Positions 1 to 64,000 of a stretch of DNA of 64,000 nt are shown here, one piece after another. The position numbers and the translations under genes are program-made. The stretch is taken from contig DOTG01000004.1 in NCBI GenBank assembly GCA_003512955.1, forward strand, positions 54,087-118,086. The letters run 5' to 3'. Under the pieces are notes generated by a model. It did no database searches and was not told the origin of the DNA. It was given only the letters and a program-made list of their open reading frames with translations. Numbering within the stretch: position 1 is the stretch's first letter; each line of letters opens with the position of its first letter. This DNA is from Marinilabiliales bacterium. Its GTDB lineage: Bacteria; Bacteroidota; Bacteroidia; Bacteroidales; SZUA-534.

Positions 1-3000
1 AGATAAAGTAGCAGGTCATCTTTCCATTCTTGAGCATAACACGTTCCATGCCTAGATTTAGAGCTTTCCAGCGCAACCGGACAATCTTTAGAAGTTCCTG
101 GGTAGGTTCGGGCAAAGGGCCAAACCTATCGGCAAGGTTAGATTCAAATTGTGTCAATTCCTCCTCGTTCCCTAAGGCATCAAGCTTGCGGTACAGATTG
201 ATCCGTTCCGGGATGCTGCTGATATATTCATCGGGTATAAGCAACTCAAGATCGGTGTCAATAAAGCAATCGTTCACAAAACGCATCTGGGCCAACGCTT
301 CCGGGCTAATTTCGGCATGATCCGTGGAAGTTTCCGGTTGGTAAGCTATATCTTTAAGTTCGTTTTGCCTGAGTTCTAACAAGGCCTCATCCAGAATTTT
401 CTGGTAAGCTTCAAAACCCAAATCACCGATAAACCCGCTCTGTTCGGCTCCCAAAATATTGCCGGCTCCCCGGATATCCAAATCCTGAAGGGCAATGTTA
501 AACCCGCTTCCCAGTTCCGAAAAATCCTCAATGGCTTTCAAACGCCGCCGGGCCTCGTTGGTTAATGAAGTTATCGGTGGAGCCAGCAGGTAACAAAAAG
601 CCTTCTTATTTGACCTCCCCACACGCCCCCGCAATTGGTGCAGGTCGCTCAACCCATAATTTTGGGCTTGGTTGATAATGATGGTGTTGGCATTCGGAAT
701 ATCCAACCCCGACTCAATGATAGTAGTAGCCACCAACACATCGAACTTTCCGTTGATAAAATCGAGCATCTTGGTTTCCAGAGTTCTTCCCTCCATCTGT
801 CCGTGGGCAAACAACACCCGGGCTTCGGGATTTAACCTTGAAATCAGGTTTGCCACCTCGTGGATGTTTTCAACCCTGTTATGGATGAAGAAAACCTGCC
901 CGTTCCTACCCAATTCATAGTTGATAGCCTCCTGAATGATGCTCTCGTTAAAGGTGTGCAATTCGGTAAGAATGGGTTGCCTGTTTGGAGGTGGAGTGTT
1001 GATGATGGAAAGGTCGCGGGCACCCATCAACGAGAACTGCAAGGTGCGCGGGATGGGTGTGGCCGTTAACGTAAGCGTATCTACATTGGTTTTCAACTGT
1101 TTCAGTTTTTCTTTAACGGTTACCCCAAATTTCTGCTCCTCGTCAATAATCAGCAGACCCAAATCCTTAAAAGAAACCTCCTTCCCCACCAGTTTATGCG
1201 TACCAATCAGGATATCTATCTCTCCGGTTTTAAGTTTTTTCAGGATATCGGTTTGTTCTTTGCCTGTTCTCAGGCGGCTGAGGTAATCCACGTTACACGG
1301 GAAATCCAGCAACCTGTCCGAAAAAGTTTTATAATGCTGCAATGCCAAAATGGTGGTTGGCACCAACACGGCTACCTGTTTGTTGTCGGCAACAGCTTTA
1401 AAAGCTGCCCGTATGGCAATTTCGGTTTTACCAAAACCCACATCGCCGCAGACCAGCCGATCCATGGGGGTAATTTCCTCCATATCGGCTTTCACTGCTT
1501 TGGTGGCCTTCGATTGATCGGGAGTATCTTCATAAAGAAACGAAGCTTCGAGCTGCTGATTCATAAACGAATCATGCGAAAAGGCAAACCCCTTCAGGGC
1601 TTTCCGTTCGGCATACAGCTTGATTAAATCTTTGGCAATATCTTTTACCTTACTTTTGGTTTTGGCTTTCAGGTTTTGCCAAACAGCCGAACCCAGTTTG
1701 TGGACAAAAGGCTCCCCGGTATCTTTTCCTTTGTACTTCGAGATGCGGTGCAGCGAGTGGATGCTCACAAACAGCACATCGTTATCGCGGTAAACCAGCT
1801 TAATGGCCTCCTGGTATTTGCCGTTAATCTCCATCTTGTGCAATCCGCCAAATCTGCCGATGCCATGATCGATATGAACCACATAATCGCCCGGGTGCAG
1901 GTTCGTCAGTTCAGCCAGGGTAAGCGACTCCCGTTTGGTGAATCCGGTACGGATGTTGAATTTATGAAAGCGTTCAAATATCTGATGGTCGGTAAAACAG
2001 GCAATTTTCAGATGGTGATCGATAAACCCTTCGTTCAGGGTCTGATGAACCGACCGGAAATCAGCTTTTACATCACGATCGTGAAAAATGGCCGAAAGGC
2101 GATCAATCTGCTCCGGATTATCGGACAAAATATAGTTCTGGTAGCCATGTTGCTGGAAATCGTTCAAGTGGTTTGCCAGCAAATCGAATTTTTTGCGGAA
2201 AGCCGGTTGCAGTTCTGTATCGAACGAGAACCGAATGGTGCCGTCAAAATATGGGGTTCCCCCAAACTCAAGTACTGTACGGTTGGTAAGGCTCTGAATG
2301 AGCTCATCTCCGGTAATAATCACCTCGGGTAGTTTTTTGTCATCCAGCAACAGATTCGGTTCCGATGCCAGGTTTTCCAATATCTGATTCAATCGGTCTG
2401 CTGTGAAACGTAAATCGTCAAACGCAAAAAGGGTGGGTTGCCGAAAAAAATCAAACAATGGAATCCGCTGCTCTCCATCAAGCTTTTCCTGGATGTTTGG
2501 AATAATGGAGACTTTGGTTGGTGTTGATTTGGTCAACTGTGTTTCAATGTCAAAATAGCGGATAGAATCTACCTTGTCGCCAAAAAAGTCGATGCGGAAA
2601 GGTTCTTCCCCGGCAAACGAAAACACATCGATCAAACTCCCGCGCAACGCGAACTGGCCAGGTTCATACACAAAGTCTGTGCGCTCAAATTCATATTCAG
2701 TAAGCAATTCCAGAATAAAATCCATGGAAAGGGAATCGCCGGTTTTGATGGCAAAGGTGTTCGATGTAAGCCTCTCCGGGGCAAGCACCTTTTCCATTAA
2801 CGCCTCTGGGTAAGTAACTACCAAAAGCTTTTCGGTGACATTACTTATTTTATTCAGGACATCAGTCCGCAGCAGGATATGGGAACTGTCCGTTCGCCCG
2901 TACTGAATTGACCGTTGGTAGGAGGAAGGCAGAAATTCCACCAAGTCGTTGCCAACAATGGTTTGTAGGTCGTTATAAAAATAGGCGGCTTGTTCTTTGT

Positions 3001-3179
3001 CGGCAATGGTAATCACCAGATTGCGGTTGTTTTTGGTAAAAAACGAACCCACCAGCATGGCCGCCGACGAACCTTTTAATCCAGTAAGGTAAGCCTTTCC
3101 TTTTTTCTCAAGTGCCTGATGTATCTCTGTAAGTTGAGGAAGTTCCAGGTACCTGTTCTTTATTTCCAGAATTTTCAAT
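1..3179 (-). CDS. mfd: Transcription-repair coupling factor Mfd (3' end lies beyond the left window edge)
   Basis: Absent from the ORF track because no stop lies inside the window. The reverse strand is open from 3179 to 1. The reverse complement of about 1389-1457 reads LVCGDVGFGKTEIAIRAAFKAVA, the Mfd helicase Walker A. The reverse complement of 1-95 reads LLKIVRLRWKALNLGMERVMLKNGKM, typical of the C-terminal region. The only start upstream of the first ATG is TTG at 3179-3177, preceded by an in-frame TAA at 3194-3192. Confidence 0.9.
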
Positions 3180-3352
3180 TTCTTATTTTTTTACCTCGGC
3201 AAATTTAGAACAAACCTTGAATCCGCAGCATATTTTTAAATTGCTAATAATCATCCGATGACTGATTTTGCAAATAGTGATATAAATTGCTGTTAATTAA
3301 CAAGCCCCCGAAATTATCGGGACAGGCTGTCGGATGATACTTGCAGGTTTTT

Positions 3353-3389
3353 GAGAAAATAAAAAAGCCACCGGATTTTTCCTGTGGCT
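3353..3389 (-). terminator. Rho-independent terminator downstream of the 3415..3819 gene
   Basis: Hairpin AGCCAC(C)GG / CC(T)GTGGCT (3366-3374 / 3381-3389) with loop ATTTTT, followed on the minus strand by TTTTTTATTTTCTC. Confidence 0.7.
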
Positions 3390-3414
3390 AATTGAATGTA
3401 TGTTTTTTCATTGT

Positions 3415-3819
3415 TTATTCATTGCTTTCGCCATCATTTATGGCTATCAGGTGGATGGGGATTTTTTTAAGCTTGGCATAAATTTCACCTTCCGACAGAA
3501 TATCATCATCATCGAGGTTGTAATGCCACCGGATTTCAATGTTACTCCCCGATTTGTAGAATTCCTCCAACTTGGTCAATAGCAGCGAAACCATTTTTGC
3601 CGATGCCGAATTCAGGTAGTCTAATTTGAAATTGAATACCAAAGGTTGGTGAATTTTACCCAAATTTTGATCAATCCACTGCAAAACGGGCTCATACGTT
3701 TTTACCACATTTTCAGGCAACGACCGTCCTGAAATCTCGTAGATGTTGTTTAGCGGATCAAAAACTATCTGAGGCGTTTTTGTAGTCCGGTCCACTATCA
3801 ACGGGGTTATATTATTCAT
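3415..3819 (-). CDS. Small DUF1987/SiaC-like protein (family recalled from memory)
   Basis: 134-aa ORF. Its size, the pattern PENVVKTYEPVLQWID...FNFKLDYLNSASAKMV and the acidic C-terminus resemble the DUF1987 family. Needs an HMM check. Confidence 0.5.
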   Translation of the reverse strand: MNNITPLIVDRTTKTPQIVFDPLNNIYEISGRSLPENVVKTYEPVLQWIDQNLGKIHQPLVFNFKLDYLNSASAKMVSLLLTKLEEFYKSGSNIEIRWHYNLDDDDILSEGEIYAKLKKIPIHLIAINDGESNE

Positions 3820-3861
3820 AGGTTTTTATTTTGCTAAATAAAGGTACAATATACTAATTTT

Positions 3862-4377
3862 TCAATTGACATGATTTTTTTTTGACTTACCTTTTTTTAA
3901 GGATGAATTTTCCCGGTTCAATAGATTTCTGACGGTAATGTAACCAATGGCACTTACCAGAACTGCCCCCAGTACATAAAAAATCCCAATAAACAAAAAC
4001 AGCCAATACCCCTTTTGATCAGTGGCTACTTGATGGTTGATCCCGTGGTAAGCTTTGTTCATGTTCACATATACAAAAAGAGTTACTGCCACATAAAGTA
4101 AATTTGCCAACAAAATTAAATTTTTCCGGCGGGTAAAATAAAATCCCACAAAGCTGATTACTAACAATGGGACAAAAAAAGATATGTTTGCAAGGGTAAC
4201 GCGTTTTTGGAGCAGTAGAAAATCTGAAATAGATAATCCCGTTTGGTTTTCGAGGATGGTTGATTGCATGGTCAAACACAATTTTACTAAAAAAATACCA
4301 GCCACCAACCAAAGACCTAAAAAGACGAGTAAATTGATTTTTTGTTTATCCATAACCATAGTAAAAAGGTGCCCCAA
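3862..4377 (-). CDS. Hypothetical multi-pass membrane protein
   Basis: 171-aa ORF with four or five hydrophobic helices. No recognisable motif. Confidence 0.45.
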   Translation of the reverse strand: MGHLFTMVMDKQKINLLVFLGLWLVAGIFLVKLCLTMQSTILENQTGLSISDFLLLQKRVTLANISFFVPLLVISFVGFYFTRRKNLILLANLLYVAVTLFVYVNMNKAYHGINHQVATDQKGYWLFLFIGIFYVLGAVLVSAIGYITVRNLLNRENSSLKKGKSKKNHVN

Positions 4378-4592
4378 ATGTACAAACTTTTATTTAGTTT
4401 TCCCCTTTATCGTTAAATCCTATTTGACGGACTAATTATTTTAAAATCAGCCAAATTAGATGGTTGCAAGAAGTTTTCGTATTCAAAAAAAAATCTTTCA
4501 ACGACTTATGTAACCGTTCATCGGTTTTTTCTTCTTTAGTTTATCATACTGTCAGAAATTTGATTGTATAAAATCCTTAAAATGAAGAAGCC

Positions 4593-6872
4593 ATGAAAAC
4601 CCCAATGTCTCATCCCCTCTTTTTTTTATGCCTGATATGGCTGTATGGCGCACCTACCCATGAAGTAAAAGCACAACCATTGGTTCCTGTGGAAGTTGCC
4701 GCTTGCCAGGATTTTTTTGGTTCCATCCGTGAAGGAAAAATTGAATTAATTGAAGATTGCCTGAGCCAAAGGCCAGAATTCATCTCCCGTCCCGACGAAA
4801 ACAGGAAAACCCCGTTGTTGGTAGCAACCCAACATGGACAAACGGAGGTAGTCAAATTGTTGCTTTCAAAAGGTGCCTCGTGGAGCGAACTCACCCCAAA
4901 CGGACTGAATGCCTTACATGTGGCATGCAACTTTGGACAAACCGGGGCGGCAACACTTTTAGTGGATGCAGGAGCTCCCTTGAATGAGCCCACATCGCGT
5001 GGTACCTATCCTATTCATTACGCAGCAAACAGCGGAAACCTGGAACTGGTTCAATGGTTGGAAATAAATGGTGCCGATTTACACGCGCCGGGAGGCAATC
5101 AAAGCAATTTGCTGCACTGGGCGGCCATGGGAGGATCTGTGGATGTTTACAATTATGTTGCCTCAAAGAATTTTGATACCCAGGCTACCGACGGCGACGG
5201 CGATGGGATGCTCCATTGGGCTGCTACAGGGCGCAGTGCCACCATGGTAGATTATTTAATAAACGAAAGAGGGTTTTCCATCCATACCCTTAACCAGGCT
5301 AAAGAAATTCCATTGGAACTGGCCATCCGGTTCCGGCAATTTGAAACCGCCAAATACCTTTTTGAAAACGAAAAAGAATGGGCCTCCGACAATCATAAAG
5401 GGCAATCATGGCTGCATTTAGCGGCTCATTCCGGGTTTTACCCTTTTGCTTCGTATTTAATTGAAAAAGGATTTGCCGTTGACCTTTTGGATACCAACCA
5501 AATGACCCCTCTGTGTTATGCCGCCTCAACTCAGAACCTACAGTTGGTGAAATTATTGGTTGAACAGGGTGCTGTTGTCAACCAACCTTCTGAATCTATG
5601 TGCCAAAATGAGGTGACAACCCCGTTACATAGGGCTGCATGGAACAATCCTGCTATAGTAAAGTATCTGATTGAAAAAGGGGCCAATATGAATGCCCGGA
5701 ATTCTGAAGGACAAACGCCTTTGCACATTGCCGTTTTGGGCCGGGATCTTGATTGTGCCAAGATTCTGATAGAAGCCGGTGCTGATATAAATGCCCGTGA
5801 CACTTTAGGCAGAACACCTTTGCACCTTGCCATCGGACATAAAAAGCAGGATATTTCCAATTGGTTGCTGACACAAGCCGTGGATGTAACACTGACAGAT
5901 CATTTGGGAAAAACCGTTTTACATGAGGCTGCCATTGCCGGAATGGAGCAACTTATTGTTCCGTTGCTCTCAAAAAATGCGCCGACAACGTCATGCGATC
6001 GTGCCGGGAATTCACCCCTGTTTTATGCCAATTATTACAGCAATACTAAAACCGCCCAGGCTTTGCTCAAATGTGGAGCCAAAGAGGAGCTTTTTAGCGA
6101 TGCCGATTATTGCCACAAACCTCTGAAAAAGGGCGAAGCCATGGTTTGGTACCTCAACCATAGTGGCTTTGCTGTAAAAACAGCCCAAAACCTGTTGATT
6201 TTCGATTACTGGCAACCCGATTCCTGTCCCGATAATCCATGTATCAACAATGGTTTTGTCTGCCCACAACAAATGAAAGATGAAAAGGTGACAGTATTTG
6301 TATCGCACACGCATACCGACCATTATTCAAGAGGCATCTTTAATTGGAACTATCAGATTAAAAATATCCGCTATGTACTAGGATTTCAGGAAACCAATGC
6401 CCCGGTTGCTTACCAATATGTGGCCCCTCAAACCACAAAAAAAATCGATGGACTGAAAATCACTGCCATTGAATCGACCGATTCAGGGGAAGGTTTTCTG
6501 GTGGAAGTTGACGGTGTGACCATTTATCATCCGGGCGACCATGCCAACGGCTTGCGCGAAAATCCCACAGATTTTACTGAAGAAATTGATTTTTTAGCCA
6601 AACAAACCAGGAAAGTTGATTTGGCCTTTTTCCCTGTTACCGGATGCCGCTTCCGCGATAAGGAAGCATTGGTTCAGGGAACCTATTATGCGCTGGATAA
6701 ATTAAAACCCGGGGTTTCGTTTCCCATGCATGCCTCAGGAAACGAAGATGCGCTTTACCAATTTGTGGTGCGGGCAGATCAGGAAAATGAAAATGCAAAT
6801 TTCCAAGTCTTAACACATAAAGGGGATCGCTTTTATTATTCGCGAACGGAAATGAGTTGGTTTGAAAAATAG
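4593..6872 (+). CDS. Secreted ankyrin-repeat protein fused to a C-terminal metallo-beta-lactamase-fold domain
   Basis: 759-aa ORF with a signal-like N-terminus (LFFLCLIWLYGAPTHEVKAQ). It has more than 10 tandem ankyrin repeats, e.g. TPLLVATQHGQTEVVKLLLSKGA and TPLHIAVLGRDLDCAKILIEAGADINARD. The C-terminal ~230 aa carry an HxHxDH motif (VSHTHTDHY) and a later HPGDH. Confidence 0.8.
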   Translation: MKTPMSHPLFFLCLIWLYGAPTHEVKAQPLVPVEVAACQDFFGSIREGKIELIEDCLSQRPEFISRPDENRKTPLLVATQHGQTEVVKLLLSKGASWSELTPNGLNALHVACNFGQTGAATLLVDAGAPLNEPTSRGTYPIHYAANSGNLELVQWLEINGADLHAPGGNQSNLLHWAAMGGSVDVYNYVASKNFDTQATDGDGDGMLHWAATGRSATMVDYLINERGFSIHTLNQAKEIPLELAIRFRQFETAKYLFENEKEWASDNHKGQSWLHLAAHSGFYPFASYLIEKGFAVDLLDTNQMTPLCYAASTQNLQLVKLLVEQGAVVNQPSESMCQNEVTTPLHRAAWNNPAIVKYLIEKGANMNARNSEGQTPLHIAVLGRDLDCAKILIEAGADINARDTLGRTPLHLAIGHKKQDISNWLLTQAVDVTLTDHLGKTVLHEAAIAGMEQLIVPLLSKNAPTTSCDRAGNSPLFYANYYSNTKTAQALLKCGAKEELFSDADYCHKPLKKGEAMVWYLNHSGFAVKTAQNLLIFDYWQPDSCPDNPCINNGFVCPQQMKDEKVTVFVSHTHTDHYSRGIFNWNYQIKNIRYVLGFQETNAPVAYQYVAPQTTKKIDGLKITAIESTDSGEGFLVEVDGVTIYHPGDHANGLRENPTDFTEEIDFLAKQTRKVDLAFFPVTGCRFRDKEALVQGTYYALDKLKPGVSFPMHASGNEDALYQFVVRADQENENANFQVLTHKGDRFYYSRTEMSWFEK

Positions 6873-6920
6873 TTGCCATTGAAAATATAAGTCCGTTTAG
6901 TTAGCAGAAAAGAATATTTT

Positions 6921-6960
6921 AGTATCAAGTAGTCAGTATCAAGTAGTCAGTATCAAGATA
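6921..6960 (+). repeat. Short tandem repeat, 14-bp unit AGTATCAAGTAGTC (2 full copies plus a partial third)
   Basis: Direct reading: units at 6921-6934 and 6935-6948, then AGTATCAAGATA, which leads into dispersed repeat copy A. Confidence 0.8.
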
Positions 6961-7070
6961 TGAGATTGAAAGATACGAGACCAAAGACAATTAGCCAATT
7001 AGTTAATGAGCAAATTAGCATATTTTCCATTCTTCCAACCATTCAACAATTTAACCCTGTAACCATTACC
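6949..7070 (+). repeat. Dispersed intergenic repeat, copy A
   Basis: AGTATCAAGATATGAGATTGAAAGATACGAGACCAAAG...TTTTCCATTCTTCCAACCATTCAACAATTTAACC matches 10494-10598 in the same orientation. Copy A has two extra segments of 8-9 bp. It lies directly downstream of a + strand gene. Confidence 0.75.
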
Positions 7071-7135
7071 TGCTCTGTTCATTGCGGATAATTTTACCTA
7101 GCACTTATAAACCTTAACAAAACGATCCTGAAATA

Positions 7136-7861
7136 TTAACTCATCTGCTTTTTTAATAAGTTCCAATTTCGAAAGGTGAACCTGAAGATTCCTGCACTGA
7201 TGATTGCTAAGCCCAATGAGTAAATAAACCACGGGAAGTGGGCTGGTACAAATTGTATGGCATAATCCATAAGCTTTTGGCCGGGGACCCATATCTGTCC
7301 AAAGGAAAATACCTTTAACAAGTAACCCACATATTCCCACGTAAAAGCTACAATGGTAACCAGCGAACCAAAAACCAAAAACACCCACTCCCTCCAGTGG
7401 ATAAAGGTTTCTGGGTTTTTATCGGTAAAATAGTTGATACTCAGGCACAACAAAATCATCAGCAATGAAAGCAAAACAGGGGTCAACACCGGGCCTACCC
7501 AAGTGGTTGGCAGCAGAAACAAGATGTCCCAGGTCATCCAGCTTTCGGGCCAATTCAAGAGGAGCTTTAAAAAAACATAATAAAAAATATCCCAAATGGC
7601 AAAGCCGCTGATGAAGTATGCAAACTTTTCGGTACGCGTTCTACCGGCCAATACCCCAATGGCAATAAGCATGATAAGTGTAGCCGCTTCACGCAGGATT
7701 TCGGTTACTACTATATGGGTGTCCATCATTTTTAAGGGGAATGCAAACCCCTCGGGGTAATACAATTGGCGCAAATAAATCACAACGGCACTTTCGAGCA
7801 TCCCCATGGCCATACTGAAAAGGAATACCCACAAGATTGTTTTAAGAGTGGTGTTTTTCAT
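7136..7861 (-). CDS. Hypothetical polytopic membrane protein
   Basis: ORF 7136..7891. I prefer the start at MKNTTLKTILWVFLF (7861). It has about seven hydrophobic helices and no family motif that I recognise. Confidence 0.55.
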   Translation of the reverse strand: MKNTTLKTILWVFLFSMAMGMLESAVVIYLRQLYYPEGFAFPLKMMDTHIVVTEILREAATLIMLIAIGVLAGRTRTEKFAYFISGFAIWDIFYYVFLKLLLNWPESWMTWDILFLLPTTWVGPVLTPVLLSLLMILLCLSINYFTDKNPETFIHWREWVFLVFGSLVTIVAFTWEYVGYLLKVFSFGQIWVPGQKLMDYAIQFVPAHFPWFIYSLGLAIISAGIFRFTFRNWNLLKKQMS

Positions 7862-8333
7862 TACAATAGATTGATAGATTATTAGACACAAGACGTGAGA
7901 TAAAACATAACTTATTGAAAGCCATTACTTAAATATTTTGTTCATGCTTTTTACATATAACAGAATATCATTTACTTATAAAATTTAACGACTATTATCA
8001 TTAGGAATATTTAAAATAACGACAGAAAGTTAGATGTTCGTACATACTTTAAATTTTGAATGATATAAAATTATCCAAAGGATTTGTTTGAGACAAGTAA
8101 AAAATCCGTGATAATCTGCGTTGCAAAGCACCTCCGGTATCAGCGTTCTCATAAATAAACACACTGATAACGCGGATAAACCGCTGATTTTCGCTGCTAA
8201 AGAAAAATGTAATTATTAATTAGTCCGTACAGGATAACAGCCAATTGTTGATAGATGTACAGAAAAAATTTGACACCAATAGTCTTTCTCAGCAACTCCA
8301 ATTAATATACAGCATCCGATGGCTCTTATAAAG

Positions 8334-9275
8334 TTATAACTCTTTACCCTGGCTCACTTTTATCAACTGCATCACTTTTTGGATTTTTTCCTCCAGCGGG
8401 GCATGACCATCAATCCAGTGAATGGTAAAGCCATCTTTTTCCATTTTGCGGAAAAAGGTCATCTGCCGTTTTGAAAATTGGTGGATGGCCACATTCAGCT
8501 TTTCAAACATGGCATTGTAACTGAATTCTTTGGCTAAGTATTGGGCAATAAATTTATATTCAAGCCCATAGTAAACCAATACCTCGGAAGGAACCCCTTT
8601 GTTCAGCAATGCCTGCACCTCGTCAATCATTCCCTGGCGGAGACGCTCTTTGAGCCGCTCGGTTATCAGGTTTTTTACAGTTTGCCGATTCATTGCAATG
8701 CCAATAATCAACGTGTTGATTTCCGGATAAGTGAATTCTTTTTTGGAATGCCCGGCTTCATACCTGGCAATTTCAATGGCACGGATAGCCCTTTTCCTGG
8801 TATCAATATCGCTGGTATTGTGCAGGGGTTTCAGGGCTGCCAAATGAGCCGCCAGCTTAGGCAAGTCCCATGTTTCAAGCTCTTGCCTCAGCAATTCGTT
8901 TACCGGGACGTTAATCAATTGGTAGCCTTTCAATACAGCTTCGATATACATTCCGGAACCGCCGCAAAGAATTGGAAAACTGCCGTGTTCCTTTATATTC
9001 TTATACGCTTTTAAAAAATCAGCCTGGTATTCGAACACGTTGTACTTTTGGCCGGCCTCCAAAATATCTACCAAGTGAATTGGTACAGTAACTCCTCCAA
9101 TGATATAATCTTCCAAATCTTTTCCGGTGCCCAAGTCCATGCCCCGGTAAACCTGGCGTGAGTCGGCACTTATAATTTCGGCATTCATTAAATGTGCCAG
9201 GTGCGCCGCCAATTTAGTCTTTCCAGTGGCCGTGGGACCCATGATGGCCAACAAGTCGATAGGTTTTTCCTGCAT
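8334..9275 (-). CDS. miaA: tRNA dimethylallyltransferase
   Basis: 313 aa. P-loop GPTATGKT and SADSRQVYRGMDLGTGK, typical of MiaA. Confidence 0.9.
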   Translation of the reverse strand: MQEKPIDLLAIMGPTATGKTKLAAHLAHLMNAEIISADSRQVYRGMDLGTGKDLEDYIIGGVTVPIHLVDILEAGQKYNVFEYQADFLKAYKNIKEHGSFPILCGGSGMYIEAVLKGYQLINVPVNELLRQELETWDLPKLAAHLAALKPLHNTSDIDTRKRAIRAIEIARYEAGHSKKEFTYPEINTLIIGIAMNRQTVKNLITERLKERLRQGMIDEVQALLNKGVPSEVLVYYGLEYKFIAQYLAKEFSYNAMFEKLNVAIHQFSKRQMTFFRKMEKDGFTIHWIDGHAPLEEKIQKVMQLIKVSQGKEL

Positions 9276-9388
9276 GGTATCTATTCCAATGGTGTTACAA
9301 TCTGCAAAAATAAGCTATTTTTGTAACCGGTTTTCAGGCATTGAAAATAGATGCAGCCAAAAGACAAATAATGATTACTAATAAAGCA

Positions 9389-10009
9389 ATGAACGAAAAG
9401 ACCATTAGGAGACGGATGCAAGCACTTTTGATTGAACCCCAAAACGAATTCAGGGTGATACAATCCGAAAACCTTTCCAGCGGGGCTATCCTGAACCAAT
9501 ACATGTACCCGGTGCTGCTGATATTTATGGTCACCACCTTTATCGGGAGCATTGTGTTTGGAGCCGCTACGTTTTTAGAAGGTATCCTGATTTTTGTGTT
9601 CAGCATCTTGATAACCATTCCTTCGCTCTTATTGTCAATTTATCTGGGTATTTGGCTGCTTAAAAAGTGGATGCCCAAGATTTTAATTGATTATAAGCAA
9701 ATCCACCTTCATCTTTCCGACATAAAAACCCCCAACCTTGGGTCAAAAACATTCACGCTCATCTCCTACTCGTTAACTCCGGTATATCTGTCGATGATTG
9801 TTTCCGGGGTTTTTCCCAGGCTGTCAGATTTAATCAACCTTTTTGGGCTATATGGATTGGTTCTTTACTGGCAAGGTGCCGAGGTTTTATTCGGCTATCC
9901 TCTAAGAACCAGACGGTTGTTTGTAACAGTGAGCATATTCCTTTTTGTGAGTATTTTTGTGATTTTCAGGTACGGGATGAAAACCTTATTTGAATTTTTG
10001 ATTTTTTAA
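9389..10009 (+). CDS. Yip1-domain membrane protein
   Basis: ORF 9341..10009. Likely start at [21 protein letters not shown] (9389). It has five hydrophobic helices, and the N-terminal P..EF/W region is typical of the Yip1 family, from memory. Confidence 0.55.
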
Positions 10010-10020
10010 AAACAAGTATT

Positions 10021-10479
10021 ATGAGGGCAACAAGCAATGTGCGGATTAAGAATAAAAAAGCAACTTTTAATTACGAAATATTAGAAACCTACACGGCGGG
10101 AATTGAACTTCTGGGAACCGAAATAAAGAGCATCCGCAACAATAAAGCCGGCCTGAACGAAACCTATTGTACTTTTGTGGATGGCGAACTCTATATTAAG
10201 AATATGTACATTGCCGAATACGAATTGGGAGGTTATGTAAACCATGAACCCCGCCGCGACCGTAAATTGTTGCTCAACCGGCAAGAGCTCAACAAATGGG
10301 AGAAAAAGATGAAAGAACGCGGTTTTACCATCATTCCGCTATCGCTTTTTGTGAATGCCAATGGCTTGGTAAAGATAGATGTAGCTTTAGCACGCGGTAA
10401 AAAACAATACGATAAACGCGAAACCATCAAAGATAAAGACAACCGACGCGAAATGGACCGGATGCATAAGGAACGTTAG
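10021..10479 (+). CDS. smpB: SsrA-binding protein SmpB
   Basis: 152 aa. [30 protein letters not shown] plus a basic C-terminal tail. Confidence 0.93.
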
Positions 10480-10493
10480 GTTTTGTTGTGCTA

Positions 10494-10598
10494 AGTATCA
10501 AGATATGAGATTGAGAGATACGAGACCAAAACCAATTAGTTAATGAGCAAATTTTCCATTCGTCCAACCACTCAACAATTTAACCATTTAACACCTAG
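10494..10598 (+). repeat. Dispersed intergenic repeat, copy B
   Basis: Matches 6949-7070 in the same orientation and starts 15 bp after the smpB stop. Confidence 0.75.
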
Positions 10599-10737
10599 AA
10601 GAATTTAAACCTTAAAGAAACCAGATTGAATTCAACGAACGGTACGTTTGAGATTAAGGTATTTCCTCCGTTGAAGCAATCGTTTTTTTCAAATTCCCAA
10701 ATTTTTCCTATTTTAACTTTCCAAAATTCAAATCAAT

Positions 10738-12237
10738 ATGGGAAGTTATATTTTATCGCTCGACCAGGGAACCAGCAGCTCGCGGGCTATTTTATTTGAT
10801 ATAAAGGGACAAATTGTAGCATCGTCTCAAAAGGAATTTCCTCAATATTACCCGCAACCGGGATGGGTGGAACAAAACCCTGAGGAAATATGGCACAGCC
10901 AGCTTGAGGTGGCTCATGAGGTAATCCGAAAAGCGAAGATAAAACCACTTGAAATACATGCGTTGGGAATTACCAATCAGCGCGAAACGGCCATTATTTG
11001 GGACAAAACCACGGGCGAACCTATTTATCCGGCCATTGTTTGGCAGGATAAGCGTACTTCGGTTTTTTGCGACGAACTCAAAAAAGAGGGCTGGGCTCCC
11101 TATGTTCATGAAAACACCGGACTGGTTATTGACAGCTATTTTTCGGCCACCAAAATCCATTGGATGCTGAACCATGTTCCGGGAGCTATGGACCGGGCTA
11201 AGAAGAGGCAATTGCTTTTTGGGACTGTGGACACCTGGCTGATTTGGAAACTGACCAATGGGGCTATTCATGTCACCGATTTTACAAACGCCTCACGGAC
11301 CCTGTTATTCAATATAAAAACCTTGGAGTGGGATTTGGAATTACTTGCCCGCATGGGAATCCCAGACAAAATGCTACCTAAAGTGGTAGCTTCGAGCGAA
11401 AATATTGGGAACACACATCCTGAACTATTTGGGGGGATTCCGATTCCAATTGCCGGAATTGCCGGCGACCAACAATCGGCACTTTACGGTCAGGCTGGGT
11501 TTGAACCTGGGGTGGCCAAAAACACTTACGGTACCGGATGTTTTATTTTAATGAATACCGGAACTAAAAAAGTAACCTCTACGCACGGTTTGTTAACCAC
11601 ATTGACTTGCGGAACCCGGCAAGAGTATCCTCGTTATGCACTCGAAGGCAGTGTGTTTATTGCCGGTGCCGCCATCAAATGGTTGCGCGATGCCTTACAT
11701 CTGATAAAAAAAGCCGATGAAACCCTTGAAATCGCTGAGAATTTGAAAGACACTCAGGGAGTTTACGTGGTCCCGGCGTTTACAGGTCTGGGTGCCCCCT
11801 ATTGGGACATGACCGCCCGTGGAACTATTTTTGGATTGACACTTGGGGTTACCGATAAACATATCGTGAAGGCGACGTTGGAATCGCTGGCTTACCAAAG
11901 CAAAGATGTGCTGGATGCCATGGAAAAGGATGCCGGGGTAGCCATCAAGGTGTTAAATGTGGACGGTGGGGCATCAACCAACAACTATTTGATGCAATTC
12001 CAAAGCGATATTTTGAATGCCCAGGTGGATCGACCCGAAATTGTTGAAACCACCGCCTTGGGAGCCGCATTTTTAGCGGGTTTAGCTACCGGATTCTGGA
12101 AAAACAAAGACGAACTGAATCAAATCCGTAAGCTCAACCATTCCTTCAAACCTAAGATGGCTGAAGAATCGCGCATCCTTTTGCACGAAGGTTGGCAAAA
12201 AGCAGTAAACCGCTCCATGTATTGGGAAGACGAATAA
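10738..12237 (+). CDS. glpK: Glycerol kinase
   Basis: 499 aa. FGGY kinase signatures LSLDQGTSSSRAILFD, GITNQRETAIIWDK and GDQQSALYGQ. Confidence 0.95.
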   Translation: MGSYILSLDQGTSSSRAILFDIKGQIVASSQKEFPQYYPQPGWVEQNPEEIWHSQLEVAHEVIRKAKIKPLEIHALGITNQRETAIIWDKTTGEPIYPAIVWQDKRTSVFCDELKKEGWAPYVHENTGLVIDSYFSATKIHWMLNHVPGAMDRAKKRQLLFGTVDTWLIWKLTNGAIHVTDFTNASRTLLFNIKTLEWDLELLARMGIPDKMLPKVVASSENIGNTHPELFGGIPIPIAGIAGDQQSALYGQAGFEPGVAKNTYGTGCFILMNTGTKKVTSTHGLLTTLTCGTRQEYPRYALEGSVFIAGAAIKWLRDALHLIKKADETLEIAENLKDTQGVYVVPAFTGLGAPYWDMTARGTIFGLTLGVTDKHIVKATLESLAYQSKDVLDAMEKDAGVAIKVLNVDGGASTNNYLMQFQSDILNAQVDRPEIVETTALGAAFLAGLATGFWKNKDELNQIRKLNHSFKPKMAEESRILLHEGWQKAVNRSMYWEDE

Positions 12238-12275
12238 AAAGCAGGTGAAGATTCTGATCTGAATATTCGGTATTT

Positions 12276-13763
12276 TTATTCTTGTGGTTCCCGTTTTAAA
12301 ATCACATAGTTTGAATTGGCATATAATGGTTTGTAATGGGGTAACCCGGTAGTCCGTATTTCATGAAACGGATATTGGGTTAAGTTGGCAAATTCCTGGG
12401 CGACAATTATATAATTTACGCCCAACCTCGTGATAATTGAAGCCAATTCTTCGTTGGTTACCCGTTTCAGATTGTAATATTCCACATTTTTGTAAGAATA
12501 AATGGTGTAATTATCAATCTGGTTAAAGATAAATTCCCAGGGAGCCAGTACCTTTTCATGTTTGGGAATGTATCGGGCAAGCTCTTCATGAATCTCGGGA
12601 TAATTGGCATTGTATTTAAAAACCATCTTAAAACTGGTAGCAAGGTTCACCCCTTGAAAAACCAGGAGCAGCAATAGAATTACAAGTACCCGGTTTTTGC
12701 GGTTTTCCATGGCTTTTTGAATGCCCAGGGCGGTTATCAAGGCCATAATGGGCAAATAATACAATAAAAACCGTTCGGCTACATATGCCCCAAACAGATT
12801 CAGGCTGATGACCAGGATAAGGAAGTAGCGCATGATTTCAGGAATCTGCTTTATCAAGCTTTTAAAATATACAATCAGCATAAAAAAGAACAATGCAGAG
12901 GTGGCCATGGCCCGGTAACTCCAAAAGAATCGCTGGTGTTCGGTAAACAAAGCCTTCAACCGGATGAGGGCAATATTGCCTTTCAGCTTCACGGCTTCGT
13001 TTGGGACATTCTGAAATTCGCCAATAAAAGCTTTGATGCTTTCAACATTGGTCATATCCCAGAAATAAAGCATGCTTACAAAGAAGGTAACCAACGAATA
13101 TTTTACCCAAGCCTTATATTTACGGTAACTCAAAAGGTAAATAAAACCGGTTATGGCAAAAACATTCCCGTTAAAATGGGTCAGGAACGAAAGCCCGGCC
13201 ATCAACCCGGCAAGGATAACCAGATTTTCCCTCTCCTCTTTTATGGCACGGTACAAAAACAGGAATGAGCAGAATCCCAGAAGCATCATCGCCACATCGG
13301 GACGGAAAATAATGGCTTGTTCCAACACCAAAGGAGTAGAGATTAAAACAAATACCGGAAGCATCCAAAACCACCGTTCCTGGTTGGGGAAATGTTTGAT
13401 AATAAATCGCCGGTAAATAATTAAGAAAAGAATAAAAAGAGCAAGAACATAGGCTTTGAAAATCCAAAAATGCCAGCCAAAAAGTTTAATTAAACCCGCT
13501 CCCACATAAACGTGTAGCTTGTAAATGGCGTAAATTCTCACTGATGCCTGGTTCACCAAAGGCATCGACTTAAGCCGGACAACACCTTCGTTCAGCAACC
13601 AATAGGCCTGTTCGCCAAACCAGTTTTCATCGCTTTGGATAAACCGGTTCTTGAGGCTTACCAGAAACGCCAAGGCAAGAATGCCCATCATCCAAAGCAA
13701 TCCTTTTTTTGAGAATAAAGCCACGGCAAGGGTTTGGATGGGATTTTTATAACGAGTTTTCAA
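12276..13763 (-). CDS. Polytopic glycosyltransferase, GT39/ArnT-like
   Basis: 495 aa with more than 10 transmembrane helices. An acidic DE motif sits in the first loop (SDENWFGEQAYW), as in PMT/ArnT-type enzymes, and there is a soluble C-terminal domain. Family call is from memory. Confidence 0.5.
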   Translation of the reverse strand: MKTRYKNPIQTLAVALFSKKGLLWMMGILALAFLVSLKNRFIQSDENWFGEQAYWLLNEGVVRLKSMPLVNQASVRIYAIYKLHVYVGAGLIKLFGWHFWIFKAYVLALFILFLIIYRRFIIKHFPNQERWFWMLPVFVLISTPLVLEQAIIFRPDVAMMLLGFCSFLFLYRAIKEERENLVILAGLMAGLSFLTHFNGNVFAITGFIYLLSYRKYKAWVKYSLVTFFVSMLYFWDMTNVESIKAFIGEFQNVPNEAVKLKGNIALIRLKALFTEHQRFFWSYRAMATSALFFFMLIVYFKSLIKQIPEIMRYFLILVISLNLFGAYVAERFLLYYLPIMALITALGIQKAMENRKNRVLVILLLLLVFQGVNLATSFKMVFKYNANYPEIHEELARYIPKHEKVLAPWEFIFNQIDNYTIYSYKNVEYYNLKRVTNEELASIITRLGVNYIIVAQEFANLTQYPFHEIRTTGLPHYKPLYANSNYVILKREPQE

Positions 13764-13802
13764 TTTCGGAATTATTTGGTTGGATTGGGATTAAAAAAAG
13801 AG

Positions 13803-14711
13803 TTATGGCATGGGATGTCCTTGCGAGGCAACCAGAATTTGGAACCATTGTTCATCGGTTAACTCCAATTGCATAGCTTTTGCTGCCGAAAGGACCCGTT
13901 CTTTCTGAAAAGTGCCAATCACAGGAATGGGACCCGATGGGTGTTTTAACAGCCAAGCCAGTGCCACTTGGTCCAACGGGGGGTCTCCCAGTTCTGCGGA
14001 AATTTCATTCATCGCTTTTCTTACCTTTTGTGCCCGTTCCGATTGGCCGCTAAACAGACTGCCACCAGCCAACGGCGACCAAATCATGGGTTTTATCTGG
14101 TTTTTAATACAAGTATCCAATGTTCCATCATAAATAGGGTCCACATGCAATACCGACCATTCAATTTGGTTGGTAATCAAAGGCGTTTCCATCCGCTCAC
14201 TCAACATTTCGAATTGTGACGGGGTAAAGTTTGAAACCCCGAAATGCAGCACTTTTCCCGATTTTAAAAGCTTGTGAAACGTTCTATCCAACATTTCGGG
14301 GTGCATCAATGGGCTGGGACGATGAATCAACAGCAAATCCAGGTAATGGGTGTTTAAATCTTTAAGGGTCTGCTCCACCGAATGCACGATGTGATTTTCG
14401 GTAGTTACGTAGTAACCCAAACCCTTTTTTGCAGATGGCGAACCTGGCAAAACGATCGCGGTTTTAGAAACAATTTCCAATTTTTCGCGCAAAGAGGGTT
14501 CTTCTTTCAAAACCCGTCCAAAATATTTTTGACTTTGGTAATTGCCGTAAATATCAGCTTCATCGATAGAAGTAATTCCAAGGTCCAGACCATCGTGAAT
14601 CAATGAGGATATTTCCCGGGCAGGGACATCGTTGAGTCTCCATAACCCGAGAACAATATTCGATAACGATAAATTGGCTTTTGGGGAAAGTTGCTGTTTT
14701 TGCATAGTCAA
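13803..14711 (-). CDS. Aldo/keto reductase family oxidoreductase
   Basis: 302 aa. Typical AKR blocks: DEADIYGNYQSQKYFG, YLDLLLIHRP, HFGVSNF, SPLAGG. Confidence 0.85.
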   Translation of the reverse strand: MTMQKQQLSPKANLSLSNIVLGLWRLNDVPAREISSLIHDGLDLGITSIDEADIYGNYQSQKYFGRVLKEEPSLREKLEIVSKTAIVLPGSPSAKKGLGYYVTTENHIVHSVEQTLKDLNTHYLDLLLIHRPSPLMHPEMLDRTFHKLLKSGKVLHFGVSNFTPSQFEMLSERMETPLITNQIEWSVLHVDPIYDGTLDTCIKNQIKPMIWSPLAGGSLFSGQSERAQKVRKAMNEISAELGDPPLDQVALAWLLKHPSGPIPVIGTFQKERVLSAAKAMQLELTDEQWFQILVASQGHPMP

Positions 14712-14865
14712 TAACTTGATTTATGGGCAAAATTACTAAAAAATGTTGGATGGTACGGAGGGAAAAAACTCAGGTTACCGGCAGGTTTTGCAATGTAACC
14801 ATCAAGGCTGGCAGCAATGTAAACAATCAGTTTTCGTTCCCGGTCCATTTGGTCAGCATAAATGC

Positions 14866-16767
14866 TTAATAAGCCCGTTCGTCTTTCCCTTCGATGTAAT
14901 TGATAAAAGATTTTGTAACCACCTTGTTTCCTCCGGGAGTTGGGTAATTCCCCGTGAAATACCAGTCTCCCGGGTGGTTCGGGCAAGCCTTATGCAGGTT
15001 CTCAACGCTTTGATACACAATTTCAACTTCAGCCTTAACGCTTTCCGATTTCAGCAATTGGGCAACCTTTACTGACACTTGCTCAGGAGTAAATTCCCTG
15101 AAAATATGTTTCACATAATTGATGACATCTTCTTTGGGAAGGTTCTCTTGCTCTTTCGATTTCAGGTACACCTCCTGAATCAGATCTTCTTTTCCTTGAT
15201 CCTTCAACAATTCAATGCCTGCCTGGAACGCGATAAAATCGCCAAGTTTGGCCATATCGATACCGTAACAGTCGGGGTAACGGATTTGTGGCGATGAGGA
15301 AACAATTACAATTTTTTTGGGTCCCAAGCGATCCAGAATCTTTAGGATGCTTTGTTTCAGGGTTGTTCCCCTAACAATGGAATCATCAATAATAACCAGG
15401 TTATCAATTCCCCGGCGGATGGTACCATAAGTTATGTCGTACACATGACCTACCAAATCCTCACGTCCCTTGTCGGCGGAAATAAAGGTGCGGAGTTTCA
15501 CATCCTTAATGGCAACCTTTTCGACCCTTGGGCGGAGCGATAATATTTTCCGCAGTTCATCGGGTGTAATATTCGTTCCTTTGTCAAGAATCAGCCGCTG
15601 TTTTTCTTCAATCAGCCAATCTTCAACTCCTTTTATCATCCCATAAAAAGCCGATTCGGCAGTGTTCGGGATAAAGGAAAACACGGTATTTTCAATATCA
15701 TAGTTTACCGATTTGAGGATATCGGGAACTATCAATTCACCCAGTTTCTTCCGCTCTTTATAAATATCCTCGTCGCTGCCCCGCGAGAAATAAATCCGCT
15801 CGAAGCTACACGCGGTATTGGCTTGGGGAATGCGGACCACATCTTCCGAAACTTTCCCATTTTTCTTGATTATCAGCGCGTGACCCGGTTTCAGTTCCTG
15901 AACCTCATCAATCTTGATATTCATGACTGTTTGAATGGCTGATCTTTCAGATGCAGCAATTACAAACTCATCATCCTGGTGGAAGAAGGCTGGCCGGATT
16001 CCGTTCGGATCGCGAAATACAAAGGCATCTCCATGTCCAATCAGGCCTGAAATTACGTAGCCGCCATCCCAGTATTTACTGGCTTCTTCCAAAATTTTCC
16101 GCACGTCGAGGCTTTCAGCAATCAGGTCGGAAATCTGGACATTGGCATATCCTTCGTTTTTATATTGACGGAAAAGCCGTTGGTTTTCTTCATCTAAAAA
16201 GTGTCCTACTTTTTCCAAAATGGTCACGGTATCGGAATAATCTTTTGGGTGCTGCCCCAAATCCATCAGGTGTTTGAACAATTCATCTACGTTGGTCAGG
16301 TTAAAATTCCCTGCAATGACCAAATTCCTCGATTTCCAGTTATTCTCCCGCATCACCGGATGCACGTTCTCTATATTGTTGCGCCCAAAAGTACCATAAC
16401 GCAAATGGCCCAAATACAATTCGCCGGCAAAAGGGAGGTTGTTTTTTGCAAATTCCGGGTTGTTTAAATCCTCTTGGTTTCCTTCACTTTCGATGGATAA
16501 GCGTGAGTTTATTTCGGCAAAAACATTCACAATGGGAGTAGATGCATTGGAGCGGGACCGGCTGAGGTATTTTTTCCCGGGAGCAATGTCCAGCTTAAGT
16601 GATACCACGCCAGCTCCATCCTGCCCACGGTTCCTCTGTTTTTCCATCATTAAATAGAGTTTGTTTAAACCAAAGCGCCAAGTACCATATTTCTCCTGGT
16701 AATACGATAAGGGTTTTAACAACCTTATTAAAATAAATCCGCATTCATGCTTAATTGGATCGCTCAT
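14866..16767 (-). CDS. purF: Amidophosphoribosyltransferase (long Bacteroidota-type PurF)
   Basis: 633 aa. N-terminal Ntn-amidotransferase Cys (KHECGF) and a C-terminal PRTase motif LVIIDDSIVRGTT. Confidence 0.88.
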   Translation of the reverse strand: MSDPIKHECGFILIRLLKPLSYYQEKYGTWRFGLNKLYLMMEKQRNRGQDGAGVVSLKLDIAPGKKYLSRSRSNASTPIVNVFAEINSRLSIESEGNQEDLNNPEFAKNNLPFAGELYLGHLRYGTFGRNNIENVHPVMRENNWKSRNLVIAGNFNLTNVDELFKHLMDLGQHPKDYSDTVTILEKVGHFLDEENQRLFRQYKNEGYANVQISDLIAESLDVRKILEEASKYWDGGYVISGLIGHGDAFVFRDPNGIRPAFFHQDDEFVIAASERSAIQTVMNIKIDEVQELKPGHALIIKKNGKVSEDVVRIPQANTACSFERIYFSRGSDEDIYKERKKLGELIVPDILKSVNYDIENTVFSFIPNTAESAFYGMIKGVEDWLIEEKQRLILDKGTNITPDELRKILSLRPRVEKVAIKDVKLRTFISADKGREDLVGHVYDITYGTIRRGIDNLVIIDDSIVRGTTLKQSILKILDRLGPKKIVIVSSSPQIRYPDCYGIDMAKLGDFIAFQAGIELLKDQGKEDLIQEVYLKSKEQENLPKEDVINYVKHIFREFTPEQVSVKVAQLLKSESVKAEVEIVYQSVENLHKACPNHPGDWYFTGNYPTPGGNKVVTKSFINYIEGKDERAY

Positions 16768-16883
16768 GCTTATTGATGTTTTTATTTGTATTGATTGCCT
16801 GCTGATAACTTAAAAATGCACCATTTGATTTGGATGCATCCACCTCCGGAAGGATTGTCAGAATGCCTGGATTGAAAAAAGGT

Positions 16884-17375
16884 TTAATTTGTTCCATATC
16901 CTAATTTGGGATATTTGATTTTTGATTTTACAATGTAAGAGTTTGGAAATTTTTTCCGCACCTGATGAAAAAATTCGTAGGCTTCATTTTTATTCCGATA
17001 ATCCCCTACTCTCAATTTAAAATATGGAGCCTGATATTCTGTATAAATCAGTGAGGCATCAAAATCGGGAAATGATGTTTGGAATTCTTCAATGAGTTGG
17101 TTGAGTTTTTCGCGGGCATTCTGGTCCGAACCGGAATAAATCTGTATTCTAAAACCATTCAAACCCTCTTTTTCGTTCATCCGGATGCTTTTTTCCACCA
17201 GTACATTTAAGGAGGGGTCTTGAGTAATTTCAATCTTGCCGCCTGTGCTTTTAGCTTGTAATTGCAGGAAAATATCTTCACTTATGTTTAAGGAATCCTC
17301 CTGTTTGGACTGTCCAAATAGAGTTGTCCCAATAAAGAGGCAGGCAAACACTACATACAGAATCTTTAACTTCAT
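16884..17375 (-). CDS. SPOR-domain protein
   Basis: ORF 16884..17396. Likely start at MKLKILYVVFACLF (17375), which looks like a signal peptide. The C-terminus is a SPOR pattern: FRIQIYSGSDQNAREKLNQ...YFKLRVGDYRNKNEAYEF. Confidence 0.75.
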   Translation of the reverse strand: MKLKILYVVFACLFIGTTLFGQSKQEDSLNISEDIFLQLQAKSTGGKIEITQDPSLNVLVEKSIRMNEKEGLNGFRIQIYSGSDQNAREKLNQLIEEFQTSFPDFDASLIYTEYQAPYFKLRVGDYRNKNEAYEFFHQVRKKFPNSYIVKSKIKYPKLGYGTN

Positions 17376-17522
17376 TCCCTTTTTTTTGATGTGCAAAGAT
17401 ACTAATTTTTGGCAGATACCACGGCGTCATTGTTTCTTCATACAGCGTATCCAAAATGGCAACTTCCCAGGTAAATCAGCCATTGGTGTGGAAATGCAGC
17501 CCTTTTTGTTAAAAAATTGTTG

Positions 17523-17556
17523 AAACAAAAAAGTCTCCTAAATTCGGAGACTTTTC
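17523..17556 (-). terminator. Rho-independent terminator downstream of 17569..18336
   Basis: Perfect 7-bp stem AGTCTCC (17532-17538) / GGAGACT (17546-17552) with loop TAAATTC. It is flanked by an A-run and a T-run, so the minus strand reads hairpin + TTTTTTG. Confidence 0.75.
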
Positions 17557-17568
17557 TATAGTTTTTTC

Positions 17569-18336
17569 TTAATCGCGACCAGATAGATAGGAGAGCAGAC
17601 GAAGGATTTCGAGGTACAACCAAATAAGGGTGACCATCAACCCAAAAGCTCCATACCATTCAAAATAACCAGGCAATCCAGCTTGCGATCCTTTTTCGAT
17701 GAAATCAAAATCAAGTACCAGATTTAATGCGGCTACTACCACAATAACCAGGCTGATGATAATGCCCAAAGTTCCACCACCGTGCATAAAAGACATGTTC
17801 ATGCCAAAAAGTCCTAGAATAAAACTGACAAGATAGGCTACTGCAATTCCAGCAGTGGCAGCAAAGATGCCTGCCCTTAGTTTATCGGTAACTTTAATAA
17901 TCCGCGATTTATAGGCAAACAAAAGGGCAAAAAGCACTGCAAAAGTTAAAGACACAGCCCGAAGTACCAAACCAGGGTACATCGCCTCAAAGAATGCAGA
18001 GATAGCACCTATAAATAGGCCTTCTAAAACGGCATAAATAGGGGCCAGAATGGGAGACCATTCTTTTTTAAACATCGTAATTAAGGCTACTACAAAACCT
18101 CCAATACCACCTACCAGCATCCAAACTAAAACGGTTGAGCCGGCAGCGGCGGGTTCGGTAACATTAAAAAACTTGCTCCAACTAAAAGCAGCACCAGCTA
18201 AAGCCAACAGTAGCATGATGGCAATTTTGTTAACAGTTCCTTGTACTGTCATCACTCCCGATTCAGTGCGTTGGAAAGCAAAATCCCGAATCAGTTTTTC
18301 ATTCATTGTTGGATTTGATGATTTCATCCTTTTCAA
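17569..18336 (-). CDS. Bax inhibitor-1/YccA-family membrane protein
   Basis: 255 aa with seven hydrophobic helices. The N-terminal SNPT...FAFQRTESGVMTVQGTVNK is typical of the BaxI_1 family, from memory. Confidence 0.75.
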   Translation of the reverse strand: MKRMKSSNPTMNEKLIRDFAFQRTESGVMTVQGTVNKIAIMLLLALAGAAFSWSKFFNVTEPAAAGSTVLVWMLVGGIGGFVVALITMFKKEWSPILAPIYAVLEGLFIGAISAFFEAMYPGLVLRAVSLTFAVLFALLFAYKSRIIKVTDKLRAGIFAATAGIAVAYLVSFILGLFGMNMSFMHGGGTLGIIISLVIVVVAALNLVLDFDFIEKGSQAGLPGYFEWYGAFGLMVTLIWLYLEILRLLSYLSGRD

Positions 18337-18426
18337 TTTTAATTAACAAATTTTCAATTGGTATTCTTAAAAATTCCGTCGGTCATTCTCAAAAATCAGA
18401 CCGGAAAAAAGTAAAACAATAACATT

Positions 18427-19128
18427 CTATTTCGTGTTGAACCATAAAAACTCCTCACCTAGCCTATAAACATTGAGTTTTTCGGATTGCATCAACCGGA
18501 CGGCCAATTCTTTCATCTCGGCATTATATACATCCGAAACCACTGAAAGGCTCTGCATCACAAAACTCAAAGATTGGTGAACCATCACTTGGTCGATGGC
18601 CGCCATCTCACCGATTTGAGTAAAAACCATTGCTTTTAAATCATCAGCAAGGGAACCTCCCTGCCGGATGTGCCATCCAACCGAATAAAGTGCCAACGTT
18701 TTTTCTTCCAAAGTGCCAGCCATCCAGGTTTCTACCAACCCGGGCAAATAGGGCAACCGGGCAAATAAATTTCTGGAATATTGTTCCCGTAGTTCTTGAT
18801 TGACTATTTTTTTTGCAATAATCCGGGCCTTCTCAATGGGCAAATCAGTTACATCAAACAGGCTGGAAGCCAAAATTCTCGTCTCGCGGATATCACGTTC
18901 CCACAATAAAAAAGCCAACTCATTGTTGGGTTCGAATTCTGACACCACCTGGCGCAAATGGGGAATAGAAACCCCATAACTCAACTGATAATCCAAACCC
19001 ATGTTGCGAAGTATCTTAGCTACATCACCATTCTGCATGTGCGAAATCTTCCGTACGATTTTCTTATAATTCTCTTTTGTATCGGTAGCTACTTCTTTTT
19101 TCAATCTTATGGTTAATTTGAGTTTCAA
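18427..19128 (-). CDS. DNA alkylation repair (HEAT-like repeat) protein
   Basis: 233-aa all-helical protein. The pattern ILRNMGLDYQLSYGVSIPHLRQV...LWERDIRETRILAS resembles the AlkD-like or DNA_alkylation family, from memory. Confidence 0.5.
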   Translation of the reverse strand: MKLKLTIRLKKEVATDTKENYKKIVRKISHMQNGDVAKILRNMGLDYQLSYGVSIPHLRQVVSEFEPNNELAFLLWERDIRETRILASSLFDVTDLPIEKARIIAKKIVNQELREQYSRNLFARLPYLPGLVETWMAGTLEEKTLALYSVGWHIRQGGSLADDLKAMVFTQIGEMAAIDQVMVHQSLSFVMQSLSVVSDVYNAEMKELAVRLMQSEKLNVYRLGEEFLWFNTK

Positions 19129-19175
19129 AAATTATGGGCGGGGGAATATAAAAAATTCCGAAGCCACATATTTTT

Positions 19176-19205
19176 TACAAAAAAAGCCCCGGTTTTACCA
19201 GGGCT
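19176..19205 (-). terminator. Rho-independent terminator after tRNA-His
   Basis: Stem AGCCC(C)GG (19185-19192) / CC(A)GGGCT (19198-19205) with loop TTTTA, followed on the minus strand by TTTTTTTG. Confidence 0.7.
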
Positions 19206-19209
19206 TTTG

Positions 19210-19284
19210 GGTGGAAGATGGGGCTCGAACCCACGACCAACGGAACCACAATCCGCTACTCTAACCTACTGAGCTACATCCACC
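19210..19284 (-). tRNA. tRNA-His (anticodon GTG) with encoded G-1
   Basis: The reverse complement reads G-GTGGATG-TA-GCTC-AGTAGGTTA-GAGT-A-GCGGA-TTGTGGT-TCCGT-TGGTC-GTGGG-TTCGAGC-CCCAT-CTTCCAC-C. This folds as a cloverleaf with one T:T mismatch in the acceptor stem. The anticodon loop TTGTGGT gives GTG. The extra 5' G opposite the discriminator C is the tRNA-His hallmark. No CCA is encoded. Confidence 0.9.
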
Positions 19285-19423
19285 ATTTTGCGGTTGCAAA
19301 TATAACTAATAAAAATCCATTTTTCCAAGAACCTGTTTTGAATTCTACAAAAATATTTGACTACCTGCATAAGCTTGTTAATTCTAATATTGTTGCATGG
19401 TTTAGTGCCTTTAAAACAAAGAA

Positions 19424-20482
19424 TTACGAAACAACTTTTTCCTCTTTTGCAGGGAATAATATTGAAAGTAACACACTCGAAACCAACACAAACAATATAA
19501 AATATAAGGAATAGACCGATTTAAACCCGATAGCCTCCAACCAGGTATGAGCCAACAGCTTGATACCCACAAAAATAAGCAACACCGAAATACCTATTTT
19601 CAGGAAGTGGAATTTATTTACCACATGGATGAGCAGAAAGAACATGCTCCGTAGCCCTAGAATGGCAAAAATGTTCGAAAAGAATACCACAAAAGGATCA
19701 CGTGTGACGGAGAAGATGGCCGGAATGGAGTCGGTGGCAAAAATCAGGTCGGTAAACTCCACCATTACCAGCACGATAAACAAGGGTGTAATATAGGTGT
19801 ATTTTTTGCGGCGGACAAAAAAATTGTTTTTTACATATTTTGGAAAAACCCTGAAGTACCTGGAAAGGAATTTAACCAATGGATGGTTTTGTGGTTCAAT
19901 TTTTTCCTCTTTATTTCGGTCAATGAACATTTTTGCCCCGGCATAAACCAAATAGCCTCCAAATATCAGAAGCACCCATTCAAATTTGTGGATTAAAGCT
20001 GCACCTATAAAGATGAATAAAAACCGAAGTACAATAGCCCCTAAAATCCCCCAAAACAGGACAGGTTTATAAGCCTCCGGTTTTACCGAGAAAGCGGTTA
20101 ATATCATGATAATCACAAACAAGTTGTCAATCGATAAAATTTCTTCAATCAAATAACCTGATAGGTAATCAATGGCCATGGTTTTGCGATACATGGTCAG
20201 AGCCTCTTCAAAACCAAGTCCTGAGAGATTTAGGTGGGGTGTATAATTGCTGGCTACCCTGATTAAATCGTCGAGGGAATGTATCCCATGCATTTTTTCG
20301 CCATGAAAAAACAGAAAAACGCCAAAGGCTAAGGCAAAGGTAATCCAAACTAATGTCCAACCGGCAGCTTCTTTAAACGACACCATGTGGCTTTTACGTC
20401 CTATGACTAATAAGTCGAGAAGTAATACGGATACTACAAAAATCAGAAAACCTCCCAAGAAAAGTGTTTCAATATTAAACAT
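19424..20482 (-). CDS. TerC-family integral membrane protein
   Basis: 352 aa. TerC signatures LSIDNLFVIIMILTAF and EFTDLIFATDSIPAIFSVTRDPFVVFFSNIFAILGLRSMFF. Confidence 0.85.
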   Translation of the reverse strand: MFNIETLFLGGFLIFVVSVLLLDLLVIGRKSHMVSFKEAAGWTLVWITFALAFGVFLFFHGEKMHGIHSLDDLIRVASNYTPHLNLSGLGFEEALTMYRKTMAIDYLSGYLIEEILSIDNLFVIIMILTAFSVKPEAYKPVLFWGILGAIVLRFLFIFIGAALIHKFEWVLLIFGGYLVYAGAKMFIDRNKEEKIEPQNHPLVKFLSRYFRVFPKYVKNNFFVRRKKYTYITPLFIVLVMVEFTDLIFATDSIPAIFSVTRDPFVVFFSNIFAILGLRSMFFLLIHVVNKFHFLKIGISVLLIFVGIKLLAHTWLEAIGFKSVYSLYFILFVLVSSVLLSILFPAKEEKVVS

Positions 20483-20657
20483 ATATTATTTTATTTTGGG
20501 CAAAGATAGAATTATCTATCGATACCAAAAGTGATTGAAATGGAAATATGTGATGCACTTTTTAAGGTGCAAGTATATCGGCCGGGTGCATTCTAAAAGG
20601 AAAAGCCTCCAATTCCCGCAATTTAATTACCTTTGATTGCCTAAATTTTCAATAAAG

Positions 20658-21227
20658 ATGAAAAAGATTTTTTCCTACTTCCTGCAAGGATTATTTTATA
20701 TAGCTCCCATTGGGCTAACGGTTTACATAATTTATTGGTCGTTCACTTATGTTGATGGTTTTATTCAGAAAGCACTTCAATCTTGGGTCCATTTTAAAAT
20801 ACCGGGATTGGGTATCGTGGCCATTTTCTTCTCACTGGCTTTGTTAGGTTTTTTAGGCCAGACATTTATTGCCACACCCATCAAAAACCTTTTTAACCGG
20901 GTTATCGATCGGACACCCATTGTAAAAGTAATTTATTCCGCGTTACGCGATCTGTTTTCGGCCTTTACGGGGAAAGAAAAAAAGTTCAGCAAACCTGTGT
21001 TGGTAAAGGTGAATAAGGTTTCGGAACTTGAAAAAATCGGTTTTATTACCGAAACGGACCTTAGCCAGTTAAATGTTTCGGAAAAGGTGGCTGTATATTT
21101 CCCTCACGCTTATGCTTTCTCCGGGGAACTGTTTATAGTACCTACGGATAACATCACTCCAATAGATGTACCTGCCGCCGATGTAATGAAGTTCATCGTC
21201 TCCGGTGGAGTATCGGGTTGGAGTTAA
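20658..21227 (+). CDS. DUF502-family membrane protein
   Basis: ORF 20637..21227. Likely start at MKKIFSYFLQGLFYIAPIGLTVYI (20658). It has two N-terminal transmembrane helices and a soluble C-terminal domain. Family from memory. Confidence 0.65.
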   Translation: MKKIFSYFLQGLFYIAPIGLTVYIIYWSFTYVDGFIQKALQSWVHFKIPGLGIVAIFFSLALLGFLGQTFIATPIKNLFNRVIDRTPIVKVIYSALRDLFSAFTGKEKKFSKPVLVKVNKVSELEKIGFITETDLSQLNVSEKVAVYFPHAYAFSGELFIVPTDNITPIDVPAADVMKFIVSGGVSGWS

Positions 21228-21248
21228 CTTTCTAACTGTTTTGGGAAC

Positions 21249-23216
21249 TTATAAATCGGTTTCTACTGAAACAAAACGGGCAATATTCCGCGACATTTCA
21301 ATACGGTTATAAATTGACTGCATAATTTTCAGGTACAGTTTTTCTTTCAGAACCATGTCTTCAAGGCCCGCGTCCACATTGGGGTTGTCGTTTACCTCAA
21401 TAACATAAGCTTTTCCATCAATCATTTTAAGATCGACTCCATACAAACCATCGCCCATGAGGGCTGCTGCTTTTGTGGCTGCTTTAATAATAGGTTCAGG
21501 GACATCTTCCACCAACATAGTTTCCACTTCGCCAAAATAATCTTCCTGCTCACCGTTCCAGTTGCAGATTTGCCAGTGGTCCTTGGCCATAAAGTATTTG
21601 CAGGCAAACAGAGGTTTTTGGTCGAGCATTCCTATGCGCCAATCGTATTCCGAAGGAACAAACTCCTGTGCAATTATCAGATCCGATTTTTTAAACAGAT
21701 GGTTGAGCGAATGAGCCAATTCATCGGGATTGTTTACCTTGGTAACACCCAATGAAAACGCGCTGTCTGGCTGTTTCAGCACCATCGGGTACTGAAGTTT
21801 ATCGAACCCGTTTTTCCGGATAAAATCCTTGGTCAGGATCATGGTCTGCGGTGTCAGTATCTTATTCTGCCTCATCCTCTCTTCCAGGAATATTTTATTG
21901 GAACACCGGAGGATGGACCAAGGATCGTCAATAACTACTAAACCCTCAGCATAAGCCGTACGCGAAAAGTGGTAGGTATAATTGTTCACGCTGGTTGTTT
22001 CGCGGATAAACAATGCATCGAACTCAGTAAGCCGGTCGTAATCGTCTTTGGTAATAAACTCGGTATAGAACCCGGTTTTTTTGGCTGCATCTTTAAACAT
22101 CTGCAATGCCTCGGGGTTCGAAGGCGGGTTCTTCTCTTCGGGATTAACCAAAATAGCCAAATCGTATTTATAGTTGTTGAAACGATGGCGCTGGAACCTT
22201 TTGCGCGAAAAGTATTCGCGTGCAAAATGTTGGATACGCTCAAAATCTTCGTTGTTAATTTTATCCAGACTTAATGGGCTCACCCGTTGGATCACCCAAC
22301 GATCGGTTTTGTTAAACTGAACATGCATCAGCGGCGTTTCGAACAGGCGGTACAGGTTATGCCCTAATACCTTGTAGTTTTTATCGATGGTCTGTCCAAA
22401 GTAAATATTAAAACTGATTTGGTTCTGAGTCTCCTTTTCCAGGGTTTTTTGAAGCAAATCGTCAATATCCTGGGCAATGGTGCGTATGATGGAAACATTT
22501 CTGAAATCGCGGATGGTGGTTACATTGGGAATAGCCCGGTGCTCACGGGCCGAAGCCAGCAATGAAACATAATACCCGATGCTTTGGTACCGATAAGAGT
22601 TGGAAAGATTGAAAATCCGTCCATTTTTAAGTGACTGGAATTCATTTTCGGAGAGGTAACTTTTTGATGAAATCACCCTTAACCCTTCAATTTCGAGTTT
22701 CCATTTTTTTGGATTGTCGACCACAATAATATTGGTAATCCCGTTTCGTTCTTTGGGGTCGAAAAGGTTTAAAATCATGCGTTGGGCATGTATCCCATCG
22801 CTATAATAGTTTGGAAGTTCTTCGGTAATTACAAAACCGGCTTTTTGGTACCAGTCAATTAGTTTTGTGTTGGTGGACAATGCTTCGAGCGACAATTTGT
22901 CGAATCCTTTTGAGATGGCTACATGTTTCACCTGGGCCATTAACATCAATCCAATCCCCTCGCTCTGGTATTCGGGCAATACCCCAATGGAATAAATCCG
23001 CAAGGTATGCTGATAAAGGTTTAGGATGAGGCTGCCCACTGGAGTGATCTTTCTTTTCTCTTTAACTTCGGCAATCCAGACTTGTTGGGCAGGACTTTGT
23101 AAGCTTAGCCGCAACGAACGTCGCGAACTTTGTTGGAATTCTGGGAAGCAGGATTTTTCTATTTTTTCTAAAAAAGGTAAATCATTTAAAGTTGATTTCC
23201 TGATACTTACATTCAT
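21249..23216 (-). CDS. GNAT N-acetyltransferase fused to a RimK-like ATP-grasp ligase
   Basis: 655 aa. The N-terminal GNAT block is RIYSIGVLPEYQSEGIGLMLM. The C-terminal ATP-grasp blocks are YPMVLKQPDSAFSLGVTKV, LIIAQEFVPSEYDWRIGMLD and YVIEVNDNPNVD. Confidence 0.8.
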   Translation of the reverse strand: MNVSIRKSTLNDLPFLEKIEKSCFPEFQQSSRRSLRLSLQSPAQQVWIAEVKEKRKITPVGSLILNLYQHTLRIYSIGVLPEYQSEGIGLMLMAQVKHVAISKGFDKLSLEALSTNTKLIDWYQKAGFVITEELPNYYSDGIHAQRMILNLFDPKERNGITNIIVVDNPKKWKLEIEGLRVISSKSYLSENEFQSLKNGRIFNLSNSYRYQSIGYYVSLLASAREHRAIPNVTTIRDFRNVSIIRTIAQDIDDLLQKTLEKETQNQISFNIYFGQTIDKNYKVLGHNLYRLFETPLMHVQFNKTDRWVIQRVSPLSLDKINNEDFERIQHFAREYFSRKRFQRHRFNNYKYDLAILVNPEEKNPPSNPEALQMFKDAAKKTGFYTEFITKDDYDRLTEFDALFIRETTSVNNYTYHFSRTAYAEGLVVIDDPWSILRCSNKIFLEERMRQNKILTPQTMILTKDFIRKNGFDKLQYPMVLKQPDSAFSLGVTKVNNPDELAHSLNHLFKKSDLIIAQEFVPSEYDWRIGMLDQKPLFACKYFMAKDHWQICNWNGEQEDYFGEVETMLVEDVPEPIIKAATKAAALMGDGLYGVDLKMIDGKAYVIEVNDNPNVDAGLEDMVLKEKLYLKIMQSIYNRIEMSRNIARFVSVETDL

Positions 23217-23368
23217 AAAATGTTATACTAATGACATTTCAAAAATACTATTTTATGAATAGGATAAGCTTTTATTAAAAGTTTTTTTGATAAGATATTA
23301 CCAAATTATTTCAACAGGTATATGAACAAGTAAATGAGCAGATTATGAGCTATTTAGATAATTTATCT

Positions 23369-25339
23369 TTACTCCTCCTGATAGGGTATCTGTATTTTAA
23401 TAAGGACACCTGGGCTGTTATTCTGGATTGGCTTATCAATAATTTCAAAATAACAGGGTTTTTTTGTCAGATTCTGCAAATTTTGCATCCGTTGTTTGGT
23501 AATTTTTGTAGCCATAGATACATGGTTTTTTGGTTGTTTTTCAGCCGTTTGCTCCTGAAGGCCCTTGCCATTATCTTCAACTTCAATCACCAGAAATTCA
23601 TTCTGCTTTGTAAAACGGACAAAAATTACACCTTGCCGTTCAATACCACGGACACCGTGTTCAATGGCATTTTCAATAAAAGGCTGTACCAGCATAGGAG
23701 GTACCTGACAAGTCTGCGGGTCAAGCCCGTTGGATAGTTCAAAGTAATAATCGAATTTGTTTTGAAACCTCAATTGCTGCAGCTTGAGGTAGTCGTCGAG
23801 AATTTGAAGTTCGTTTTCCAACAAAATAAAATCGGAACCTGAACCCATCAGTATATTCCGCATCAAGCGCGAGAAATTGACCAAATATTCCGAGGCGGCC
23901 TTTTTATCGTTGTTTAGGATGAAATTTTGTACTGCCGATAACGAATTGAACACAAAATGAGGGTTCAGTTGAGCGCGTAGCAATTTTTGCTCTAAACTCA
24001 TTTCGCTCAGCATGTTTTTTAACTTCCGTTGACGATAAGCAAAAAGGACAAACATGGCCAAAGCCAGCAAAACTGTAGCAATACCTAAAAACAAATAACG
24101 CTGCCTACTGAGCTGCAAGGCTTTTAATTCGGCATCTTGCTTAAGGATGATAATTTCGCGTTCCTGTTTTTCGGCCTTGAATAAAACATCCATAGCCTCG
24201 GCATTTTGGCGGCTAACTTCTTTAGTCATGCTGTCTTTGTAGGCCAGCGATTCGCGCATATGCTCCAGGGCCAATTGGGTCTTAAAAGTATAGCTATAAA
24301 GTTCCGAAAGAATTTTGTTGGCCTCCAGAATCTGCCATTTACTGCCAATGTTTTTCCCAATTTCCAGTGCTTTCTTTAAATGATCTTCAGCCAAGGGGTA
24401 TTGTGCCAACTGCATATATACATTGCCCAGATTCCGGTGGTTGTCGGCTACATAAATCAAATCGCCAATCTGCTGGTTGATGTCCAGCGATTTCTGATAG
24501 TGCTCCAATGCTTGTGTGTATTGTTTCAATTCCATATAAACCATTCCCAAACTATTGTTGCAGATGGCCTGCCCCAGGTTTGAGCCAATAAGTACATTGA
24601 TGTTGTAGGAATGCTGCAAATAATAGAGGGCAGAGTCGGTATTGTGCAAATACAGGTAAGCCTCGCCAATATTGTTGGTATTGATGGCCTCGCCCAGCAA
24701 ATTCCGGGGATGTGTTCCCAAATAATTCAATGAACGCTTAAAGTATTCAATGGCATCGGTATAGTTGTTATAGCTGATATACACGTTCCCAATCCCGTTA
24801 AGTGCTGAATGAATCAACAGGGTATCGTTAGCCGATTCGGCCCATTCCAGTGCCTGCATGTACAATTTTAAAGCCTGCGCATTGTCATCAATCCGGCGGA
24901 ATGTTACAGCCATTTCATGCAAGGTTTTGGCATTTAGCTCGTCGTCGTGGGACTGATTGGCGATGGAAAGCGACTGCCGGTGGAACGAAATGGCCAAACT
25001 ATATTCAGAAATGTTGCGGTACCTTTTAGCTACCTGGTTATAAATATTGGCCAATTGCCGTTGATGGTTGTTGATTTTGGCTATTTCAATAGCCTGCTTT
25101 AAATAATTATCCAACGGCTGTTTGACTCCTTCAGTATTTCGGTATTGTTTGTCGGAAAGTTGGAGCAGGCTATCAATGACCTGGTTGGTAATGTTTTTGG
25201 TATTGGTAAGGGGCAATGCTCCTTTATCAGGAAAATTGCAAGAAGCCATACAAAGGGCAACCCATACAATTAAATAACCGATCGATCTCAATGCAGGTAG
25301 TTTTGCTAAAAGTAAAAAGAATAATTGGAAAATCTGCAA
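23369..25339 (-). CDS. TPR-repeat sensor histidine kinase, LytS/YehU type
   Basis: 656 aa. It has a signal or lipobox-like N-terminus, about 8 TPR repeats, one transmembrane helix (YLFLGIATVLLALAMFVLFAY), the PF06580-type H-box LNPHFVFNSLSAVQNF, and an HATPase region FIENAIEHG...VEDNGKG. Confidence 0.8.
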   Translation of the reverse strand: MQIFQLFFLLLAKLPALRSIGYLIVWVALCMASCNFPDKGALPLTNTKNITNQVIDSLLQLSDKQYRNTEGVKQPLDNYLKQAIEIAKINNHQRQLANIYNQVAKRYRNISEYSLAISFHRQSLSIANQSHDDELNAKTLHEMAVTFRRIDDNAQALKLYMQALEWAESANDTLLIHSALNGIGNVYISYNNYTDAIEYFKRSLNYLGTHPRNLLGEAINTNNIGEAYLYLHNTDSALYYLQHSYNINVLIGSNLGQAICNNSLGMVYMELKQYTQALEHYQKSLDINQQIGDLIYVADNHRNLGNVYMQLAQYPLAEDHLKKALEIGKNIGSKWQILEANKILSELYSYTFKTQLALEHMRESLAYKDSMTKEVSRQNAEAMDVLFKAEKQEREIIILKQDAELKALQLSRQRYLFLGIATVLLALAMFVLFAYRQRKLKNMLSEMSLEQKLLRAQLNPHFVFNSLSAVQNFILNNDKKAASEYLVNFSRLMRNILMGSGSDFILLENELQILDDYLKLQQLRFQNKFDYYFELSNGLDPQTCQVPPMLVQPFIENAIEHGVRGIERQGVIFVRFTKQNEFLVIEVEDNGKGLQEQTAEKQPKNHVSMATKITKQRMQNLQNLTKKPCYFEIIDKPIQNNSPGVLIKIQIPYQEE

Positions 25340-25350
25340 ATGGTTCTTTT

Positions 25351-26046
25351 TTATCCCCGTTTGCTGATCTCTGTCAACGATTCGAGTTGGGTAATTAAAA
25401 TGTCTTTACCATCCAGTGATACAATACCTTCGGCTTCAAATTCTTTGAGAAGTTTTACCGTACTTTCCAGTGAAATACCTGCAAACTCAGCCAGATCTTT
25501 TCTGCTCAGGTGTGAAAAGACTTCGTATCCGGAAAATTCTTCTGAGGCCAGATAAATCAGGGTCGAAGCCAGTTTGCCCGGCATCTGTTTGGTGGTAGCA
25601 TTTTTTATAATTTCGTACAGTTTGGTTTCGCTGCGGCAATTATCGGAAATTACCCGCCAAGCCACTTCCATGTTGTCTTTCAGCATTCTTTTCAGTCCTT
25701 CTTTATCAATGAGGCAAATGCGGGCATCGGTTAAAGCTACCGCCGAGTATTGATATACCTGCTGGTTGAGCACACTCTGAAAGCTCACAAATTCGCCGCA
25801 CCGGATAAGCCGCAGATTGATGTTCCGTCCGTTTCCGGTTTCTAAAAAAACTTTAATCAAACCTTCGTAAACATACATTACGTAAGGGGCAAAGGCACCT
25901 TGCTTACAGATATTTTCGCCTTTGGTGTAGGTAAGCTGCTGTTTTTTGTTGTTAAAATATTCCGAATCGTCGGGAAACAGGTGGTGGAAGCAGGTCCCCT
26001 CATTGTTGCATCCTTTACAGCTTATCGGTTTTGAAATGTCTGACAT
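25351..26046 (-). CDS. FNR-type Crp/Fnr family transcriptional regulator
   Basis: 231 aa with a cNMP-binding fold and a C-terminal HTH (SRKDLAEFAGISLESTVKLLKEF). The N-terminal C-x2-C-x5-C (Cys10/13/19) plus Cys111 in ...DARICLID mirrors the four [4Fe-4S] ligand positions of FNR. Confidence 0.75.
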   Translation of the reverse strand: MSDISKPISCKGCNNEGTCFHHLFPDDSEYFNNKKQQLTYTKGENICKQGAFAPYVMYVYEGLIKVFLETGNGRNINLRLIRCGEFVSFQSVLNQQVYQYSAVALTDARICLIDKEGLKRMLKDNMEVAWRVISDNCRSETKLYEIIKNATTKQMPGKLASTLIYLASEEFSGYEVFSHLSRKDLAEFAGISLESTVKLLKEFEAEGIVSLDGKDILITQLESLTEISKRG

Positions 26047-26175
26047 GGCTCTGTGAATAAAAACACAAAAATAGAAAGATTAAAGGTCTTTAATACCAGA
26101 TAAACAGTTTAATTCTTTCATGTATTGTATAGAATTTCAATGCTTAAAAGTGAACGAAACATAATAATAACATTT

Positions 26176-26841
26176 TTATAGCTTGGAATGCCTCAGCCCA
26201 ATAGAAATACCTGTTTTCAGAACCAAACGGGCATAATTAGGTTCAGTAAAATTTCTATCTGCCAGGATTAAACCTTCTGTTGTTGAGAAAAAGTCTGTGG
26301 TATTATTCACAAACTTGCTGTAATTCCATTGAATTCCCCCTCCCAGATATAAATCGACAATAATACGTTTATGCGAAGTTTGGTACCCAATTTTTAAAGT
26401 TGCGGTTATTGCCTGCCGATGGATTGAAATCCATCGGTCTTTTATTATATTGTTCTCCGGATTAGGATTCAGTTCCCAAACCTGAAACTGTTCTTTAAAA
26501 AAAGCATTTCGATAAAAAAGTTCAGGTGCTACATAAAAGCCATAATTATATAACCCTTTCCAATTAGAATACAACCGATAATCTGCACGAACAATATAGC
26601 CTTTTGCTCCGATATAATTTTTATTTTCAACTATTGGCAATAATATACCTGCACGAAACTGATAATTAAGCCACCTGAATTTTTGAAATTCTACTGCTAA
26701 ATCAACCGATGGATAATCCATGTTTAATGCTGATAAAAGGGGTAATTTGAAAAGGGTATTTTTTGTAAGTTCATTTTCCGGGTTTTGTGCTTTTAAAGGA
26801 AAAATATTTAGGCAAAACAGAAGGAATAATAGTTGTTTCAT
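26176..26841 (-). CDS. Hypothetical outer-membrane beta-barrel-like protein
   Basis: ORF 26176..26856. Likely start at MKQLLFLLFCLNIFPLKAQ, a signal peptide. Alternating aromatic/Gly-rich strands and a C-terminal ...GLRHSKL. The family is uncertain. Confidence 0.45.
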   Translation of the reverse strand: MKQLLFLLFCLNIFPLKAQNPENELTKNTLFKLPLLSALNMDYPSVDLAVEFQKFRWLNYQFRAGILLPIVENKNYIGAKGYIVRADYRLYSNWKGLYNYGFYVAPELFYRNAFFKEQFQVWELNPNPENNIIKDRWISIHRQAITATLKIGYQTSHKRIIVDLYLGGGIQWNYSKFVNNTTDFFSTTEGLILADRNFTEPNYARLVLKTGISIGLRHSKL

Positions 26842-26993
26842 GGCGTAAATATTCAAATTGTTTCATGATTTGAAGTCAGTTTTCGGCTTGAAGTTAGAGA
26901 ATTATCTGGTATGACTCATTTTTTTCAATGGAAATTCATGTTAGAATTCTAGGGTTGCTTATATTTAGCTGATTTTTACCTAACCCAACAGTT

Positions 26994-27800
26994 TTGAAAA
27001 AAATTGTAAAAAAAAGCCTTTTGACCCTCATTGCACTTCTGAACCTTACTGGTTGGGCTCAGGAAGGACGTTTTACAGGTATGGGGCAGGCTTCGGTGAT
27101 GCTCCCCGATTTTTGGTCGGCATTCGGGAATCAGTCAGGTTTGGCATATCTGGAGCATCCCGAAATTGGAGCCAGTTATTATAACGCCTACCAGCTCTGG
27201 GAATTGGGAACACAGGCCGGAGCATTTGTTTATCCTACCCGGACAGGAAATTTTGCCGCCTCGTTACACCGTACAGGTTATTCGCTATTCTCAAAAAACC
27301 AGATGGGTTTGGCCTATGCCCGAAAATTGGGCGAAAAATGGTCGGCCTCGGTTCAGTTCGATTACCTTTATTACCACCAATCGGAGCAAACACAGCACAA
27401 AGGTGCTTTTTTAATCGAAGCCGGTGTGATGGCTGAGCCTATAGATGGATTTTTTATTGGCGCTCATGTATATAATCCCACCCGGGTGAAGCTTTCCGAT
27501 TATCAGGACGAACGGGTTCCGACCCTTATGAAAGCCGGGTTGGGGTATTATTTTAGCCAATGGGTTGTGGTTACCCTGGAAGCTGAAAAAGATTTGGAAT
27601 TTAAACCCAGGGTGAAATGTGGCGTGGAATACCAAGCCGTAACACACCTTTTTTTACGGATGGGGCTCATGACCCAACCCAACCAATTTACCTTGGGCCT
27701 GGGGTATCAATTAAAAAACCTGACCACCGACATTGCATTTGTTACCCACGAAACACTGCCTTTATCTACCCAAATATCTTTAAAATATTCATTTAAATAA
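26994..27800 (+). CDS. Hypothetical outer-membrane beta-barrel protein (TTG start)
   Basis: 268 aa with signal peptide KKSLLTLIALLNLTGWAQ, beta-strand-like periodicity and a terminal aromatic residue (KYSFK). It is the first gene of a tight three-gene + strand cluster. Confidence 0.5.
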   Translation: MKKIVKKSLLTLIALLNLTGWAQEGRFTGMGQASVMLPDFWSAFGNQSGLAYLEHPEIGASYYNAYQLWELGTQAGAFVYPTRTGNFAASLHRTGYSLFSKNQMGLAYARKLGEKWSASVQFDYLYYHQSEQTQHKGAFLIEAGVMAEPIDGFFIGAHVYNPTRVKLSDYQDERVPTLMKAGLGYYFSQWVVVTLEAEKDLEFKPRVKCGVEYQAVTHLFLRMGLMTQPNQFTLGLGYQLKNLTTDIAFVTHETLPLSTQISLKYSFK

Positions 27801-27808
27801 CTAAAACT

Positions 27809-28687
27809 ATGGAACTTTTAACCACCGTTTGGATATTTTTAAAAGCCGTACTGTTGAGCACTTTTGTACAATTGATCGCCATTTTTGGTATTTTTTTCAT
27901 CTTCGGGCTTTTACTTTATTTATTGGCACGCTTTACCCGGGTAACTTTTGTAAAAAGCGTCGGGTATAAATTCGATATTTTTATCACCGGGTGGCTCGGT
28001 ACCCCGGTACATGAACTGGGACATGCCCTGTTTTGCCTTCCTTTTGGGCATCAGGTAACTGAAATCAAGTTATATACGCCCAGCAGCGAAGATGGAACCC
28101 TGGGATATGTCAACCATAGTTACAATCCGAAAAACATCTGGCACCGCATCGGGAACTTCTTTATTGGCATGGGACCCATCCTGTTTGGCTCCTTCGTGCT
28201 TTTTCTGCTCATCAAATATTTGCTGCCCGATAACCACAGTCTGTTGCAGGTGATCAATTCGCAAGCTGCCGATTTAACTACCTGGCAGGGGTTCGGAAAT
28301 CTTTTTATACAATTGTATCAAGTGGGGATTCACTTTCCCGGGCTTTTGTTTTCCAGCAGTAACATCCATTCCTGGCAATTTTGGGTATTTTTATATGTGT
28401 CGTTGAGCGTAGCTTCGCACATGGAACTGAGTCCACCCGATTTAAAAGGGGTTTGGGTAGGTCTGCTGTCCATTGTTATTTTGCTGTTTGTCATTAACTG
28501 TATCAGCCATTTCTTTGGCGTGAATGTTTCCGGATACATGTTTTCGGTAGCCCGTTTCACCAATTTGTCAGTGGGCATTTTTACTTTTGCTACGGCTTTG
28601 TCGGTTCTATTTTTCCTGGGTTCGTGGTTATTGCTTAATATTTACACACTCATTGTTCACCGCGAGGCTTTTCATCCGTTTGCCTGA
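27809..28687 (+). CDS. Polytopic membrane protein with an HExxH zinc-metalloprotease motif
   Basis: 292 aa. GTPVHELGHALFCLPFGH lies between transmembrane helices. Its TGA stop overlaps the next ATG (TGATG at 28685-28689). Confidence 0.6.
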   Translation: MELLTTVWIFLKAVLLSTFVQLIAIFGIFFIFGLLLYLLARFTRVTFVKSVGYKFDIFITGWLGTPVHELGHALFCLPFGHQVTEIKLYTPSSEDGTLGYVNHSYNPKNIWHRIGNFFIGMGPILFGSFVLFLLIKYLLPDNHSLLQVINSQAADLTTWQGFGNLFIQLYQVGIHFPGLLFSSSNIHSWQFWVFLYVSLSVASHMELSPPDLKGVWVGLLSIVILLFVINCISHFFGVNVSGYMFSVARFTNLSVGIFTFATALSVLFFLGSWLLLNIYTLIVHREAFHPFA

Positions 28688-30768
28688 TGCTTTACCGAAT
28701 CGCCTTTGGTTGTTTGCTGGTGGTGGCCTTCTATCCGTTGTTTGGGCAGGAACAAAAAAGCTCCCAACAACTGGTTGAAGAGTTGGTTGAAACACTGGCC
28801 GAGGGTTCCGATGCTGAATTGGATTTTACCTCGCTCACCGAAGACTTAATTTATTTGGCTGAGAATCCCCTGAATTTGAATACCGCCCAGCCGACCGATT
28901 TGGAGAAACTCCCATTTTTGACCGATTTTCAGGTGATGAGCCTGATTGATTACCGTTCCACCTACGGGTCTTTCCTAACCATTTATGAACTGCCCTTGGT
29001 TTCCGGGTTCGATTTCCCGACCATCCGCCTGTTATTGCCTTTTGTTAGGGTGGCTCAAGCACAGGAAAAATCAAATCTCGATATTAAGAAAACAATAAAA
29101 TACAGCCAGAGTGAACTACTGACAAGGGTTTCCGGGATTATGGAACAACCCGATGGGTATCAACCGGTGCCTGATTCGTTGAGTGAGGCCAATCCCAACG
29201 ATTATTACCCGGGAAACCGCATGCGTTATTATGCGAAATATAAGTTCTCAATTAAGGAGCAAGTCCAAGCAGGAATAACTGCTGAGAAAGATCCCGGTGA
29301 AGCATTTTTCAAAGGGCCACAACCGAATGGATTCGATTTTTATTCGGCGCACCTGCAATTCTCGAAGATCGGTATCTTAGAAACCGCCGTTTTGGGTGAT
29401 TTTGAAGCACATTACGGACAGGGCTTGGTGATGGGCTCTTACCTGAGCAACAGCAAGTCGTCGCTGGTTATGGACATCCGCAAGAAATATGAAGGGCTTA
29501 AAAAATATTCCTCCACCGACGAAAACCAATACTTTCGCGGCGCAGGTGCTACCGTGGCTTTAGGTGATTTTAAACTATCGGCATTCGGTTCCTACAAACC
29601 GTTGGATGCAAATTTGGAAGCCTCAGACACGACCTTAACCGGTGAATATGGAGTGACATCGCTACAGGTTTCAGGAATCCATGCAACCCCCAGTCAACTT
29701 GAAGACAAACACACCTTGAAGGAAACCATGATGGGCGGAAACATCCAATACCGGTTCCATCAATTTCGGATTGGGATTACAGGGGTTACCACCAGCTTTA
29801 GTAACCCATTTACGGCCAGCAACCACCCGGAGGATAACTATCAATTTACGGGAACGCGAAACCAAAACCTGGGAGCCGATTTTTTATGGACATTCCGGTC
29901 GATATATTTGTTTGGCGAGGGAGCCGTCTCGTCAAACAAAAGAACAGCAGGGCTGGTAGGAACCATTTTACAGCTCACCCCCCAGGTGAGCCTTTCGATG
30001 CTTTACCGGAATTATGATGCAAAATTTCAGACCCTCTATGGAAATGCGTTTGCCGAGAGTGGAAAAAACCAGAACGAACGGGGTTTTTACTCAGGTATCC
30101 AGCTTTTCCCTATTAAAAAATGGAAACTTTCGGCTTACTACGATTTTTATCGGTTCCCGATGACCACTTCGCAAGCCGATGGCCCTTCGAAAGGGCACGA
30201 TTTTATGGTTCAAGCTGATTTTGCTACCAACCGGGCTGTAAGTATGTATTGGCGCCTGAAAAAGGAAACCAACGAAGGAAACCTTTCTACCACAAGCCCT
30301 GAGGTAGCACCACTGGTGGAACAATCGCAGTGGCATTTCCGGTACCATATCAATTATACAATGAGCGGCATTTGGCATTTTAAAAACCGGGTTGAGGTAA
30401 GTCAGTACCAACAGCAGAGCGGTTCCAATGAATATGGGTTTTTGCTTTACCAGGATGTAAGCTGCGACCCGGCACGTATCCCGCTATCGGTTACTTTGCG
30501 GTACGCGGTTTATCAAACCGGTTCATACAACACGCGCATCTATGCTTACGAGTCGGATGTGCTGAATGCCTATTCTGTTCCCGCCTTGTACGATAAAGGT
30601 TCCCGGTTTTATCTGCTGCTGCAATATCAATTTTTGTCCAACGTGGAATGCTGGGTACGGTTCTCGCAAACGGCCTTTACACAGCGTACCGAAGTAGGTT
30701 CCGGCATAGACCGTGTTCCCGGGAACCATAAAAGTGAACTAAAGGCCCAGGTGCGGTGGCGGTTTTAA
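28687..30768 (+). CDS. Helix-hairpin-helix (ComEA-like) domain protein with a large C-terminal beta-rich domain
   Basis: 693 aa with a signal peptide. The HhH-type segment is LNLNTAQPTDLEKLPFLTDFQVMSLIDYRSTYGSFLTIYEL. The long Y/F/G-rich C-terminal part ends in an aromatic residue (VRWRF), which looks like an outer-membrane barrel. Confidence 0.6.
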   Translation: MLYRIAFGCLLVVAFYPLFGQEQKSSQQLVEELVETLAEGSDAELDFTSLTEDLIYLAENPLNLNTAQPTDLEKLPFLTDFQVMSLIDYRSTYGSFLTIYELPLVSGFDFPTIRLLLPFVRVAQAQEKSNLDIKKTIKYSQSELLTRVSGIMEQPDGYQPVPDSLSEANPNDYYPGNRMRYYAKYKFSIKEQVQAGITAEKDPGEAFFKGPQPNGFDFYSAHLQFSKIGILETAVLGDFEAHYGQGLVMGSYLSNSKSSLVMDIRKKYEGLKKYSSTDENQYFRGAGATVALGDFKLSAFGSYKPLDANLEASDTTLTGEYGVTSLQVSGIHATPSQLEDKHTLKETMMGGNIQYRFHQFRIGITGVTTSFSNPFTASNHPEDNYQFTGTRNQNLGADFLWTFRSIYLFGEGAVSSNKRTAGLVGTILQLTPQVSLSMLYRNYDAKFQTLYGNAFAESGKNQNERGFYSGIQLFPIKKWKLSAYYDFYRFPMTTSQADGPSKGHDFMVQADFATNRAVSMYWRLKKETNEGNLSTTSPEVAPLVEQSQWHFRYHINYTMSGIWHFKNRVEVSQYQQQSGSNEYGFLLYQDVSCDPARIPLSVTLRYAVYQTGSYNTRIYAYESDVLNAYSVPALYDKGSRFYLLLQYQFLSNVECWVRFSQTAFTQRTEVGSGIDRVPGNHKSELKAQVRWRF

Positions 30769-30989
30769 AGGGATTATTCCTGTCATCATTTTTTTCACCG
30801 CTAAAACGCTAGGGCGTAAGGAATTTCATTTCATCATTCTTTATTCATTTCCCTTTCACCGTTTTCCGGTTTTTAAAATTTGCATCTTCCGTTATTTGTA
30901 TTATTTTTGGTAACGGTTAAAAACATTTACTGAAACCAGCCTTAAAACTGAGGATAAATGAAAAATAACCGCGTATCTATTGTTTTTAT

Positions 30990-31193
30990 ATCACCAAATT
31001 GGGGAGATATATACGTAAAAACTGAGTTTCTATAATTGTTGGGGCACAAAAGCAGCAAGACCACGGAGGTTTACACACATGTAATAGCAGTAAACAATAA
31101 AAAATGCGCAACCCATTGGATATATTGATGAATAAAATTACTTTGGAAAACGGATTAAAAAAAACAGTTGTAAACAAAACCGATATATACTGA
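30990..31193 (+). pseudogene. Decayed 3' remnant of a tyrosine recombinase/integrase
   Basis: From 31036 the + strand reads LLGHKSSKTTEVYTHV, the box II region, with the catalytic-Tyr codon at 31072-31074. It is preceded by an in-frame TAA at 31033-31035. After the A-run at 31099-31104 a frame shift restores MRNPLDILMNKITLEN... up to the stop at 31191-31193. Upstream similarity (GDIYVKTEFL vs D.RYIQELL) is degenerate, and no N-terminal two-thirds of the gene exists. Confidence 0.6.
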
Positions 31194-31355
31194 ATAGAAG
31201 AGGGGAGGTAGGTATATAGGGATGTTGTGTTTCATGCTAAAAGAGACCGTGCAAATAACGCCAACGCACATTTGGCACATTTGCAAGCTCGAACACATAG
31301 GCTGCTGCTTCAGCTTGCAAAAGAGCCGAATTTTAGCCGACGCACATAGAGATAA

Positions 31356-31362
31356 GTTAAAT
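31356..31362 (+). other. Candidate first recombination core GTTAAAT (GTTRRRY), possibly attI-associated
   Basis: This is a perfect GTTRRRY heptamer 10 bp upstream of the first cassette ATG. The 31264-31350 region upstream has direct repeats GCCAACGCACAT / GCCGACGCACAT and a 9-bp palindrome pair TTGCAAGCT...AGCTTGCAA, rather than attC-type inverted ends. Confidence 0.3.
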
Positions 31363-31371
31363 TAGAAAAAA

Positions 31372-34300
31372 ATGGATCCTATTTCACTGACTATTCTAAC
31401 ATATGTTTCTTTAAAATTTCTTGATCAATTTTTAAAGGAAGAAGGATATGGAAGAATAAAAAAATGGCTTTTCCCAATAAGAAAGTATAGTAATCAATTA
31501 GCCATCGTTATATCTAAAACGATTCAAGAATATGAAAAGGATCACCCTTTCAAATCTGAGGGTAATAAATTTCCGTTTTATCATTCGCAAATTCTTTTTG
31601 AAGAATTGAATAAGTATATTCTTTTTAAGACTGTATATTCAAATCAACAGTTATTATTGAAGTTTAAAGAAAATTCTAACATAATATTACCGTCAACAAA
31701 AGAGTTAAATGAGTTTTATGATAGATTAGTAACTAATATTAATAATGACAAGCTATTAAAAGTTTTATTTATAGAAGAAAACTATAAGTCAAAAATCTTC
31801 GATATTCATGAATCTATTATAAATATAGAGAACAAAATATCCTCACTTAATGAACAAGTTGTATTTAATCCTAATAATGAGTGGTTTCAAAGGCAGTGTG
31901 AAGCATCTATTTTAGATTTAGGAAATAGATATACACCTGAATTAAATTTCAAACTGGAAGTTTCAGATATTTTTGAGGGAATTGGAAGGACAAAAAAATT
32001 TCAAAAATCATTTACTGAAAAGATTGATAGTTTACTTATATCTGGAAAAAAAGTTTTAAAAGATATTCCTCAAATAAAAGAACATATATTGCTCTTGGAA
32101 AAGTTCTTTGACGATATTTTAGAATTATATAACAAAACGACATTTTCAGGTATTCAAGCCCTTCCTTCTAAAGAATTTCAGGAACTTATTGAAGATGCCA
32201 AAAAAACAACTGAAATAATTCAAGAATTTTATCAAGATGAAGAAAGAAAAATCCAAAAAGAAAAAAATGATTATCAGTTCTACCATAAATACGGATATGA
32301 GATTAAAAATCTTAGAGAATTTGATAACAGACTTTCAAAATTCGGGCATTTTATAAATGGGAATTCTGTTAAATTAGCAAATAACCCATACCTAGTTTTA
32401 GATGGTGAAGCTGGTATTGGGAAGTCACATATGCTCGGAGATGTAATTTCAGTTCGTACTCAATTTAATTATCAAAGTATATTTCTGTTAGGACAGCATT
32501 TTGTTTCCGAGGAAGATCCTTGGACGCAGATATTTAAGAGACTTCAAATTAATTCAAAGTCAAATGATTTTTTGCAGAAATTAAATGAATTTGGAAAAAC
32601 ATCTAATAAAAGAGTTTTAATCATTATTGATGCTATAAATGAAGGAAAGGGCAAAAAGTGTTGGCCAAATTTTATAAATAGTTTTATTAAAGAGATAAAA
32701 TCCTATGAATGGCTTGGATTAGTTTTATCTATACGTACATCCTATAAGAACTTGATTTTTCCCAAAGATCAAATAGAAACTATGGGTGTAATAGAGCAGA
32801 CTTTGTACGGTTTTAGAAGTGTTGAATATGAAGCAAGTAAATTGTTTTTTGACAATTACAACATCGAACAACCAAATATTCCTTTATTACATCCCGAATT
32901 TCAAAACCCACTATTCTTAAAATTATTTTGTGATAGTTTAAATAAGTCTGGATTAACACGGATTCCAGATGGTTTACAAGGTATATCATCAATTATTAAT
33001 TTTTTTATTAATAGCATTAACTTAAAACTTGCAAATCCCAATAGACTTGATTATTCGGAAAGAATAAATCTTGTAAAGAAATCTGTTGAGAGTATCATTT
33101 TATTTAAGGTTGAAAATAAAGCCAGATATGTGCCATATGAAAAAGCATATGAGATTGTAGAAGATGAAGTATCAAAATTTATTAACACAAAAGGTTTCTT
33201 AGATGAATTAATTAGAGAAGGTATTTTCTCGTTAAATCTTTTCTGGAATCCAGATAAGAAGCCTGAAGATGGTATATATCTAGCATATGAAAGATTTGAA
33301 GATCATTTAATGGCTCAGTATTTAATCGAAAAATATCCAAAGTTAGAAGAAGAATTTGGGGCTGAAGGACAATTACATGACTATATAAAAGATGAACGAG
33401 CAATTAATATAAATCGAGGACTTATAGATGCTTTTTCAATACAAATTCCTGAAGTTACGGGTAAAGATTTCTTCAATTTTGTCCCAACATATAAAGATAA
33501 TTATACTATAATTGAATCCTTTGTAGAAAGCTTACTTTGGAGGAAAATTGAAACAATCACTGATGAATCCAGAGATTATGTCAATGAATATGTTTTTCTT
33601 TATCAAGGAACTCATGACTTTTTCTGGGAAACAATTCTAGCAATCACTGCAATACCAAATCATTACTTCAATGCGTATTCTCTGCATAACCATTTAATGA
33701 AATTCTCATTGTCAGACCGAGATGCAGGTTGGACACAATCCTTAAAATATAAATACAGTGATGAATCAACAGTTAAAAGACTTATAGATTGGGCTTGGAG
33801 TAATAACGATAAATCACATATTTCAGATGAATCAATAAAACTGTCATGTATTGCCCTAGCATGGTTTCATACTACTACTAATCGACAACTTAGAGATTGT
33901 TCAACTAAAGCATTAGTTTCTTTACTTCAAACCAGGGTTCATATAATCATTGAATTACTAGAACTATTTGAAGGTGTAAATGATCCTTATGTATACGAAC
34001 GATTATATGCAGTGGCATATGGTTGTGCAGTACGTACTAACCAAATTGAGGAATTAACAAAACTTAGTGAGTATATTTTTAATTCAGTATTTAATAAAGA
34101 AAAAGTGTATCCCCATATTTTATTGAGAGACTATGCAAGAGGAGTTATTGAATATGCTCATTACAAAAAATGCACATTAGATTTTGATTTGGCGAAAATT
34201 AGACCACCATATAAAAGTCAGTGGCCAGAGATAATTCCTTCAGAGAAAGAACTAAAAGATAGATATGATAATTCTAAATATCGTCAAATTTGGAGTTCTG

Positions 34301-35853
34301 TTATGGGTTTTGGTGATTTTTCTAGATATACAATTGGAACCAATCACAATTTGTCTGAATGGTCAGGTTATCAGAAAAATCAAACGCCAATAGATCGTGA
34401 AAAATTATTTGATGATTTTAAATCACATTTATCAAGCAAACAGCAAAAACTTTTAGATCAGCTTGATCCTATCATTTCAGAGGAAAGTGATGAAGAATTT
34501 GATTTCGGTGACAGTAAAATCAGATTCAACGTTGCAGTTGGACGAAAAAGTGAAGAAGAACTTAATAAGATTCGTGCTGATTTTAAAAAGTCTCTTTCCC
34601 AAGAAAAACTTAAATATTATGAAGAGGAGGTGGAACCATACCTTGACCATAATCATAATATAATTAACACTGGTTTTCATTTTGATTTAAGAATAACGCA
34701 AAGATTAATTTTCTCTCGCGTCATTAGTCTTGGATGGAATCCTGAAATTCATGGAAATTTTGACGATGAAATAGGTACTGGAAGAGGGAGGTCAACTTAT
34801 CCGCATGAAAGAATTGGTAAAAAGTATCAATGGATAGCATATTATGAATATTTAGCAATGCTTTCTGATAATTTTATTAAGTATGAAAGATGGGGTTCAG
34901 ATAAACAACAGGAAGCCCCCTATCAAGGCCCCTGGGAACCATATGTTCGGGATATAGACCCAACAATGCTGATTCATAAAACAGGTAGCTACGAATCTGA
35001 TGACCCTGAAAAATTTTGGTGGTCAGATAGAAATAAATTTGACTGGCAATGTTCAAATGATGACTGGGTAAATAATTCAAATGTATTGCCAAAATTTGAA
35101 GATCTAATGCAAGTAAAAGACTCAAATAATGAAGAGTGGTTAATACTTGAAGGTTTTCCAAGTTGGTCTGAGCCAAAGAAAATTGGAGAAGAAAAGTGGG
35201 ATTATCCTCATAAAGAATTATGGTGTCATATAAGAAGTTATTTTGTAAAAGAAAATGATTTCGAATCTTTTAAAAATTGGGCTGTAAAACAAGATTTTAT
35301 GGGTAGATGGATGCCTGAAAGCACAGATAGATATGAAGTTTTTAGTAGAGAATATTACTGGTCACCTGCCCACAATTATTTCATGTCTGAATATTATGGC
35401 GGTGAAGAATGGAGAGATATTCATGATAATGAAACAGGAGTATTTATTGCTTCAGTCATGATACCAACAGAAGGATTTCTATGGGAAGAAGAATTTGATA
35501 AATCAAAAGAAGAAACTATTAGCTTTTTGAAACCGTGCCGTAATATTTTTGAAGGCATGAACTTGCAATATTCCGATCAAGAAGGAGCTTTTATTGATAA
35601 TACTGGAGAAATAATATGTTTTGCTACTAATGTTTATCACAATTCAAAATCACATCTAATTGTAAAGAAAGAGCCATTCATTAAATATTTAAAGAAAAAT
35701 GGGTTAAATATATTATGGACTGTATTGGGTGAAAAACAAGTAATTGGTGGTAGGACTTTTGAAAATGAATACAGTGGACGTTTGGAAATGAGTGGAGCCT
35801 TTTATCTTGATAATAATAAATTTTATGGGAAAATTAATACAAAAAACAGCTAA
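31372..35853 (+). CDS. Giant orphan P-loop NTPase (STAND-like), 1493 aa
   Basis: Single uninterrupted ORF. Walker A is LVLDGEAGIGKSHMLGD (GEAGIGKS at 32404-32427). Walker B-like is RVLIIIDAINEG (32614-32643). A STAND/NACHT-like PLFLKLFC segment follows. There is a ~340-aa helical N-terminal region and a ~900-aa C-terminal region with no catalytic motif I can recognise. Confidence 0.85.
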   Translation: MDPISLTILTYVSLKFLDQFLKEEGYGRIKKWLFPIRKYSNQLAIVISKTIQEYEKDHPFKSEGNKFPFYHSQILFEELNKYILFKTVYSNQQLLLKFKENSNIILPSTKELNEFYDRLVTNINNDKLLKVLFIEENYKSKIFDIHESIINIENKISSLNEQVVFNPNNEWFQRQCEASILDLGNRYTPELNFKLEVSDIFEGIGRTKKFQKSFTEKIDSLLISGKKVLKDIPQIKEHILLLEKFFDDILELYNKTTFSGIQALPSKEFQELIEDAKKTTEIIQEFYQDEERKIQKEKNDYQFYHKYGYEIKNLREFDNRLSKFGHFINGNSVKLANNPYLVLDGEAGIGKSHMLGDVISVRTQFNYQSIFLLGQHFVSEEDPWTQIFKRLQINSKSNDFLQKLNEFGKTSNKRVLIIIDAINEGKGKKCWPNFINSFIKEIKSYEWLGLVLSIRTSYKNLIFPKDQIETMGVIEQTLYGFRSVEYEASKLFFDNYNIEQPNIPLLHPEFQNPLFLKLFCDSLNKSGLTRIPDGLQGISSIINFFINSINLKLANPNRLDYSERINLVKKSVESIILFKVENKARYVPYEKAYEIVEDEVSKFINTKGFLDELIREGIFSLNLFWNPDKKPEDGIYLAYERFEDHLMAQYLIEKYPKLEEEFGAEGQLHDYIKDERAININRGLIDAFSIQIPEVTGKDFFNFVPTYKDNYTIIESFVESLLWRKIETITDESRDYVNEYVFLYQGTHDFFWETILAITAIPNHYFNAYSLHNHLMKFSLSDRDAGWTQSLKYKYSDESTVKRLIDWAWSNNDKSHISDESIKLSCIALAWFHTTTNRQLRDCSTKALVSLLQTRVHIIIELLELFEGVNDPYVYERLYAVAYGCAVRTNQIEELTKLSEYIFNSVFNKEKVYPHILLRDYARGVIEYAHYKKCTLDFDLAKIRPPYKSQWPEIIPSEKELKDRYDNSKYRQIWSSVMGFGDFSRYTIGTNHNLSEWSGYQKNQTPIDREKLFDDFKSHLSSKQQKLLDQLDPIISEESDEEFDFGDSKIRFNVAVGRKSEEELNKIRADFKKSLSQEKLKYYEEEVEPYLDHNHNIINTGFHFDLRITQRLIFSRVISLGWNPEIHGNFDDEIGTGRGRSTYPHERIGKKYQWIAYYEYLAMLSDNFIKYERWGSDKQQEAPYQGPWEPYVRDIDPTMLIHKTGSYESDDPEKFWWSDRNKFDWQCSNDDWVNNSNVLPKFEDLMQVKDSNNEEWLILEGFPSWSEPKKIGEEKWDYPHKELWCHIRSYFVKENDFESFKNWAVKQDFMGRWMPESTDRYEVFSREYYWSPAHNYFMSEYYGGEEWRDIHDNETGVFIASVMIPTEGFLWEEEFDKSKEETISFLKPCRNIFEGMNLQYSDQEGAFIDNTGEIICFATNVYHNSKSHLIVKKEPFIKYLKKNGLNILWTVLGEKQVIGGRTFENEYSGRLEMSGAFYLDNNKFYGKINTKNS

Positions 35854-35969
35854 TACTTCGCATCCATACACATTGCCAAGTCGCACAAAAGCCATCACAC
35901 AGCCCAAAACTTGTCAAAGAGTATGGCTGCCCAAATGCACGGACAGAAAGCAGAGAATAAAGCACGAAA

Positions 35970-36100
35970 ACACAACACGGTATATAAAACATTTGGCGGA
36001 AAGTGCTAATTTTAAGGGCAGTACATTTAATAAACTTTGCAACGGTTTGATAAGGAATCGCTTTGAAATGCCAAACGTTTCATATACCCATCCGTTGGCA
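35970..36100 (+). repeat. attC-like site 1
   Basis: The left end is ACACAAC and the right end is GTTGGCA. The inner arms ACGGTATATAAAACATTTGGC and GCCAAACGTTTCATATACCCATCC are imperfect inverted repeats. The central GATAAGGAATCGCTTTGAAATG is shared with site 4. Confidence 0.7.
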
Positions 36101-36132
36101 TTCATTGTAAAAGCACATATAAAAGATAGAAG

Positions 36133-36756
36133 GTGAAAATATTTTATAAGTATCTATTTGAAAAGGAGTGCCTAAGAATTGATAAAGAAGACCTGTTGAG
36201 TGCTTTTGAACAGAACTTTTATAGATCTGGGTGCTATCATAAAATGACAAGGAAGGAGAATGGACTTAACCTATACAATGATTTTCTTGACTTTAATTAT
36301 TTATATAAAATGGTTAGTCCTTGGAATCTTTGGAATGGCATAGGAGATATGAAAATTAGTATTATTCCGAATTTGTCTAATGAATCATATTTGATTAAAT
36401 TTTCAATATCCATACTTAGGTCATTAGTTTTTAATGCGTTAACTATTATTATATTCTGTATACTGTTGATTACTAATTATTCTTCAGAACTATTCTATTT
36501 TTTCATATTGTTCACCACAGTAGCAATCACATCATATTTCACAAAATATATCAGACATAACAGATTTTTCTCTAGAACAATTAAAATTGGAGACTTTTAT
36601 AAAGATCAAGTTGAAAAAAGTTACGATTGGGAATCTATTTTAAAGGAAAAAACAAATTCTGAATTAAAAGAGATTATTAAAGGAAATACAATTCTTCCAG
36701 ATATTGTTATTGATTTAGCAAAAAAGGAAATGGGACATCGAAACAGTAGGAATTAA
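36133..36756 (+). CDS. Hypothetical membrane protein (GTG start), single-gene cassette
   Basis: 207 aa with two central transmembrane helices (LVFNALTIIIFCILLI, FYFFILFTTVAITSYF). It starts 32 bp after attC 1 and ends 11 bp before attC 2. Confidence 0.5.
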   Translation: MKIFYKYLFEKECLRIDKEDLLSAFEQNFYRSGCYHKMTRKENGLNLYNDFLDFNYLYKMVSPWNLWNGIGDMKISIIPNLSNESYLIKFSISILRSLVFNALTIIIFCILLITNYSSELFYFFILFTTVAITSYFTKYIRHNRFFSRTIKIGDFYKDQVEKSYDWESILKEKTNSELKEIIKGNTILPDIVIDLAKKEMGHRNSRN

Positions 36757-36767
36757 ATAATAACTGG

Positions 36768-36896
36768 CTACAACACCGCATATAAAGCATTTGCGGTCAA
36801 GTGCGGACTTCAAACTATGAATAAGAAATTAACTACATTAGTAACCCGAAATGGAGTGCAAGCAAGCGCAACCGCTTCATATGCGAAACGTTAGCG
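36768..36896 (+). repeat. attC-like site 2
   Basis: The left end is CTACAAC and the right end is GTTAGCG. Inner arms are ACCGCATATAAAGC (36775-36788) and GCTTCATATGCG (36874-36885). It is a close paralogue of site 5. Confidence 0.75.
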
Positions 36897-37006
36897 GCAA
36901 GATGAAGAAAAACGACACAGCAAGACAAATACGAACGACATTGAACAGATGAATTTTAGTTGACAAAGACTATGGTTATTTAAAAACACTATAAACCGAC
37001 CATTAA

Positions 37007-37044
37007 ATTCCTAAAAGTATTTATTTTTAAACAGTTTTAGGAAT
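37007..37044. promoter_or_regulatory. Inverted repeat ATTCCTAAAA-N18-TTTTAGGAAT upstream of the DUF4143 ATPase gene
   Basis: Perfect 10-bp arms at 37007-37016 and 37035-37044, 19 bp before the ATG. A Bacteroidota -7-like TATCTTTG (TAnnTTTG) follows at 37051-37058. Confidence 0.4.
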
Positions 37045-37062
37045 TTTATTTATCTTTGCCCT

Positions 37063-38280
37063 ATGCAAACAATAGCACGTAAACGGTACTTAGAAACACT
37101 TAGTGTTCTTAAAGACAAGAATTTAATTAAAGTTGCCACAGGCGTTAGACGTTGTGGAAAATCAACTTTAATGACACAATTTCAAGACTTGTTGCGTAAA
37201 GATAACGGCAAAGTTTCCATTTTGGCAATCAATATGGATATGCCCGATTTTAGGTTTTTAGCAGAAAAAAATTGGAAGGAGATTTATGATTACATCATTA
37301 AGCATCTCAAAAAAAACGTAACCAATTATGTGTTTATAGACGAAGTGCAAAATGTTCCTGAATTTGAAAAACTGTTGGAAGGCTTATACGTTCACCCAAA
37401 CATAGATTTGTATGTTACAGGTTCCAACGCATTTTTATTATCAAGCGAATTGGCAACTTTGCTCACAGGTAGAGCTTATGAAATAAATGTATTGCCTTTT
37501 TCTTTTGCTGAATATTTAGAGTTCACGGGTAAAACCACAAACCCTGACCGTGCTTTTGCTGAATATGTGCGTACAGGTGGTTTCCCCGAAGCTGTAAGAC
37601 TTTCAGCAGAAGGAAATCATTTTGCAAATGAATATTTGCAAATGGTTTTTAAAAACATTTACGACAACGATATTTCTAAGCGCTATACTATTTATGCCGA
37701 AGAATCCTATCAGGAGGTTGTAAACTTCTTAATAGATTCAGTTGGTTCAAGTGTTTCAGCAGGGAACATTGCTAAAGTTTTAACGACAAACAAAAAGAAA
37801 ATTGACAACAAAACAGTGTCGAAGTACATTGATACTTTGGTTGAAGCCTATTTGTTTTACAAAGTAAACCGCTATGACATCAAAGGCAAACAACATTTGG
37901 CAACGCTGGAAAAATACTATTTGGTGGATTTAGGTTTTCGCAACGCATTACTTGGAAAAGAATTAGCAAGCGATGCAGGGCATTTACTTGAAAACATAAT
38001 TTATCTTGAGCTAAAACGCAGAAATAACCAAGTATGGATAGGAAAAACCAATAATTTAGAAGTTGATTTTGTTGTTCGCAACAACGAAGGTTTTACACAA
38101 TACATACAAGTTGCTCAAACAGTACAAAACGCAACGACTTTAGAACGTGAGTTAGCACCATTTGACAGTATTGCAGACCATCACGAAAAACTTTTAATTA
38201 CAATGGACTACGACACAGGGACATATAACGGAATTAAAAAAACAAACGCATTAGATTGGCTTACAAAGACCGAAAAATAA
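37063..38280 (+). CDS. AAA+ ATPase, AAA_14/DUF4143 family
   Basis: 405 aa. Walker A is GVRRCGKST and Walker B is YVFIDEVQNVPEF. The C-terminal part (YLVDLGFRNALLG...LENIIYLELKRR) is typical of DUF4143 proteins, from memory. Confidence 0.85.
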   Translation: MQTIARKRYLETLSVLKDKNLIKVATGVRRCGKSTLMTQFQDLLRKDNGKVSILAINMDMPDFRFLAEKNWKEIYDYIIKHLKKNVTNYVFIDEVQNVPEFEKLLEGLYVHPNIDLYVTGSNAFLLSSELATLLTGRAYEINVLPFSFAEYLEFTGKTTNPDRAFAEYVRTGGFPEAVRLSAEGNHFANEYLQMVFKNIYDNDISKRYTIYAEESYQEVVNFLIDSVGSSVSAGNIAKVLTTNKKKIDNKTVSKYIDTLVEAYLFYKVNRYDIKGKQHLATLEKYYLVDLGFRNALLGKELASDAGHLLENIIYLELKRRNNQVWIGKTNNLEVDFVVRNNEGFTQYIQVAQTVQNATTLERELAPFDSIADHHEKLLITMDYDTGTYNGIKKTNALDWLTKTEK

Positions 38281-38288
38281 GGGCGAAC

Positions 38289-38417
38289 CGATAACGCGGT
38301 ATAAAACATTGGGGTTTAAGTGGTTATTCGAGCATTCTGACCCGCATCAAGTTTGGTATAACTGGACAGGAAAGTAGCCCGCAATCCCCAACGATTTCAT
38401 ACACACATCCGTTGGCA
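38289..38417 (+). repeat. attC-like site 3
   Basis: The left end is CGATAAC and the right end is GTTGGCA. Inner arms are GCGGTATAAAACATTGGGG and CCCCAACGATTTCATACACACATCC. It is homologous to site 1. Confidence 0.7.
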
Positions 38418-38461
38418 ATAATTAGAAGGAACATCATCATAACTATAATATATATAATAAA

Positions 38462-39079
38462 ATGGCACTACCTTCATCTTACACAATGGCTTATGGTTCT
38501 CTAAGTCAATTTTTTGATAAAATTAGAGACGGTCAAGCCCCTGATAAGTTTACAAACCAGATTTTAAAAGATTTAGGATTTAAATCCAATAATCATAGAG
38601 CATTCATTCCGATACTCAAAGCACTTGGCTTTTTATCTGCAGATGGTTCACCGACAAAACGATACCATGATTACAGAAATCACTCACTATCAAGAGAAAT
38701 TTTGGGACAATCCTTAAAAGAAGCATATTCTGATTTATTTCTTATTACTTCTAAACCTGGAAGCAAAGACAAGGATTTAATAAACGGAAAGTTCAAGAGT
38801 TATCACAATGTAAGTGAAAATGTAGCAAAACACATGACAAATACTTTCTACTCTCTATTAGCATTAGCTGATTTAGATGGTAAAAGTCAAAAAAATGAGG
38901 AACTTCCAAAAACTGAATCTAATCAAGAAATTGAAAAAGAACCTGAGAAAAAAGTATTATCAAAGAAAACTGGAGACTTAGGACTTCATTATAATATTCA
39001 GATTCATTTACCTGCAACTAAAGATATAGAAGTATATAATGCAATTTTTAAATCTATAAAAGACCACTTAATTGAATAA
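38462..39079 (+). CDS. DUF5343-like protein (family recalled from memory)
   Basis: 205 aa. The N-terminal region is FFDKIRDGQAPDKFTNQILKDLGFKSNNHRAFIPILKALGFLSADGSPTKRY. An acidic or low-complexity linker follows, then a small C-terminal domain LGLHYNIQIHLPATKDIEVYNAIFKSIKDHL. It overlaps the next ORF. Confidence 0.55.
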   Translation: MALPSSYTMAYGSLSQFFDKIRDGQAPDKFTNQILKDLGFKSNNHRAFIPILKALGFLSADGSPTKRYHDYRNHSLSREILGQSLKEAYSDLFLITSKPGSKDKDLINGKFKSYHNVSENVAKHMTNTFYSLLALADLDGKSQKNEELPKTESNQEIEKEPEKKVLSKKTGDLGLHYNIQIHLPATKDIEVYNAIFKSIKDHLIE

Positions 39080-39665
39080 GACAATAAATAAAAAAGACAT
39101 TAGAGACTTCTTTTTTAGAGGTTTAATGTTTGAATCAGAAGCAACCGAATTTCAAAAAGCTGGAATTCAGATTGGCGCAAGTTCTACTTATGCAGAAGAG
39201 CAGTTACTATCAGAATCACTTGCCCCCTTTAGTATTTCTAGGAGAAACAAAGCACTTGAAATGGCTAGATTATATTCTGTTCTTCATTGTTTTGAGAATG
39301 AAATTAGAGAATTGATTAGGGAAACATTAAGTGAAAATGAAGGTCTTGATTGGTGGACAAAACTACCAACTAAAATAAAAACTCATGCAGAGTCAAGACA
39401 AGAAATTGCATTTAAGGATTCTTGGCTTGAGGGTGAAAAAGAAGATTTACTTGGTTTTATTGATTTTGGCATGCTTGCTTCAATCATTATAGAAAAATGG
39501 CAATATTTTAATAGTATTATTCCTTCACAGCATTGGTTAAAACAGAGAATGGAGGAATTAGAAAAAACTAGAAATTTTATTGCTCACAATCGAATGTTGC
39601 TTCCAAGTGAGTTTCAAAGAATATATATGTACATTGCCGACTGGAATAGAGTAATTGGATTATAA
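39072..39665 (+). CDS. HEPN-domain protein (Swt1-like type, Rx4H motif)
   Basis: 197 aa from TTG 39072, with an alternative ATG at 39126. The C-terminal TRNFIAHNR gives R-x4-H (R at 39570-39572, H at 39585-39587), the HEPN RNase signature. It shares a cassette with the upstream gene. Confidence 0.6.
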   Translation: MNKTINKKDIRDFFFRGLMFESEATEFQKAGIQIGASSTYAEEQLLSESLAPFSISRRNKALEMARLYSVLHCFENEIRELIRETLSENEGLDWWTKLPTKIKTHAESRQEIAFKDSWLEGEKEDLLGFIDFGMLASIIIEKWQYFNSIIPSQHWLKQRMEELEKTRNFIAHNRMLLPSEFQRIYMYIADWNRVIGL

Positions 39666-39673
39666 CTAACTAT

Positions 39674-39803
39674 TGCCAACATGGTATAGTGCATGCGGGT
39701 TTTGGTGGGTTGCGGGTGTGTGTGACTCGTAAAAAAAGTTTTTGTAAATTGATAAGGAATCGCCTCGAAATCCCGCACAACACCATACCATCAAACGTTG
39801 GGC
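39674..39803 (+). repeat. attC-like site 4
   Basis: The left end is TGCCAAC and the right end is GTTGGGC, a perfect GTTRRRY. Inner arms are ATGGTATAGTGCATGCGGG (39681-39699) and CCCGCACAACACCATACCAT (39772-39791). Confidence 0.75.
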
Positions 39804-39826
39804 TTAATAATTAAAAAACATGAGAA

Positions 39827-40699
39827 ATGAATAAAATATTGTTTGTGACTTGGATTTCCTTTATAACAATGTTTTCATGTAAAACTGACCAGAAAAAGGA
39901 TGCTGATTTTAAAAATGAATCGAAATCTAAGGAATATCTAAATTTAAAAGACTTTTCTGAAAAATTTAGTGGTGTTTGGCTTCCTAAGAGTTATTTGTAT
40001 TCAATTGAAAAATCTAAATCTGCGTATTTATCACATAAAGCAATTCCGATAATTTCTGAGCTATCTATACATACAAAGGATTTAAAAAATGACACCTTAT
40101 ACATCGGTGCTAGTCTTAATAACCATGAAGGTTACGGATTTAATATTTGGAATACTGGACAATTGAAAGGTAATGAATACCTGAATAACATTTTTGATTG
40201 GGAAAAAGAGAATAAATATCTTTTTGTATATAATATAGCAGACACAACGATTTCTATAGTATTTAAAGGTATTAAAGACAGTATTGAAAGTCGAATTGAA
40301 TTTGTCAAAGTGCTTGAATATGAGTTTGTTTCTAACTACGGTGGAATTGGATATGATTACATTTCTCGAAAGTTTATAATTAATGGTAAATATCAAGTAC
40401 TCGACTCCAACAAAAATGACCTTGGAGTTGCTAATTTTGAGCCAATGACTGGAAAAATAAAGGATTTTAACTATGGTTATTATACAATTGCAACAGATTA
40501 TATAGCTAACCCTTGCTATCCAAGTGACCATATTATTCTGAGACTTAACCCTGAAGAATATTTAACTCAAAAATATCTGAGTATTATAAATAGGAATGAC
40601 ACGATTTTATTATATGAAACTGAGGAAATTGTAACTGATTCGACTTATGATTTCGGTTTGACTAGCATTGTATATTACATGATTAATAAAAATTACTAA
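39827..40699 (+). CDS. Hypothetical lipoprotein, single-gene cassette
   Basis: 290 aa. A signal peptide plus lipobox-like FSC (LFVTWISFITMFSCKTDQ). No family recognised. Confidence 0.5.
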   Translation: MNKILFVTWISFITMFSCKTDQKKDADFKNESKSKEYLNLKDFSEKFSGVWLPKSYLYSIEKSKSAYLSHKAIPIISELSIHTKDLKNDTLYIGASLNNHEGYGFNIWNTGQLKGNEYLNNIFDWEKENKYLFVYNIADTTISIVFKGIKDSIESRIEFVKVLEYEFVSNYGGIGYDYISRKFIINGKYQVLDSNKNDLGVANFEPMTGKIKDFNYGYYTIATDYIANPCYPSDHIILRLNPEEYLTQKYLSIINRNDTILLYETEEIVTDSTYDFGLTSIVYYMINKNY

Positions 40700-40829
40700 G
40701 CACAACACCGCATAATAAAGCAGCTGCGAGAAAGTGCAAACTTGAAATTATGAATAAGAAATTAACTATATTGGTGAAGCAAAAGGAAGTGCAAGAAAGC
40801 GCAACAGCTTCATATGCATAACGTTGGGC
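40700..40829 (+). repeat. attC-like site 5
   Basis: The left end GCACAAC begins the base after the stop codon. The right end is GTTGGGC. Inner arms are ACCGCATAATAAAGCAGCTGCG and GCGCAACAGCTTCATATGCAT. It is a close paralogue of site 2. Confidence 0.75.
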
Positions 40830-40850
40830 AACATTTTAGAAACCTAATTT

Positions 40851-41405
40851 ATGAATTACGATTTTAAAAATAAAAAAGAGGAATTTTTGGTAGTAGAATT
40901 TCTTCAATATAGCATAAATGCGGGACTTCAGACTAGAAATGAAGAATTTCCAATATATAGACTAGAAAATCTAAGCTTAGATTTTGCTAAACGACTTAGA
41001 AATGAAATCAAAGATTTTCTGCTTGTTTACTTAAAAGATTTTAATCGAGTAGATGAAAATGGGCATGTATCAAGAATAATAGAACTTTCGGATAAAATAT
41101 CAAAAAAATATTCCGAGATACTTTATAAAAAAAGGTTCAGGATTGGAGTCAGTCAAAAAATTGTAAATCTCTTCTTAAAGTATATGTGGACAAGTGGTCA
41201 AATTGAAATGCCATTTCACTGTCCAATTGATAATATTATCAAGACAAAAGTTCTTAAAGGGATAAAGAATAAGACATTGAAAGATTGGACAGAATTTGAT
41301 AAGATTACTGATTACATGAAGTATATAGACATAATCAGGCAAAAATCGAAAGATTTAAACCTAACTATTGCTGAATGGGAATTAGAGAACTGTAAAAGAA
41401 AATAA
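40851..41405 (+). CDS. Hypothetical soluble protein, single-gene cassette
   Basis: 184 aa. The only notable block is RIGVSQKIVNLFLKYMWTSGQIEMPFHCPIDNII. No confident family. Confidence 0.45.
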   Translation: MNYDFKNKKEEFLVVEFLQYSINAGLQTRNEEFPIYRLENLSLDFAKRLRNEIKDFLLVYLKDFNRVDENGHVSRIIELSDKISKKYSEILYKKRFRIGVSQKIVNLFLKYMWTSGQIEMPFHCPIDNIIKTKVLKGIKNKTLKDWTEFDKITDYMKYIDIIRQKSKDLNLTIAEWELENCKRK

Positions 41406-41541
41406 AAACGTTGCCCAAAGAGCGGTATAGCCAATAAGGGTTTCAGTGGCGTTCGAAAGTTTGTGGCTCGCATCAACTTTCGTGCATCTTGAAAGGGTAA
41501 AGCTCCGAATTCCCTTACTTGCCTTACTGCAAACGTTATGT
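41403..41541 (+). repeat. attC-like site 6
   Basis: The left end TAAAAAC overlaps the stop codon and the right end is GTTATGT. Inner arms are ...GCGGTATAGCCAATAAGGG and CCCTTACTTGCCTTACTGC. The central AAAGCTCCGAATTC resembles sites 3 and 7. Confidence 0.55.
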
Positions 41542-41637
41542 GCAAGGCGAAAAGACCCATCTACCAAATAAACGAGGATAATTTAAAGATTTTTTAATCC
41601 GTGAACGATTTGTAATAAAAAAGTTGATAAAATATTT

Positions 41638-41678
41638 GGTTTGTATTCCAGACTTAATTAGGTTTGTATCGCAGACTT
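41638..41678 (+). promoter_or_regulatory. Tandem direct repeat GGTTTGTATnnCAGACTT x2 (23-bp period) upstream of the 41704 operon
   Basis: GGTTTGTATTCCAGACTT lies at 41638-41655 and GGTTTGTATCGCAGACTT at 41661-41678, 26 bp before the ATG. This is a candidate operator for the wHTH protein encoded in the operon. Confidence 0.4.
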
Positions 41679-41703
41679 GTTTTATTAATTTAACTTAAAA
41701 ATC

Positions 41704-42315
41704 ATGGAAACACAACAACAAAATTTTGATTCATTTGATGAAAATCAATCACTTCAGGTGATTAAAGAAATGATTCAGGTTTCTCAAAAGAAACTAAAAA
41801 ACGATGGTGTTCTATTTATCTTATGGGGATGGATTATATTTTATAATTACATTTCATGGTATGTGATAAATAATATTGTAACAACCTACCAAATTTATAA
41901 GGGATTTGAATATTTTGCAAAAGGCATAGTAGTATTTGCATTTGCATTTTCAATCTATTATATTTTTAGAAAAAGTAAAAAAGTGACAACCTATATTGGA
42001 ATATCACTAAGATATGTTTGGATTTCATTAATAGTATGTCTCTCATTAGTCAATATGATTATATTTAATACGATACATGAATTTAATCCTACACTACAAC
42101 ATCCTATTTTTATGGTATTAATGGCCTTTGCAGTTGTGATTACCGGAGGAATATTGCGTTACAAATTAATCACCTTTGGAGGTATAGTTTTTGGCCTCTT
42201 AGCTTATATATGTATTTATTTTAGCGTAGAGATTCAAATGCTAATTGAAGCACTTGCTTGGTTAATTGCGTTTATTATTCCTGGCCATTATTTGTATGCA
42301 ACACGTAATAGCTAA
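41704..42315 (+). CDS. Hypothetical polytopic membrane protein
   Basis: 203 aa with five or six transmembrane helices after a short polar N-terminus. It is followed 5 bp later by a wHTH gene. Confidence 0.55.
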   Translation: METQQQNFDSFDENQSLQVIKEMIQVSQKKLKNDGVLFILWGWIIFYNYISWYVINNIVTTYQIYKGFEYFAKGIVVFAFAFSIYYIFRKSKKVTTYIGISLRYVWISLIVCLSLVNMIIFNTIHEFNPTLQHPIFMVLMAFAVVITGGILRYKLITFGGIVFGLLAYICIYFSVEIQMLIEALAWLIAFIIPGHYLYATRNS

Positions 42316-42320
42316 ATACC

Positions 42321-42623
42321 ATGTTCAAGGAATTAGACCCAATATTGCATTCACAAGTAAGGCTTGCTATAATGTCGTTATTGATGAGTGTAAAATCTGC
42401 TGAATTTAGTTTTTTGCTGGAAAATATTAACACAACAAAAGGAAATTTGAGTTTTCAGCTAACAAAGTTGAATGAAGCAGAATATATTAATATCAAAAAG
42501 TCTTTCAAAGGCAATTATCCATTAACAACTTGCGAAGTTACTCAAAAAGGGATCGATGCTTATGAAATTTATGTCAAATCTATTGATGAATATTTTAAAG
42601 AGTTTAAAAACAATAAAAAATAA
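42321..42623 (+). CDS. Winged-helix transcriptional regulator (HTH_34-like)
   Basis: 100 aa. LDPILHSQVRLAIMSLLMSVKSAEFSFLLENINTTKGNLSFQLTKLNEAEYI is typical of small ArsR/PadR-like wHTH proteins. Confidence 0.7.
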   Translation: MFKELDPILHSQVRLAIMSLLMSVKSAEFSFLLENINTTKGNLSFQLTKLNEAEYINIKKSFKGNYPLTTCEVTQKGIDAYEIYVKSIDEYFKEFKNNKK

Positions 42624-42627
42624 AATT

Positions 42628-43251
42628 ATGAAAACATTTAACCGGAAAACTATGAAAGCAATATTTTTAGTATCCATGTCTTTTCTATTTTTCATTATTT
42701 CATGTGATTCACAAACAAATACAAATGGACAAAAAGTTGTATTTGGAATACATGAAGTTGTAAAAGTGGATGTAATACCAGTTGCAATAATTGATACCCT
42801 AAAATCCATGGGTGTTCAAATTGAAAGCAATCCACAAAAACCTGTTCTTGGTTATATTACCATGAAAGATTCTCTGGTTCTTCAATTTGATTTATCTAAA
42901 GAAAACATTAAACTAGTAAAAATGATTCAGATGACTGATGAAGAACAAAAATATTTCGTGTTAGCTGGGATTAGACCAAACACTGTTATTAGCATGTCGT
43001 CTATAAAAAAAACCAAAGCTAATGGAAACAATGTGGAGATTTATTTCAATTCGAAGGGTGCTACAGATTGGGCGGATTTTACAAAACAAAACATTGGAAA
43101 ATCGATAGCATTCATCATTGACAATCAAATTTATGCAATTCCTGTAATAAATGGTGAGATTAAACATGGGATTGCAATGATTACTGGACTTAATAATGAA
43201 ACCATTGCAAAAAATATTTCGCAGGCATTGAATTTAAGCATACCTAAATGA
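42628..43251 (+). CDS. Lipoprotein with a SecD-head-like domain
   Basis: ORF 42556..43251. I prefer the start at MKTFNRKTMKAIFLVSMSFLFFIISC (42628), with the lipobox Cys. The C-terminus GATDWADFTKQNIGKSIAFIIDNQIYAIPVINGEIKHGIAMITG resembles the SecD P1 head pattern, from memory. Confidence 0.45.
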   Translation: MKTFNRKTMKAIFLVSMSFLFFIISCDSQTNTNGQKVVFGIHEVVKVDVIPVAIIDTLKSMGVQIESNPQKPVLGYITMKDSLVLQFDLSKENIKLVKMIQMTDEEQKYFVLAGIRPNTVISMSSIKKTKANGNNVEIYFNSKGATDWADFTKQNIGKSIAFIIDNQIYAIPVINGEIKHGIAMITGLNNETIAKNISQALNLSIPK

Positions 43252-43356
43252 TATTTTTTTAATACAGATAAAAAATTGATTATAAACAACGCCCAGCACA
43301 TAACATGCAACATTGTAAAAAGACAGCTTCGAACGATAAATAATTGAATTGAAATC

Positions 43357-43672
43357 ATGTTAGTCCTTAAAATAGATATTTTAAAATACATCAGTGACGA
43401 CCAACCCGGATTTGCTGAAGCCAGATTTAAAGATGCATGGGATAAAGAATTTATGGTTCATGATAAAGTTTCCCATTTTTACTAAAGAATATTTAGATTC
43501 TAATAGTAAATACCCTCAGCCTGGCATTATTGCTTGCTTGAAAATTAAAGAGTTTGTTGATAAGGATGGTCGAAGAATTATTACAATAAACACAGAGAAA
43601 CCTTGGGCTGTGGAAACTATTGATGGTATTTATCAATTTGATATTTTACCTAACCAATTAACAGAGATATAA
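43357..43672 (+). pseudogene. Small cassette gene interrupted by a +1 frameshift
   Basis: Frame 1 reads MLVLKIDILKYISDDQPGFAEARFKDAWDKEFMVHDKVSHFY* (43357-43485). Frame 2 continues as FPIFTKEYLDSNSKYPQPGIIACLKIKEF... to 43672. Removing one T from the T-run at 43469-43471 (GTTTCCC) gives a continuous ...VHDKVPIFTKEY... protein. Confidence 0.5.
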
Positions 43673-43695
43673 TTAGTAAGACTGATTTATGAAAT

Positions 43696-43977
43696 ATGAA
43701 ATATGAAATTGAAATAATGAAGCCTTTATTTAGACTTTTGTGGCTTCAGTCTGATAATTATAAATTGCCAATCCAAAATATGGGATATAATTTAATGGAA
43801 GTTGGAAAATTTACTGGTCGGACAAGAGATATTATTAAACATTACCTTGACTACTTAATTGACCAAGGATTTATGGAGCTTGTCTCAGAGAAACCTTTAT
43901 TGTATCAGTTTACAGATAAAGGAAGACTAATAAAAGGTATGGATGATATTGAAAAAATAATAAACAACGTTGCATAA
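43696..43977 (+). CDS. Hypothetical small protein (possible wHTH)
   Basis: 93-aa ORF. The segment TGRTRDIIKHYLDYLIDQGFMELVSEKPLLYQFTDKGR is winged-helix-like. Confidence 0.4.
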   Translation: MKYEIEIMKPLFRLLWLQSDNYKLPIQNMGYNLMEVGKFTGRTRDIIKHYLDYLIDQGFMELVSEKPLLYQFTDKGRLIKGMDDIEKIINNVA

Positions 43978-44013
43978 CACAGTGTATGCCATTTTAAGAC
44001 AACACAACAAACA

Positions 44014-44583
44014 ATGACAGAACTTGAAAAATACATACAAACTTATTTCGGTGTCAACAAAGACGACTTGACGAAAATCAGTTCGTTTTTCAAACCTTCG
44101 GCATTGAAAAAGGGCGACTATTTTCTCAAAACTGGTAGGCATTCCGACAGACTTGGTTTTGTTCAGTCAGGTATTATTAGAGAGTTCGTTTTCATTGACG
44201 ACAAAGAAGTAACAAAGTGGATTTCAACAAAAGGTTATTTTGCGGTGGACTTATCCAGTTTTATTTTTCAACTTCCTGCTCGTTGGAACATTCAGGCATT
44301 GACAGATTGTGAACTTTATATCATTGACAGCAAGGGTTATCAAAAAATTGGTCAAGTAATTCCTCGTTGGGCAGAATTAGAAAAACTATTTATAGCAAAG
44401 TGTTTTACTGTTTTGGAAGACAGAATTATTACGCATCTGTCAATGACAGCGGAAGAAAGATATAATCATCTTTTTAATTTTAATAAAGAATTGTTTAACC
44501 TAGTGCCTTTGCAATACTTGGCTTCAATGCTTGGTATGACACCTGAAACATTAAGCAGGTTAAGAAAAAAAGCGGCTGGCTGA
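44014..44583 (+). CDS. Crp/Fnr-family (cNMP-binding domain) transcriptional regulator
   Basis: 189 aa with a cNMP-binding beta-roll (KKGDYFLKTGRHSDRLGFVQSGIIREF) and a C-terminal HTH (LQYLASMLGMTPETLSRLRKK). Confidence 0.8.
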   Translation: MTELEKYIQTYFGVNKDDLTKISSFFKPSALKKGDYFLKTGRHSDRLGFVQSGIIREFVFIDDKEVTKWISTKGYFAVDLSSFIFQLPARWNIQALTDCELYIIDSKGYQKIGQVIPRWAELEKLFIAKCFTVLEDRIITHLSMTAEERYNHLFNFNKELFNLVPLQYLASMLGMTPETLSRLRKKAAG

Positions 44584-44656
44584 ACTTCTTGATTTTTGTC
44601 AAGAGCAAGCCTTGGTTTTGTGCAGACCTTTGTAAGGTTAATTAAAACAAAGGACA

Positions 44657-45169
44657 ATGTTTACAAAATCAATTTTACTAACCGCAATTAGCTTGGCAAT
44701 TTCAACTGGTTCATTTGCACAAAACAATTCAAAAATGAAAAGTATTAACAACAGCGCACCTGTAAAGTGCAGCAAGACAATCACTATTAATGCAAACAGC
44801 GAAAAAGTATGGGCTGTAATGACCAACATTAACAATTGGGCAACTTGGCAAACTGACATCAGTAAACCGAAGCTGAATGGAGAATTAAAGCCAGAAACAA
44901 CATTTGACTGGAAAACTGGTGGAGTAAAAATCCATTCAACACTTCATACCGTTGAACCATTTAAGAAATTGGGTTGGACGGGAAAAACATATGGTTTGTC
45001 TGCGGTACACAACTGGACATTGACTGAAACAAATGGACAAACAAATGTTTCGGTTGACGAAAGTATGGAAGGTTTTTTTGCAGGGCTTTTGAAAAAACCA
45101 TTCAGCAAAAACTTGGAAAAAGGTATGCAAAACTGGCTCGACTTATTGAAACAAGAATGTGAAAAGTAA
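44657..45169 (+). CDS. SRPBCC/START-like (polyketide cyclase family) protein with signal peptide
   Basis: 170 aa. The pattern ITINANSEKVWAVMTNINNWATWQTDI...WTGKTYGLSAVHNWTL is typical of SRPBCC domain proteins. Confidence 0.65.
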   Translation: MFTKSILLTAISLAISTGSFAQNNSKMKSINNSAPVKCSKTITINANSEKVWAVMTNINNWATWQTDISKPKLNGELKPETTFDWKTGGVKIHSTLHTVEPFKKLGWTGKTYGLSAVHNWTLTETNGQTNVSVDESMEGFFAGLLKKPFSKNLEKGMQNWLDLLKQECEK

Positions 45170-45245
45170 CACGAAACAAAGAAATACGGCATAAACAGCA
45201 CCTACCACGTTGGATGCAAGCCAGGAAAAGCCCTTTTCGATAGTT

Positions 45246-45257
45246 ATAAAGTGTAAA
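45246..45257 (+). repeat. 12-bp direct repeat ATAAAGTGTAAA, left copy
   Basis: Identical to 47291-47302. It lies in a sequence resembling an attC left arm (CGATAGTTATAAAGTGTAAAA vs site 3 CCGATAACGCGGTATAAAAC), 7 bp from the fabF stop. Confidence 0.6.
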
Positions 45258-45264
45258 AAAGTTA

Positions 45265-46509
45265 TTATTGATACTTTTTGAAGACCGTTGTTGTTGTATG
45301 GCCACCAAACCCAAAAGTATTATTTAAAGCAACAGAAATATCTTTGTGACAGGCCTTATTGGGTGTAAAATTTAATTGTTGATTTATGGTTGGGTCAATT
45401 TCATTTAGATTGATTGTCGGGGGTATTATATTGTGAACAATAGCTTTTACACAAGCAATGGATTCAATAGCACCTGCTGCCCCTAATAAATGACCAGTCA
45501 TTGATTTTGTTGCACTAATTTGTATTTGGTCTAACGATTGTCCAAAGACTTTTTCTATAGCCTTACACTCACTTATATCACCAATAGACGTTGATGTAGC
45601 GTGAGCATTAACATACGTAACATCATTTGCATTAATCCCCGCATCTTTTAATGCTCCTTCAATGGCTAATATTGCACCTAATCCCTCTGGGTGTGTTGCT
45701 GCTACATGATATGCATCAGATGCAGATCCATATCCAGCTAACTCACAGTAGATTTTAGCACCCCTGTTAATTGCGTGTTCCCGTTCTTCAATCATTAATA
45801 CTCCCGCACCTTCACCTAAAACAAAGCCATCCCGGTTTTTATCAAATGGGCGCGATGCAGTTTCAGGTGATTCGTTCAATGTAGATAATGCTTTCATGGA
45901 ATTAAATCCCCCAACTGCAGCCTGTGTTATTGTGGCTTCGGAACCACCTGCTAAAACAATGTCGGCCCTTCCTAATCGAATAATATCAAGTGCATTGGCT
46001 ATTGCATTATTAGATGCTGCACATGCTGAAGTTATAGCATAACTAATTCCATGCAATCCATAACGAATAGAAATTTGTCCGCTAGCGATATTTGATATCA
46101 TTTTTGTTATAAAAAATGGATTAAATCTGGGAGTTTTATGGTTCTCTCCGAAACTTAGAAGTTCCTCTTCAAATGTTTGCATGCCGCCAATTCCAGTCGC
46201 CATTATAACTCCAATTCTATTGCGGTTACAAGTATTTAAGTCAATCTTTGAGTCATTCAAACATTCGTCAGTGGCGGCTAAAGCATATAGCGTAAATAGG
46301 TCCATTTTACGAGCTTCTTGCTTATCTAAATATTGTAAAGGGTTAAATCCTTTTACTTCACAAGCGAATTTTGTTTTATGTTTGGTGGTATCAAATTTGG
46401 TAATTGAACTTGCACCACTTTTCCCACTTATAAGATTTCCCCAAAAATCATTTACATTATTGCCTATCGGAGTTATTGCCCCAAGGCCAGTGATTACCGC
46501 TCTTTTCAT
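45265..46509 (-). CDS. fabF: Beta-ketoacyl-ACP synthase II
   Basis: 414 aa. The KAS II blocks are complete: the active-site Cys region AITSACAASNNAI, then NAHATSTSIGD and GHLLGAAG. It is oriented opposite to the cassette array. Confidence 0.9.
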   Translation of the reverse strand: MKRAVITGLGAITPIGNNVNDFWGNLISGKSGASSITKFDTTKHKTKFACEVKGFNPLQYLDKQEARKMDLFTLYALAATDECLNDSKIDLNTCNRNRIGVIMATGIGGMQTFEEELLSFGENHKTPRFNPFFITKMISNIASGQISIRYGLHGISYAITSACAASNNAIANALDIIRLGRADIVLAGGSEATITQAAVGGFNSMKALSTLNESPETASRPFDKNRDGFVLGEGAGVLMIEEREHAINRGAKIYCELAGYGSASDAYHVAATHPEGLGAILAIEGALKDAGINANDVTYVNAHATSTSIGDISECKAIEKVFGQSLDQIQISATKSMTGHLLGAAGAIESIACVKAIVHNIIPPTINLNEIDPTINQQLNFTPNKACHKDISVALNNTFGFGGHTTTTVFKKYQ

Positions 46510-46545
46510 AATTATTTATTTAAAATGATAAAATGTTTCAAAATA

Positions 46546-46565
46546 TACTTACTAATAAGTAAGTA
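46546..46565. promoter_or_regulatory. Palindromic operator-like site TACTTACTAATAAGTAAGTA between tetR and fabF
   Basis: Perfect 8-bp arms TACTTACT/AGTAAGTA. The same motif occurs at 47165-47184. Confidence 0.55.
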
Positions 46566-46580
46566 GTATGTGTAAAATTT

Positions 46581-47159
46581 TTATGGTTTTAAATCATCAA
46601 GAATTGATTGTTGCAAGCACTTATAATCAATTTTTTCCATTATTCCGGTTAATTGAAGGCTTGCAACTAAACTAGAGAAGATAATTAAAGCTTTACTATC
46701 CGGCGCATCTTTAAATGCAAAAACCTCATTATTCCGTCCCCGGTCAAGAAGTTCCGTTAACCATTTTAATATCATCTCAATCATTTTTTTTAGCTCTACT
46801 TTTGTGGTCTCGTTTAAAGTGTTATAATCAGGACTTAACGAACCAACCAAACATTTTTTATGTTCACGGTAACTTTTAACATAAATTTTAATGAACGTTT
46901 CAAGTTGTTGCCATTCATTAAACTTTCTGTTAACCATATTATCAACCATCTCTTCAAAGCGTTGAATATTAGTTTTAACGATGCTGGTTCCCAGGTTCTC
47001 TTTCGATGGAAAATAATAGTGGACGGCTGCATTTTTTATTCCTAATTCCGAAGATATGTCCTGGTAACTGAAAGCGTTGTACCCTTTGGTGCGGATAAGG
47101 TTTTCTCCTAATTCTAATATTTTTTCTCTTGTTACTGACATTTTGCAAAATTTTGACAC
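46581..47159 (-). CDS. TetR/AcrR-family transcriptional regulator
   Basis: 192 aa. The N-terminal HTH is GYNAFSYQDISSELGIKNAAVHYYFPSKENL. It lies directly upstream of, and co-oriented with, fabF. Confidence 0.85.
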   Translation of the reverse strand: MSKFCKMSVTREKILELGENLIRTKGYNAFSYQDISSELGIKNAAVHYYFPSKENLGTSIVKTNIQRFEEMVDNMVNRKFNEWQQLETFIKIYVKSYREHKKCLVGSLSPDYNTLNETTKVELKKMIEMILKWLTELLDRGRNNEVFAFKDAPDSKALIIFSSLVASLQLTGIMEKIDYKCLQQSILDDLKP

Positions 47160-47164
47160 AAATA

Positions 47165-47184
47165 TACTTACTAATTAGTAAGTA
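47165..47184. promoter_or_regulatory. Perfect 20-bp palindrome TACTTACTAATTAGTAAGTA upstream of tetR
   Basis: Perfect 10-bp arms, 6 bp upstream of the annotated tetR start codon. Confidence 0.6.
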
Positions 47185-47285
47185 AAAAATATTTCTTTAT
47201 TTTTTATTTGTTAACTTCGGGTCACATTTTGGAAAAATTCTATGATAGGTTTAACTACATTTGGGCAAAAAGAAAAAAGGCCTGT

Positions 47286-47405
47286 TGCTAATAAAGTGTA
47301 AATACCTTGCGGGTTTTAGGTGGTTATCCAGGGAGGCACCGCCTGCAAAACCGGATAAGTGAAAAGCTCCGCAATTCTTACGGTACATAGCCTCGGTCGT
47401 TGTAT
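47286..47405 (+). repeat. attC-like site 7 (degenerate left end)
   Basis: The body aligns with site 3 (TTGCGGGTTTTAGGTGGTTATCCAG vs ATTGGGGTTTAAGTGGTTATTCGAG; CCGCAATTC... vs CCGCAATCC...). The right end is GTTGTAT at 47399-47405. The left end is GCTAATA instead of ...AAC. Confidence 0.5.
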
Positions 47406-47490
47406 GCCAGAAACCAGCCCGATAATCCAACGTAAAAAAGATTTTAAATTTCTTATGTAAATTAAAAAATTGAAGAATATTTTCACTATG

Positions 47491-47526
47491 TTTACAAAAT
47501 GCAAGCAATTGCTTGCATTTTGTAAA
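47491..47526. promoter_or_regulatory. Perfect 36-bp palindrome TTTACAAAATGCAAGCAA|TTGCTTGCATTTTGTAAA (TetR operator candidate)
   Basis: Both 18-bp halves are exact reverse complements. The site ends 9 bp before the ATG at 47536. Confidence 0.7.
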
Positions 47527-47535
47527 CAATAATTT

Positions 47536-47901
47536 ATGGAATGGTACATACCTATATCGCTTTTACCTGGAATTGCTTTAATAATTCTTTCTACGAGCAA
47601 TTTTATTATAGCATTAAACAATGAAATAAAGGAATTGAAAAGTAACTATGATTTGTACGAGAAAATAATCAACTTGAAAATCATTCAATTAAAACGACTC
47701 AGCATTGCTATTAGTGGCTTGTATATAAGTGTACTATTATTTACTCTAACAGGTCTATTGAGTTGGTTTTCAGCTCTAAAGCCAGTTATTTTTAGCTCGC
47801 TTATTTTTTCAATGACATGTATGTTTTTTTCAGTAACCTTCCTTATTTCATTTGCAGTTAGGGCAATTAAAATTAGACATTTACATTTAAAAATTCATTA
47901 A
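47536..47901 (+). CDS. DUF2721-like small membrane protein
   Basis: 121 aa. WYIPISLLPGIALIILSTSNF, a coiled segment and two transmembrane helices. Family from memory. Confidence 0.6.
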   Translation: MEWYIPISLLPGIALIILSTSNFIIALNNEIKELKSNYDLYEKIINLKIIQLKRLSIAISGLYISVLLFTLTGLLSWFSALKPVIFSSLIFSMTCMFFSVTFLISFAVRAIKIRHLHLKIH

Positions 47902-47904
47902 TCA

Positions 47905-48456
47905 ATGGAATACTCAGACAAGGCATTAAATATTTTGGAAACTGCCAGAAAGCTTTTTTCACAGAAAGGTTTTAAAGCGGTAACAACACGGGAAATTGCA
48001 AAAGAAGCCAATGTGAATGAAGTTACAGTTTTTAGAATATTTCAGAGTAAAGAGATTCTATTTGAGCATGTAATCTCGCAAATGATTTTTAAGCCCAAAA
48101 TATCAGAATATATTGATGATAACGAGAAAGACCTAAACAAATATTTGAATGGAGTAGGTAATTTAATTCACACTATCATTTTAGAAAATATTGATTTATT
48201 TAAAATTGAATTGTCAGAGAATAAACGAATGCAAAATTTAAATTTAATTAACCGTTTTCCAAATGAGATAAAAGACAAAATGATTAAATATCTAATTAAC
48301 GTACAAAAGCAACCTGAAAAAGAAGCAATATTGTTCTCAATCTCTTTTATGACGGCAGTTCATGGGTTATGTATGAATTTGTATTTGATAAAAACATTTA
48401 CGCCTGCACCTGACTTCAAAGAGTGTTTAGATTTTATCATTAAGAAGTTCTATTAA
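47905..48456 (+). CDS. TetR/AcrR-family transcriptional regulator
   Basis: 183 aa. The HTH is GFKAVTTREIAKEANVNEVTVFRIFQSKEIL. Confidence 0.85.
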   Translation: MEYSDKALNILETARKLFSQKGFKAVTTREIAKEANVNEVTVFRIFQSKEILFEHVISQMIFKPKISEYIDDNEKDLNKYLNGVGNLIHTIILENIDLFKIELSENKRMQNLNLINRFPNEIKDKMIKYLINVQKQPEKEAILFSISFMTAVHGLCMNLYLIKTFTPAPDFKECLDFIIKKFY

Positions 48457-48462
48457 TTTTTT

Positions 48463-48490
48463 TTACAAGAAATGCAAGCAAGTGCATACA
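48463..48490. promoter_or_regulatory. Second, imperfect copy of the ACAAnAAATGCAAGCAA operator half-site
   Basis: TTACAAGAAATGCAAGCAAGTGCATACA shares the left half of the 36-bp palindrome. It sits between tetR and the Fe-S gene. Confidence 0.5.
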
Positions 48491-48508
48491 TTAAAAAATA
48501 AAAATATT

Positions 48509-49480
48509 ATGAATGAGTTGATTAAAAAGATGTTTCAAAATAACAATCAAAATACCCCAATGTATTTTGAAGCATTAACCGGACAATTAGGTCAGTTGTT
48601 AAAACGTAACGATATTGTTCGACATGGAAAAAATTCTGTGAAGCAAAATGGATTCGTCGGAAGCCCAATGGAAACTTTGCCATTGTTCAAAAAAATAACG
48701 ATGCTTCCCACCGGATTGCGTCTTTATCAGCAAATAAAAAAAAGTTTAACATTCCAACCCAATAAACCTTTTAAAGACAAAATCTGTGATATAGAGTTCA
48801 ATGAATTAAAAATATTTCTAGAAAGTTTGAATATAACAAGTTATGGTTTTACAAAAGTAAATAGTGATAATATTTTTATTGACAGGGGAATCCTTTATGA
48901 CAATGCAATAGTGATTTCAATTCAAATGCCACTTGAAAAAATTGCAAAAGCCCCAAGTTTTGAAACGATGGTAATGATTGAAGATACCTATTTGCAAACT
49001 GGTGAAATTGTCAATAAAATAGCTGGCTTTTTAAGAAAAAATGGATATGGTGCTCATGCAGGTCCGGGTTTAGGGGGCATGACAAATTACCCTATGCTGG
49101 CTAAAGATGCTAATATGGGTGAATTCGGCAGGCATGGTTTGCTAATTTCACCCGAAAGTGGAGCATGTCATCGTTTGGCAGCGGTATATACGAACATCAA
49201 TAATTTTCCGTATGAGAATACAAACGAACATCAATGGATTAAAGAGTATTGTCATAATTGTGGAATTTGCATTAAAAAATGTCCTAATAATGCGATTTTA
49301 GAGACACCTAAAACAACAATCAATACTCGTGTCAGACACATTGAATACGATAAGTGTATGTCCTGTTTCAATCAAAATTTTGGTTGCTCAGTGTGCATTA
49401 AAGTTTGCCCTTTTACTAAATCTGGATACGATAAATTACTTGAAGTACATTTAAAAAATCAAAGCAGAATCTTAAATTAA
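48509..49480 (+). CDS. 4Fe-4S dicluster-domain protein (reductive-dehalogenase/QueG-like architecture)
   Basis: ORF 48482..49480. The GTG at 48482 lies inside the operator-like site, so I prefer the ATG at 48509 (MNELIKK). It has two ferredoxin-type motifs, CHNCGICIKKCP and CSVCIKVCP. Confidence 0.65.
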   Translation: MNELIKKMFQNNNQNTPMYFEALTGQLGQLLKRNDIVRHGKNSVKQNGFVGSPMETLPLFKKITMLPTGLRLYQQIKKSLTFQPNKPFKDKICDIEFNELKIFLESLNITSYGFTKVNSDNIFIDRGILYDNAIVISIQMPLEKIAKAPSFETMVMIEDTYLQTGEIVNKIAGFLRKNGYGAHAGPGLGGMTNYPMLAKDANMGEFGRHGLLISPESGACHRLAAVYTNINNFPYENTNEHQWIKEYCHNCGICIKKCPNNAILETPKTTINTRVRHIEYDKCMSCFNQNFGCSVCIKVCPFTKSGYDKLLEVHLKNQSRILN

Positions 49481-49491
49481 TTAAAATAAAT

Positions 49492-50331
49492 ATGAACTCA
49501 TTTGACATTAACAGAGTACATTGGGAAAAGGGGAAATTCCAGCCTTGGTACCTAAACGAAAAACCAGTTAATTTAAAAGATTTGAATTACAATGGTGATG
49601 AAGAACTAATTGTTATCAACTTATCAGGTAAACAATACGGATTCTTGTTACGAGAAGTTGTTTATCATCACATTATACAAGGAAAATTAAACGATGTAGA
49701 TTTTATACTTACATTTTGTGGGGTTTGTAATGCTGGTGTATTATTAAGCCCTTTAATAAAAAACAAACTTTATCATTTCCGGGAAACCGGAGTATATAAT
49801 GGGCAGCAGGTTTTTGAAGACATAGAAACGCATACTTTGTGGAACCATTTAACCGGCGAAGCACTTTACGGAGAGCTTAAAGAAAACACGTTGGAGTATA
49901 TCGGTTCGCTAAACATGACAACAATTTCAGGAGTAAATAAAACTTTACCAGACTTGCCGATTTATATTTCAGGTAGAAAAAAGATTTATAGAAATATAAT
50001 GCGATTTGTTATCAAGGTTATTTTAGGTAAAAGGAATAAAAATTGGTTGCCGCCACATTTTCAAAAAACCTTACCCGAAGTTAGTAATGAATTACCTAAA
50101 ATGACAATGGGACTTGCTATAAAGATAAAAGATAAGCTACGGTTTTATCCTGCTGAATCTTTTAAAGAAAATGAACTTAGAGATGAATTTAATGGGACAA
50201 AAATTACCGTTAGAATTGAGAACAAAGTCCCTAAAGCAATCACAGAAACTGGTGAATATCCATTCCAATTATTTACCAGATGGTATGCTTTTATCTTAAC
50301 TTACCCAAATGGAGAACTATTTAAAGAATAA
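49492..50331 (+). CDS. DUF3179-like protein
   Basis: 279 aa. DIETHTLWNHLTGEALYGELKENTLEYIGS matches my recollection of the DUF3179 core (D..T.S.W...TGEA..G.L). Confidence 0.55.
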   Translation: MNSFDINRVHWEKGKFQPWYLNEKPVNLKDLNYNGDEELIVINLSGKQYGFLLREVVYHHIIQGKLNDVDFILTFCGVCNAGVLLSPLIKNKLYHFRETGVYNGQQVFEDIETHTLWNHLTGEALYGELKENTLEYIGSLNMTTISGVNKTLPDLPIYISGRKKIYRNIMRFVIKVILGKRNKNWLPPHFQKTLPEVSNELPKMTMGLAIKIKDKLRFYPAESFKENELRDEFNGTKITVRIENKVPKAITETGEYPFQLFTRWYAFILTYPNGELFKE

Positions 50332-50465
50332 CGTTACTTAATATCGCATATAAATCATTGTGAAATTGTCCGTTATGAAATATATCCATTTCGCATCGGC
50401 GTTTGTATCGGCGGATAGGAACAAAACCCGCAATCTACTACATTTTCCGCCTGCTATCGTTAGAA
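50326..50465 (+). repeat. attC-like site 8 (terminal)
   Basis: The left end GAATAAC overlaps the stop codon and the right end is GTTAGAA at 50459-50465. It has the family blocks ATCGCATATAAATC (cf. site 2) and CCCGCAATCTACTAC (cf. site 3), but arm complementarity is weaker than in sites 1-5. The core gene begins 6 bp later. Confidence 0.5.
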
Positions 50466-50470
50466 GCAAG

Positions 50471-51415
50471 TTAGCTTATCCGCCCTTTCATTGACTCATA
50501 AGTATCCACATGGCGCTCACTCTTGGTCTTATAAATATCTTCGATGGTAATTAAAATACCCGTTTCTTCCACATCGCCAAAATAAGGGTTGATGCTGGTT
50601 CCAAACACTTTCATGGTTGGTGAAAGGTTCATGTAAGCATTAATCAGGGGTGGGATGTTCTCGCCCAATTCCCTCACATTTTTTGAAAGGGTTTTGTAAT
50701 CCTCGGCGTAATCGGTACCTGAGAACAATTTAGAAAGTCTGTCCACATCAAATTTGAGGTCCAACGGGTCAATCAACCGGATGAGGTGATCGTATTTTCC
50801 AAAATACAGACGCATGAAATACAGAATCATGTTACGGGCCCCGGAGTTATAATGGGTGTACATGGTCACTTTCCCAAAGAAGTATTTCACCTCGGGATGA
50901 TCCACAACCAAAGCACCCAATCCGTCCCACAAATTATCGAGTGTATATAAACCCCGCCGCCCCGATTGGGTAACCTGTTTGGCCGGAACCACAAATGAAC
51001 GCCCCAGTTCAATCAGATAGGGCAGGTAATCGGTTTTAAATTCTTCGGAATAATGAAAAAGCCTTGAGGTTGCCAAAATAGGATTTCCCTGGTCATCCAA
51101 TGGAGCCTCGCTACACACTATAAACCGATACCCTCCCAAAATTTCCTTTTCAGCAGGACTCCAAACAATCAATTGTTTATAAGGTTTATCGGCAATATCG
51201 TATTCATCAATGTCGATGGATTTTCCGGTCCCCCCTCCTGCTCCACGAAAAGTAATTTCACGCAGCCGGCCTACCTCTTTCATCAGGTTTGGCGAATCGG
51301 AATGAGTAAATATATAAATCTCATTATCTCCAAAATTGGTCTTCCGGACAAATTTTTTTAGAGTTAGTTCCTTCTCCAACAGCGATTTATCTATTGCCTC
51401 GATAATTGGTTCCAT
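50471..51415 (-). CDS. glsB: Hemolysin-like GNAT N-acyltransferase (GlsB/OlsB-type lipoamino-acid synthase)
   Basis: 314 aa. GRLREITFRGAGGGTGKSIDIDEYD is the hallmark of the Acetyltransf_5/OlsB-like family. It is adjacent to an acyltransferase gene, as in the Bacteroides glycine-lipid locus. The symbol is tentative. Confidence 0.65.
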   Translation of the reverse strand: MEPIIEAIDKSLLEKELTLKKFVRKTNFGDNEIYIFTHSDSPNLMKEVGRLREITFRGAGGGTGKSIDIDEYDIADKPYKQLIVWSPAEKEILGGYRFIVCSEAPLDDQGNPILATSRLFHYSEEFKTDYLPYLIELGRSFVVPAKQVTQSGRRGLYTLDNLWDGLGALVVDHPEVKYFFGKVTMYTHYNSGARNMILYFMRLYFGKYDHLIRLIDPLDLKFDVDRLSKLFSGTDYAEDYKTLSKNVRELGENIPPLINAYMNLSPTMKVFGTSINPYFGDVEETGILITIEDIYKTKSERHVDTYESMKGRIS

Positions 51416-51501
51416 AAAAATTCACTAATTTAGCGCAAATTAATAATTCATTTTATTAAAAAGATAGTTTTGGTTTCAATTTAACGAAAAGATAATTCAT
51501 T

Positions 51502-52335
51502 TCATTCCATTTCGTAAGTTTTTACTTTCAAAAAATCCGCCCATTCCTGTGAGCACTTTGAATCATCAAATTGTGCCCAGGGAATGGGTTTTCCAAAACG
51601 TATAACAATTTGCCGGTCTTTCTGTTTGAACATCTCGTCCACCAGGTACAGCATCTCAATATTGGCCTTTAGTCCAATCCTTTTTCTGAAATTGGCCAGA
51701 TTGTAAAAGAAATCTGAATTCCGGCCCATAATATATACGGGCACAATGTCGCGTTGGTGCTTAACGGCATTGGTGATGATGCTTTTTTTCCATTCCAGAT
51801 CTACTACTTTCCCTTTAATTTTCCGGCTGCATAAACCTGCCGGGAAGTACAAAATGGGCAAATTGGAGCGATACACCTGATCGATGGCCAGGAACGAATC
51901 GCGGTTGAGTGTTCCGTGTTTGTTCACCGGTAAAAAAACCTGATTCAGCCCCGGAAGGTTCAGTAACAAATCGTTGACAGGGAAACGCAAGTCGCCATAA
52001 ATATCGTGGACTACCTTCATAAACACCAACCCGTCGAGCCCCCCCAACGGATGATTGGCCACCATCAGCAGCCGTTTGTTTTCAAGAGGCAAATTTTCTT
52101 TTCCTTCAATAATAATGCTAGCCCCAAACATTTTTAAACCTGAGTCGATAAACTCATATGGGTCATCGTTGTGATGGTGTTCCAGAAATTCATTTATCTC
52201 GTCGAGATGAAGAATCCGTTTAAATTTCCGTAGCACAAAACGGGGAATCACCTTGAGCAGTGCAGGGTTCTTGCTTTTGATAAGTGCCTCCAACTCAATC
52301 TTTGTGAATGTATCCCCTTTTGAATGACCTACCAT
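51502..52335 (-). CDS. glsA: Lysophospholipid/1-acyl-glycerol-3-phosphate-type O-acyltransferase (GlsA/OlsA-type)
   Basis: 277 aa. The acyltransferase HX4D-type motif is VANHPLGGLDG, and FPAGLCSR occurs later. The symbol is tentative. Confidence 0.65.
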   Translation of the reverse strand: MVGHSKGDTFTKIELEALIKSKNPALLKVIPRFVLRKFKRILHLDEINEFLEHHHNDDPYEFIDSGLKMFGASIIIEGKENLPLENKRLLMVANHPLGGLDGLVFMKVVHDIYGDLRFPVNDLLLNLPGLNQVFLPVNKHGTLNRDSFLAIDQVYRSNLPILYFPAGLCSRKIKGKVVDLEWKKSIITNAVKHQRDIVPVYIMGRNSDFFYNLANFRKRIGLKANIEMLYLVDEMFKQKDRQIVIRFGKPIPWAQFDDSKCSQEWADFLKVKTYEME

Positions 52336-52511
52336 TACTATTTTATTTTGGCCGAAAATAAGTAAAATCTTGAAGCAATTGGTGCGAAAATGATAAGTAG
52401 AAATACTGAATTTGAAAAAGAACTATGAAATTTTACGATGCGAATTTTTAAAATCTTATTGAAATTATTCTCTGATATATTAACTTCGTTTAAAACTTAA
52501 ACCAACATTTC

Positions 52512-54491
52512 ATGAAGTATTTATTAAGCATCACCATTATCATATCTGCGAATTTCAGTATTCTATCACAACGATTAGATACAACTATCTTTAATTCAGC
52601 ATTCGAGAAACAGTTGTTTCAAAAGGTTATTGATTCGCAGGTATTTGATCCAATGGAATTATTTTTTTCAATGAATTATCATGAGTCATCGGTGAATCAA
52701 TCAAAAAATAAGTTAAATAATTTTTATAAAGAAATTGCCCCTGAATTAATTAGCAAACAGATAAAAAAGCAGATAAAAACGATTTACAAAAGAACCCACT
52801 CTCATTTTTTAACAAAGTACGAAGAGAAATCATTTTTTGAAAATATTTTTGAAAATGGAACATTTAATTGTGTATCAGCCACGGCATTATATGCTCTTGT
52901 ACTTGAAACTTACCATATTGAATATGTAATAAAGGAGACACTGCAACATGTTTATCTAATAGCCGATCCCAAAAGAGATCAGGTTTTTATTGAAACAACA
53001 CTCCCATCAAAAGGGACTTTTTATGTAGATGAACATTACAAGAAAAATTATGTGGAATATCTTGAAAACAATAAAATTATCTCCGAATCGGAATTCAAAA
53101 CACAAAGTACAGAGTCGTTATTCGATAAATATTATGACGAAAATAAAACAATCACCTTAAAAGAACTTGCCGGAATTCAATATTTCAATGATGGTATTTT
53201 TAATTACGAGGCTTCAAAATTTGTCGAGGCTTCAAAAAGTTTTGAAAAGGCATTCATACTTTACCCTTCAAATTCAATAAAATTAGCTTATCATACTGCA
53301 TTATTAGCATTATTAAACGAACAGCACCAAACCAAAAAATATTCAGCAATTACCTTGGCTAAATTTATTAATCTCAATAAAAATAACAATGAAGCTAAAA
53401 CGCTAACTGAAGATTATTTTGGACTTTTAACAGAAGAACTTGTGATCAATCACCCGCAGTTAGGATACTATGAAAAACAATATCATGACTTTCAGGATTA
53501 TATTTCTGACTCTATTGATATTAAGATAATTAACCAGCAGTATTTTTACTATACAGGTTACGCAAATTATATTCAGCAGGACTTACCTAAAGCCCTTGTA
53601 AACCTTAACAAGTCATTTGAACTTAATCCTGATAACATAAATACAAAACAATTGATACAAGAGGTGGTATCAAACCATATTTTTAAAGATGTCAATCGGG
53701 AACGTGAACTCGATTCTTTAAAAATATATTTCAGTATGTATCCTTTTTTGTTAAAAAATGACAAATTTCAAATTTATTTCACCTATTGTTACCTGAGAAT
53801 CATTGGTGAAGCGATGCATTATAACGATGTACCCAAAGCAATGAAGTATTTATCAGAATTTGAAGACCAAATTAAACTTTACCCTGATATTGTTATGAAT
53901 GATAAATATGTTGAACTAGCTTATGGAGAACTTGCATCATATTATATAAGAAAAACAAAATATAATGAAGCTGAAAAATACTATCTGAAAGGGTTAGCAT
54001 TGGCACCCAATTCTTATGAACTTAAAAAACAAAAAGAACTCTTATCAAGTCAAAAAACAGGCCTGAATGAGTATTTGAATGATTCGAAAAACTATGATAA
54101 AATCAATAATGAATTGGCTCTTGAAATTCCCAAAAACCCAGATGAAAAGTCCGGTTTTAAGGAATCGATGGATACCTTTTTCCCCGGCAGTTGGGAAGCG
54201 GTTAATTTTATTGAAGATGGACAAACAAAGGCAGTTCCAAAGGATGAAAAACTGGTAATAATAGCCAAACCAAACAACAAATTGGAATTTAATATGGGCG
54301 GTATAAAAGAAACCGGGAGATGGGCAATCCGGAACAAAGGTCATCTTTTATATCTGATTCCAAAGGATAATGAAAATGACTATCTGGTATTTAAAGTTGT
54401 TGAAATTTCAAAAAATACACTGAAACTCCAGGCCTATGATGGTGGTAAACTGGAAAATATAATCGTTCAGTTTAAAGCGATAACTCAATAA
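52512..54491 (+). CDS. Hypothetical secreted protein with a transglutaminase-like Cys/His region and TPR-like repeats
   Basis: 659 aa with a signal peptide. The putative thiol-protease-like core is GTFNCVSATALYALVL...LQHVYLIADP. Helical repeats follow, e.g. YNEAEKYYLKGLALAPNSYE. Confidence 0.5.
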   Translation: MKYLLSITIIISANFSILSQRLDTTIFNSAFEKQLFQKVIDSQVFDPMELFFSMNYHESSVNQSKNKLNNFYKEIAPELISKQIKKQIKTIYKRTHSHFLTKYEEKSFFENIFENGTFNCVSATALYALVLETYHIEYVIKETLQHVYLIADPKRDQVFIETTLPSKGTFYVDEHYKKNYVEYLENNKIISESEFKTQSTESLFDKYYDENKTITLKELAGIQYFNDGIFNYEASKFVEASKSFEKAFILYPSNSIKLAYHTALLALLNEQHQTKKYSAITLAKFINLNKNNNEAKTLTEDYFGLLTEELVINHPQLGYYEKQYHDFQDYISDSIDIKIINQQYFYYTGYANYIQQDLPKALVNLNKSFELNPDNINTKQLIQEVVSNHIFKDVNRERELDSLKIYFSMYPFLLKNDKFQIYFTYCYLRIIGEAMHYNDVPKAMKYLSEFEDQIKLYPDIVMNDKYVELAYGELASYYIRKTKYNEAEKYYLKGLALAPNSYELKKQKELLSSQKTGLNEYLNDSKNYDKINNELALEIPKNPDEKSGFKESMDTFFPGSWEAVNFIEDGQTKAVPKDEKLVIIAKPNNKLEFNMGGIKETGRWAIRNKGHLLYLIPKDNENDYLVFKVVEISKNTLKLQAYDGGKLENIIVQFKAITQ

Positions 54492-55236
54492 CCTTTGACG
54501 CCCCAAAACGAGAAGTAGGTTCAACCCGATGTGTTTTTTCTATCGGTTTAAACACATCCATGGCTAATTCAACGCGGTTGTTTTCGGCTGAGATGTGCGA
54601 TAAGAAAAGGGTATTCAACGGCGAACCGGTTAATGAACGGACCAATTCAAATGCCTGGTGGTTGCTTAAATGTCCAAAATCCGATGAAACACGTTTTTTT
54701 AAATACGCCGGATAACTTCCCGTTTGCAGGAGCGATGCATCATAATTGCATTCGAGAAAGGCTGCATGGCACATACTTAATTGTTCCTTCACTGTTTGGC
54801 AAGCTTTTCCCAAATCAGTTAACACGGCAACGTGTAATCCATCAATTTCAATCCTAAAGCTTACCGGTTCGGCAGCATCATGTTGTTTATCAAATGCATG
54901 TATTTTTATGGAACCTACCTGAAATGTGTCGCCTGCAGAAATATAATTCACCTTTTCAGAACGGTAATTCACAGGAACATTCTGATAAGTTTTTCTTGTG
55001 GCAAACCCCGGAATGTTATTCTTTTCAATAATTGACCGCATCCCCCTGATATGATCGGTATGTTCATGGGTGATAAAAACAGCCCTTATTTTTTCTACCG
55101 AAAGGCCCGTGTCTTTTAACCTTTGCTTGAGTTGCCTGTTCGAAATACCTGCATCAATCAGCACAGCTTCGTACCCGTTCCCCACATAATAACAATTTCC
55201 GTTGCTCCCCGATGCCAATGCACAAATTTGAACCAT
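54472..55236 (-). CDS. MBL-fold metallo-hydrolase
   Basis: 254 aa. The HxHxDH motif is ITHEHTDHIRG, and SHIS occurs later. It overlaps the convergent upstream gene by 20 bp. Confidence 0.85.
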   Translation of the reverse strand: MVQICALASGSNGNCYYVGNGYEAVLIDAGISNRQLKQRLKDTGLSVEKIRAVFITHEHTDHIRGMRSIIEKNNIPGFATRKTYQNVPVNYRSEKVNYISAGDTFQVGSIKIHAFDKQHDAAEPVSFRIEIDGLHVAVLTDLGKACQTVKEQLSMCHAAFLECNYDASLLQTGSYPAYLKKRVSSDFGHLSNHQAFELVRSLTGSPLNTLFLSHISAENNRVELAMDVFKPIEKTHRVEPTSRFGASKVIELSL

Positions 55237-55450
55237 CTGTATCCTGTTATTTTTTGATGCAAATATGGAAACAAATTATTAAAATCAATCCAGGTTATAT
55301 ATTATCAATTAAATGTTACGGTCGCCTTTTAACAATTTCCCAGATGTATATCTACCCAGTAAAAACCATGGACGGTTCTGAAATTTCACTTTGTCTTTTT
55401 AAATAATTTGAAGTTACCCCAAGACCCAAGGTGTAAAAGTTATCAACAAT

Positions 55451-55486
55451 AGTGCAAAAAAGTGCATGAAAGTGGGGAAAAGTGGT
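55451..55486 (+). promoter_or_regulatory. Four direct AGTG(C/G) repeats with exact 10-bp spacing: MraZ operator candidate in the dcw promoter region
   Basis: The sequence is AGTGCAAAAA AGTGCATGAA AGTGGGGAAA AGTGGTAAAT, with repeats starting at 55451, 55461, 55471 and 55481. It lies about 45 bp upstream of the mraZ ATG. Confidence 0.65.
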
Positions 55487-55528
55487 AAATATTTCTTTAT
55501 TTTACCACCTTGAAAAACAGAAGTTTCA

Positions 55529-55990
55529 ATGACCAATTTTGTAGGCGATCATCCTTGCAAGCTCGATGGGAAAAGCCGAATCCTTTTCCCTGCTGCCCTC
55601 AAAAAACAAATGGAGGGGGACAACGATCGCTTTGTGGTTAAAAAAGATCTTTTTGAAAACTGTCTGGTTTTATACACCCTTCAGGAATGGGAACGTCAAA
55701 ACCAGCAAATCAGGCAAAAAATAAACACCTTTAATAAGGAGCACAACGCTTTCTTGCGCGGGTTTTACCGTGGTACTGCCGAGGTTATCCTCGACAGCAG
55801 CAGCCGGCTGTTGATTCCTAAACGCTTGCTTGATATTGTTGGAATTGACAAAGAGGTGATTTTGGCCGGACAAGATGCCAAAATTGAGATTTGGGCCAAA
55901 GAAGCTTATGAAAACCTGGCTCACGATGAGGAAGACTTTGCCGCATTGGCCGAAAAAATAATGCAGGGGACGAAAAGTGAGGAGGCCTAA
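55529..55990 (+). CDS. mraZ: Transcriptional regulator MraZ
   Basis: 153 aa with two SpoVT/AbrB-like halves (KLDGKSRILFPAALKKQM and LDSSSRLLIPKRLL). It is the first gene of the dcw cluster. Confidence 0.92.
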   Translation: MTNFVGDHPCKLDGKSRILFPAALKKQMEGDNDRFVVKKDLFENCLVLYTLQEWERQNQQIRQKINTFNKEHNAFLRGFYRGTAEVILDSSSRLLIPKRLLDIVGIDKEVILAGQDAKIEIWAKEAYENLAHDEEDFAALAEKIMQGTKSEEA

Positions 55991-56889
55991 TGGAACTGTA
56001 TCATACACCTGTTTTATTGGAACAAAGCATCGAAGGCCTTGCGATTAAACCCGATGGAGTTTATGTGGACTGTACCTTTGGCGGAGGCGGCCATTCACGG
56101 GCTATCTTATCGAAACTTACCACAGGTAAACTCATTGCTTTTGATCAGGATGCCGATGCATTAGCCAATCAACCCGAAGATGCCCGGTTGATATTGATTC
56201 AAGGGAACTTCCGCTATTTACGGAATTACCTGAAATACCAAAAGTTTGAGAAAATAGATGGGATTTTGGCCGATTTGGGCGTTTCGAGCCATCATTTCGA
56301 TGACCAAACCCGTGGCTTTTCGTTCCGTTGGGATGCCGCTTTGGATATGCGGATGAACCAGCATGCCACATTAACTGCACGGACGGTTTTAAATGAATAC
56401 GAGCCCCAAAAACTTCGCACCATCTTCCGGCTTTATGGCGAACTGAACGAAGCAGGACGGATTGTTCATTACATTGAAAAATACCGGGCAGAAAAACCCA
56501 TTGACACCGTTCCGCAATTCAAAGAACTGCTTGAACCCATCATGCCTCCAAAGGCCCAGTCGAAGTTACTGGCTAAAATTTTTCAAGCCCTCCGTATTGA
56601 GGTAAACCAAGAGATGGAAGCACTTAAAGAGATGTTGGAGCAATCGGTGGAGGTATTAAAACCAGGGGGCAGGTTGGTGGTCATCACCTACCATTCGTTG
56701 GAAGATCGGTTGGTTAAAAACTATATAAAAAACGGTCTTTTTGATGGGGAACCCGCTAAAGACCTTTACGGCAACGTGTCAGTTCCATTTGCATCGGTTA
56801 ACCGGAAGATTATTATTCCCGGTGAAAACGAAATTGAACAGAATAGCCGGGCACGGAGTGCCAAATTAAGGATTGCAGAAAAGATTTAA
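55990..56889 (+). CDS. rsmH: 16S rRNA (cytosine1402-N4)-methyltransferase
   Basis: 299 aa. HTPVLLEQSIEGL, DCTFGGGGHS, DLGVSSHHFD and ITYHSLEDRLVK. Confidence 0.93.
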   Translation: MELYHTPVLLEQSIEGLAIKPDGVYVDCTFGGGGHSRAILSKLTTGKLIAFDQDADALANQPEDARLILIQGNFRYLRNYLKYQKFEKIDGILADLGVSSHHFDDQTRGFSFRWDAALDMRMNQHATLTARTVLNEYEPQKLRTIFRLYGELNEAGRIVHYIEKYRAEKPIDTVPQFKELLEPIMPPKAQSKLLAKIFQALRIEVNQEMEALKEMLEQSVEVLKPGGRLVVITYHSLEDRLVKNYIKNGLFDGEPAKDLYGNVSVPFASVNRKIIIPGENEIEQNSRARSAKLRIAEKI

Positions 56890-56891
56890 TT

Positions 56892-57266
56892 ATGGCGAAA
56901 GAGGAAAAAAACGGTTGGAGTTTGACAGGAAAAAATGGGAAGAAAAAAATCCCCATCAAATCTATCCTCGATGGCAGCATCTTGACCAAAGATGTGGTGC
57001 TGGACCAGTTGCCATTTATCCTGTTTCTGACTTTTATGGCAGTAATGTATATTGGAAACCGGTACCATGCCGAGAAAATTTTACGCGAAACCCAAAAGGC
57101 TCACACCGAGCTGGGTGAAATGCGTGCCGAATCAATTACCACAGCATCCAAGCTAATGAACATCAGCAAACAATCGGTGGTAGCCCGCATGGTGAAAGAA
57201 AAGGGCCTCGAACTGAAAGAGGCCGTGAAACCTCCAAAAAAATTGATGGTCGATGGCGACGAGTGA
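56892..57266 (+). CDS. ftsL: FtsL-like cell-division protein
   Basis: 124 aa with a single transmembrane helix (LPFILFLTFMAVMYIG) followed by a coiled segment. It sits between rsmH and ftsI. Confidence 0.6.
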   Translation: MAKEEKNGWSLTGKNGKKKIPIKSILDGSILTKDVVLDQLPFILFLTFMAVMYIGNRYHAEKILRETQKAHTELGEMRAESITTASKLMNISKQSVVARMVKEKGLELKEAVKPPKKLMVDGDE

Positions 57267-59373
57267 AAACAGTACCCGGAAAGAGATTGTTACCCGCATG
57301 GGAATTGTCTATGTGGGCATCGTGATATTTGGTCTGCTTGTAGTCACCCGCATTGTTTATCTTCAGGTAGTAGAGCATGACAAATGGATAAGTTCCAATA
57401 ACATCACACCCAAAGACATTACCATTGAACCGGATCGGGGGGACATTTTAGCCCACGACGGCCGGTTATTGGCCACTTCGGTTCCTTACTATGAGGTCCG
57501 TTGGGATACACGCTGCGACGCATTGACCAATTCCATTTTTAACAAGCACATTGATTCATTGGCGCTGGGATTATCGAGTATTTTCCGCGATAAATCGGCT
57601 CAACAATATAAAAGCCTATTAGTGAAAGCCCGTTACCGTGGCGACCGTTATTTATTAATTAAGCGCAGGGTGGATTTTGTCCATTTAAAAAGGCTCAAAA
57701 GGTTACCCATTTTTCGATTGGGGCAATACAAAGGAGGACTCATTGTCATTCAGGAAAATTTGAGAGTACAACCTTTTAACGACTTGGCCAGCCGGACTAT
57801 TGGCTACCAGGGAAAAGGGGGGACTACGGTTGGTATCGAAGGGGCGTTTGACGAAGATTTAAGTGGTGAAAAAGGGGTCCGGTTGGTACAGCGGATTGCC
57901 GGCAATTATTGGATGCCTGTAAGCGATGGCAACGAGGTGGAACCCCGCAATGGATATGACGTGATATCCACGCTTGATATTAATTTGCAAGATGTGGCCC
58001 ACGACGCCTTAAAAGATCAACTTCAACGACATGGTGCCAGCCATGGTGTTGCCATTCTTATGGAGGTGGAAACAGGTGATATTAAAGCCATGGTCAATCT
58101 GAAAAAAGAGGGCGACGGCTATTACTCCGAGCAATTCAATTATGCCATTGGTGAACGCACTGAACCCGGATCAACTTTTAAGTTAGCCTCGTTAATGGTG
58201 GCACTGGAAGATGGGTACATTGAATTGAACGATATGGTTGAAACGGGTAAGGGATCGGTTAAATACCACGACATTGTGGTAAAAGATACTAAGGAAGAGG
58301 GCTATGGGAAAATCAGCGTGAAACAGGTTTTTGAATATTCATCAAACGTGGGGGTATCAAAAATTATTACCAAAAATTATAAAGGAAATGAGGAAAAGTT
58401 TGTGAAAGGGCTAAAAAGGATGTCGCTAACCGAAGGACTCGACCTTGCCATTAAAGGCGAAAGACCCCCTTATATCAAATTTCCGGATGATAAATTGTGG
58501 TCGGGGGTTTCGCTGGCACAAATGTCGTATGGGTATGAGGTAGAGCAAACCCCTTTACAGATTCTGACTTTTTACAATGCTGTGGCCAACGATGGTAAAA
58601 TGATGAAACCCCGCTTTGTGAAAGGTATTGCCGACCATGGGGAGATGATAAAAACCTTTAGCCCCGAAGTAATAAATTCTTCCATCTGTAGCCGTTCCAC
58701 CATCAAAAAGGCAAAAATGATGTTGGAAGGTGTGGTAGAAAAGGGAACCGCACAAAATCTAAGAAACGCCAACTATAAAATAGCTGGCAAAACAGGAACA
58801 GCACAGATTGCCAATAAAAAATATGGCTATAAATACAACTCACAAACCAGTTATCAGGCTTCGTTTGCAGGGTATTTCCCGGCCGATAACCCAAAATACA
58901 GTTGCATTGTAATAGTTAACGCACCTTCGAGTGGGGTTTATTACGGAAATTTGGTTGCAGGTCAGGTTTTTAAAGAAATTTCGGATAAAGTTTATGCCAC
59001 CCAATTCGAACTGCACGATGAAATGAAGTTGGCACGGAACGAGGAACAGAGCATTCCCTACACCCGAAAAGGATCGCGTAAAGAGTTGGAATTGGTGCTC
59101 GATGAACTGGATATCCCCACGGAAGATCTGGGAGTGAATTCAGATTGGGTGATTACCGAAAAACAAAAATCCGCCGTCAGGCTCCACAACAGATACATTA
59201 CCGATAATCTAGTCCCCGATGTGGTTGGAATGGGTGCCAAAGATGCTCTTTATATACTTGAGAATATGGGCTTGAGGGTGATAATCCGTGGCCGTGGTGC
59301 AGTGACCTCACAATCCATTGGTCCTGGAAACCGGATTCAAAAAGGAGATAAAATTTATTTAAAACTGGGATAG
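57253..59373 (+). CDS. ftsI: Penicillin-binding protein (class B transpeptidase, FtsI/PBP3)
   Basis: 706 aa. It has a transmembrane anchor, the transpeptidase motifs STFK (GSTFKLAS), SSN (YSSNVG) and KTG (GKTGTA), and a C-terminal PASTA-like domain. Confidence 0.9.
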   Translation: MATSENSTRKEIVTRMGIVYVGIVIFGLLVVTRIVYLQVVEHDKWISSNNITPKDITIEPDRGDILAHDGRLLATSVPYYEVRWDTRCDALTNSIFNKHIDSLALGLSSIFRDKSAQQYKSLLVKARYRGDRYLLIKRRVDFVHLKRLKRLPIFRLGQYKGGLIVIQENLRVQPFNDLASRTIGYQGKGGTTVGIEGAFDEDLSGEKGVRLVQRIAGNYWMPVSDGNEVEPRNGYDVISTLDINLQDVAHDALKDQLQRHGASHGVAILMEVETGDIKAMVNLKKEGDGYYSEQFNYAIGERTEPGSTFKLASLMVALEDGYIELNDMVETGKGSVKYHDIVVKDTKEEGYGKISVKQVFEYSSNVGVSKIITKNYKGNEEKFVKGLKRMSLTEGLDLAIKGERPPYIKFPDDKLWSGVSLAQMSYGYEVEQTPLQILTFYNAVANDGKMMKPRFVKGIADHGEMIKTFSPEVINSSICSRSTIKKAKMMLEGVVEKGTAQNLRNANYKIAGKTGTAQIANKKYGYKYNSQTSYQASFAGYFPADNPKYSCIVIVNAPSSGVYYGNLVAGQVFKEISDKVYATQFELHDEMKLARNEEQSIPYTRKGSRKELELVLDELDIPTEDLGVNSDWVITEKQKSAVRLHNRYITDNLVPDVVGMGAKDALYILENMGLRVIIRGRGAVTSQSIGPGNRIQKGDKIYLKLG

Positions 59374-60830
59374 TGAAAAAGTTGGAATACCTATTAGAAG
59401 GAATCAAAACCAATTCAGTGGTGGGCCAGACCAACATTGAAATTGGAGCTATTGAATTTGATTCGCGTAAAGTAAAAAAAGGCGACCTGTTTGTGGCCGT
59501 AAAAGGATCTGCTGCCGATGGCCATCAATTCATCAGTGCAGCAATTGGCAAGGGTGCTACAGCAATTGTATGCCAAGACTCACCAGCCCAAATCCCTTCA
59601 GGGGTAACCTGCATTTTGGTGGACGATTCTGCAAACGCACTGGGAGTGCTGGCATCAGAATTTTATGGAAAGCCCTCCGAAAAACTGAAACTGGTGGGGG
59701 TTACCGGAACCAACGGCAAAACCACCACGGTCACGTTGTTGCATCAATTATTTATCAAATTGGGGTACAAAGCGGGTCTTCTCTCGACCATCCGGAACTT
59801 AATCCATGATAAAGCCGTGGACGCTACCCACACCACTCCCGACCCGGTTCAGTTGAATGAATTGCTGGCCCGGATGGTGGCTGCCGGTTGCGATTATTGC
59901 TTCATGGAAGTCAGTTCACATGCCGCCCATCAGCAACGGATAGCCGGGTTGCATTTCAGTGGTGCGGTTTTTAGCAACATCACCCAGGATCATCTGGACT
60001 ATCATAAAACATTTGCTGAATACATCAAAGCCAAGAAATTGTTCTTCGACGGGTTAGATGGCAGCGCGTTTGCCTTGGTGAACAGCGATGACAAAAACGG
60101 TTCTGTCATGCTTCAGAATACCAAAGCAGCCAAACATACCTACGCCCTGAAAAGTATGGCTGAGTTCCGTGGAAAGGTACTCGAATCGTATTTGGATGGC
60201 ATGTTGGTAGCTTTTGACCAAACGGAATTATGGACCCGGTTTATTGGCGGCTTCAATGCTTACAATTTATTGGCGGTATATGCTACGGCCCTGCTTTTAA
60301 AACAAGACCGCGAACAGGTCATCCAGGCTCTCAGCAACCTGAACCCTGTAGATGGTCGTTTTAATTACATCCGCTCAAAATCAGGAAAATTGGCCATTGT
60401 GGATTATGCCCATACCCCGGATGCACTGGAAAATGTTTTAAATACCATCCGCGACATCCGCGAAAGCGACAACCAGATTATTACTGTGGTTGGGGCCGGC
60501 GGAAACCGTGACAAAACCAAGCGCCCGCTAATGGCCGAGGTTACTGCAAAACTGAGCGACAAAGTGATTCTGACTTCTGACAATCCAAGAAACGAAAACC
60601 CCGAAGACATTATTCAGGAGATGCGCCAGGGGGTGTTACCTCCTTATAATAAAAAGCTGCTGGCCATTACCAACCGCAAGGAGGCAATCCGGACTGCCTG
60701 CATGATGGCAACACCCGGAGATATTATTTTGGTAGCCGGCAAAGGACATGAAACTTATCAGGAAATTCAGGGTGTGAAGCACCATTTTGACGACAAAGAG
60801 ATTATTAACGAAATATTTGGAGAAGAATAA
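59373..60830 (+). CDS. murE: UDP-N-acetylmuramoyl-L-alanyl-D-glutamate--2,6-diaminopimelate ligase
   Basis: 485 aa (GTG start). [10 protein letters not shown], the C-terminal DNPRNE motif of DAP-adding MurE, and VAGKGHE. Confidence 0.92.
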
Positions 60831-60832
60831 CT

Positions 60833-62083
60833 ATGTTGTATTACCTGTTTGAATACCTTGACAAGCTGAATTTTCCAGGTGCCGGGATGTTCCAATACAT
60901 TTCGTTCCGTTCAGGAATGGCTATTATTTTCTCGTTACTTATCGCGCTCATTTATGGTAAAAAGGTCATCCGGTTGCTGCAACGGATGCAAATCGGGGAA
61001 GAAGTGCGCGATCTTGGGCTCGAAGGTCAGATGCAAAAGAAAGGGACCCCAACCATGGGTGGAATTATCATTCTGGGTTCCATTGTCATTCCGGTATTGC
61101 TCTTTGCCAAACTGCACAACATTTATATTATCCTGATGCTGATAACCACTGTTTGGCTGGGTACCATCGGTTTTATCGACGATTATATCAAAGTGTTTAA
61201 AAAAGATAAAAAAGGACTGGCCGGCCGTTTTAAAATCATGGGTCAGATTGGTCTTGGGTTGATTGTTGGGTTGACACTCTATTTTAGCGAAGATGCTGTT
61301 ATCCGCGATACCCATTTGACAAGCAATATAAAAACGGAGATGGTGATTCAGGAAGAATCGTTTGGTATTGATGAATCGGCCAAGCATCCAATGGATGTAA
61401 AATCGACCAAAACCACCATTCCTTTTTTTAAAAACAATGAGGCCGACTATGCCGGGCTGGTAAAATTTCTGGGCGAAGGAGCCTCTAAAAACTGGGCTTG
61501 GGTGGTATTTGTAATTGTAGTCATCTTTATTATTACCGCCGTAAGTAACGGTGCCAACATGACTGATGGCCTCGATGGTTTGGCCACGGGAACTTCCGCC
61601 ATTATTGGGGTCACACTGGGGATTCTGGCTTACCTTTCGGGTAACCTGATTTATGCCAATTACCTGAATATCATGTACATTCCACATACAGGCGAATTGG
61701 TGGTATTTGCTGCTGCATTTATGGGCGCCACCGTAGGATTTTTGTGGTACAATTCCTATCCGGCGCAAGTATTTATGGGCGATACGGGTAGTCTGTCGTT
61801 GGGCGGAATTATTGCTGTTTTTGCCATCCTCATTCATAAAGAACTGCTGATTCCCATCCTTTGCGGGATTTTCCTTGTCGAAAATCTTTCGGTAATGATG
61901 CAGGTCTCCTATTTTAAATACACTAAAAAGAAATTTGGTGAAGGACGGCGGATTTTCAAAATGGCTCCCCTCCACCACCATTACCAGATAAAAGGTTTTC
62001 CGGAGGCTAAAATCGTGACCCGGTTCTGGATTATTGGAATCATACTGGCTGTATTAACCATTGTCACTCTTAAAATCAGGTAG
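60833..62083 (+). CDS. mraY: Phospho-N-acetylmuramoyl-pentapeptide transferase
   Basis: 416 aa. [32 protein letters not shown] and APLHHH. Confidence 0.95.
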
Positions 62084-62087
62084 CCCG

Positions 62088-63431
62088 ATGGAACCTCAAA
62101 AATACATTGCCATATTGGGAGCCGGCGAAAGCGGCGTGGGTGCAGCGGTTTTGGCCAAAGCCAAAGGATTCAATGTGTTTGTTTCCGATTTAGGAAATAT
62201 TACCGATGCCTACAAAGCCGAACTCAACGCCCATCAAATTGAATGGGAAGAAAACCAGCATTCGGAGGAGAAGATTCTGCAAGCTACAGAAATCATCAAA
62301 AGCCCGGGTATTCCCGACAAAGCACTGTTGGTAAAGAAGGCTGTTGAAAAGGGCATCCCCATCATCTCCGAAATTGAATTTGCTGGTCGCTACACCCAAG
62401 CCTTTATGATTGGCATTACAGGGAGCAACGGGAAAACCACCACCACGCTTTTGACTTTCGATTTATTAAAACGGGCTGGATTCAACGTTGGTCTGGCCGG
62501 GAATGTGGGAAAAAGCTTTGCACGCCAGGTGGCTACTGAAAATTTCGACTATTATGTGCTTGAGCTGAGCAGTTTCCAACTCGATGGCATGTATAGTTTT
62601 AAGGCCGATATTGCTGTTATAATGAATATTACCCCCGATCATTTAGACCGGTACGAATACAAGTTTGAAAACTATGTGGCATCTAAATTCCGGATTATCA
62701 GGAACATGACTAAAAATCAGAAACTCATATTTTGCCAGGATGACGAAGTGGTGGTTGCAAGATTAAAAGAACTGAATCCTGACATTGAACTTTTGCCCTT
62801 TACGCTTTCCCAGAAGATTAAAAATGGGGCGTATGTAGATGGAGAACAAATGGTTATTAAACTTCATAACAACGAATTTACTATGGATATTAAGGATTTA
62901 GCACTACAAGGTAAGCACAATACCTACAATTCCATGGTAGCTGCTGTGGCCGCCAATGTTCTGAGCATCAGAAAAGAAACAATCCGCGATTGCCTAACCA
63001 ATTTTCAAGGGGTGGAACACCGGCTGGAACCTGTTATTTCGGTGCATAAAATTGAGTTTATCAACGACTCAAAGGCCACCAACGTAAACTCTACATGGTA
63101 CGCCCTCGAAAGCATGAAAAAACCTGTCATCTGGATTGTTGGCGGAGTTGATAAAGGTAACGACTATACTTTACTGATGCCTTTGGTTAAAGAAAAGGTG
63201 AAAGCCATTGTCTGTCTGGGGGTTGATAACTCAAAACTTCGGACAGTATTCGAGGGAAAGGTAAAAACGTTGGTCGAAGCCCGTTCTATGGAGGAAGCTG
63301 TGCGAGCTTCCTACCTTCTTGGAACCAGTGGTGATGTGGTACTTTTATCGCCAGCCTGCGCCAGCTTCGATTTATTCCAGAATTATGAAGACCGGGGCCG
63401 GCAATTTAAACAAGCAGTTCGGAATCTTTAG
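62088..63431 (+). CDS. murD: UDP-N-acetylmuramoylalanine--D-glutamate ligase
   Basis: ORF 62061..63431. I prefer the start at MEPQKYIAILGAGESG (62088), after the mraY stop. GITGSNGKTTT and NDSKATN. Confidence 0.92.
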   Translation: MEPQKYIAILGAGESGVGAAVLAKAKGFNVFVSDLGNITDAYKAELNAHQIEWEENQHSEEKILQATEIIKSPGIPDKALLVKKAVEKGIPIISEIEFAGRYTQAFMIGITGSNGKTTTTLLTFDLLKRAGFNVGLAGNVGKSFARQVATENFDYYVLELSSFQLDGMYSFKADIAVIMNITPDHLDRYEYKFENYVASKFRIIRNMTKNQKLIFCQDDEVVVARLKELNPDIELLPFTLSQKIKNGAYVDGEQMVIKLHNNEFTMDIKDLALQGKHNTYNSMVAAVAANVLSIRKETIRDCLTNFQGVEHRLEPVISVHKIEFINDSKATNVNSTWYALESMKKPVIWIVGGVDKGNDYTLLMPLVKEKVKAIVCLGVDNSKLRTVFEGKVKTLVEARSMEEAVRASYLLGTSGDVVLLSPACASFDLFQNYEDRGRQFKQAVRNL

Positions 63432-63456
63432 TAGTTAACTTTTAGTTGATACAATT

Positions 63457-64000
63457 GTGAAAGAGAAATTTTTAAGGAACTTCAAAGGAGACACCGCCAT
63501 CTGGCTCATCATCTTTCTGTTGGCTATCTTCTCGATGCTCACTGTTTACAGTGCCACAGGTACTTTGGCCTACCGCAAAATGGGCGGCAACACCTCCTAT
63601 TTCCTCTTTAAACACATGGCGTTTCTGGGCTTTGGTATCGGAATCAGCTATGTACTTCACAATGTATCGTATAAAATCTATTTTTCGCTATCGCAGTTAT
63701 TGCTTTACCTGAGTATTCCATTGTTAATCTGGACGTTATTCAAAGGGGTTAGCCTGAACGATGCTTCGCGCTGGGTCACTTTGCCGGGAACAGGTATTTC
63801 GTTTCAGGCCTCCGACTTTGCCAAGCTGGCGCTCATCATGTACATTGCACGGGTTTTATCGAGCAACCAGGAAAAGATTCACGAATTTAAGTCCGCCTTA
63901 AAACCTATATTGTTTTGGGTATTTGTCATTTGTGGACTGATTTTACCCGCCAACTTCTCAACGGCGGCCATGCTGTTTGCCATTTGCATGATACTTTTGT
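63457..64000 (+). CDS. ftsW: FtsW/RodA-family (SEDS) cell-division protein, 5' part only
   Basis: Open frame from GTG 63457, with an upstream in-frame TAA at 63436-63438, to the window edge. It reads VKEKFLRNFKGDTAIWLIIFLLAIFSMLTVYSATG...GISFQASDFAKLALIMYIARVL. Absent from the ORF track because no stop lies in the window. Confidence 0.85.
   Translation, partial: MKEKFLRNFKGDTAIWLIIFLLAIFSMLTVYSATGTLAYRKMGGNTSYFLFKHMAFLGFGIGISYVLHNVSYKIYFSLSQLLLYLSIPLLIWTLFKGVSLNDASRWVTLPGTGISFQASDFAKLALIMYIARVLSSNQEKIHEFKSALKPILFWVFVICGLILPANFSTAAMLFAICMILL

Follow-up and report, generated by a model that had tools for sequence, protein, structure and literature searches.

We asked whether the AT-rich island of a Marinilabiliales (Bacteroidota) contig is an integron-type cassette array, as a reading made from the sequence only had proposed, and, if so, which recombinase serves it. 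Throughout, the window is the whole 64-kb stretch of DNA that was analysed. We conclude that the island is a real cassette array, integron-like but not canonical, and probably a new variant. With a probability of about 0.8, positions 30866-50465 are one of several cassette platforms in this genome that work in an integron-like way. No description of such a variant was found in the literature searched, which left out most subscription journals, so prior publication is not excluded.

The island stands out by composition, with 31.8% G+C between 31224 and 50465 and 42.0% and 41.3% in the two flanks; the spot counts reported earlier (15/60 G+C at 31372-31431, 30/60 at 28687-28746) are exact. Both borders are also as the sequence-only reading described them. 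On the left, the 3' remnant of a tyrosine recombinase gene that points into the array is real, and on the right the array ends 6 bp short of a core gene, specifically of the stop codon of glsB. An alignment of 12 loci shows that the segment to the left of the recombinase remnant belongs to a conserved platform block common to arrays at other chromosomal loci; it appears to be heavily decayed remains upstream of that remnant. In the same alignment the window resembles L022 and L024 from near TTTAAAATTTG onward, and it carries about 85 bp extra between two AAAACTGAG repeats. An Rfam scan of the window at gathering thresholds returned tRNA only; Rfam contains no attC family. Scanning genome contigs with the left-flank protein gave a sole relative, L006 from Bacteroidales (28% identity), which has no array, and there is therefore no island-free relative to set beside the window locus.

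Table 1. Features of the cassette platform in window coordinates. Site scores are bits under the covariance model; E-values are from the HMM trained without window sites; the bar marks the crossover point.
Feature	Position	Strand	Content	Terminal site
Left part of conserved platform block preceding attI	30866..31033	+	Defined by alignment of 12 loci	
Decayed tyrosine recombinase 3' end	31034..31193	+	LLGHKSSKTTEVYTHVIAVNNKK, frameshift, MRNPLDILMNKITLENGLKKTVVNKTDIY, stop	
attI-type site	31118..31226	+	Two direct repeats and core GGTATATAGGGATG|TT	
attI direct repeat 1	31118-31134	+	GGATATATTGATGAATA	
attI direct repeat 2	31180-31197	+	CCGATATATACTGAATAG	
Cassette 1	31225..36094	+	Avs2 ORF 31372-35853, 1493 aa	Site 1, 35970-36100, 109.5
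Cassette 2	36095..36890	+	207-aa ORF 36133-36756, function unknown	Site 2, 36768-36896, 90.8
Cassette 3	36891..38411	+	AAA_14/DUF4143 ATPase 37063-38280	Site 3, 38289-38417, 107.3
Cassette 4	38412..39797	+	DUF5343 38462-39079 and Swt1-like HEPN 39072-39665	Site 4, 39674-39803, 93
Cassette 5	39798..40823	+	290-aa ORF 39827-40699, hydrophobic N-terminus, function unknown	Site 5, 40700-40829, 89.4
Cassette 6	40824..41535	+	184-aa ORF 40851-41405, function unknown	Site 6, 41413-41541, 105.5, left triplet AAA
Distal block	41536..47399	+	Membrane protein, HTH_34 regulator, SecDF-P1-head protein with N-terminal hydrophobic segment, two small ORFs, Crp-like regulator, SRPBCC protein, FabF-like KAS (- strand), TetR (- strand)	Degenerate site 7, 47286-47405, E=3e-5
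Last unit	47400..50465	+	Genes 47536-50331: weak DUF2721-like protein, TetR, 4Fe-4S protein, DUF3179 protein	Degenerate site 8, 50336-50465, E=1e-6
glsB	50471-51415	-	Core gene at right border	

The eight elements of about 130 nt that had been reported all lie where they were placed and carry the quoted end heptamers, and the quoted internal inverted repeats are found at 36775/36874 and 39681/39772. Aligned by L-INS-i and then modelled for covariance, they form a single family. Using an HMM trained on 32 sites of other loci only, with the window sites left out, we recovered exactly these eight from the 64-kb window, all on the + strand, with E between 4e-31 and 3e-5 and the next best match at E=0.68. 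Each detail of the earlier account that was checked came out again, with two adjustments. Its left ends hold for most sites, but the family alignment moves that of site 6 to 41413 (GCCCAAA) and that of site 8 to 50336 (ACTTAAT). The layout that it described also stands, including the distances from right ends to the next ORF, but six sites (2, 3, 4, 5, 6 and 8) and not five begin 0-11 nt past, or overlap, the stop codon of the upstream + strand ORF. Sites 1-6 score 89-110 bits with the structure model, site 7 only 9.1 and site 8 17.7, and sites 6-8 have AAA or AAT where AAC is expected; the distal third of the array is decayed. The sequence-only reading would have been refuted by repeats spread genome-wide, and these are not. 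Each of the 42 family members in the window and 23 other loci is found on the downstream side of an attI, in the same orientation, in a search that covered 116.5 kb upstream and 137.6 kb downstream of attI. The remaining 44 kb of the window, outside the island, contain no copy, and neither do the 116.5 kb upstream of attI at the 23 other loci.

The cargo is defence-like and regulator-linked, as had been claimed. Avs2 in the first cassette scores 1755 bits with NCBIfam and 1628 bits with PADLOC, the ATPase of cassette 3 matches the candidate defence family PDC-S01, and the two-gene module of cassette 4 matches the candidate defence system PDC-M34A/B; two TetR proteins, a Crp-like regulator and an HTH_34 protein follow in the distal units. 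The 5.9-kb block at 41536-47399, with genes on both strands and no internal site, is unlike a simple cassette and may be fused cassettes or non-cassette DNA. A structure-model search of 41.5-47.3 kb with the filters removed added no site.

We place the crossover of the attI-type site between G31224 and T31225. The attI block is present at 23 other loci, and at 22 of these similarity ends at GTT (GGGATG|TT). Beyond this point stand at least 12 different sequences, the cassettes, which mostly fit GTTRRRY. In the window, reverse-complementing GTTGTGT at 31224 gives exactly ACACAAC, the left end of site 1. At one of the related loci, a single 1219-bp ORF-plus-attC unit, sitting precisely at G|TT, separates L032 and L021 from L014, L035 and L033, with flanks 98-99% identical and either state found in independent samples or assemblies. 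Variation at cassette boundaries, the absence of which in relatives was to count against the sequence-only reading, is thus found at related loci. These comparative data show the crossover position, the cassette structure and insertion at attI. In the population comparison of the window locus (L001-L012) there is no cassette variation, the lone apparent difference, in L004, being an NN scaffold gap; the window array is identical in all population contigs examined, so activity at its own platform is not demonstrated. Three pairs of loci with the same flank and a different array (L022/L023, L024/L038 and L026/L034) may owe part of their difference to chimeric assembly at the attI block, which is repeated.

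Cassette ends follow the same logic. When each left end is compared, as reverse complement, with the right end before it or with the attI junction, 97/136 variable positions match and complementarity is perfect in 19/34 pairs (P about 1e-29); the match to the site's own right end covers 47 positions only. Within the window, the left end of site 3 (CGATAAC) matches the preceding right end at 6/7 positions, the ends of cassettes 4 and 5 are complementary at 12/13 and 11/13 positions, respectively, and site 6 departs from an expected GCCCAAC. The rule also holds in Algoriphagus sp. AGSA1 (3/3). Two integron criteria, an attI beside the recombinase gene with a G|TT crossover and pairing across cassette boundaries, are met. 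L013 contains a group II intron that lies on the opposite strand, directly against the left end of an attC, a placement described earlier for attC-specific group II introns (PMC3001079).

The recombinase remnant at the left border reads LLGHKSSKTTEVYTHV..., has a 1-nt deletion in an A run (6 A instead of 7), and aligns to the 3' end of intact 384-aa genes in L030, L039 and L042. Used as a query, its 66 aa matched short remnant ORFs only, which led to the related loci. The intact genes stop within the attI block, 31 bp before the crossover point. At all homologue loci examined (55-100% identity) the gene is followed by a GTATA(N4-6)TG|TT core and, further downstream, by sites in the same orientation; 40 homologues share the catalytic residues R, K, H, R, H and Y without exception. 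Such loci occur across Bacteroidota, and the cultured Algoriphagus sp. AGSA1 has a homologue with the same type of array. That the array had lost its integrase, as was first inferred, is correct for the local gene but not for the genome, since attI is intact and an intact copy is indicated elsewhere. Judging from accession series and MAG names, this copy appears to lie in the window's own genome: the exact 384-aa sequence belongs to the same NCBI accession series as the window proteins, and MAG GWC2_40_13 contains the window's Avs2 together with a close partial variant of the recombinase (365 aa, same 90% cluster).

The enzyme is related to both IntI and XerA and has an extra N-terminal domain of about 85 aa. 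The integron integrase model TIGR02249 is only its second-best match, at 198 bits against a cut-off of 265 and split in two stretches; PRK15417 gives 140 bits (cut-off 435), archaeal XerA (NF040815) gives 217.7 bits (cut-off 220), and the best PDB matches are 4a8e and 5hxy. Aligned to VchIntIA (2a3v), residues 275-288 of the query (14 residues) stand where that chain has 57 (189-245), the AF2 model contains no extra helix in the region, and the 404 alignment columns of the 40 homologues contain no long insertion. The integron criterion of an IntI-specific additional domain (I2 helix region) is not met, and because this domain is missing, the cognate recombinase is not a canonical IntI. For the N-terminal domain there is no Pfam match, and on its own it drew 107 hits from 1.84 billion representatives, all weak or fragmentary and without a functional lead.

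Taken plainly, the locus is a cluster of eight attC-type sites with no intact recombinase gene close by. It is possible, though we think it unlikely, that the array is instead an ordinary integron remnant (CALIN), whose standard attC sites would be handled by a canonical IntI, additional domain included, from another part of the genome, and that the recombinase beside attI is an unrelated Xer-like neighbour. The second place of TIGR02249 fits this, as do the array layout and the site architecture (R and L boxes, AAC...GTT, G|TT crossover), which are of the integron type, and only parts of the genome are visible. A mere neighbour, however, is hard to reconcile with the overlap between attI and the 3' end of the recombinase gene that recurs in five diverged lineages, with attI sequences diverging along with the genes, or with orphan platforms marked by decayed remnants of the same gene; the comparative data thus show attI-recombinase gene linkage in several diverged lineages. 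The sites, too, lack what the IntI domain reads. No extrahelical base is conserved in the L box (a bulged T occurs in only 7/32 aligned sites), so this integron criterion is not met by the sites. IntegronFinder surveys report almost nothing in Bacteroidetes (PMC9024848), and we saw no canonical IntI in the fetched loci, judged from gene lists and Pfam labels only, without an IntI-model screen. A canonical intI elsewhere in the genome is not excluded.

The predicted hairpin, another test on which the sequence-only reading had staked itself, has covariation behind it and favours one strand. The stem has 19 bp, with compensatory changes in 17/19 pairs, and 91.7% of cells are paired, compared with 63.7% in shuffles (0/500 reach the observed value) and 33-50% with slid partner columns. 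Together with the AAC/GTT ends, this covarying stem meets the integron criterion of an imperfect palindrome that keeps structure over sequence. G.T wobbles fill 69 cells on the bottom strand and 6 on the top strand, and two wobble positions are conserved, in 25/32 and 28/32 sites. DNA folding energy is lower on the bottom strand in 25/33 sites (p=0.002), or 27/33 when the arms are folded alone (p=2e-5). This folding bias is modest (1-2.4 kcal/mol) and rests largely on the two conserved wobble positions. These comparisons show selection for pairing and a strand bias in folding.

These data also bear on a second alternative, to which we give still less credence than to the CALIN: double-strand recombination of the Xer/dif type, as in pdif modules, at short duplex cores of the element ends, with no folded strand and the palindrome otherwise employed, for example as a terminator. 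In its favour, archaeal XerA is the nearest match of the recombinase by sequence and fold, the domain linked to single-strand recombination (PMC4792948) is missing, and the sites stand at gene 3' ends, where terminators are expected. However, the arms covary while their sequences differ between sites, indicating that what is selected is the pairing, not a sequence for duplex binding. The 11-fold enrichment of G.T wobbles is on the strand antisense to the cassette genes, so that mRNA would have A.C mismatches there and a weaker hairpin, which argues against a terminator role, and no T run follows the stems. Cassette-end complementarity and a single G|TT crossover point fit the integron pathway. 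Finally, palindromic, intergenic, repeated elements of about 130 nt could recall a REP- or MITE-like dispersed repeat, or terminators, gathered in an AT-rich island acquired otherwise, but both readings are rejected, and the REP/MITE one is effectively refuted, by the attI-linked, co-oriented copies with none outside the arrays, by ends that pair with neighbouring elements and not with their own, and by insertion of ORF and element as one unit at G|TT. In its core, the sequence-only reading therefore passed all the tests proposed for its refutation (genome-wide spread, hairpin and boundary variation).

We propose the following mechanism for the integron-like platform. A tyrosine recombinase would insert circular, mostly promoterless cassettes at an attI that overlaps the 3' end of its own gene, with crossover at G|TT. 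Each cassette ends in an attC-type site of about 130 nt, and the predicted fold of its bottom strand (the window - strand) comprises a short R box, a spacer that is unpaired and asymmetric (4-5 nt on one side, 0-2 nt on the other), a 19-bp L stem with the two conserved G.T wobbles, and a loop of 71-73 nt. We infer catalysis by this recombinase, the folded single strand as its substrate and the circular intermediates; no circular cassette or recombination product has been observed, and there are no experimental or read-level data. The enzyme would act without the IntI-specific domain that reads extrahelical bases, on sites without conserved extrahelical bases, and its extra N-terminal domain of about 85 aa may bind the attI direct repeats, a role that is inferred, like the mode of cassette expression; promoters of Bacteroidota depart from the sigma-70 consensus. 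At the window locus, only about 160 bp of decayed 3' end are left of the adjacent recombinase gene, and the cassettes of the decayed distal sites 6-8 would be fixed. With an attI and attC sites 1-5 of intact appearance, this platform probably depends on the complete 384-aa enzyme encoded elsewhere, whose action in trans is inferred.

Integrons are considered rare in Bacteroidota, where IntegronFinder 2.0 reported a single complete integron, in Salinibacter (PMC9024848). The IntI-specific domain is seen as the innovation permitting recombination of folded single-stranded attC (PMC4792948, PMC8138268); the present system has all the genomic signatures of integron recombination and a recombinase without that domain. 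We lean, with limited assurance, towards a wider claim. This would be a widespread, undescribed integron lineage of Bacteroidota (Marinilabiliales, Bacteroidales, Cytophagales) with structure-specific cassette recombination without the IntI I2 domain or extrahelical bases, attC sites with a 19-bp stem, G.T wobbles and a fixed length of about 130 nt, several orphan attI platforms per genome served in trans, and, in Algoriphagus, a platform on a conjugative element. In that case integrons would not be nearly absent from the phylum, and such elements would probably escape IntegronFinder, since the recombinase falls below the NCBIfam integron-integrase cut-offs. The present cassette system would carry integron biology into a major phylum of environmental and gut-associated bacteria and offer a natural experiment in structure-specific recombination and strand choice without the reading of extrahelical bases, directly testable in Algoriphagus sp. 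AGSA1, which is cultured and has a complete genome and an intact platform. The Avs2, PDC-S01 and PDC-M34 cargo agrees with the view, put forward recently, that chromosomal integrons store anti-phage defence systems, and opens a route to mining new defence genes in Bacteroidota.

Of the systems already described, chromosomal integrons of the sedentary type and CALINs (such as the Vibrio cholerae superintegron, which has homogeneous VCR attC sites of about 125 nt) are alike in their co-oriented, closely packed, mostly single-gene cassettes, in a homogeneous family of long attC sites with R''-L''...L'-R' organization, AAC/GTT ends and G|TT crossover, in insertion at attI, and in structure conserved over sequence with a better-folding bottom strand. 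They also share defence and toxin-like cargo (bioRxiv 10.1101/2024.07.02.601686) and group II introns that target attC (PMC3001079). In contrast to sedentary integrons, the recombinase here lacks the IntI-specific domain and has an extra N-terminal one, and its gene is co-oriented with the cassettes, with attI overlapping its 3' end. The sites here have two G.T wobbles and a 4-5/0-2-nt asymmetric spacer in place of conserved extrahelical bases, with the L stem at 19 bp and a loop fixed at 71-73 nt that carries conserved motifs. Several attI platforms appear to coexist per genome, most with a gene remnant only. In integrons of the 'inverted integrase' type, such as that of Treponema denticola, the integrase gene runs in the cassette direction with attI downstream of it, and the integrases, which IntegronFinder recognises, keep the additional domain of IntI. 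The present system is alike in gene orientation and attI position, whereas its enzyme falls below the IntI model cut-off (198 vs 265 bits). XerA and the Xer-dif and pdif systems are alike in recombinase sequence and fold (NF040815; 4a8e, 5hxy), but they use duplex sites of about 28 bp with two binding arms, whereas the sites here are structured palindromes of about 130 nt under pairing selection and the products are ordered cassette arrays beside a dedicated attI. The enzyme may be an insertion-less relative in the 'integron-like subgroup' of simple tyrosine recombinases (PMC8138268), although its placement in that subgroup is untested. Smyshlyaev et al. 2021 (PMC8138268) gave no function or cassette array for the insertion-less members, whereas the enzyme here is linked to attI, attC sites and cassette turnover.

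The AT-rich island proposed by the sequence-only reading was borne out by its composition, with 31.8% G+C over 31224-50465 vs 42.0% and 41.3% in the two flanks, and the eight elements described within it were all recovered in place, with their end heptamers and internal inverted repeats. Alignment places the eight in a single family. Using an HMM built solely from 32 related sites at other loci, we found exactly sites 1-8 across the 64-kb window, all on the + strand (E 4e-31 to 3e-5; next match E=0.68). Most of the left ends first assigned to them stood, while the family alignment shifts those of site 6 to 41413 (GCCCAAA) and of site 8 to 50336 (ACTTAAT). Structure-model scores are 89-110 bits for sites 1-6, 9.1 bits for site 7 and 17.7 bits for site 8. 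Given the low scores of sites 7 and 8 and the AAA or AAT that sites 6-8 carry at the position of AAC in sites 1-5, the distal third of the array is decayed. Cassette 1, counting from attI, is Avs2 (NCBIfam 1755 bits, PADLOC 1628 bits), cassette 3 matches PDC-S01, and cassette 4 matches the two-gene PDC-M34A/B, a DUF5343 protein and a Swt1-like HEPN protein. The distal array holds regulators (HTH_34, Crp-like, two TetR) together with FabF-like synthase, SRPBCC, 4Fe-4S and DUF3179 proteins, and a 5.9-kb stretch (41536-47399) is without sites. Genes in the window's flanks (PorV/PorQ-family protein, glsB) and source names place the organism in the Bacteroidota, order Marinilabiliales.

Upstream of 31224 lies a frameshifted recombinase 3' remnant (LLGHKSSKTTEVYTHV...), in which an A run has lost 1 nt and the stop codon is at 31191-31193, in agreement with the decayed tyrosine-recombinase 3' end that had been proposed for the left border. 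A search with the remnant peptide returned nothing but similar short ORFs, whose contigs (L013 and L014; L numbers denote other fetched contigs or loci) are different loci with a common ~170-bp DNA block, identity stopping exactly at GGGATGTT. Scanning a metagenome collection for 25 nt of this block yielded 20 more loci, all with the block, which in 19 of the 20 ends at TATAGGGATG/TT (slash, junction; G31224/T31225 in the window) with divergence immediately after. At least 12 different sequences follow the junction, mostly fitting GTTRRRY; at L037 the junction GTT itself is missing. Within the block are two direct repeats (GATATAT...GAATA) and, as core, GGTATATAGGGATG/TT. Iterated HMM searches of the window and 23 loci detected 42 attC-family sites, all downstream of the junction and co-oriented with it, and none in 116.5 kb upstream. 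Judged by these comparisons, the left border of the array is an attI. In at least six different chromosomal contexts attI is preceded by this remnant, truncated at the very same junction (TATAATTGTTGGGGCAC), and the truncated-remnant block occurs in two types (see table). At the left edge of the window's block, the reverse complement of a short segment agrees with the left half of attC site 1 at 24/32 nt and may be a relic of an inverted attC.

Integron crossover takes place between the G and TT of R', so that in circular form a cassette's first bases sit in its own attC and pair with its own R''. This predicts that R'' of site k is complementary to R' of site k-1 and not to its own R'. Among the variable positions of 34 non-redundant pairs of neighbours, 97 of 136 match as predicted (P ~1e-29) and the ends of 19 pairs are perfectly complementary, whereas only 47 positions match the site's own R'. 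Within the window, ACACAAC at the left end of site 1 complements GTTGTGT at 31224 exactly, and extended end complementarity reaches 12/13 nt for cassette 4 and 11/13 nt for cassette 5. On comparative evidence, crossover occurs at G/TT and a cassette consists of ORF(s) plus attC.

L032 and L021 have the same flanks as L014, L035 and L033 (99% identity over 5.9 kb upstream, 98% over 4.7 kb downstream) and carry one extra 1219-bp unit, placed exactly between G and TT (...GGGATG/TTATGGGC...355-aa ORF...GCCCATAAC-stem...stem-CAACCG/TTACCTGC...). Reverse-complementing the first nine bases of the unit gives its own R''. Each state, with and without the unit, is present in independent samples, and no repeat able to cause mis-assembly was found at its distal junction. 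Comparison of the two states places cassette insertion at attI. Three pairs of loci (L022/L023, L024/L038 and L026/L034) have upstream flanks 97.8-99.6% identical and unrelated arrays. Chimeric assembly at the repeated block could account for some of this, less probably so for L022/L023, since both contain a locus-specific variant close to the junction. No cassette variation was seen in the window's own array among the population contigs examined; an apparent array difference at this locus is a scaffold gap.

When folded as DNA, the bottom strand (the window's - strand) of sites 1-5 forms an R box of 4-5 bp and a long L stem, with ~5 nt unpaired on the R' side vs ~2 nt on the R'' side. The stem tests used an alignment (A5) of 32 distinct sites, drawn from the window and from related loci, for which RNAalifold gives a 19-bp stem with compensatory changes in 17 of 19 pairs. 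Paired cells amount to 91.7% vs 63.7 +/- 1.4% in shuffles, and cells changed on both sides number 159 vs 49.8, values reached by 0 of 500 shuffles in each case; sliding the partner columns lowers paired cells to 33-50%. G.T wobbles are conserved at two stem positions (25/32 and 28/32 sites). In total, G.T pairs number 69 on the bottom strand vs 6 on the top, and pairing with wobbles counted is 91.7% vs 81.3%. Using DNA energy parameters, the bottom strand is more stable in 25/33 sites (p=0.002), and in 27/33 when the arms alone are folded (p=2e-5). This comparison shows pairing of the L arms to be under selection and biased to the bottom strand. The spacer is asymmetric: one side has 4-5 nt, the other usually 0-2 nt. 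No bulged base is conserved across the attC-type sites. The stem arms enclose a loop of 71-73 nt in every site, with conserved motifs; in classical integrons, attC loop length varies. The fixed length and the motifs suggest a further binding site or structure in the loop. On the top strand, the loop motifs read TTTCAGTGG... and GATAAGGAA..CCGCAAT.

L028, L030, L036 and L039 each have an intact, co-oriented gene encoding 363-388 aa, and the block forms its 3' end. The 384-aa recombinase contains Pfam Phage_int_SAM_4 and Phage_integrase domains, and its best NCBIfam match is XerA_Arch 'site-specific tyrosine recombinase/integron integrase' (217.7 bits, cut-off 220), followed by TIGR02249 integron integrase (198 bits, cut-off 265, split in two stretches) and by XerC and XerD (~174 bits each). 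The IntI-specific domain is absent, since 14 residues stand opposite 57 chain residues (189-245) of the Vibrio IntI structure 2a3v. The AlphaFold model (mean pLDDT 80) has no extra helix at this position and includes a confident additional N-terminal domain (residues 1-75; beta-beta-alpha-beta-beta-alpha-beta). Foldseek ranks XerA (5hxy, 4a8e) together with IntI4 (2a3v) at the top. Across 40 homologues the catalytic residues are invariant and no insertion was found (0/40). The exact recombinase, HAM98827, lies in the NCBI accession series of the window flank protein and Avs2 (HAM98632, HAM98633). Both Avs2 and a partial, closely similar version of the recombinase (365 aa) are present in the MAG 'Bacteroidetes bacterium GWC2_40_13'. 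It is thus very likely that the genome from which the window comes supplies the enzyme in trans. An intact platform and an orphan one (an attI with only a gene remnant) coexist on a single 472-kb contig.

More than 100 recombinase homologues at 54-85% identity, annotated XerD or tyrosine recombinase, occur in Marinilabiliales, Bacteroidales, Cytophagales and Algoriphagus. Every homologue locus fetched (L042, L048, L050, L051, L040) has a GTATA(N4-6)TG/TT core 3' of the gene and co-oriented model matches downstream, and the complete Algoriphagus sp. AGSA1 genome (CP061947.1) obeys the end-complementarity rule in 3/3 cases, with one site scoring 101.5 bits. These comparisons show that attI is physically tied to the recombinase gene in diverged lineages and is retained by orphan platforms. 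In three diverged loci a conserved small divergent gene (116-119 aa) lies immediately upstream of the intact recombinase gene; its product has an N-terminal CKICS...GRSDK.FCS.RCKNYYH motif of zinc-ribbon-like look, with only a faint PHD_Pygo match in Pfam, and might assist or regulate the recombinase. In Algoriphagus, recombinase and cassettes directly follow CTnDOT-type conjugation genes (TraG, TraJ, TraM, DUF4138, DUF932, RadC), so that the platform may be part of an integrative conjugative element.

Other mobile elements adjoin these sites. Group II introns are tied to attC sites at several loci: the L013 intron (RF02001, reverse transcriptase on the - strand) begins GTGCG at the R'' end of an opposite-strand attC, and in L014 an 860-nt ORF-less insert with a weak Intron_gpII match (24.6 bits, E=0.024) splits an attC. 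Two Algoriphagus attC sites end ...AC/GTGTG and GTGGTG, not GTT, and a + strand reverse transcriptase gene follows one of them. A 139-bp segment, 98.6% identical in L022 and L037, truncates an attC inside the L' arm in these two unrelated arrays and is probably the end of another mobile element targeting attC-type sites. In L013 the attI junction behind a truncated recombinase remnant is followed directly by an IS110-family transposase pair and then by an MmeI-type restriction-modification gene. In L042 the first ~9 kb after attI, adjoining an intact recombinase, holds ~10 co-oriented lipid-related genes (TetR, MMPL, acyl carrier, acyltransferase, patatin, glycosyltransferase). No attC was detected in this stretch, the first sites being at 20148 and 20743; it is either an unusually large cassette or a run of genes that has lost its sites.

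Coordinates of features in the window and at other loci
Feature	Locus	Coordinates	Strand	Also at
Truncated-remnant block, type 1	window	30866-31033		L020, L022-L026, L034, L037, L038
Truncated-remnant block, type 2	L014			L021, L029, L032, L033, L035
Segment resembling inverted left half of site 1	window	30873-30904
Loop motifs (example)	window	36000-36070
Divergent small gene	L042	9508-9858	-
Divergent small gene	L048	9507-9866	-
Divergent small gene	L050	9576-9926	-
Conjugation-gene context	L051 (Algoriphagus aquimarinus contig)	1-11167
Conjugation-gene context	L040	9461-9814
Group II intron at attC	L013	9790-11800
Group II intron at attC	L040	13090-14913
Group II intron at attC	L040	17190 onward
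Insert splitting attC (weak Intron_gpII match)	L014	13667-14526
139-bp segment	L022 (oriented)	~12115-12253
139-bp segment	L037	~4453-4591
IS110-family transposase pair	L013	4534-5882
Lipid-related gene stretch	L042	11186-20148

We infer that the 384-aa recombinase would catalyse the cassette reaction with the folded bottom strand as substrate, its N-terminal domain binding the attI direct repeats, and that orphan platforms would be used in trans. The asymmetric spacer and the wobbles may take over strand choice from extrahelical bases. By inference too, one alternative recognition mode would fit the joint lack of IntI domain and extrahelical bases.

With IntegronFinder 2.0, a single complete integron was reported from the Bacteroidetes, in Salinibacter (PMC9024848). 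We found no description of the present variant in the literature searched, whose coverage was incomplete, so that prior publication is not excluded. In operation the system resembles a chromosomal integron, and in the plain sense of the term the locus is a CALIN, the class suggested earlier. Canonical integrons are defined by the additional domain of IntI and by conserved extrahelical bases, and because both of these features fail here, we do not count the system among them. The best description is an integron-like variant with a recombinase between XerA and IntI.

Follow-up and report, generated by a model that had tools for sequence, protein, structure and literature searches.

A putatively autoregulated tetR-fabF unit among attC-type sites in a low-GC island of a Marinilabiliales bacterium

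Analysis of a 64-kb stretch of DNA (the window) indicated that the tetR-fabF pair within it (approximately 45265–47190) forms a self-contained two-gene unit that is presumably autoregulated. On balance, the pair is read here as reverse-oriented, self-promoted cargo in a partly decayed integron-type array, and the left copy of the repeat that brackets it as the remnant of a truncated attC. The repeats near the module behave as attC-type sites, and the composition of this tetR-fabF copy is foreign and cassette-like. The bracket repeat is best explained by the ordinary decay of recombination sites.

The fabF gene (45265..46509, minus strand) encodes a KAS II paralogue of 414 aa. Both ketoacyl-synt domains, N and C, were identified by Pfam (1e-56 and 7e-36), and the product scored 565.9 bits against the NCBIfam fabF equivalog TIGR03150 (cut-off 493.75). 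The motifs of the Cys/His/His catalytic triad, SACAAS, NAHATST and TGHLLG, were all found, and the KAS II of T. thermophilus (1j3n) could be aligned with the product across 412 residues. These features predict an active, catalytically complete KAS II.

A NJ tree, which took in 19 of the 34 acpP-linked loci detected, placed the module FabF within a TetR-linked clade and apart from the acpP-linked (housekeeping) FabFs. Identity to the acpP-linked FabFs (34 loci) was just 55–59%. The C-terminal motif also differed, being GGHN in acpP-linked FabFs and GGHT[ST]TT in the TetR-linked clade. The gene upstream of the module fabF is tetR and not acpP, so the synteny of the housekeeping locus is absent. 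At the sequence level, clade and synteny together show a paralogue distinct from acpP-linked FabF; a search aimed at an acpP-linked fabF of the host genome gave only Prevotella-like proteins. The first-pass annotation had described a stand-alone, repressor-controlled FabF and had proposed placing it in a phylogeny against core copies; the description held, and the tree puts the protein outside the acpP-linked clade. An R'-like GTTGTATGGCC in the 3' end of fabF (45293-45303) was considered as an attC-derived sequence and rejected: it is native coding for the GGHTTTTV C-terminus of the clade, and the sequence encoding that terminus also occurs in loci L039 and L040.

The second gene, tetR, was confirmed in the sequence as an ORF at 46581..47159 on the minus strand. 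The more likely start is the ATG at 47141 rather than the GTG at 47159, because orthologues begin MSVTREKI and the GTG falls in the -7 box of the tetR promoter. The predicted product (46581..47141, 186 aa) is a NemR-like TetR-family repressor with an N-terminal HTH domain (TetR_N, PF00440, E=3.4e-10). Its best NCBIfam matches, CurR, AcuR and Bacillus FadR, were all far under cut-off. Comparison with NemR of E. coli (PDB 4yze) gave 160 alignable residues at E=7.7e-9, with Cys97 of the module TetR paired with Cys106 of NemR, the residue of its HOCl-sensing sulfenamide switch. Cys97 was kept in 34/36 homologues. The two regulators differ in their targets: those of NemR are the detoxification genes nemA and gloA, whereas that of the module would be a fatty acid synthesis (FAS) enzyme.

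Two near-identical 20-bp palindromes were found, one ahead of each module gene, where 0.01 such matches would be expected by chance. Operator O1 is the perfect palindrome TACTTACTAATTAGTAAGTA (47165..47184) and overlaps the -7 box of the tetR promoter, TATATTTG (47159-47166, minus strand). Operator O2 (46546..46565) lies between tetR and fabF and is followed by a near-consensus -7 box, TATATTTTG. The operator, ACTTACTnATnAGTAAGT, was present upstream of tetR in most orthologous loci and often also between tetR and fabF, so that several relatives likewise have a second operator in the intergenic region. In 17 aligned genomes it lay between a -33 TTTG and a -7 TAnnTTTG. The same palindromic motif ahead of both genes had been noted previously; it is present at both positions and is conserved. 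As O1 overlaps the repressor's own promoter, O1 and O2 are putative cognate operators of the TetR-family repressor. We infer that TetR dimers would bind O1 and O2 and repress both genes, and that a signal would release them. Candidate inducers are acyl-thioesters and thiol-reactive compounds, of which the latter would act at Cys97. Release of TetR would then allow a second, catalytically complete KAS II to be made without the need of any integron promoter.

The pair also occurs in no fewer than 28 further Bacteroidales genomes, where it occupies unrelated chromosomal positions that lack attC; tetR directly preceded fabF in 28 of 80 related genome loci. Across those loci, identity to the module was 65–84% for TetR and about 68–81% for FabF. 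Carriers include Prolixibacteraceae, Tenuifilaceae, Lentimicrobiaceae and others, and the nearest relatives of the pair are in related families of the same order. The flanks differed in each genome, with unrelated housekeeping genes as neighbours, and homology ended at the fabF stop codon. These data support a self-contained unit. The first-pass annotation had also tied the module to an attC-like context. Relatives in other species carry it with different flanks and no attC, and therefore the link with attC is specific to the lineage of the genome analysed here. A literature search gave no publication describing a TetR-fabF unit from Bacteroidetes.

In the window, the pair lies in a low-GC island (31372 to 50331) enclosed by core genes. 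As had been claimed, a complete KAS II gene and a TetR gene are the only minus-strand genes of the array: ORFs, Pfam and NCBIfam agree on both, and all remaining ORFs of the island are on the plus strand. GC3 was 0.24 for fabF and 0.32 for tetR, as compared with 0.18–0.35 for island genes and 0.44–0.52 for core genes. Pfam identified the neighbours as Crp-SRPBCC, DUF2721, TetR2, Fer4 and DUF3179. The first of these is a plus-strand unit (43991..45193) convergent with fabF, comprising a Crp-like cNMP-binding regulator gene (44014-44583) and a SRPBCC gene (44657-45169). It shares 84–85% DNA identity with two other loci (L227 and L228), where it stands among ordinary chromosomal genes, and the homology stops at 45184-45193.

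These data bear on whether the pair was inherited vertically, possibly as the main fabF of the Marinilabiliales lineage, with cassettes gathering on both sides of it. The occurrence of its nearest relatives in related families of the order, and its fixation in all strain variants seen, would agree with such a history. The island-like GC3, far under that of core genes, argues against it, as does the position of the unit in a low-GC island between core genes and a recombinase relic, which is syntenic with no other genome. The FabF clade, moreover, is separate from the acpP-linked clade that is found across Bacteroidota. A native gene is thus very unlikely.

The repeats of the array are imperfect palindromes of about 135 nt, and CGTTRRRY closes eight of the family's sites. 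The family (about 125 nt, loop included) was found to be unusually invariant across >120 metagenome contigs; its invariant member in the window lies at 38294-38423. No Rfam family was matched at either gathering or E-value thresholds, and no paper containing the attC sequence was found in the literature. Arm-wise nhmmer profiles were used to find the attC arms. Evidence for recombination came from attC_f (41406..41543, plus strand). Homology of the window with L009 and L010 ended at 41529, so that strain variants part from the window about 5 nt away from the G|TT crossover (41535), and cassette content switched at this site between strains. No strain variation was seen at attC_g, the site nearest the module.

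In several cassettes the 5' end was the reverse complement of the cassette's own R'', as was also true of an L010 cassette. For cassettes ending in attC_c, attC_d, attC_e and attC_f, 7, 10, 9 and 9 of 10 positions matched, respectively. A further 9 of 10 were matched for a candidate short attC (43290..43372, plus strand), whose R'', AGCACATAAC, is the complement of the first bases of the cassette that follows attC_f. This short site has R' GTTAGTC at 43359 and was not picked up by the family HMMs. The 5' ends of cassettes ending in attC_b, attC_g and attC_h matched R'' at about 4 of 10 positions (4–5 of 10 for attC_g). The last of these sites (50332..50467, plus strand, HMM E=1.7e-7) marks the right edge of the island, beside core lipid genes. 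When folded with DNA parameters, sites b, d and f formed long hairpins with bulges (z −0.9 to −2.0), and sites c, e, g and h formed none of this kind (z +0.3 to +1.2). RNAalifold, applied to MAFFT alignments of the 8 window attCs and of 80 family members, yielded no usable consensus structure.

No tyrosine recombinase ORF was found in the 64-kb window, and an integron integrase was absent both from the window and from 120 loci with the same attC family. The term 'integron' therefore refers here to the behaviour of the sites alone. A relic of C-terminal box II of an Xer/IntI-type tyrosine recombinase, the 16 residues LLGHKSSKTTEVYTHV (31036..31083, plus strand), was identified at the left edge of the island, with a stop codon ahead of it. 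With this relic only and no integrase, the array is CALIN-like, that is, an attC cluster without an integron integrase. In the relatives L009 and L116, tyrosine-integrase elements adjoin truncated copies of the attC family. These integrases were considered as IntI (TIGR02249) and rejected, their scores of 45 and 79 bits falling far short of the cut-off, 265.

The site next to the module, attC_g (47279..47408, plus strand), was delimited by arm HMMs as a complete attC-like site. Its R'' is TGCTAAT, at about 47286-47292, and ends AAT where the consensus RYYYAAC has AAC; its R' is GTTGTAT (47399-47405). Both arms were detected (left E=2.7e-4, right E=3.3e-6). The match to the 103-member family HMM was weak (E=0.048), and the single-strand hairpin fold was not better than shuffles (z=+0.66). 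An apparent left-arm start at the adjoining 47408-47445 had no HMM support against shuffles and was dropped.

The identical 12-mer reported on both sides of the module, ATAAAGTGTAAA, occurs without mismatch at both 45246-45257 and 47291-47302, and the window has no third copy. The sequence is AT-rich, and with up to one mismatch allowed, two or more window-wide matches were reached in 31 of 100 shuffles; such matches are hence not rare. An exact match of at least 12 nt between the two bracketing intergenic regions was obtained in only 1 of 1000 shuffles. The 12-mer was rejected as a signature of the attC family, no exact copy being present in about 210 other loci and one-mismatch copies occurring in random contexts. 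Two 9-nt sequences in inverted orientation, ACGTTGGAT (45207-45215) and ATCCAACGT (47423-47431), were considered as the ends of an inversion. This too was rejected, as the gene order before the inversion would have no attC after fabF; the chance expectation of this pair is about 0.08, as a rough estimate.

Similarity between the flanks was not confined to the 12-mer. A gapped local alignment of 32 nt paired 45226-45257 with 47275-47302 (score 16, attained by 4 of 1000 shuffles), extending leftwards only, with indels, and breaking off abruptly where the 12-mer ends on the right. The left patch (45226..45257, plus strand) resembles the first part of the attC_g left arm, and the left 12-mer forms its end, 7 nt from the fabF stop codon. 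Both copies of the 12-mer had been placed in attC-left-arm-like sequence. This proved correct for the right copy, which falls in the R''/L'' part of the complete attC_g. The left patch went undetected by the family HMMs and consists of one arm only, with neither a partner arm nor a hairpin; because the HMMs do not detect it, the left remnant could be a product of chance. The proposal that two attC left arms flank the module, which does lie in an attC-type context, fits the 32-nt similarity. Further upstream, an R'-like end (45204..45220, plus strand) with the core GTTGGAT at 45209-45215 fits GTTRRRY. It scored 3.8 with the right-arm HMM, a value reached in 0 of 200 shuffles of the same intergenic region (p<0.01), and it is possibly both the end of the preceding cassette and the start of the fabF-tetR cassette.

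The R'-like end and the complete attC at the other end would together delimit an ordinary reversed cassette of 2.19 kb, whose limits would be the R' core at 45209 (G|TTGGAT) on one side and the G of R' at 47399 on the other; the identity of the 12-mers would then be due to chance or have no bearing on its history. Own promoters and reversed ORFs have precedents among integron cassettes, and the frequency of near-matches to the 12-mer across the window would suit this explanation. Against it, upstream of 45209 there is no recognisable attC body and no hairpin, with only about 40 nt between the SRPBCC stop and the core. The 5' end of such a cassette, GTTGGATGCA, matched the R'' of attC_g at 5/10 positions only, and between these two spacers both the 12-mer and the 32-nt similarity are significant. 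An ordinary cassette would thus seem rather unlikely, if conceivable.

The first-pass annotation had suggested instead that the module was inserted into an attC arm. The 2.0-kb tetR-fabF segment would have entered an attC left arm, and the 12-bp repeats would be either a target-site duplication or an attL/attR core made by a site-specific recombinase acting in trans. We regard this model as a whole as decidedly unlikely. The rarity of an exact 12-mer bracket between these two spacers (1/1000) would be consistent with insertion. So would the tyrosine-integrase elements that abut truncated attC copies in L009 and L116, which indicate that such sites attract other recombinases. The segment itself (45258-47290) contains only fabF and tetR, with no transposase, integrase or terminal inverted repeat. 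Nothing from the left flank is needed to complete attC_g, and that flank provides no better R'' partner for the right arm of the site. Two related arms also fit the pattern of similarity, which has indels to the left of both copies and nothing to the right, better than a fresh duplication would. A comparison with an empty site had been proposed as a check. In the 24 contigs read per neighbouring protein, from 47-48 indexed blocks, all contigs with the exact neighbouring proteins carried the module, and a metagenome scan for the left flank and 12-mer followed by any non-A base gave 0 matches. Variants without the module, or with an intact upstream attC, were found in neither search. The insertion claim is accordingly not supported.

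Decay of a cassette boundary is the explanation favoured above. The tetR-fabF unit would be reversed cargo of an integron-type array that has lost its integrase, lying in a distal section of it that is partly decayed, and attC_g (47279-47408) would be the recombination site of the cassette carrying the unit. What survives of a second, related attC left arm would be a short stretch that includes the left 12-mer. The remainder of that upstream attC may have been deleted to within 7 nt of the fabF stop codon in a cassette fusion, and the sharp end of similarity at the left 12-mer is what a deletion breakpoint would give. Alternatively, the locus could be a preserved intermediate of cassette genesis or growth, in which chromosomal units were recruited beside attC by non-canonical recombination in attC arms. 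The recruited units would be TetR-FabF and the adjoining Crp-SRPBCC, and the scars would be the arm fragment with the 12-mer (32 nt) and the R' core that has no partner. This proposal is improbable; if true, the locus would show the entry of genes and their regulators into the integron cassette pool of Bacteroidota.

The array resembles sedentary chromosomal integrons and CALINs in its imperfect-palindrome sites ending GTTRRRY, the switch of content at G|TT, the complementarity of the cassette 5' end to R'' for some cassettes of the window, and cargo whose predicted promoter makes it independent of array position. It differs in having no IntI, just the 16-residue recombinase relic, and in an attC family that is unusually invariant. 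The cargo, too, is a two-gene unit of regulator and enzyme that is elsewhere an ordinary chromosomal unit, and the module cassette lacks a cognate 5' end and has attC debris alongside. Fused cassettes with truncated attC have been described in class 1 integrons. As in those, a partial attC lies between two coding units that have the downstream attC in common; here, however, about 32 nt of left arm and a separate R'-like core remain, and the history would be one reconstructed from these traces.

TetR-family regulators of condensing-enzyme genes include FabR of E. coli (fabA/fabB) and mycobacterial MabR (the fasII operon, kasA/kasB). The module shares with them a TetR repressor gene beside a KAS gene and presumed control through a palindromic operator. 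No specific sequence relationship to the module TetR was detectable, however, and the module target is an extra paralogue rather than the core FAS II operon. The FabF copies PtmP3 and PtnP3 confer self-resistance by target duplication on producers of platensimycin and platencin. They are likewise additional FabF homologues apart from the housekeeping locus, but the module is a conserved regulon of a whole order and not producer-specific. No biosynthetic gene cluster was found beside the pair, either here or in about 30 other genomes. A role of the module FabF in resistance to FabF inhibitors is best treated as speculative, although the repressor does keep the NemR-like cysteine.

Together, the NemR-like TetR, the 20-bp operator and the dedicated FabF paralogue would constitute an uncharacterised regulon that is widespread in Bacteroidales. 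Integrons have rarely been reported in the phylum Bacteroidota, and the locus suggests that an integron-type array can carry a unit of regulator and enzyme as cargo that drives its own expression. If Cys97 senses thiol-reactive compounds, the unit would provide inducible back-up of an enzyme that electrophilic inhibitors such as cerulenin attack at its catalytic cysteine, which would give the earlier idea of resistance a concrete form.

The low-GC island at 31000–50400 (~30% GC, against 42–47% outside) lies between core genes, with an HHH_3 protein as left neighbour and, on the right, GNAT and acyltransferase lipid genes followed by mraZ, rsmH, ftsL and a PBP. Eight attC-like repeats of ~135 nt follow ORFs, each with a CGTTRRRY end and complementary arms (35971–36103, 36766–36898, 38281–38419, 39666–39805, 40700–40832, 41406–41543, 47279–47408 and 50332–50467). 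Away from the module, pairs of array sites showed 81% identity over 111 nt. Homology of L009 and L010, strain variants of the window, ends at 41529, 5 nt from the G/TT crossover of 41406–41543, and beyond this point they carry another cassette. In five window cassettes the first 10 nt are the reverse complement of the cassette's own R″ arm part (7, 10, 9, 9 and 9/10); the L010 cassette, with 5′ end GTTGTACGTAACC and R″ GGCTACGTACAAC, follows the same rule, and the rule also revealed a candidate short attC at 43290–43372. Strain switching near the crossover and 5′-end/R″ complementarity are behaviours specific to integron cassettes.

No recombinase ORF was found in the 64-kb window. A relic of an Xer/IntI-type box II, LLGHKSSKTTEVYTHV, from a recombinase C-terminus, occurs at 31036–31083 (+) with a stop codon before it; it sits in a 603-nt spacer at the island's left edge and shares its strand with the cassettes. 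Since the window holds this relic and no recombinase ORF, the array is CALIN-like, an attC cluster without an integron integrase. Integrons are known in Bacteroidota, but are rare. The island opens with a 1493-aa ORF (31372–35853, GC3 0.20, no Pfam match), and the first attC-like site comes next. Outside the island, a TPR protein gene (52512–54491, GC3 0.27) is missing from L009 and L010; flanked by core genes, 52417–54404 is an insertion of its own, specific to the strain.

The two genes reported by the first-pass annotation, fabF (45265–46509, −) and tetR (46581–47159, −), were both present, and were indeed the sole minus-strand genes, every other gene from 31372 to 50331 being on the plus strand. 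The fabF product is a full-length KAS II with a complete catalytic triad, matching both the N and C ketoacyl-synt domains of Pfam and scoring 565.9 bits against the NCBIfam fabF equivalog (cut-off 493.75). The second product is a TetR-family protein by Pfam. Its start is more likely ATG 47141 than GTG 47159, because orthologues begin MSVTREKI and the upstream GTG falls inside the promoter. GC3 values (fabF 0.24, tetR 0.32) resemble those of island genes (0.18–0.35) and lie below those of core genes (0.44–0.52); the copy is therefore compositionally part of the acquired island. The 20-bp palindromes upstream of tetR (47165–47184) and between the two genes (46546–46565) were confirmed, with 0.01 expected by chance.

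A genome scan retained 80 FabF loci, which were sorted by neighbouring gene. At 28 of these, a TetR orthologue (65–84% identical) lies directly upstream of a FabF (~68–81% identical), with the palindrome ACTTACTnATnAGTAAGT upstream of tetR and often a second copy between both genes. FabFs of 55–59% identity are preceded by acpP. Bacteroidota also hold at least two more non-acpP arrangements: in a third group the upstream gene encodes a distant TetR, 34–42% identical to that of the window (L049, L050, L053, L054, L068 and L072; Algoriphagus, Niabella, Tangfeifania and others), and a fourth has neither tetR nor acpP upstream (L041–L046), with a fabH-like gene upstream at L046, the one such locus whose neighbours were read. 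An NJ tree recovered the neighbour-based groups and placed the window FabF inside the TetR-linked clade, beside Tenuifilaceae CYCD. The C-terminal motif is GGHT[ST]TT in this clade versus GGHN in the acpP-linked clade, and seven clade-specific positions, including Ala304 adjoining the catalytic His, separate the clades. The tetR promoter geometry (−33 TTTG, operator, −7 TAnnTTTG) is common to 17 genomes. Between genomes, likeness is confined to the stretch from ~−40 of tetR through the fabF stop codon; the neighbours are ordinary genes, unrelated from genome to genome, and no member of the attC family was found near the TetR–fabF loci of other genomes. Relatives carry the module with different flanks and no attC context, the situation that the first-pass annotation had set against its own reading.

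Upstream of the module, a Crp-like and SRPBCC pair (43991–45193) has 84–85% DNA identity to L227/L228, loci at which mutS, spoU and other core genes surround the pair; the homology stops 15–24 nt past the stop codon. This cNMP-binding regulator and SRPBCC protein form the array's second imported regulator-plus-effector unit. The next cassette beyond the module carries its own TetR of 183 aa (tetR2, 47905–48456). Upstream of the DUF2721 gene is a perfect palindrome of 40 nt, TGTTTACAAAATGCAAGCAA followed by TTGCTTGCATTTTGTAAACA (47489–47528), and upstream of the Fer4 gene a related site (48470–48492); this looks like another self-regulated module.

The bracketing 12-mer, ATAAAGTGTAAA, has exactly two copies, starting at 45246 and 47291. 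An exact match of at least 12 nt between the two spacers concerned arose in 1/1000 shuffles, and the best gapped local alignment (45226–45257 versus 47275–47302, score 16) was reached in 4/1000. The proposal that both copies lie in sequence like attC left arms held for the right one, which runs from the end of R″ (TGCTAAT) into the start of L″ of the complete site 47279–47408, a diverged family member (E = 0.048, 103-sequence profile). At the left copy, 7 nt away from the stop codon of fabF, attC family profiles gave no match and neither a second arm nor a hairpin was found. Similarity there continues leftwards for another 20 nt, interrupted by indels, and breaks off abruptly where the 12-mer ends on the right. 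Insertion of the tetR–fabF segment within an attC arm, with the 12-mers as a duplication, would explain two exact copies; given the leftward similarity with indels, and with no empty site found among the population contigs or in a metagenome scan, we consider it improbable and less likely than cassette fusion. No population contig lacked the module, flanks were identical in the strain variants apart from a CCAGC repeat number, and no alternative continuation of the left junction turned up when metagenomes were scanned for one. The repeat change, of 5 nt, lies at 47409–47420, just downstream of the site 47279–47408.

Thirty nucleotides upstream of the left 12-mer is an R′-like end, ...CCACGTTGGATGC (45204–45220), whose profile score was reached by 0/200 shuffles of the same spacer. 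This end would suit a normal cassette starting at 45209, the 12-mer being chance, but the R″ complementarity check found no cognate 5′ end for the cassette ending at 47399, and we regard that reading as unlikely. The missing 5′ end fits loss of the cassette's beginning. Given the R′-like end, the left-arm similarity and the end of Crp/SRPBCC homology, the 71 nt separating these imported units would comprise an R′ core and a left-arm fragment, both orphaned. The simplest account, which we favour by a small degree from these short similarities, is that tetR–fabF lies in a reverse-oriented, self-promoted cassette that has its own attC at 47279–47408; deletion would have cut the preceding cassette's attC down to fragments, fusing the two cassettes, and the bracket would reflect the likeness between the left arms of two related attC sites. 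A 9-nt inverted pair, ACGTTGGAT (45207–45215) and ATCCAACGT (47423–47431), lies just outside the module and its attC and fits the R′/R″ consensus; it is probably chance (our rough estimate, ~0.08), and a model of inversion between the pair failed to hold up.

A ~125-nt element of the type of site 38281–38419 (38294–38423 in the window) was near invariant, loop included, in >120 metagenome contigs from many habitats (L105–L224), mostly at 1–3 copies per 5–14 kb and bounded by variable RYYY-AAC ... GTT-RRRY. Its neighbours are diverse (restriction-modification, methylase, Crp-like, XRE), in low-GC DNA (31–40%). IntI was absent from these loci, no Rfam family matched the element, and its sequence was not found in the literature. 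A 415-aa SAM_5-type, non-IntI tyrosine integrase, with HTH_17 and primase, meets a truncated right end, ...ATACCGCCAACCGTT, in L009 (16380–17852), and a 357-aa non-IntI tyrosine integrase near tRNA fragments meets another, ...CATACCGCCATC, in the metagenome locus L116 (1294–3824). These abutting integrases suggest that other mobile elements use the element as a hot spot for integration.

The window TetR belongs to a NemR-like group, its best solved relatives being 3on4, 2g7s and NemR 4yze. Its Cys97, kept in 34/36 TetR homologues, aligns with NemR Cys106, which forms an HOCl-sensing sulfenamide switch (PMC7464077). A thiol-based sensor is thus a lead for the window protein, and an acyl-thioester ligand would be equally possible. 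Such ligands occur in other lipid-related TetR regulators. From anatomy and conservation, the unit would be repressed and induced through TetR. For the suggested resistance to FabF inhibitors, the producer-type self-resistance pattern was not seen, as no biosynthetic cluster lies near the module; acquired protection against KAS inhibitors is possible. The unit's conservation throughout an entire order points to a physiological role, which may be chain elongation that is induced by stress or serves as a back-up. Accessory FabF paralogues, TetR autoregulation, self-promoted cassettes and decayed attC sites are already known kinds, and no paper on a TetR–FabF regulon was found in the literature. 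What is new is the definition of this regulon and its operator, and its occurrence as attC-array cargo in Bacteroidota.
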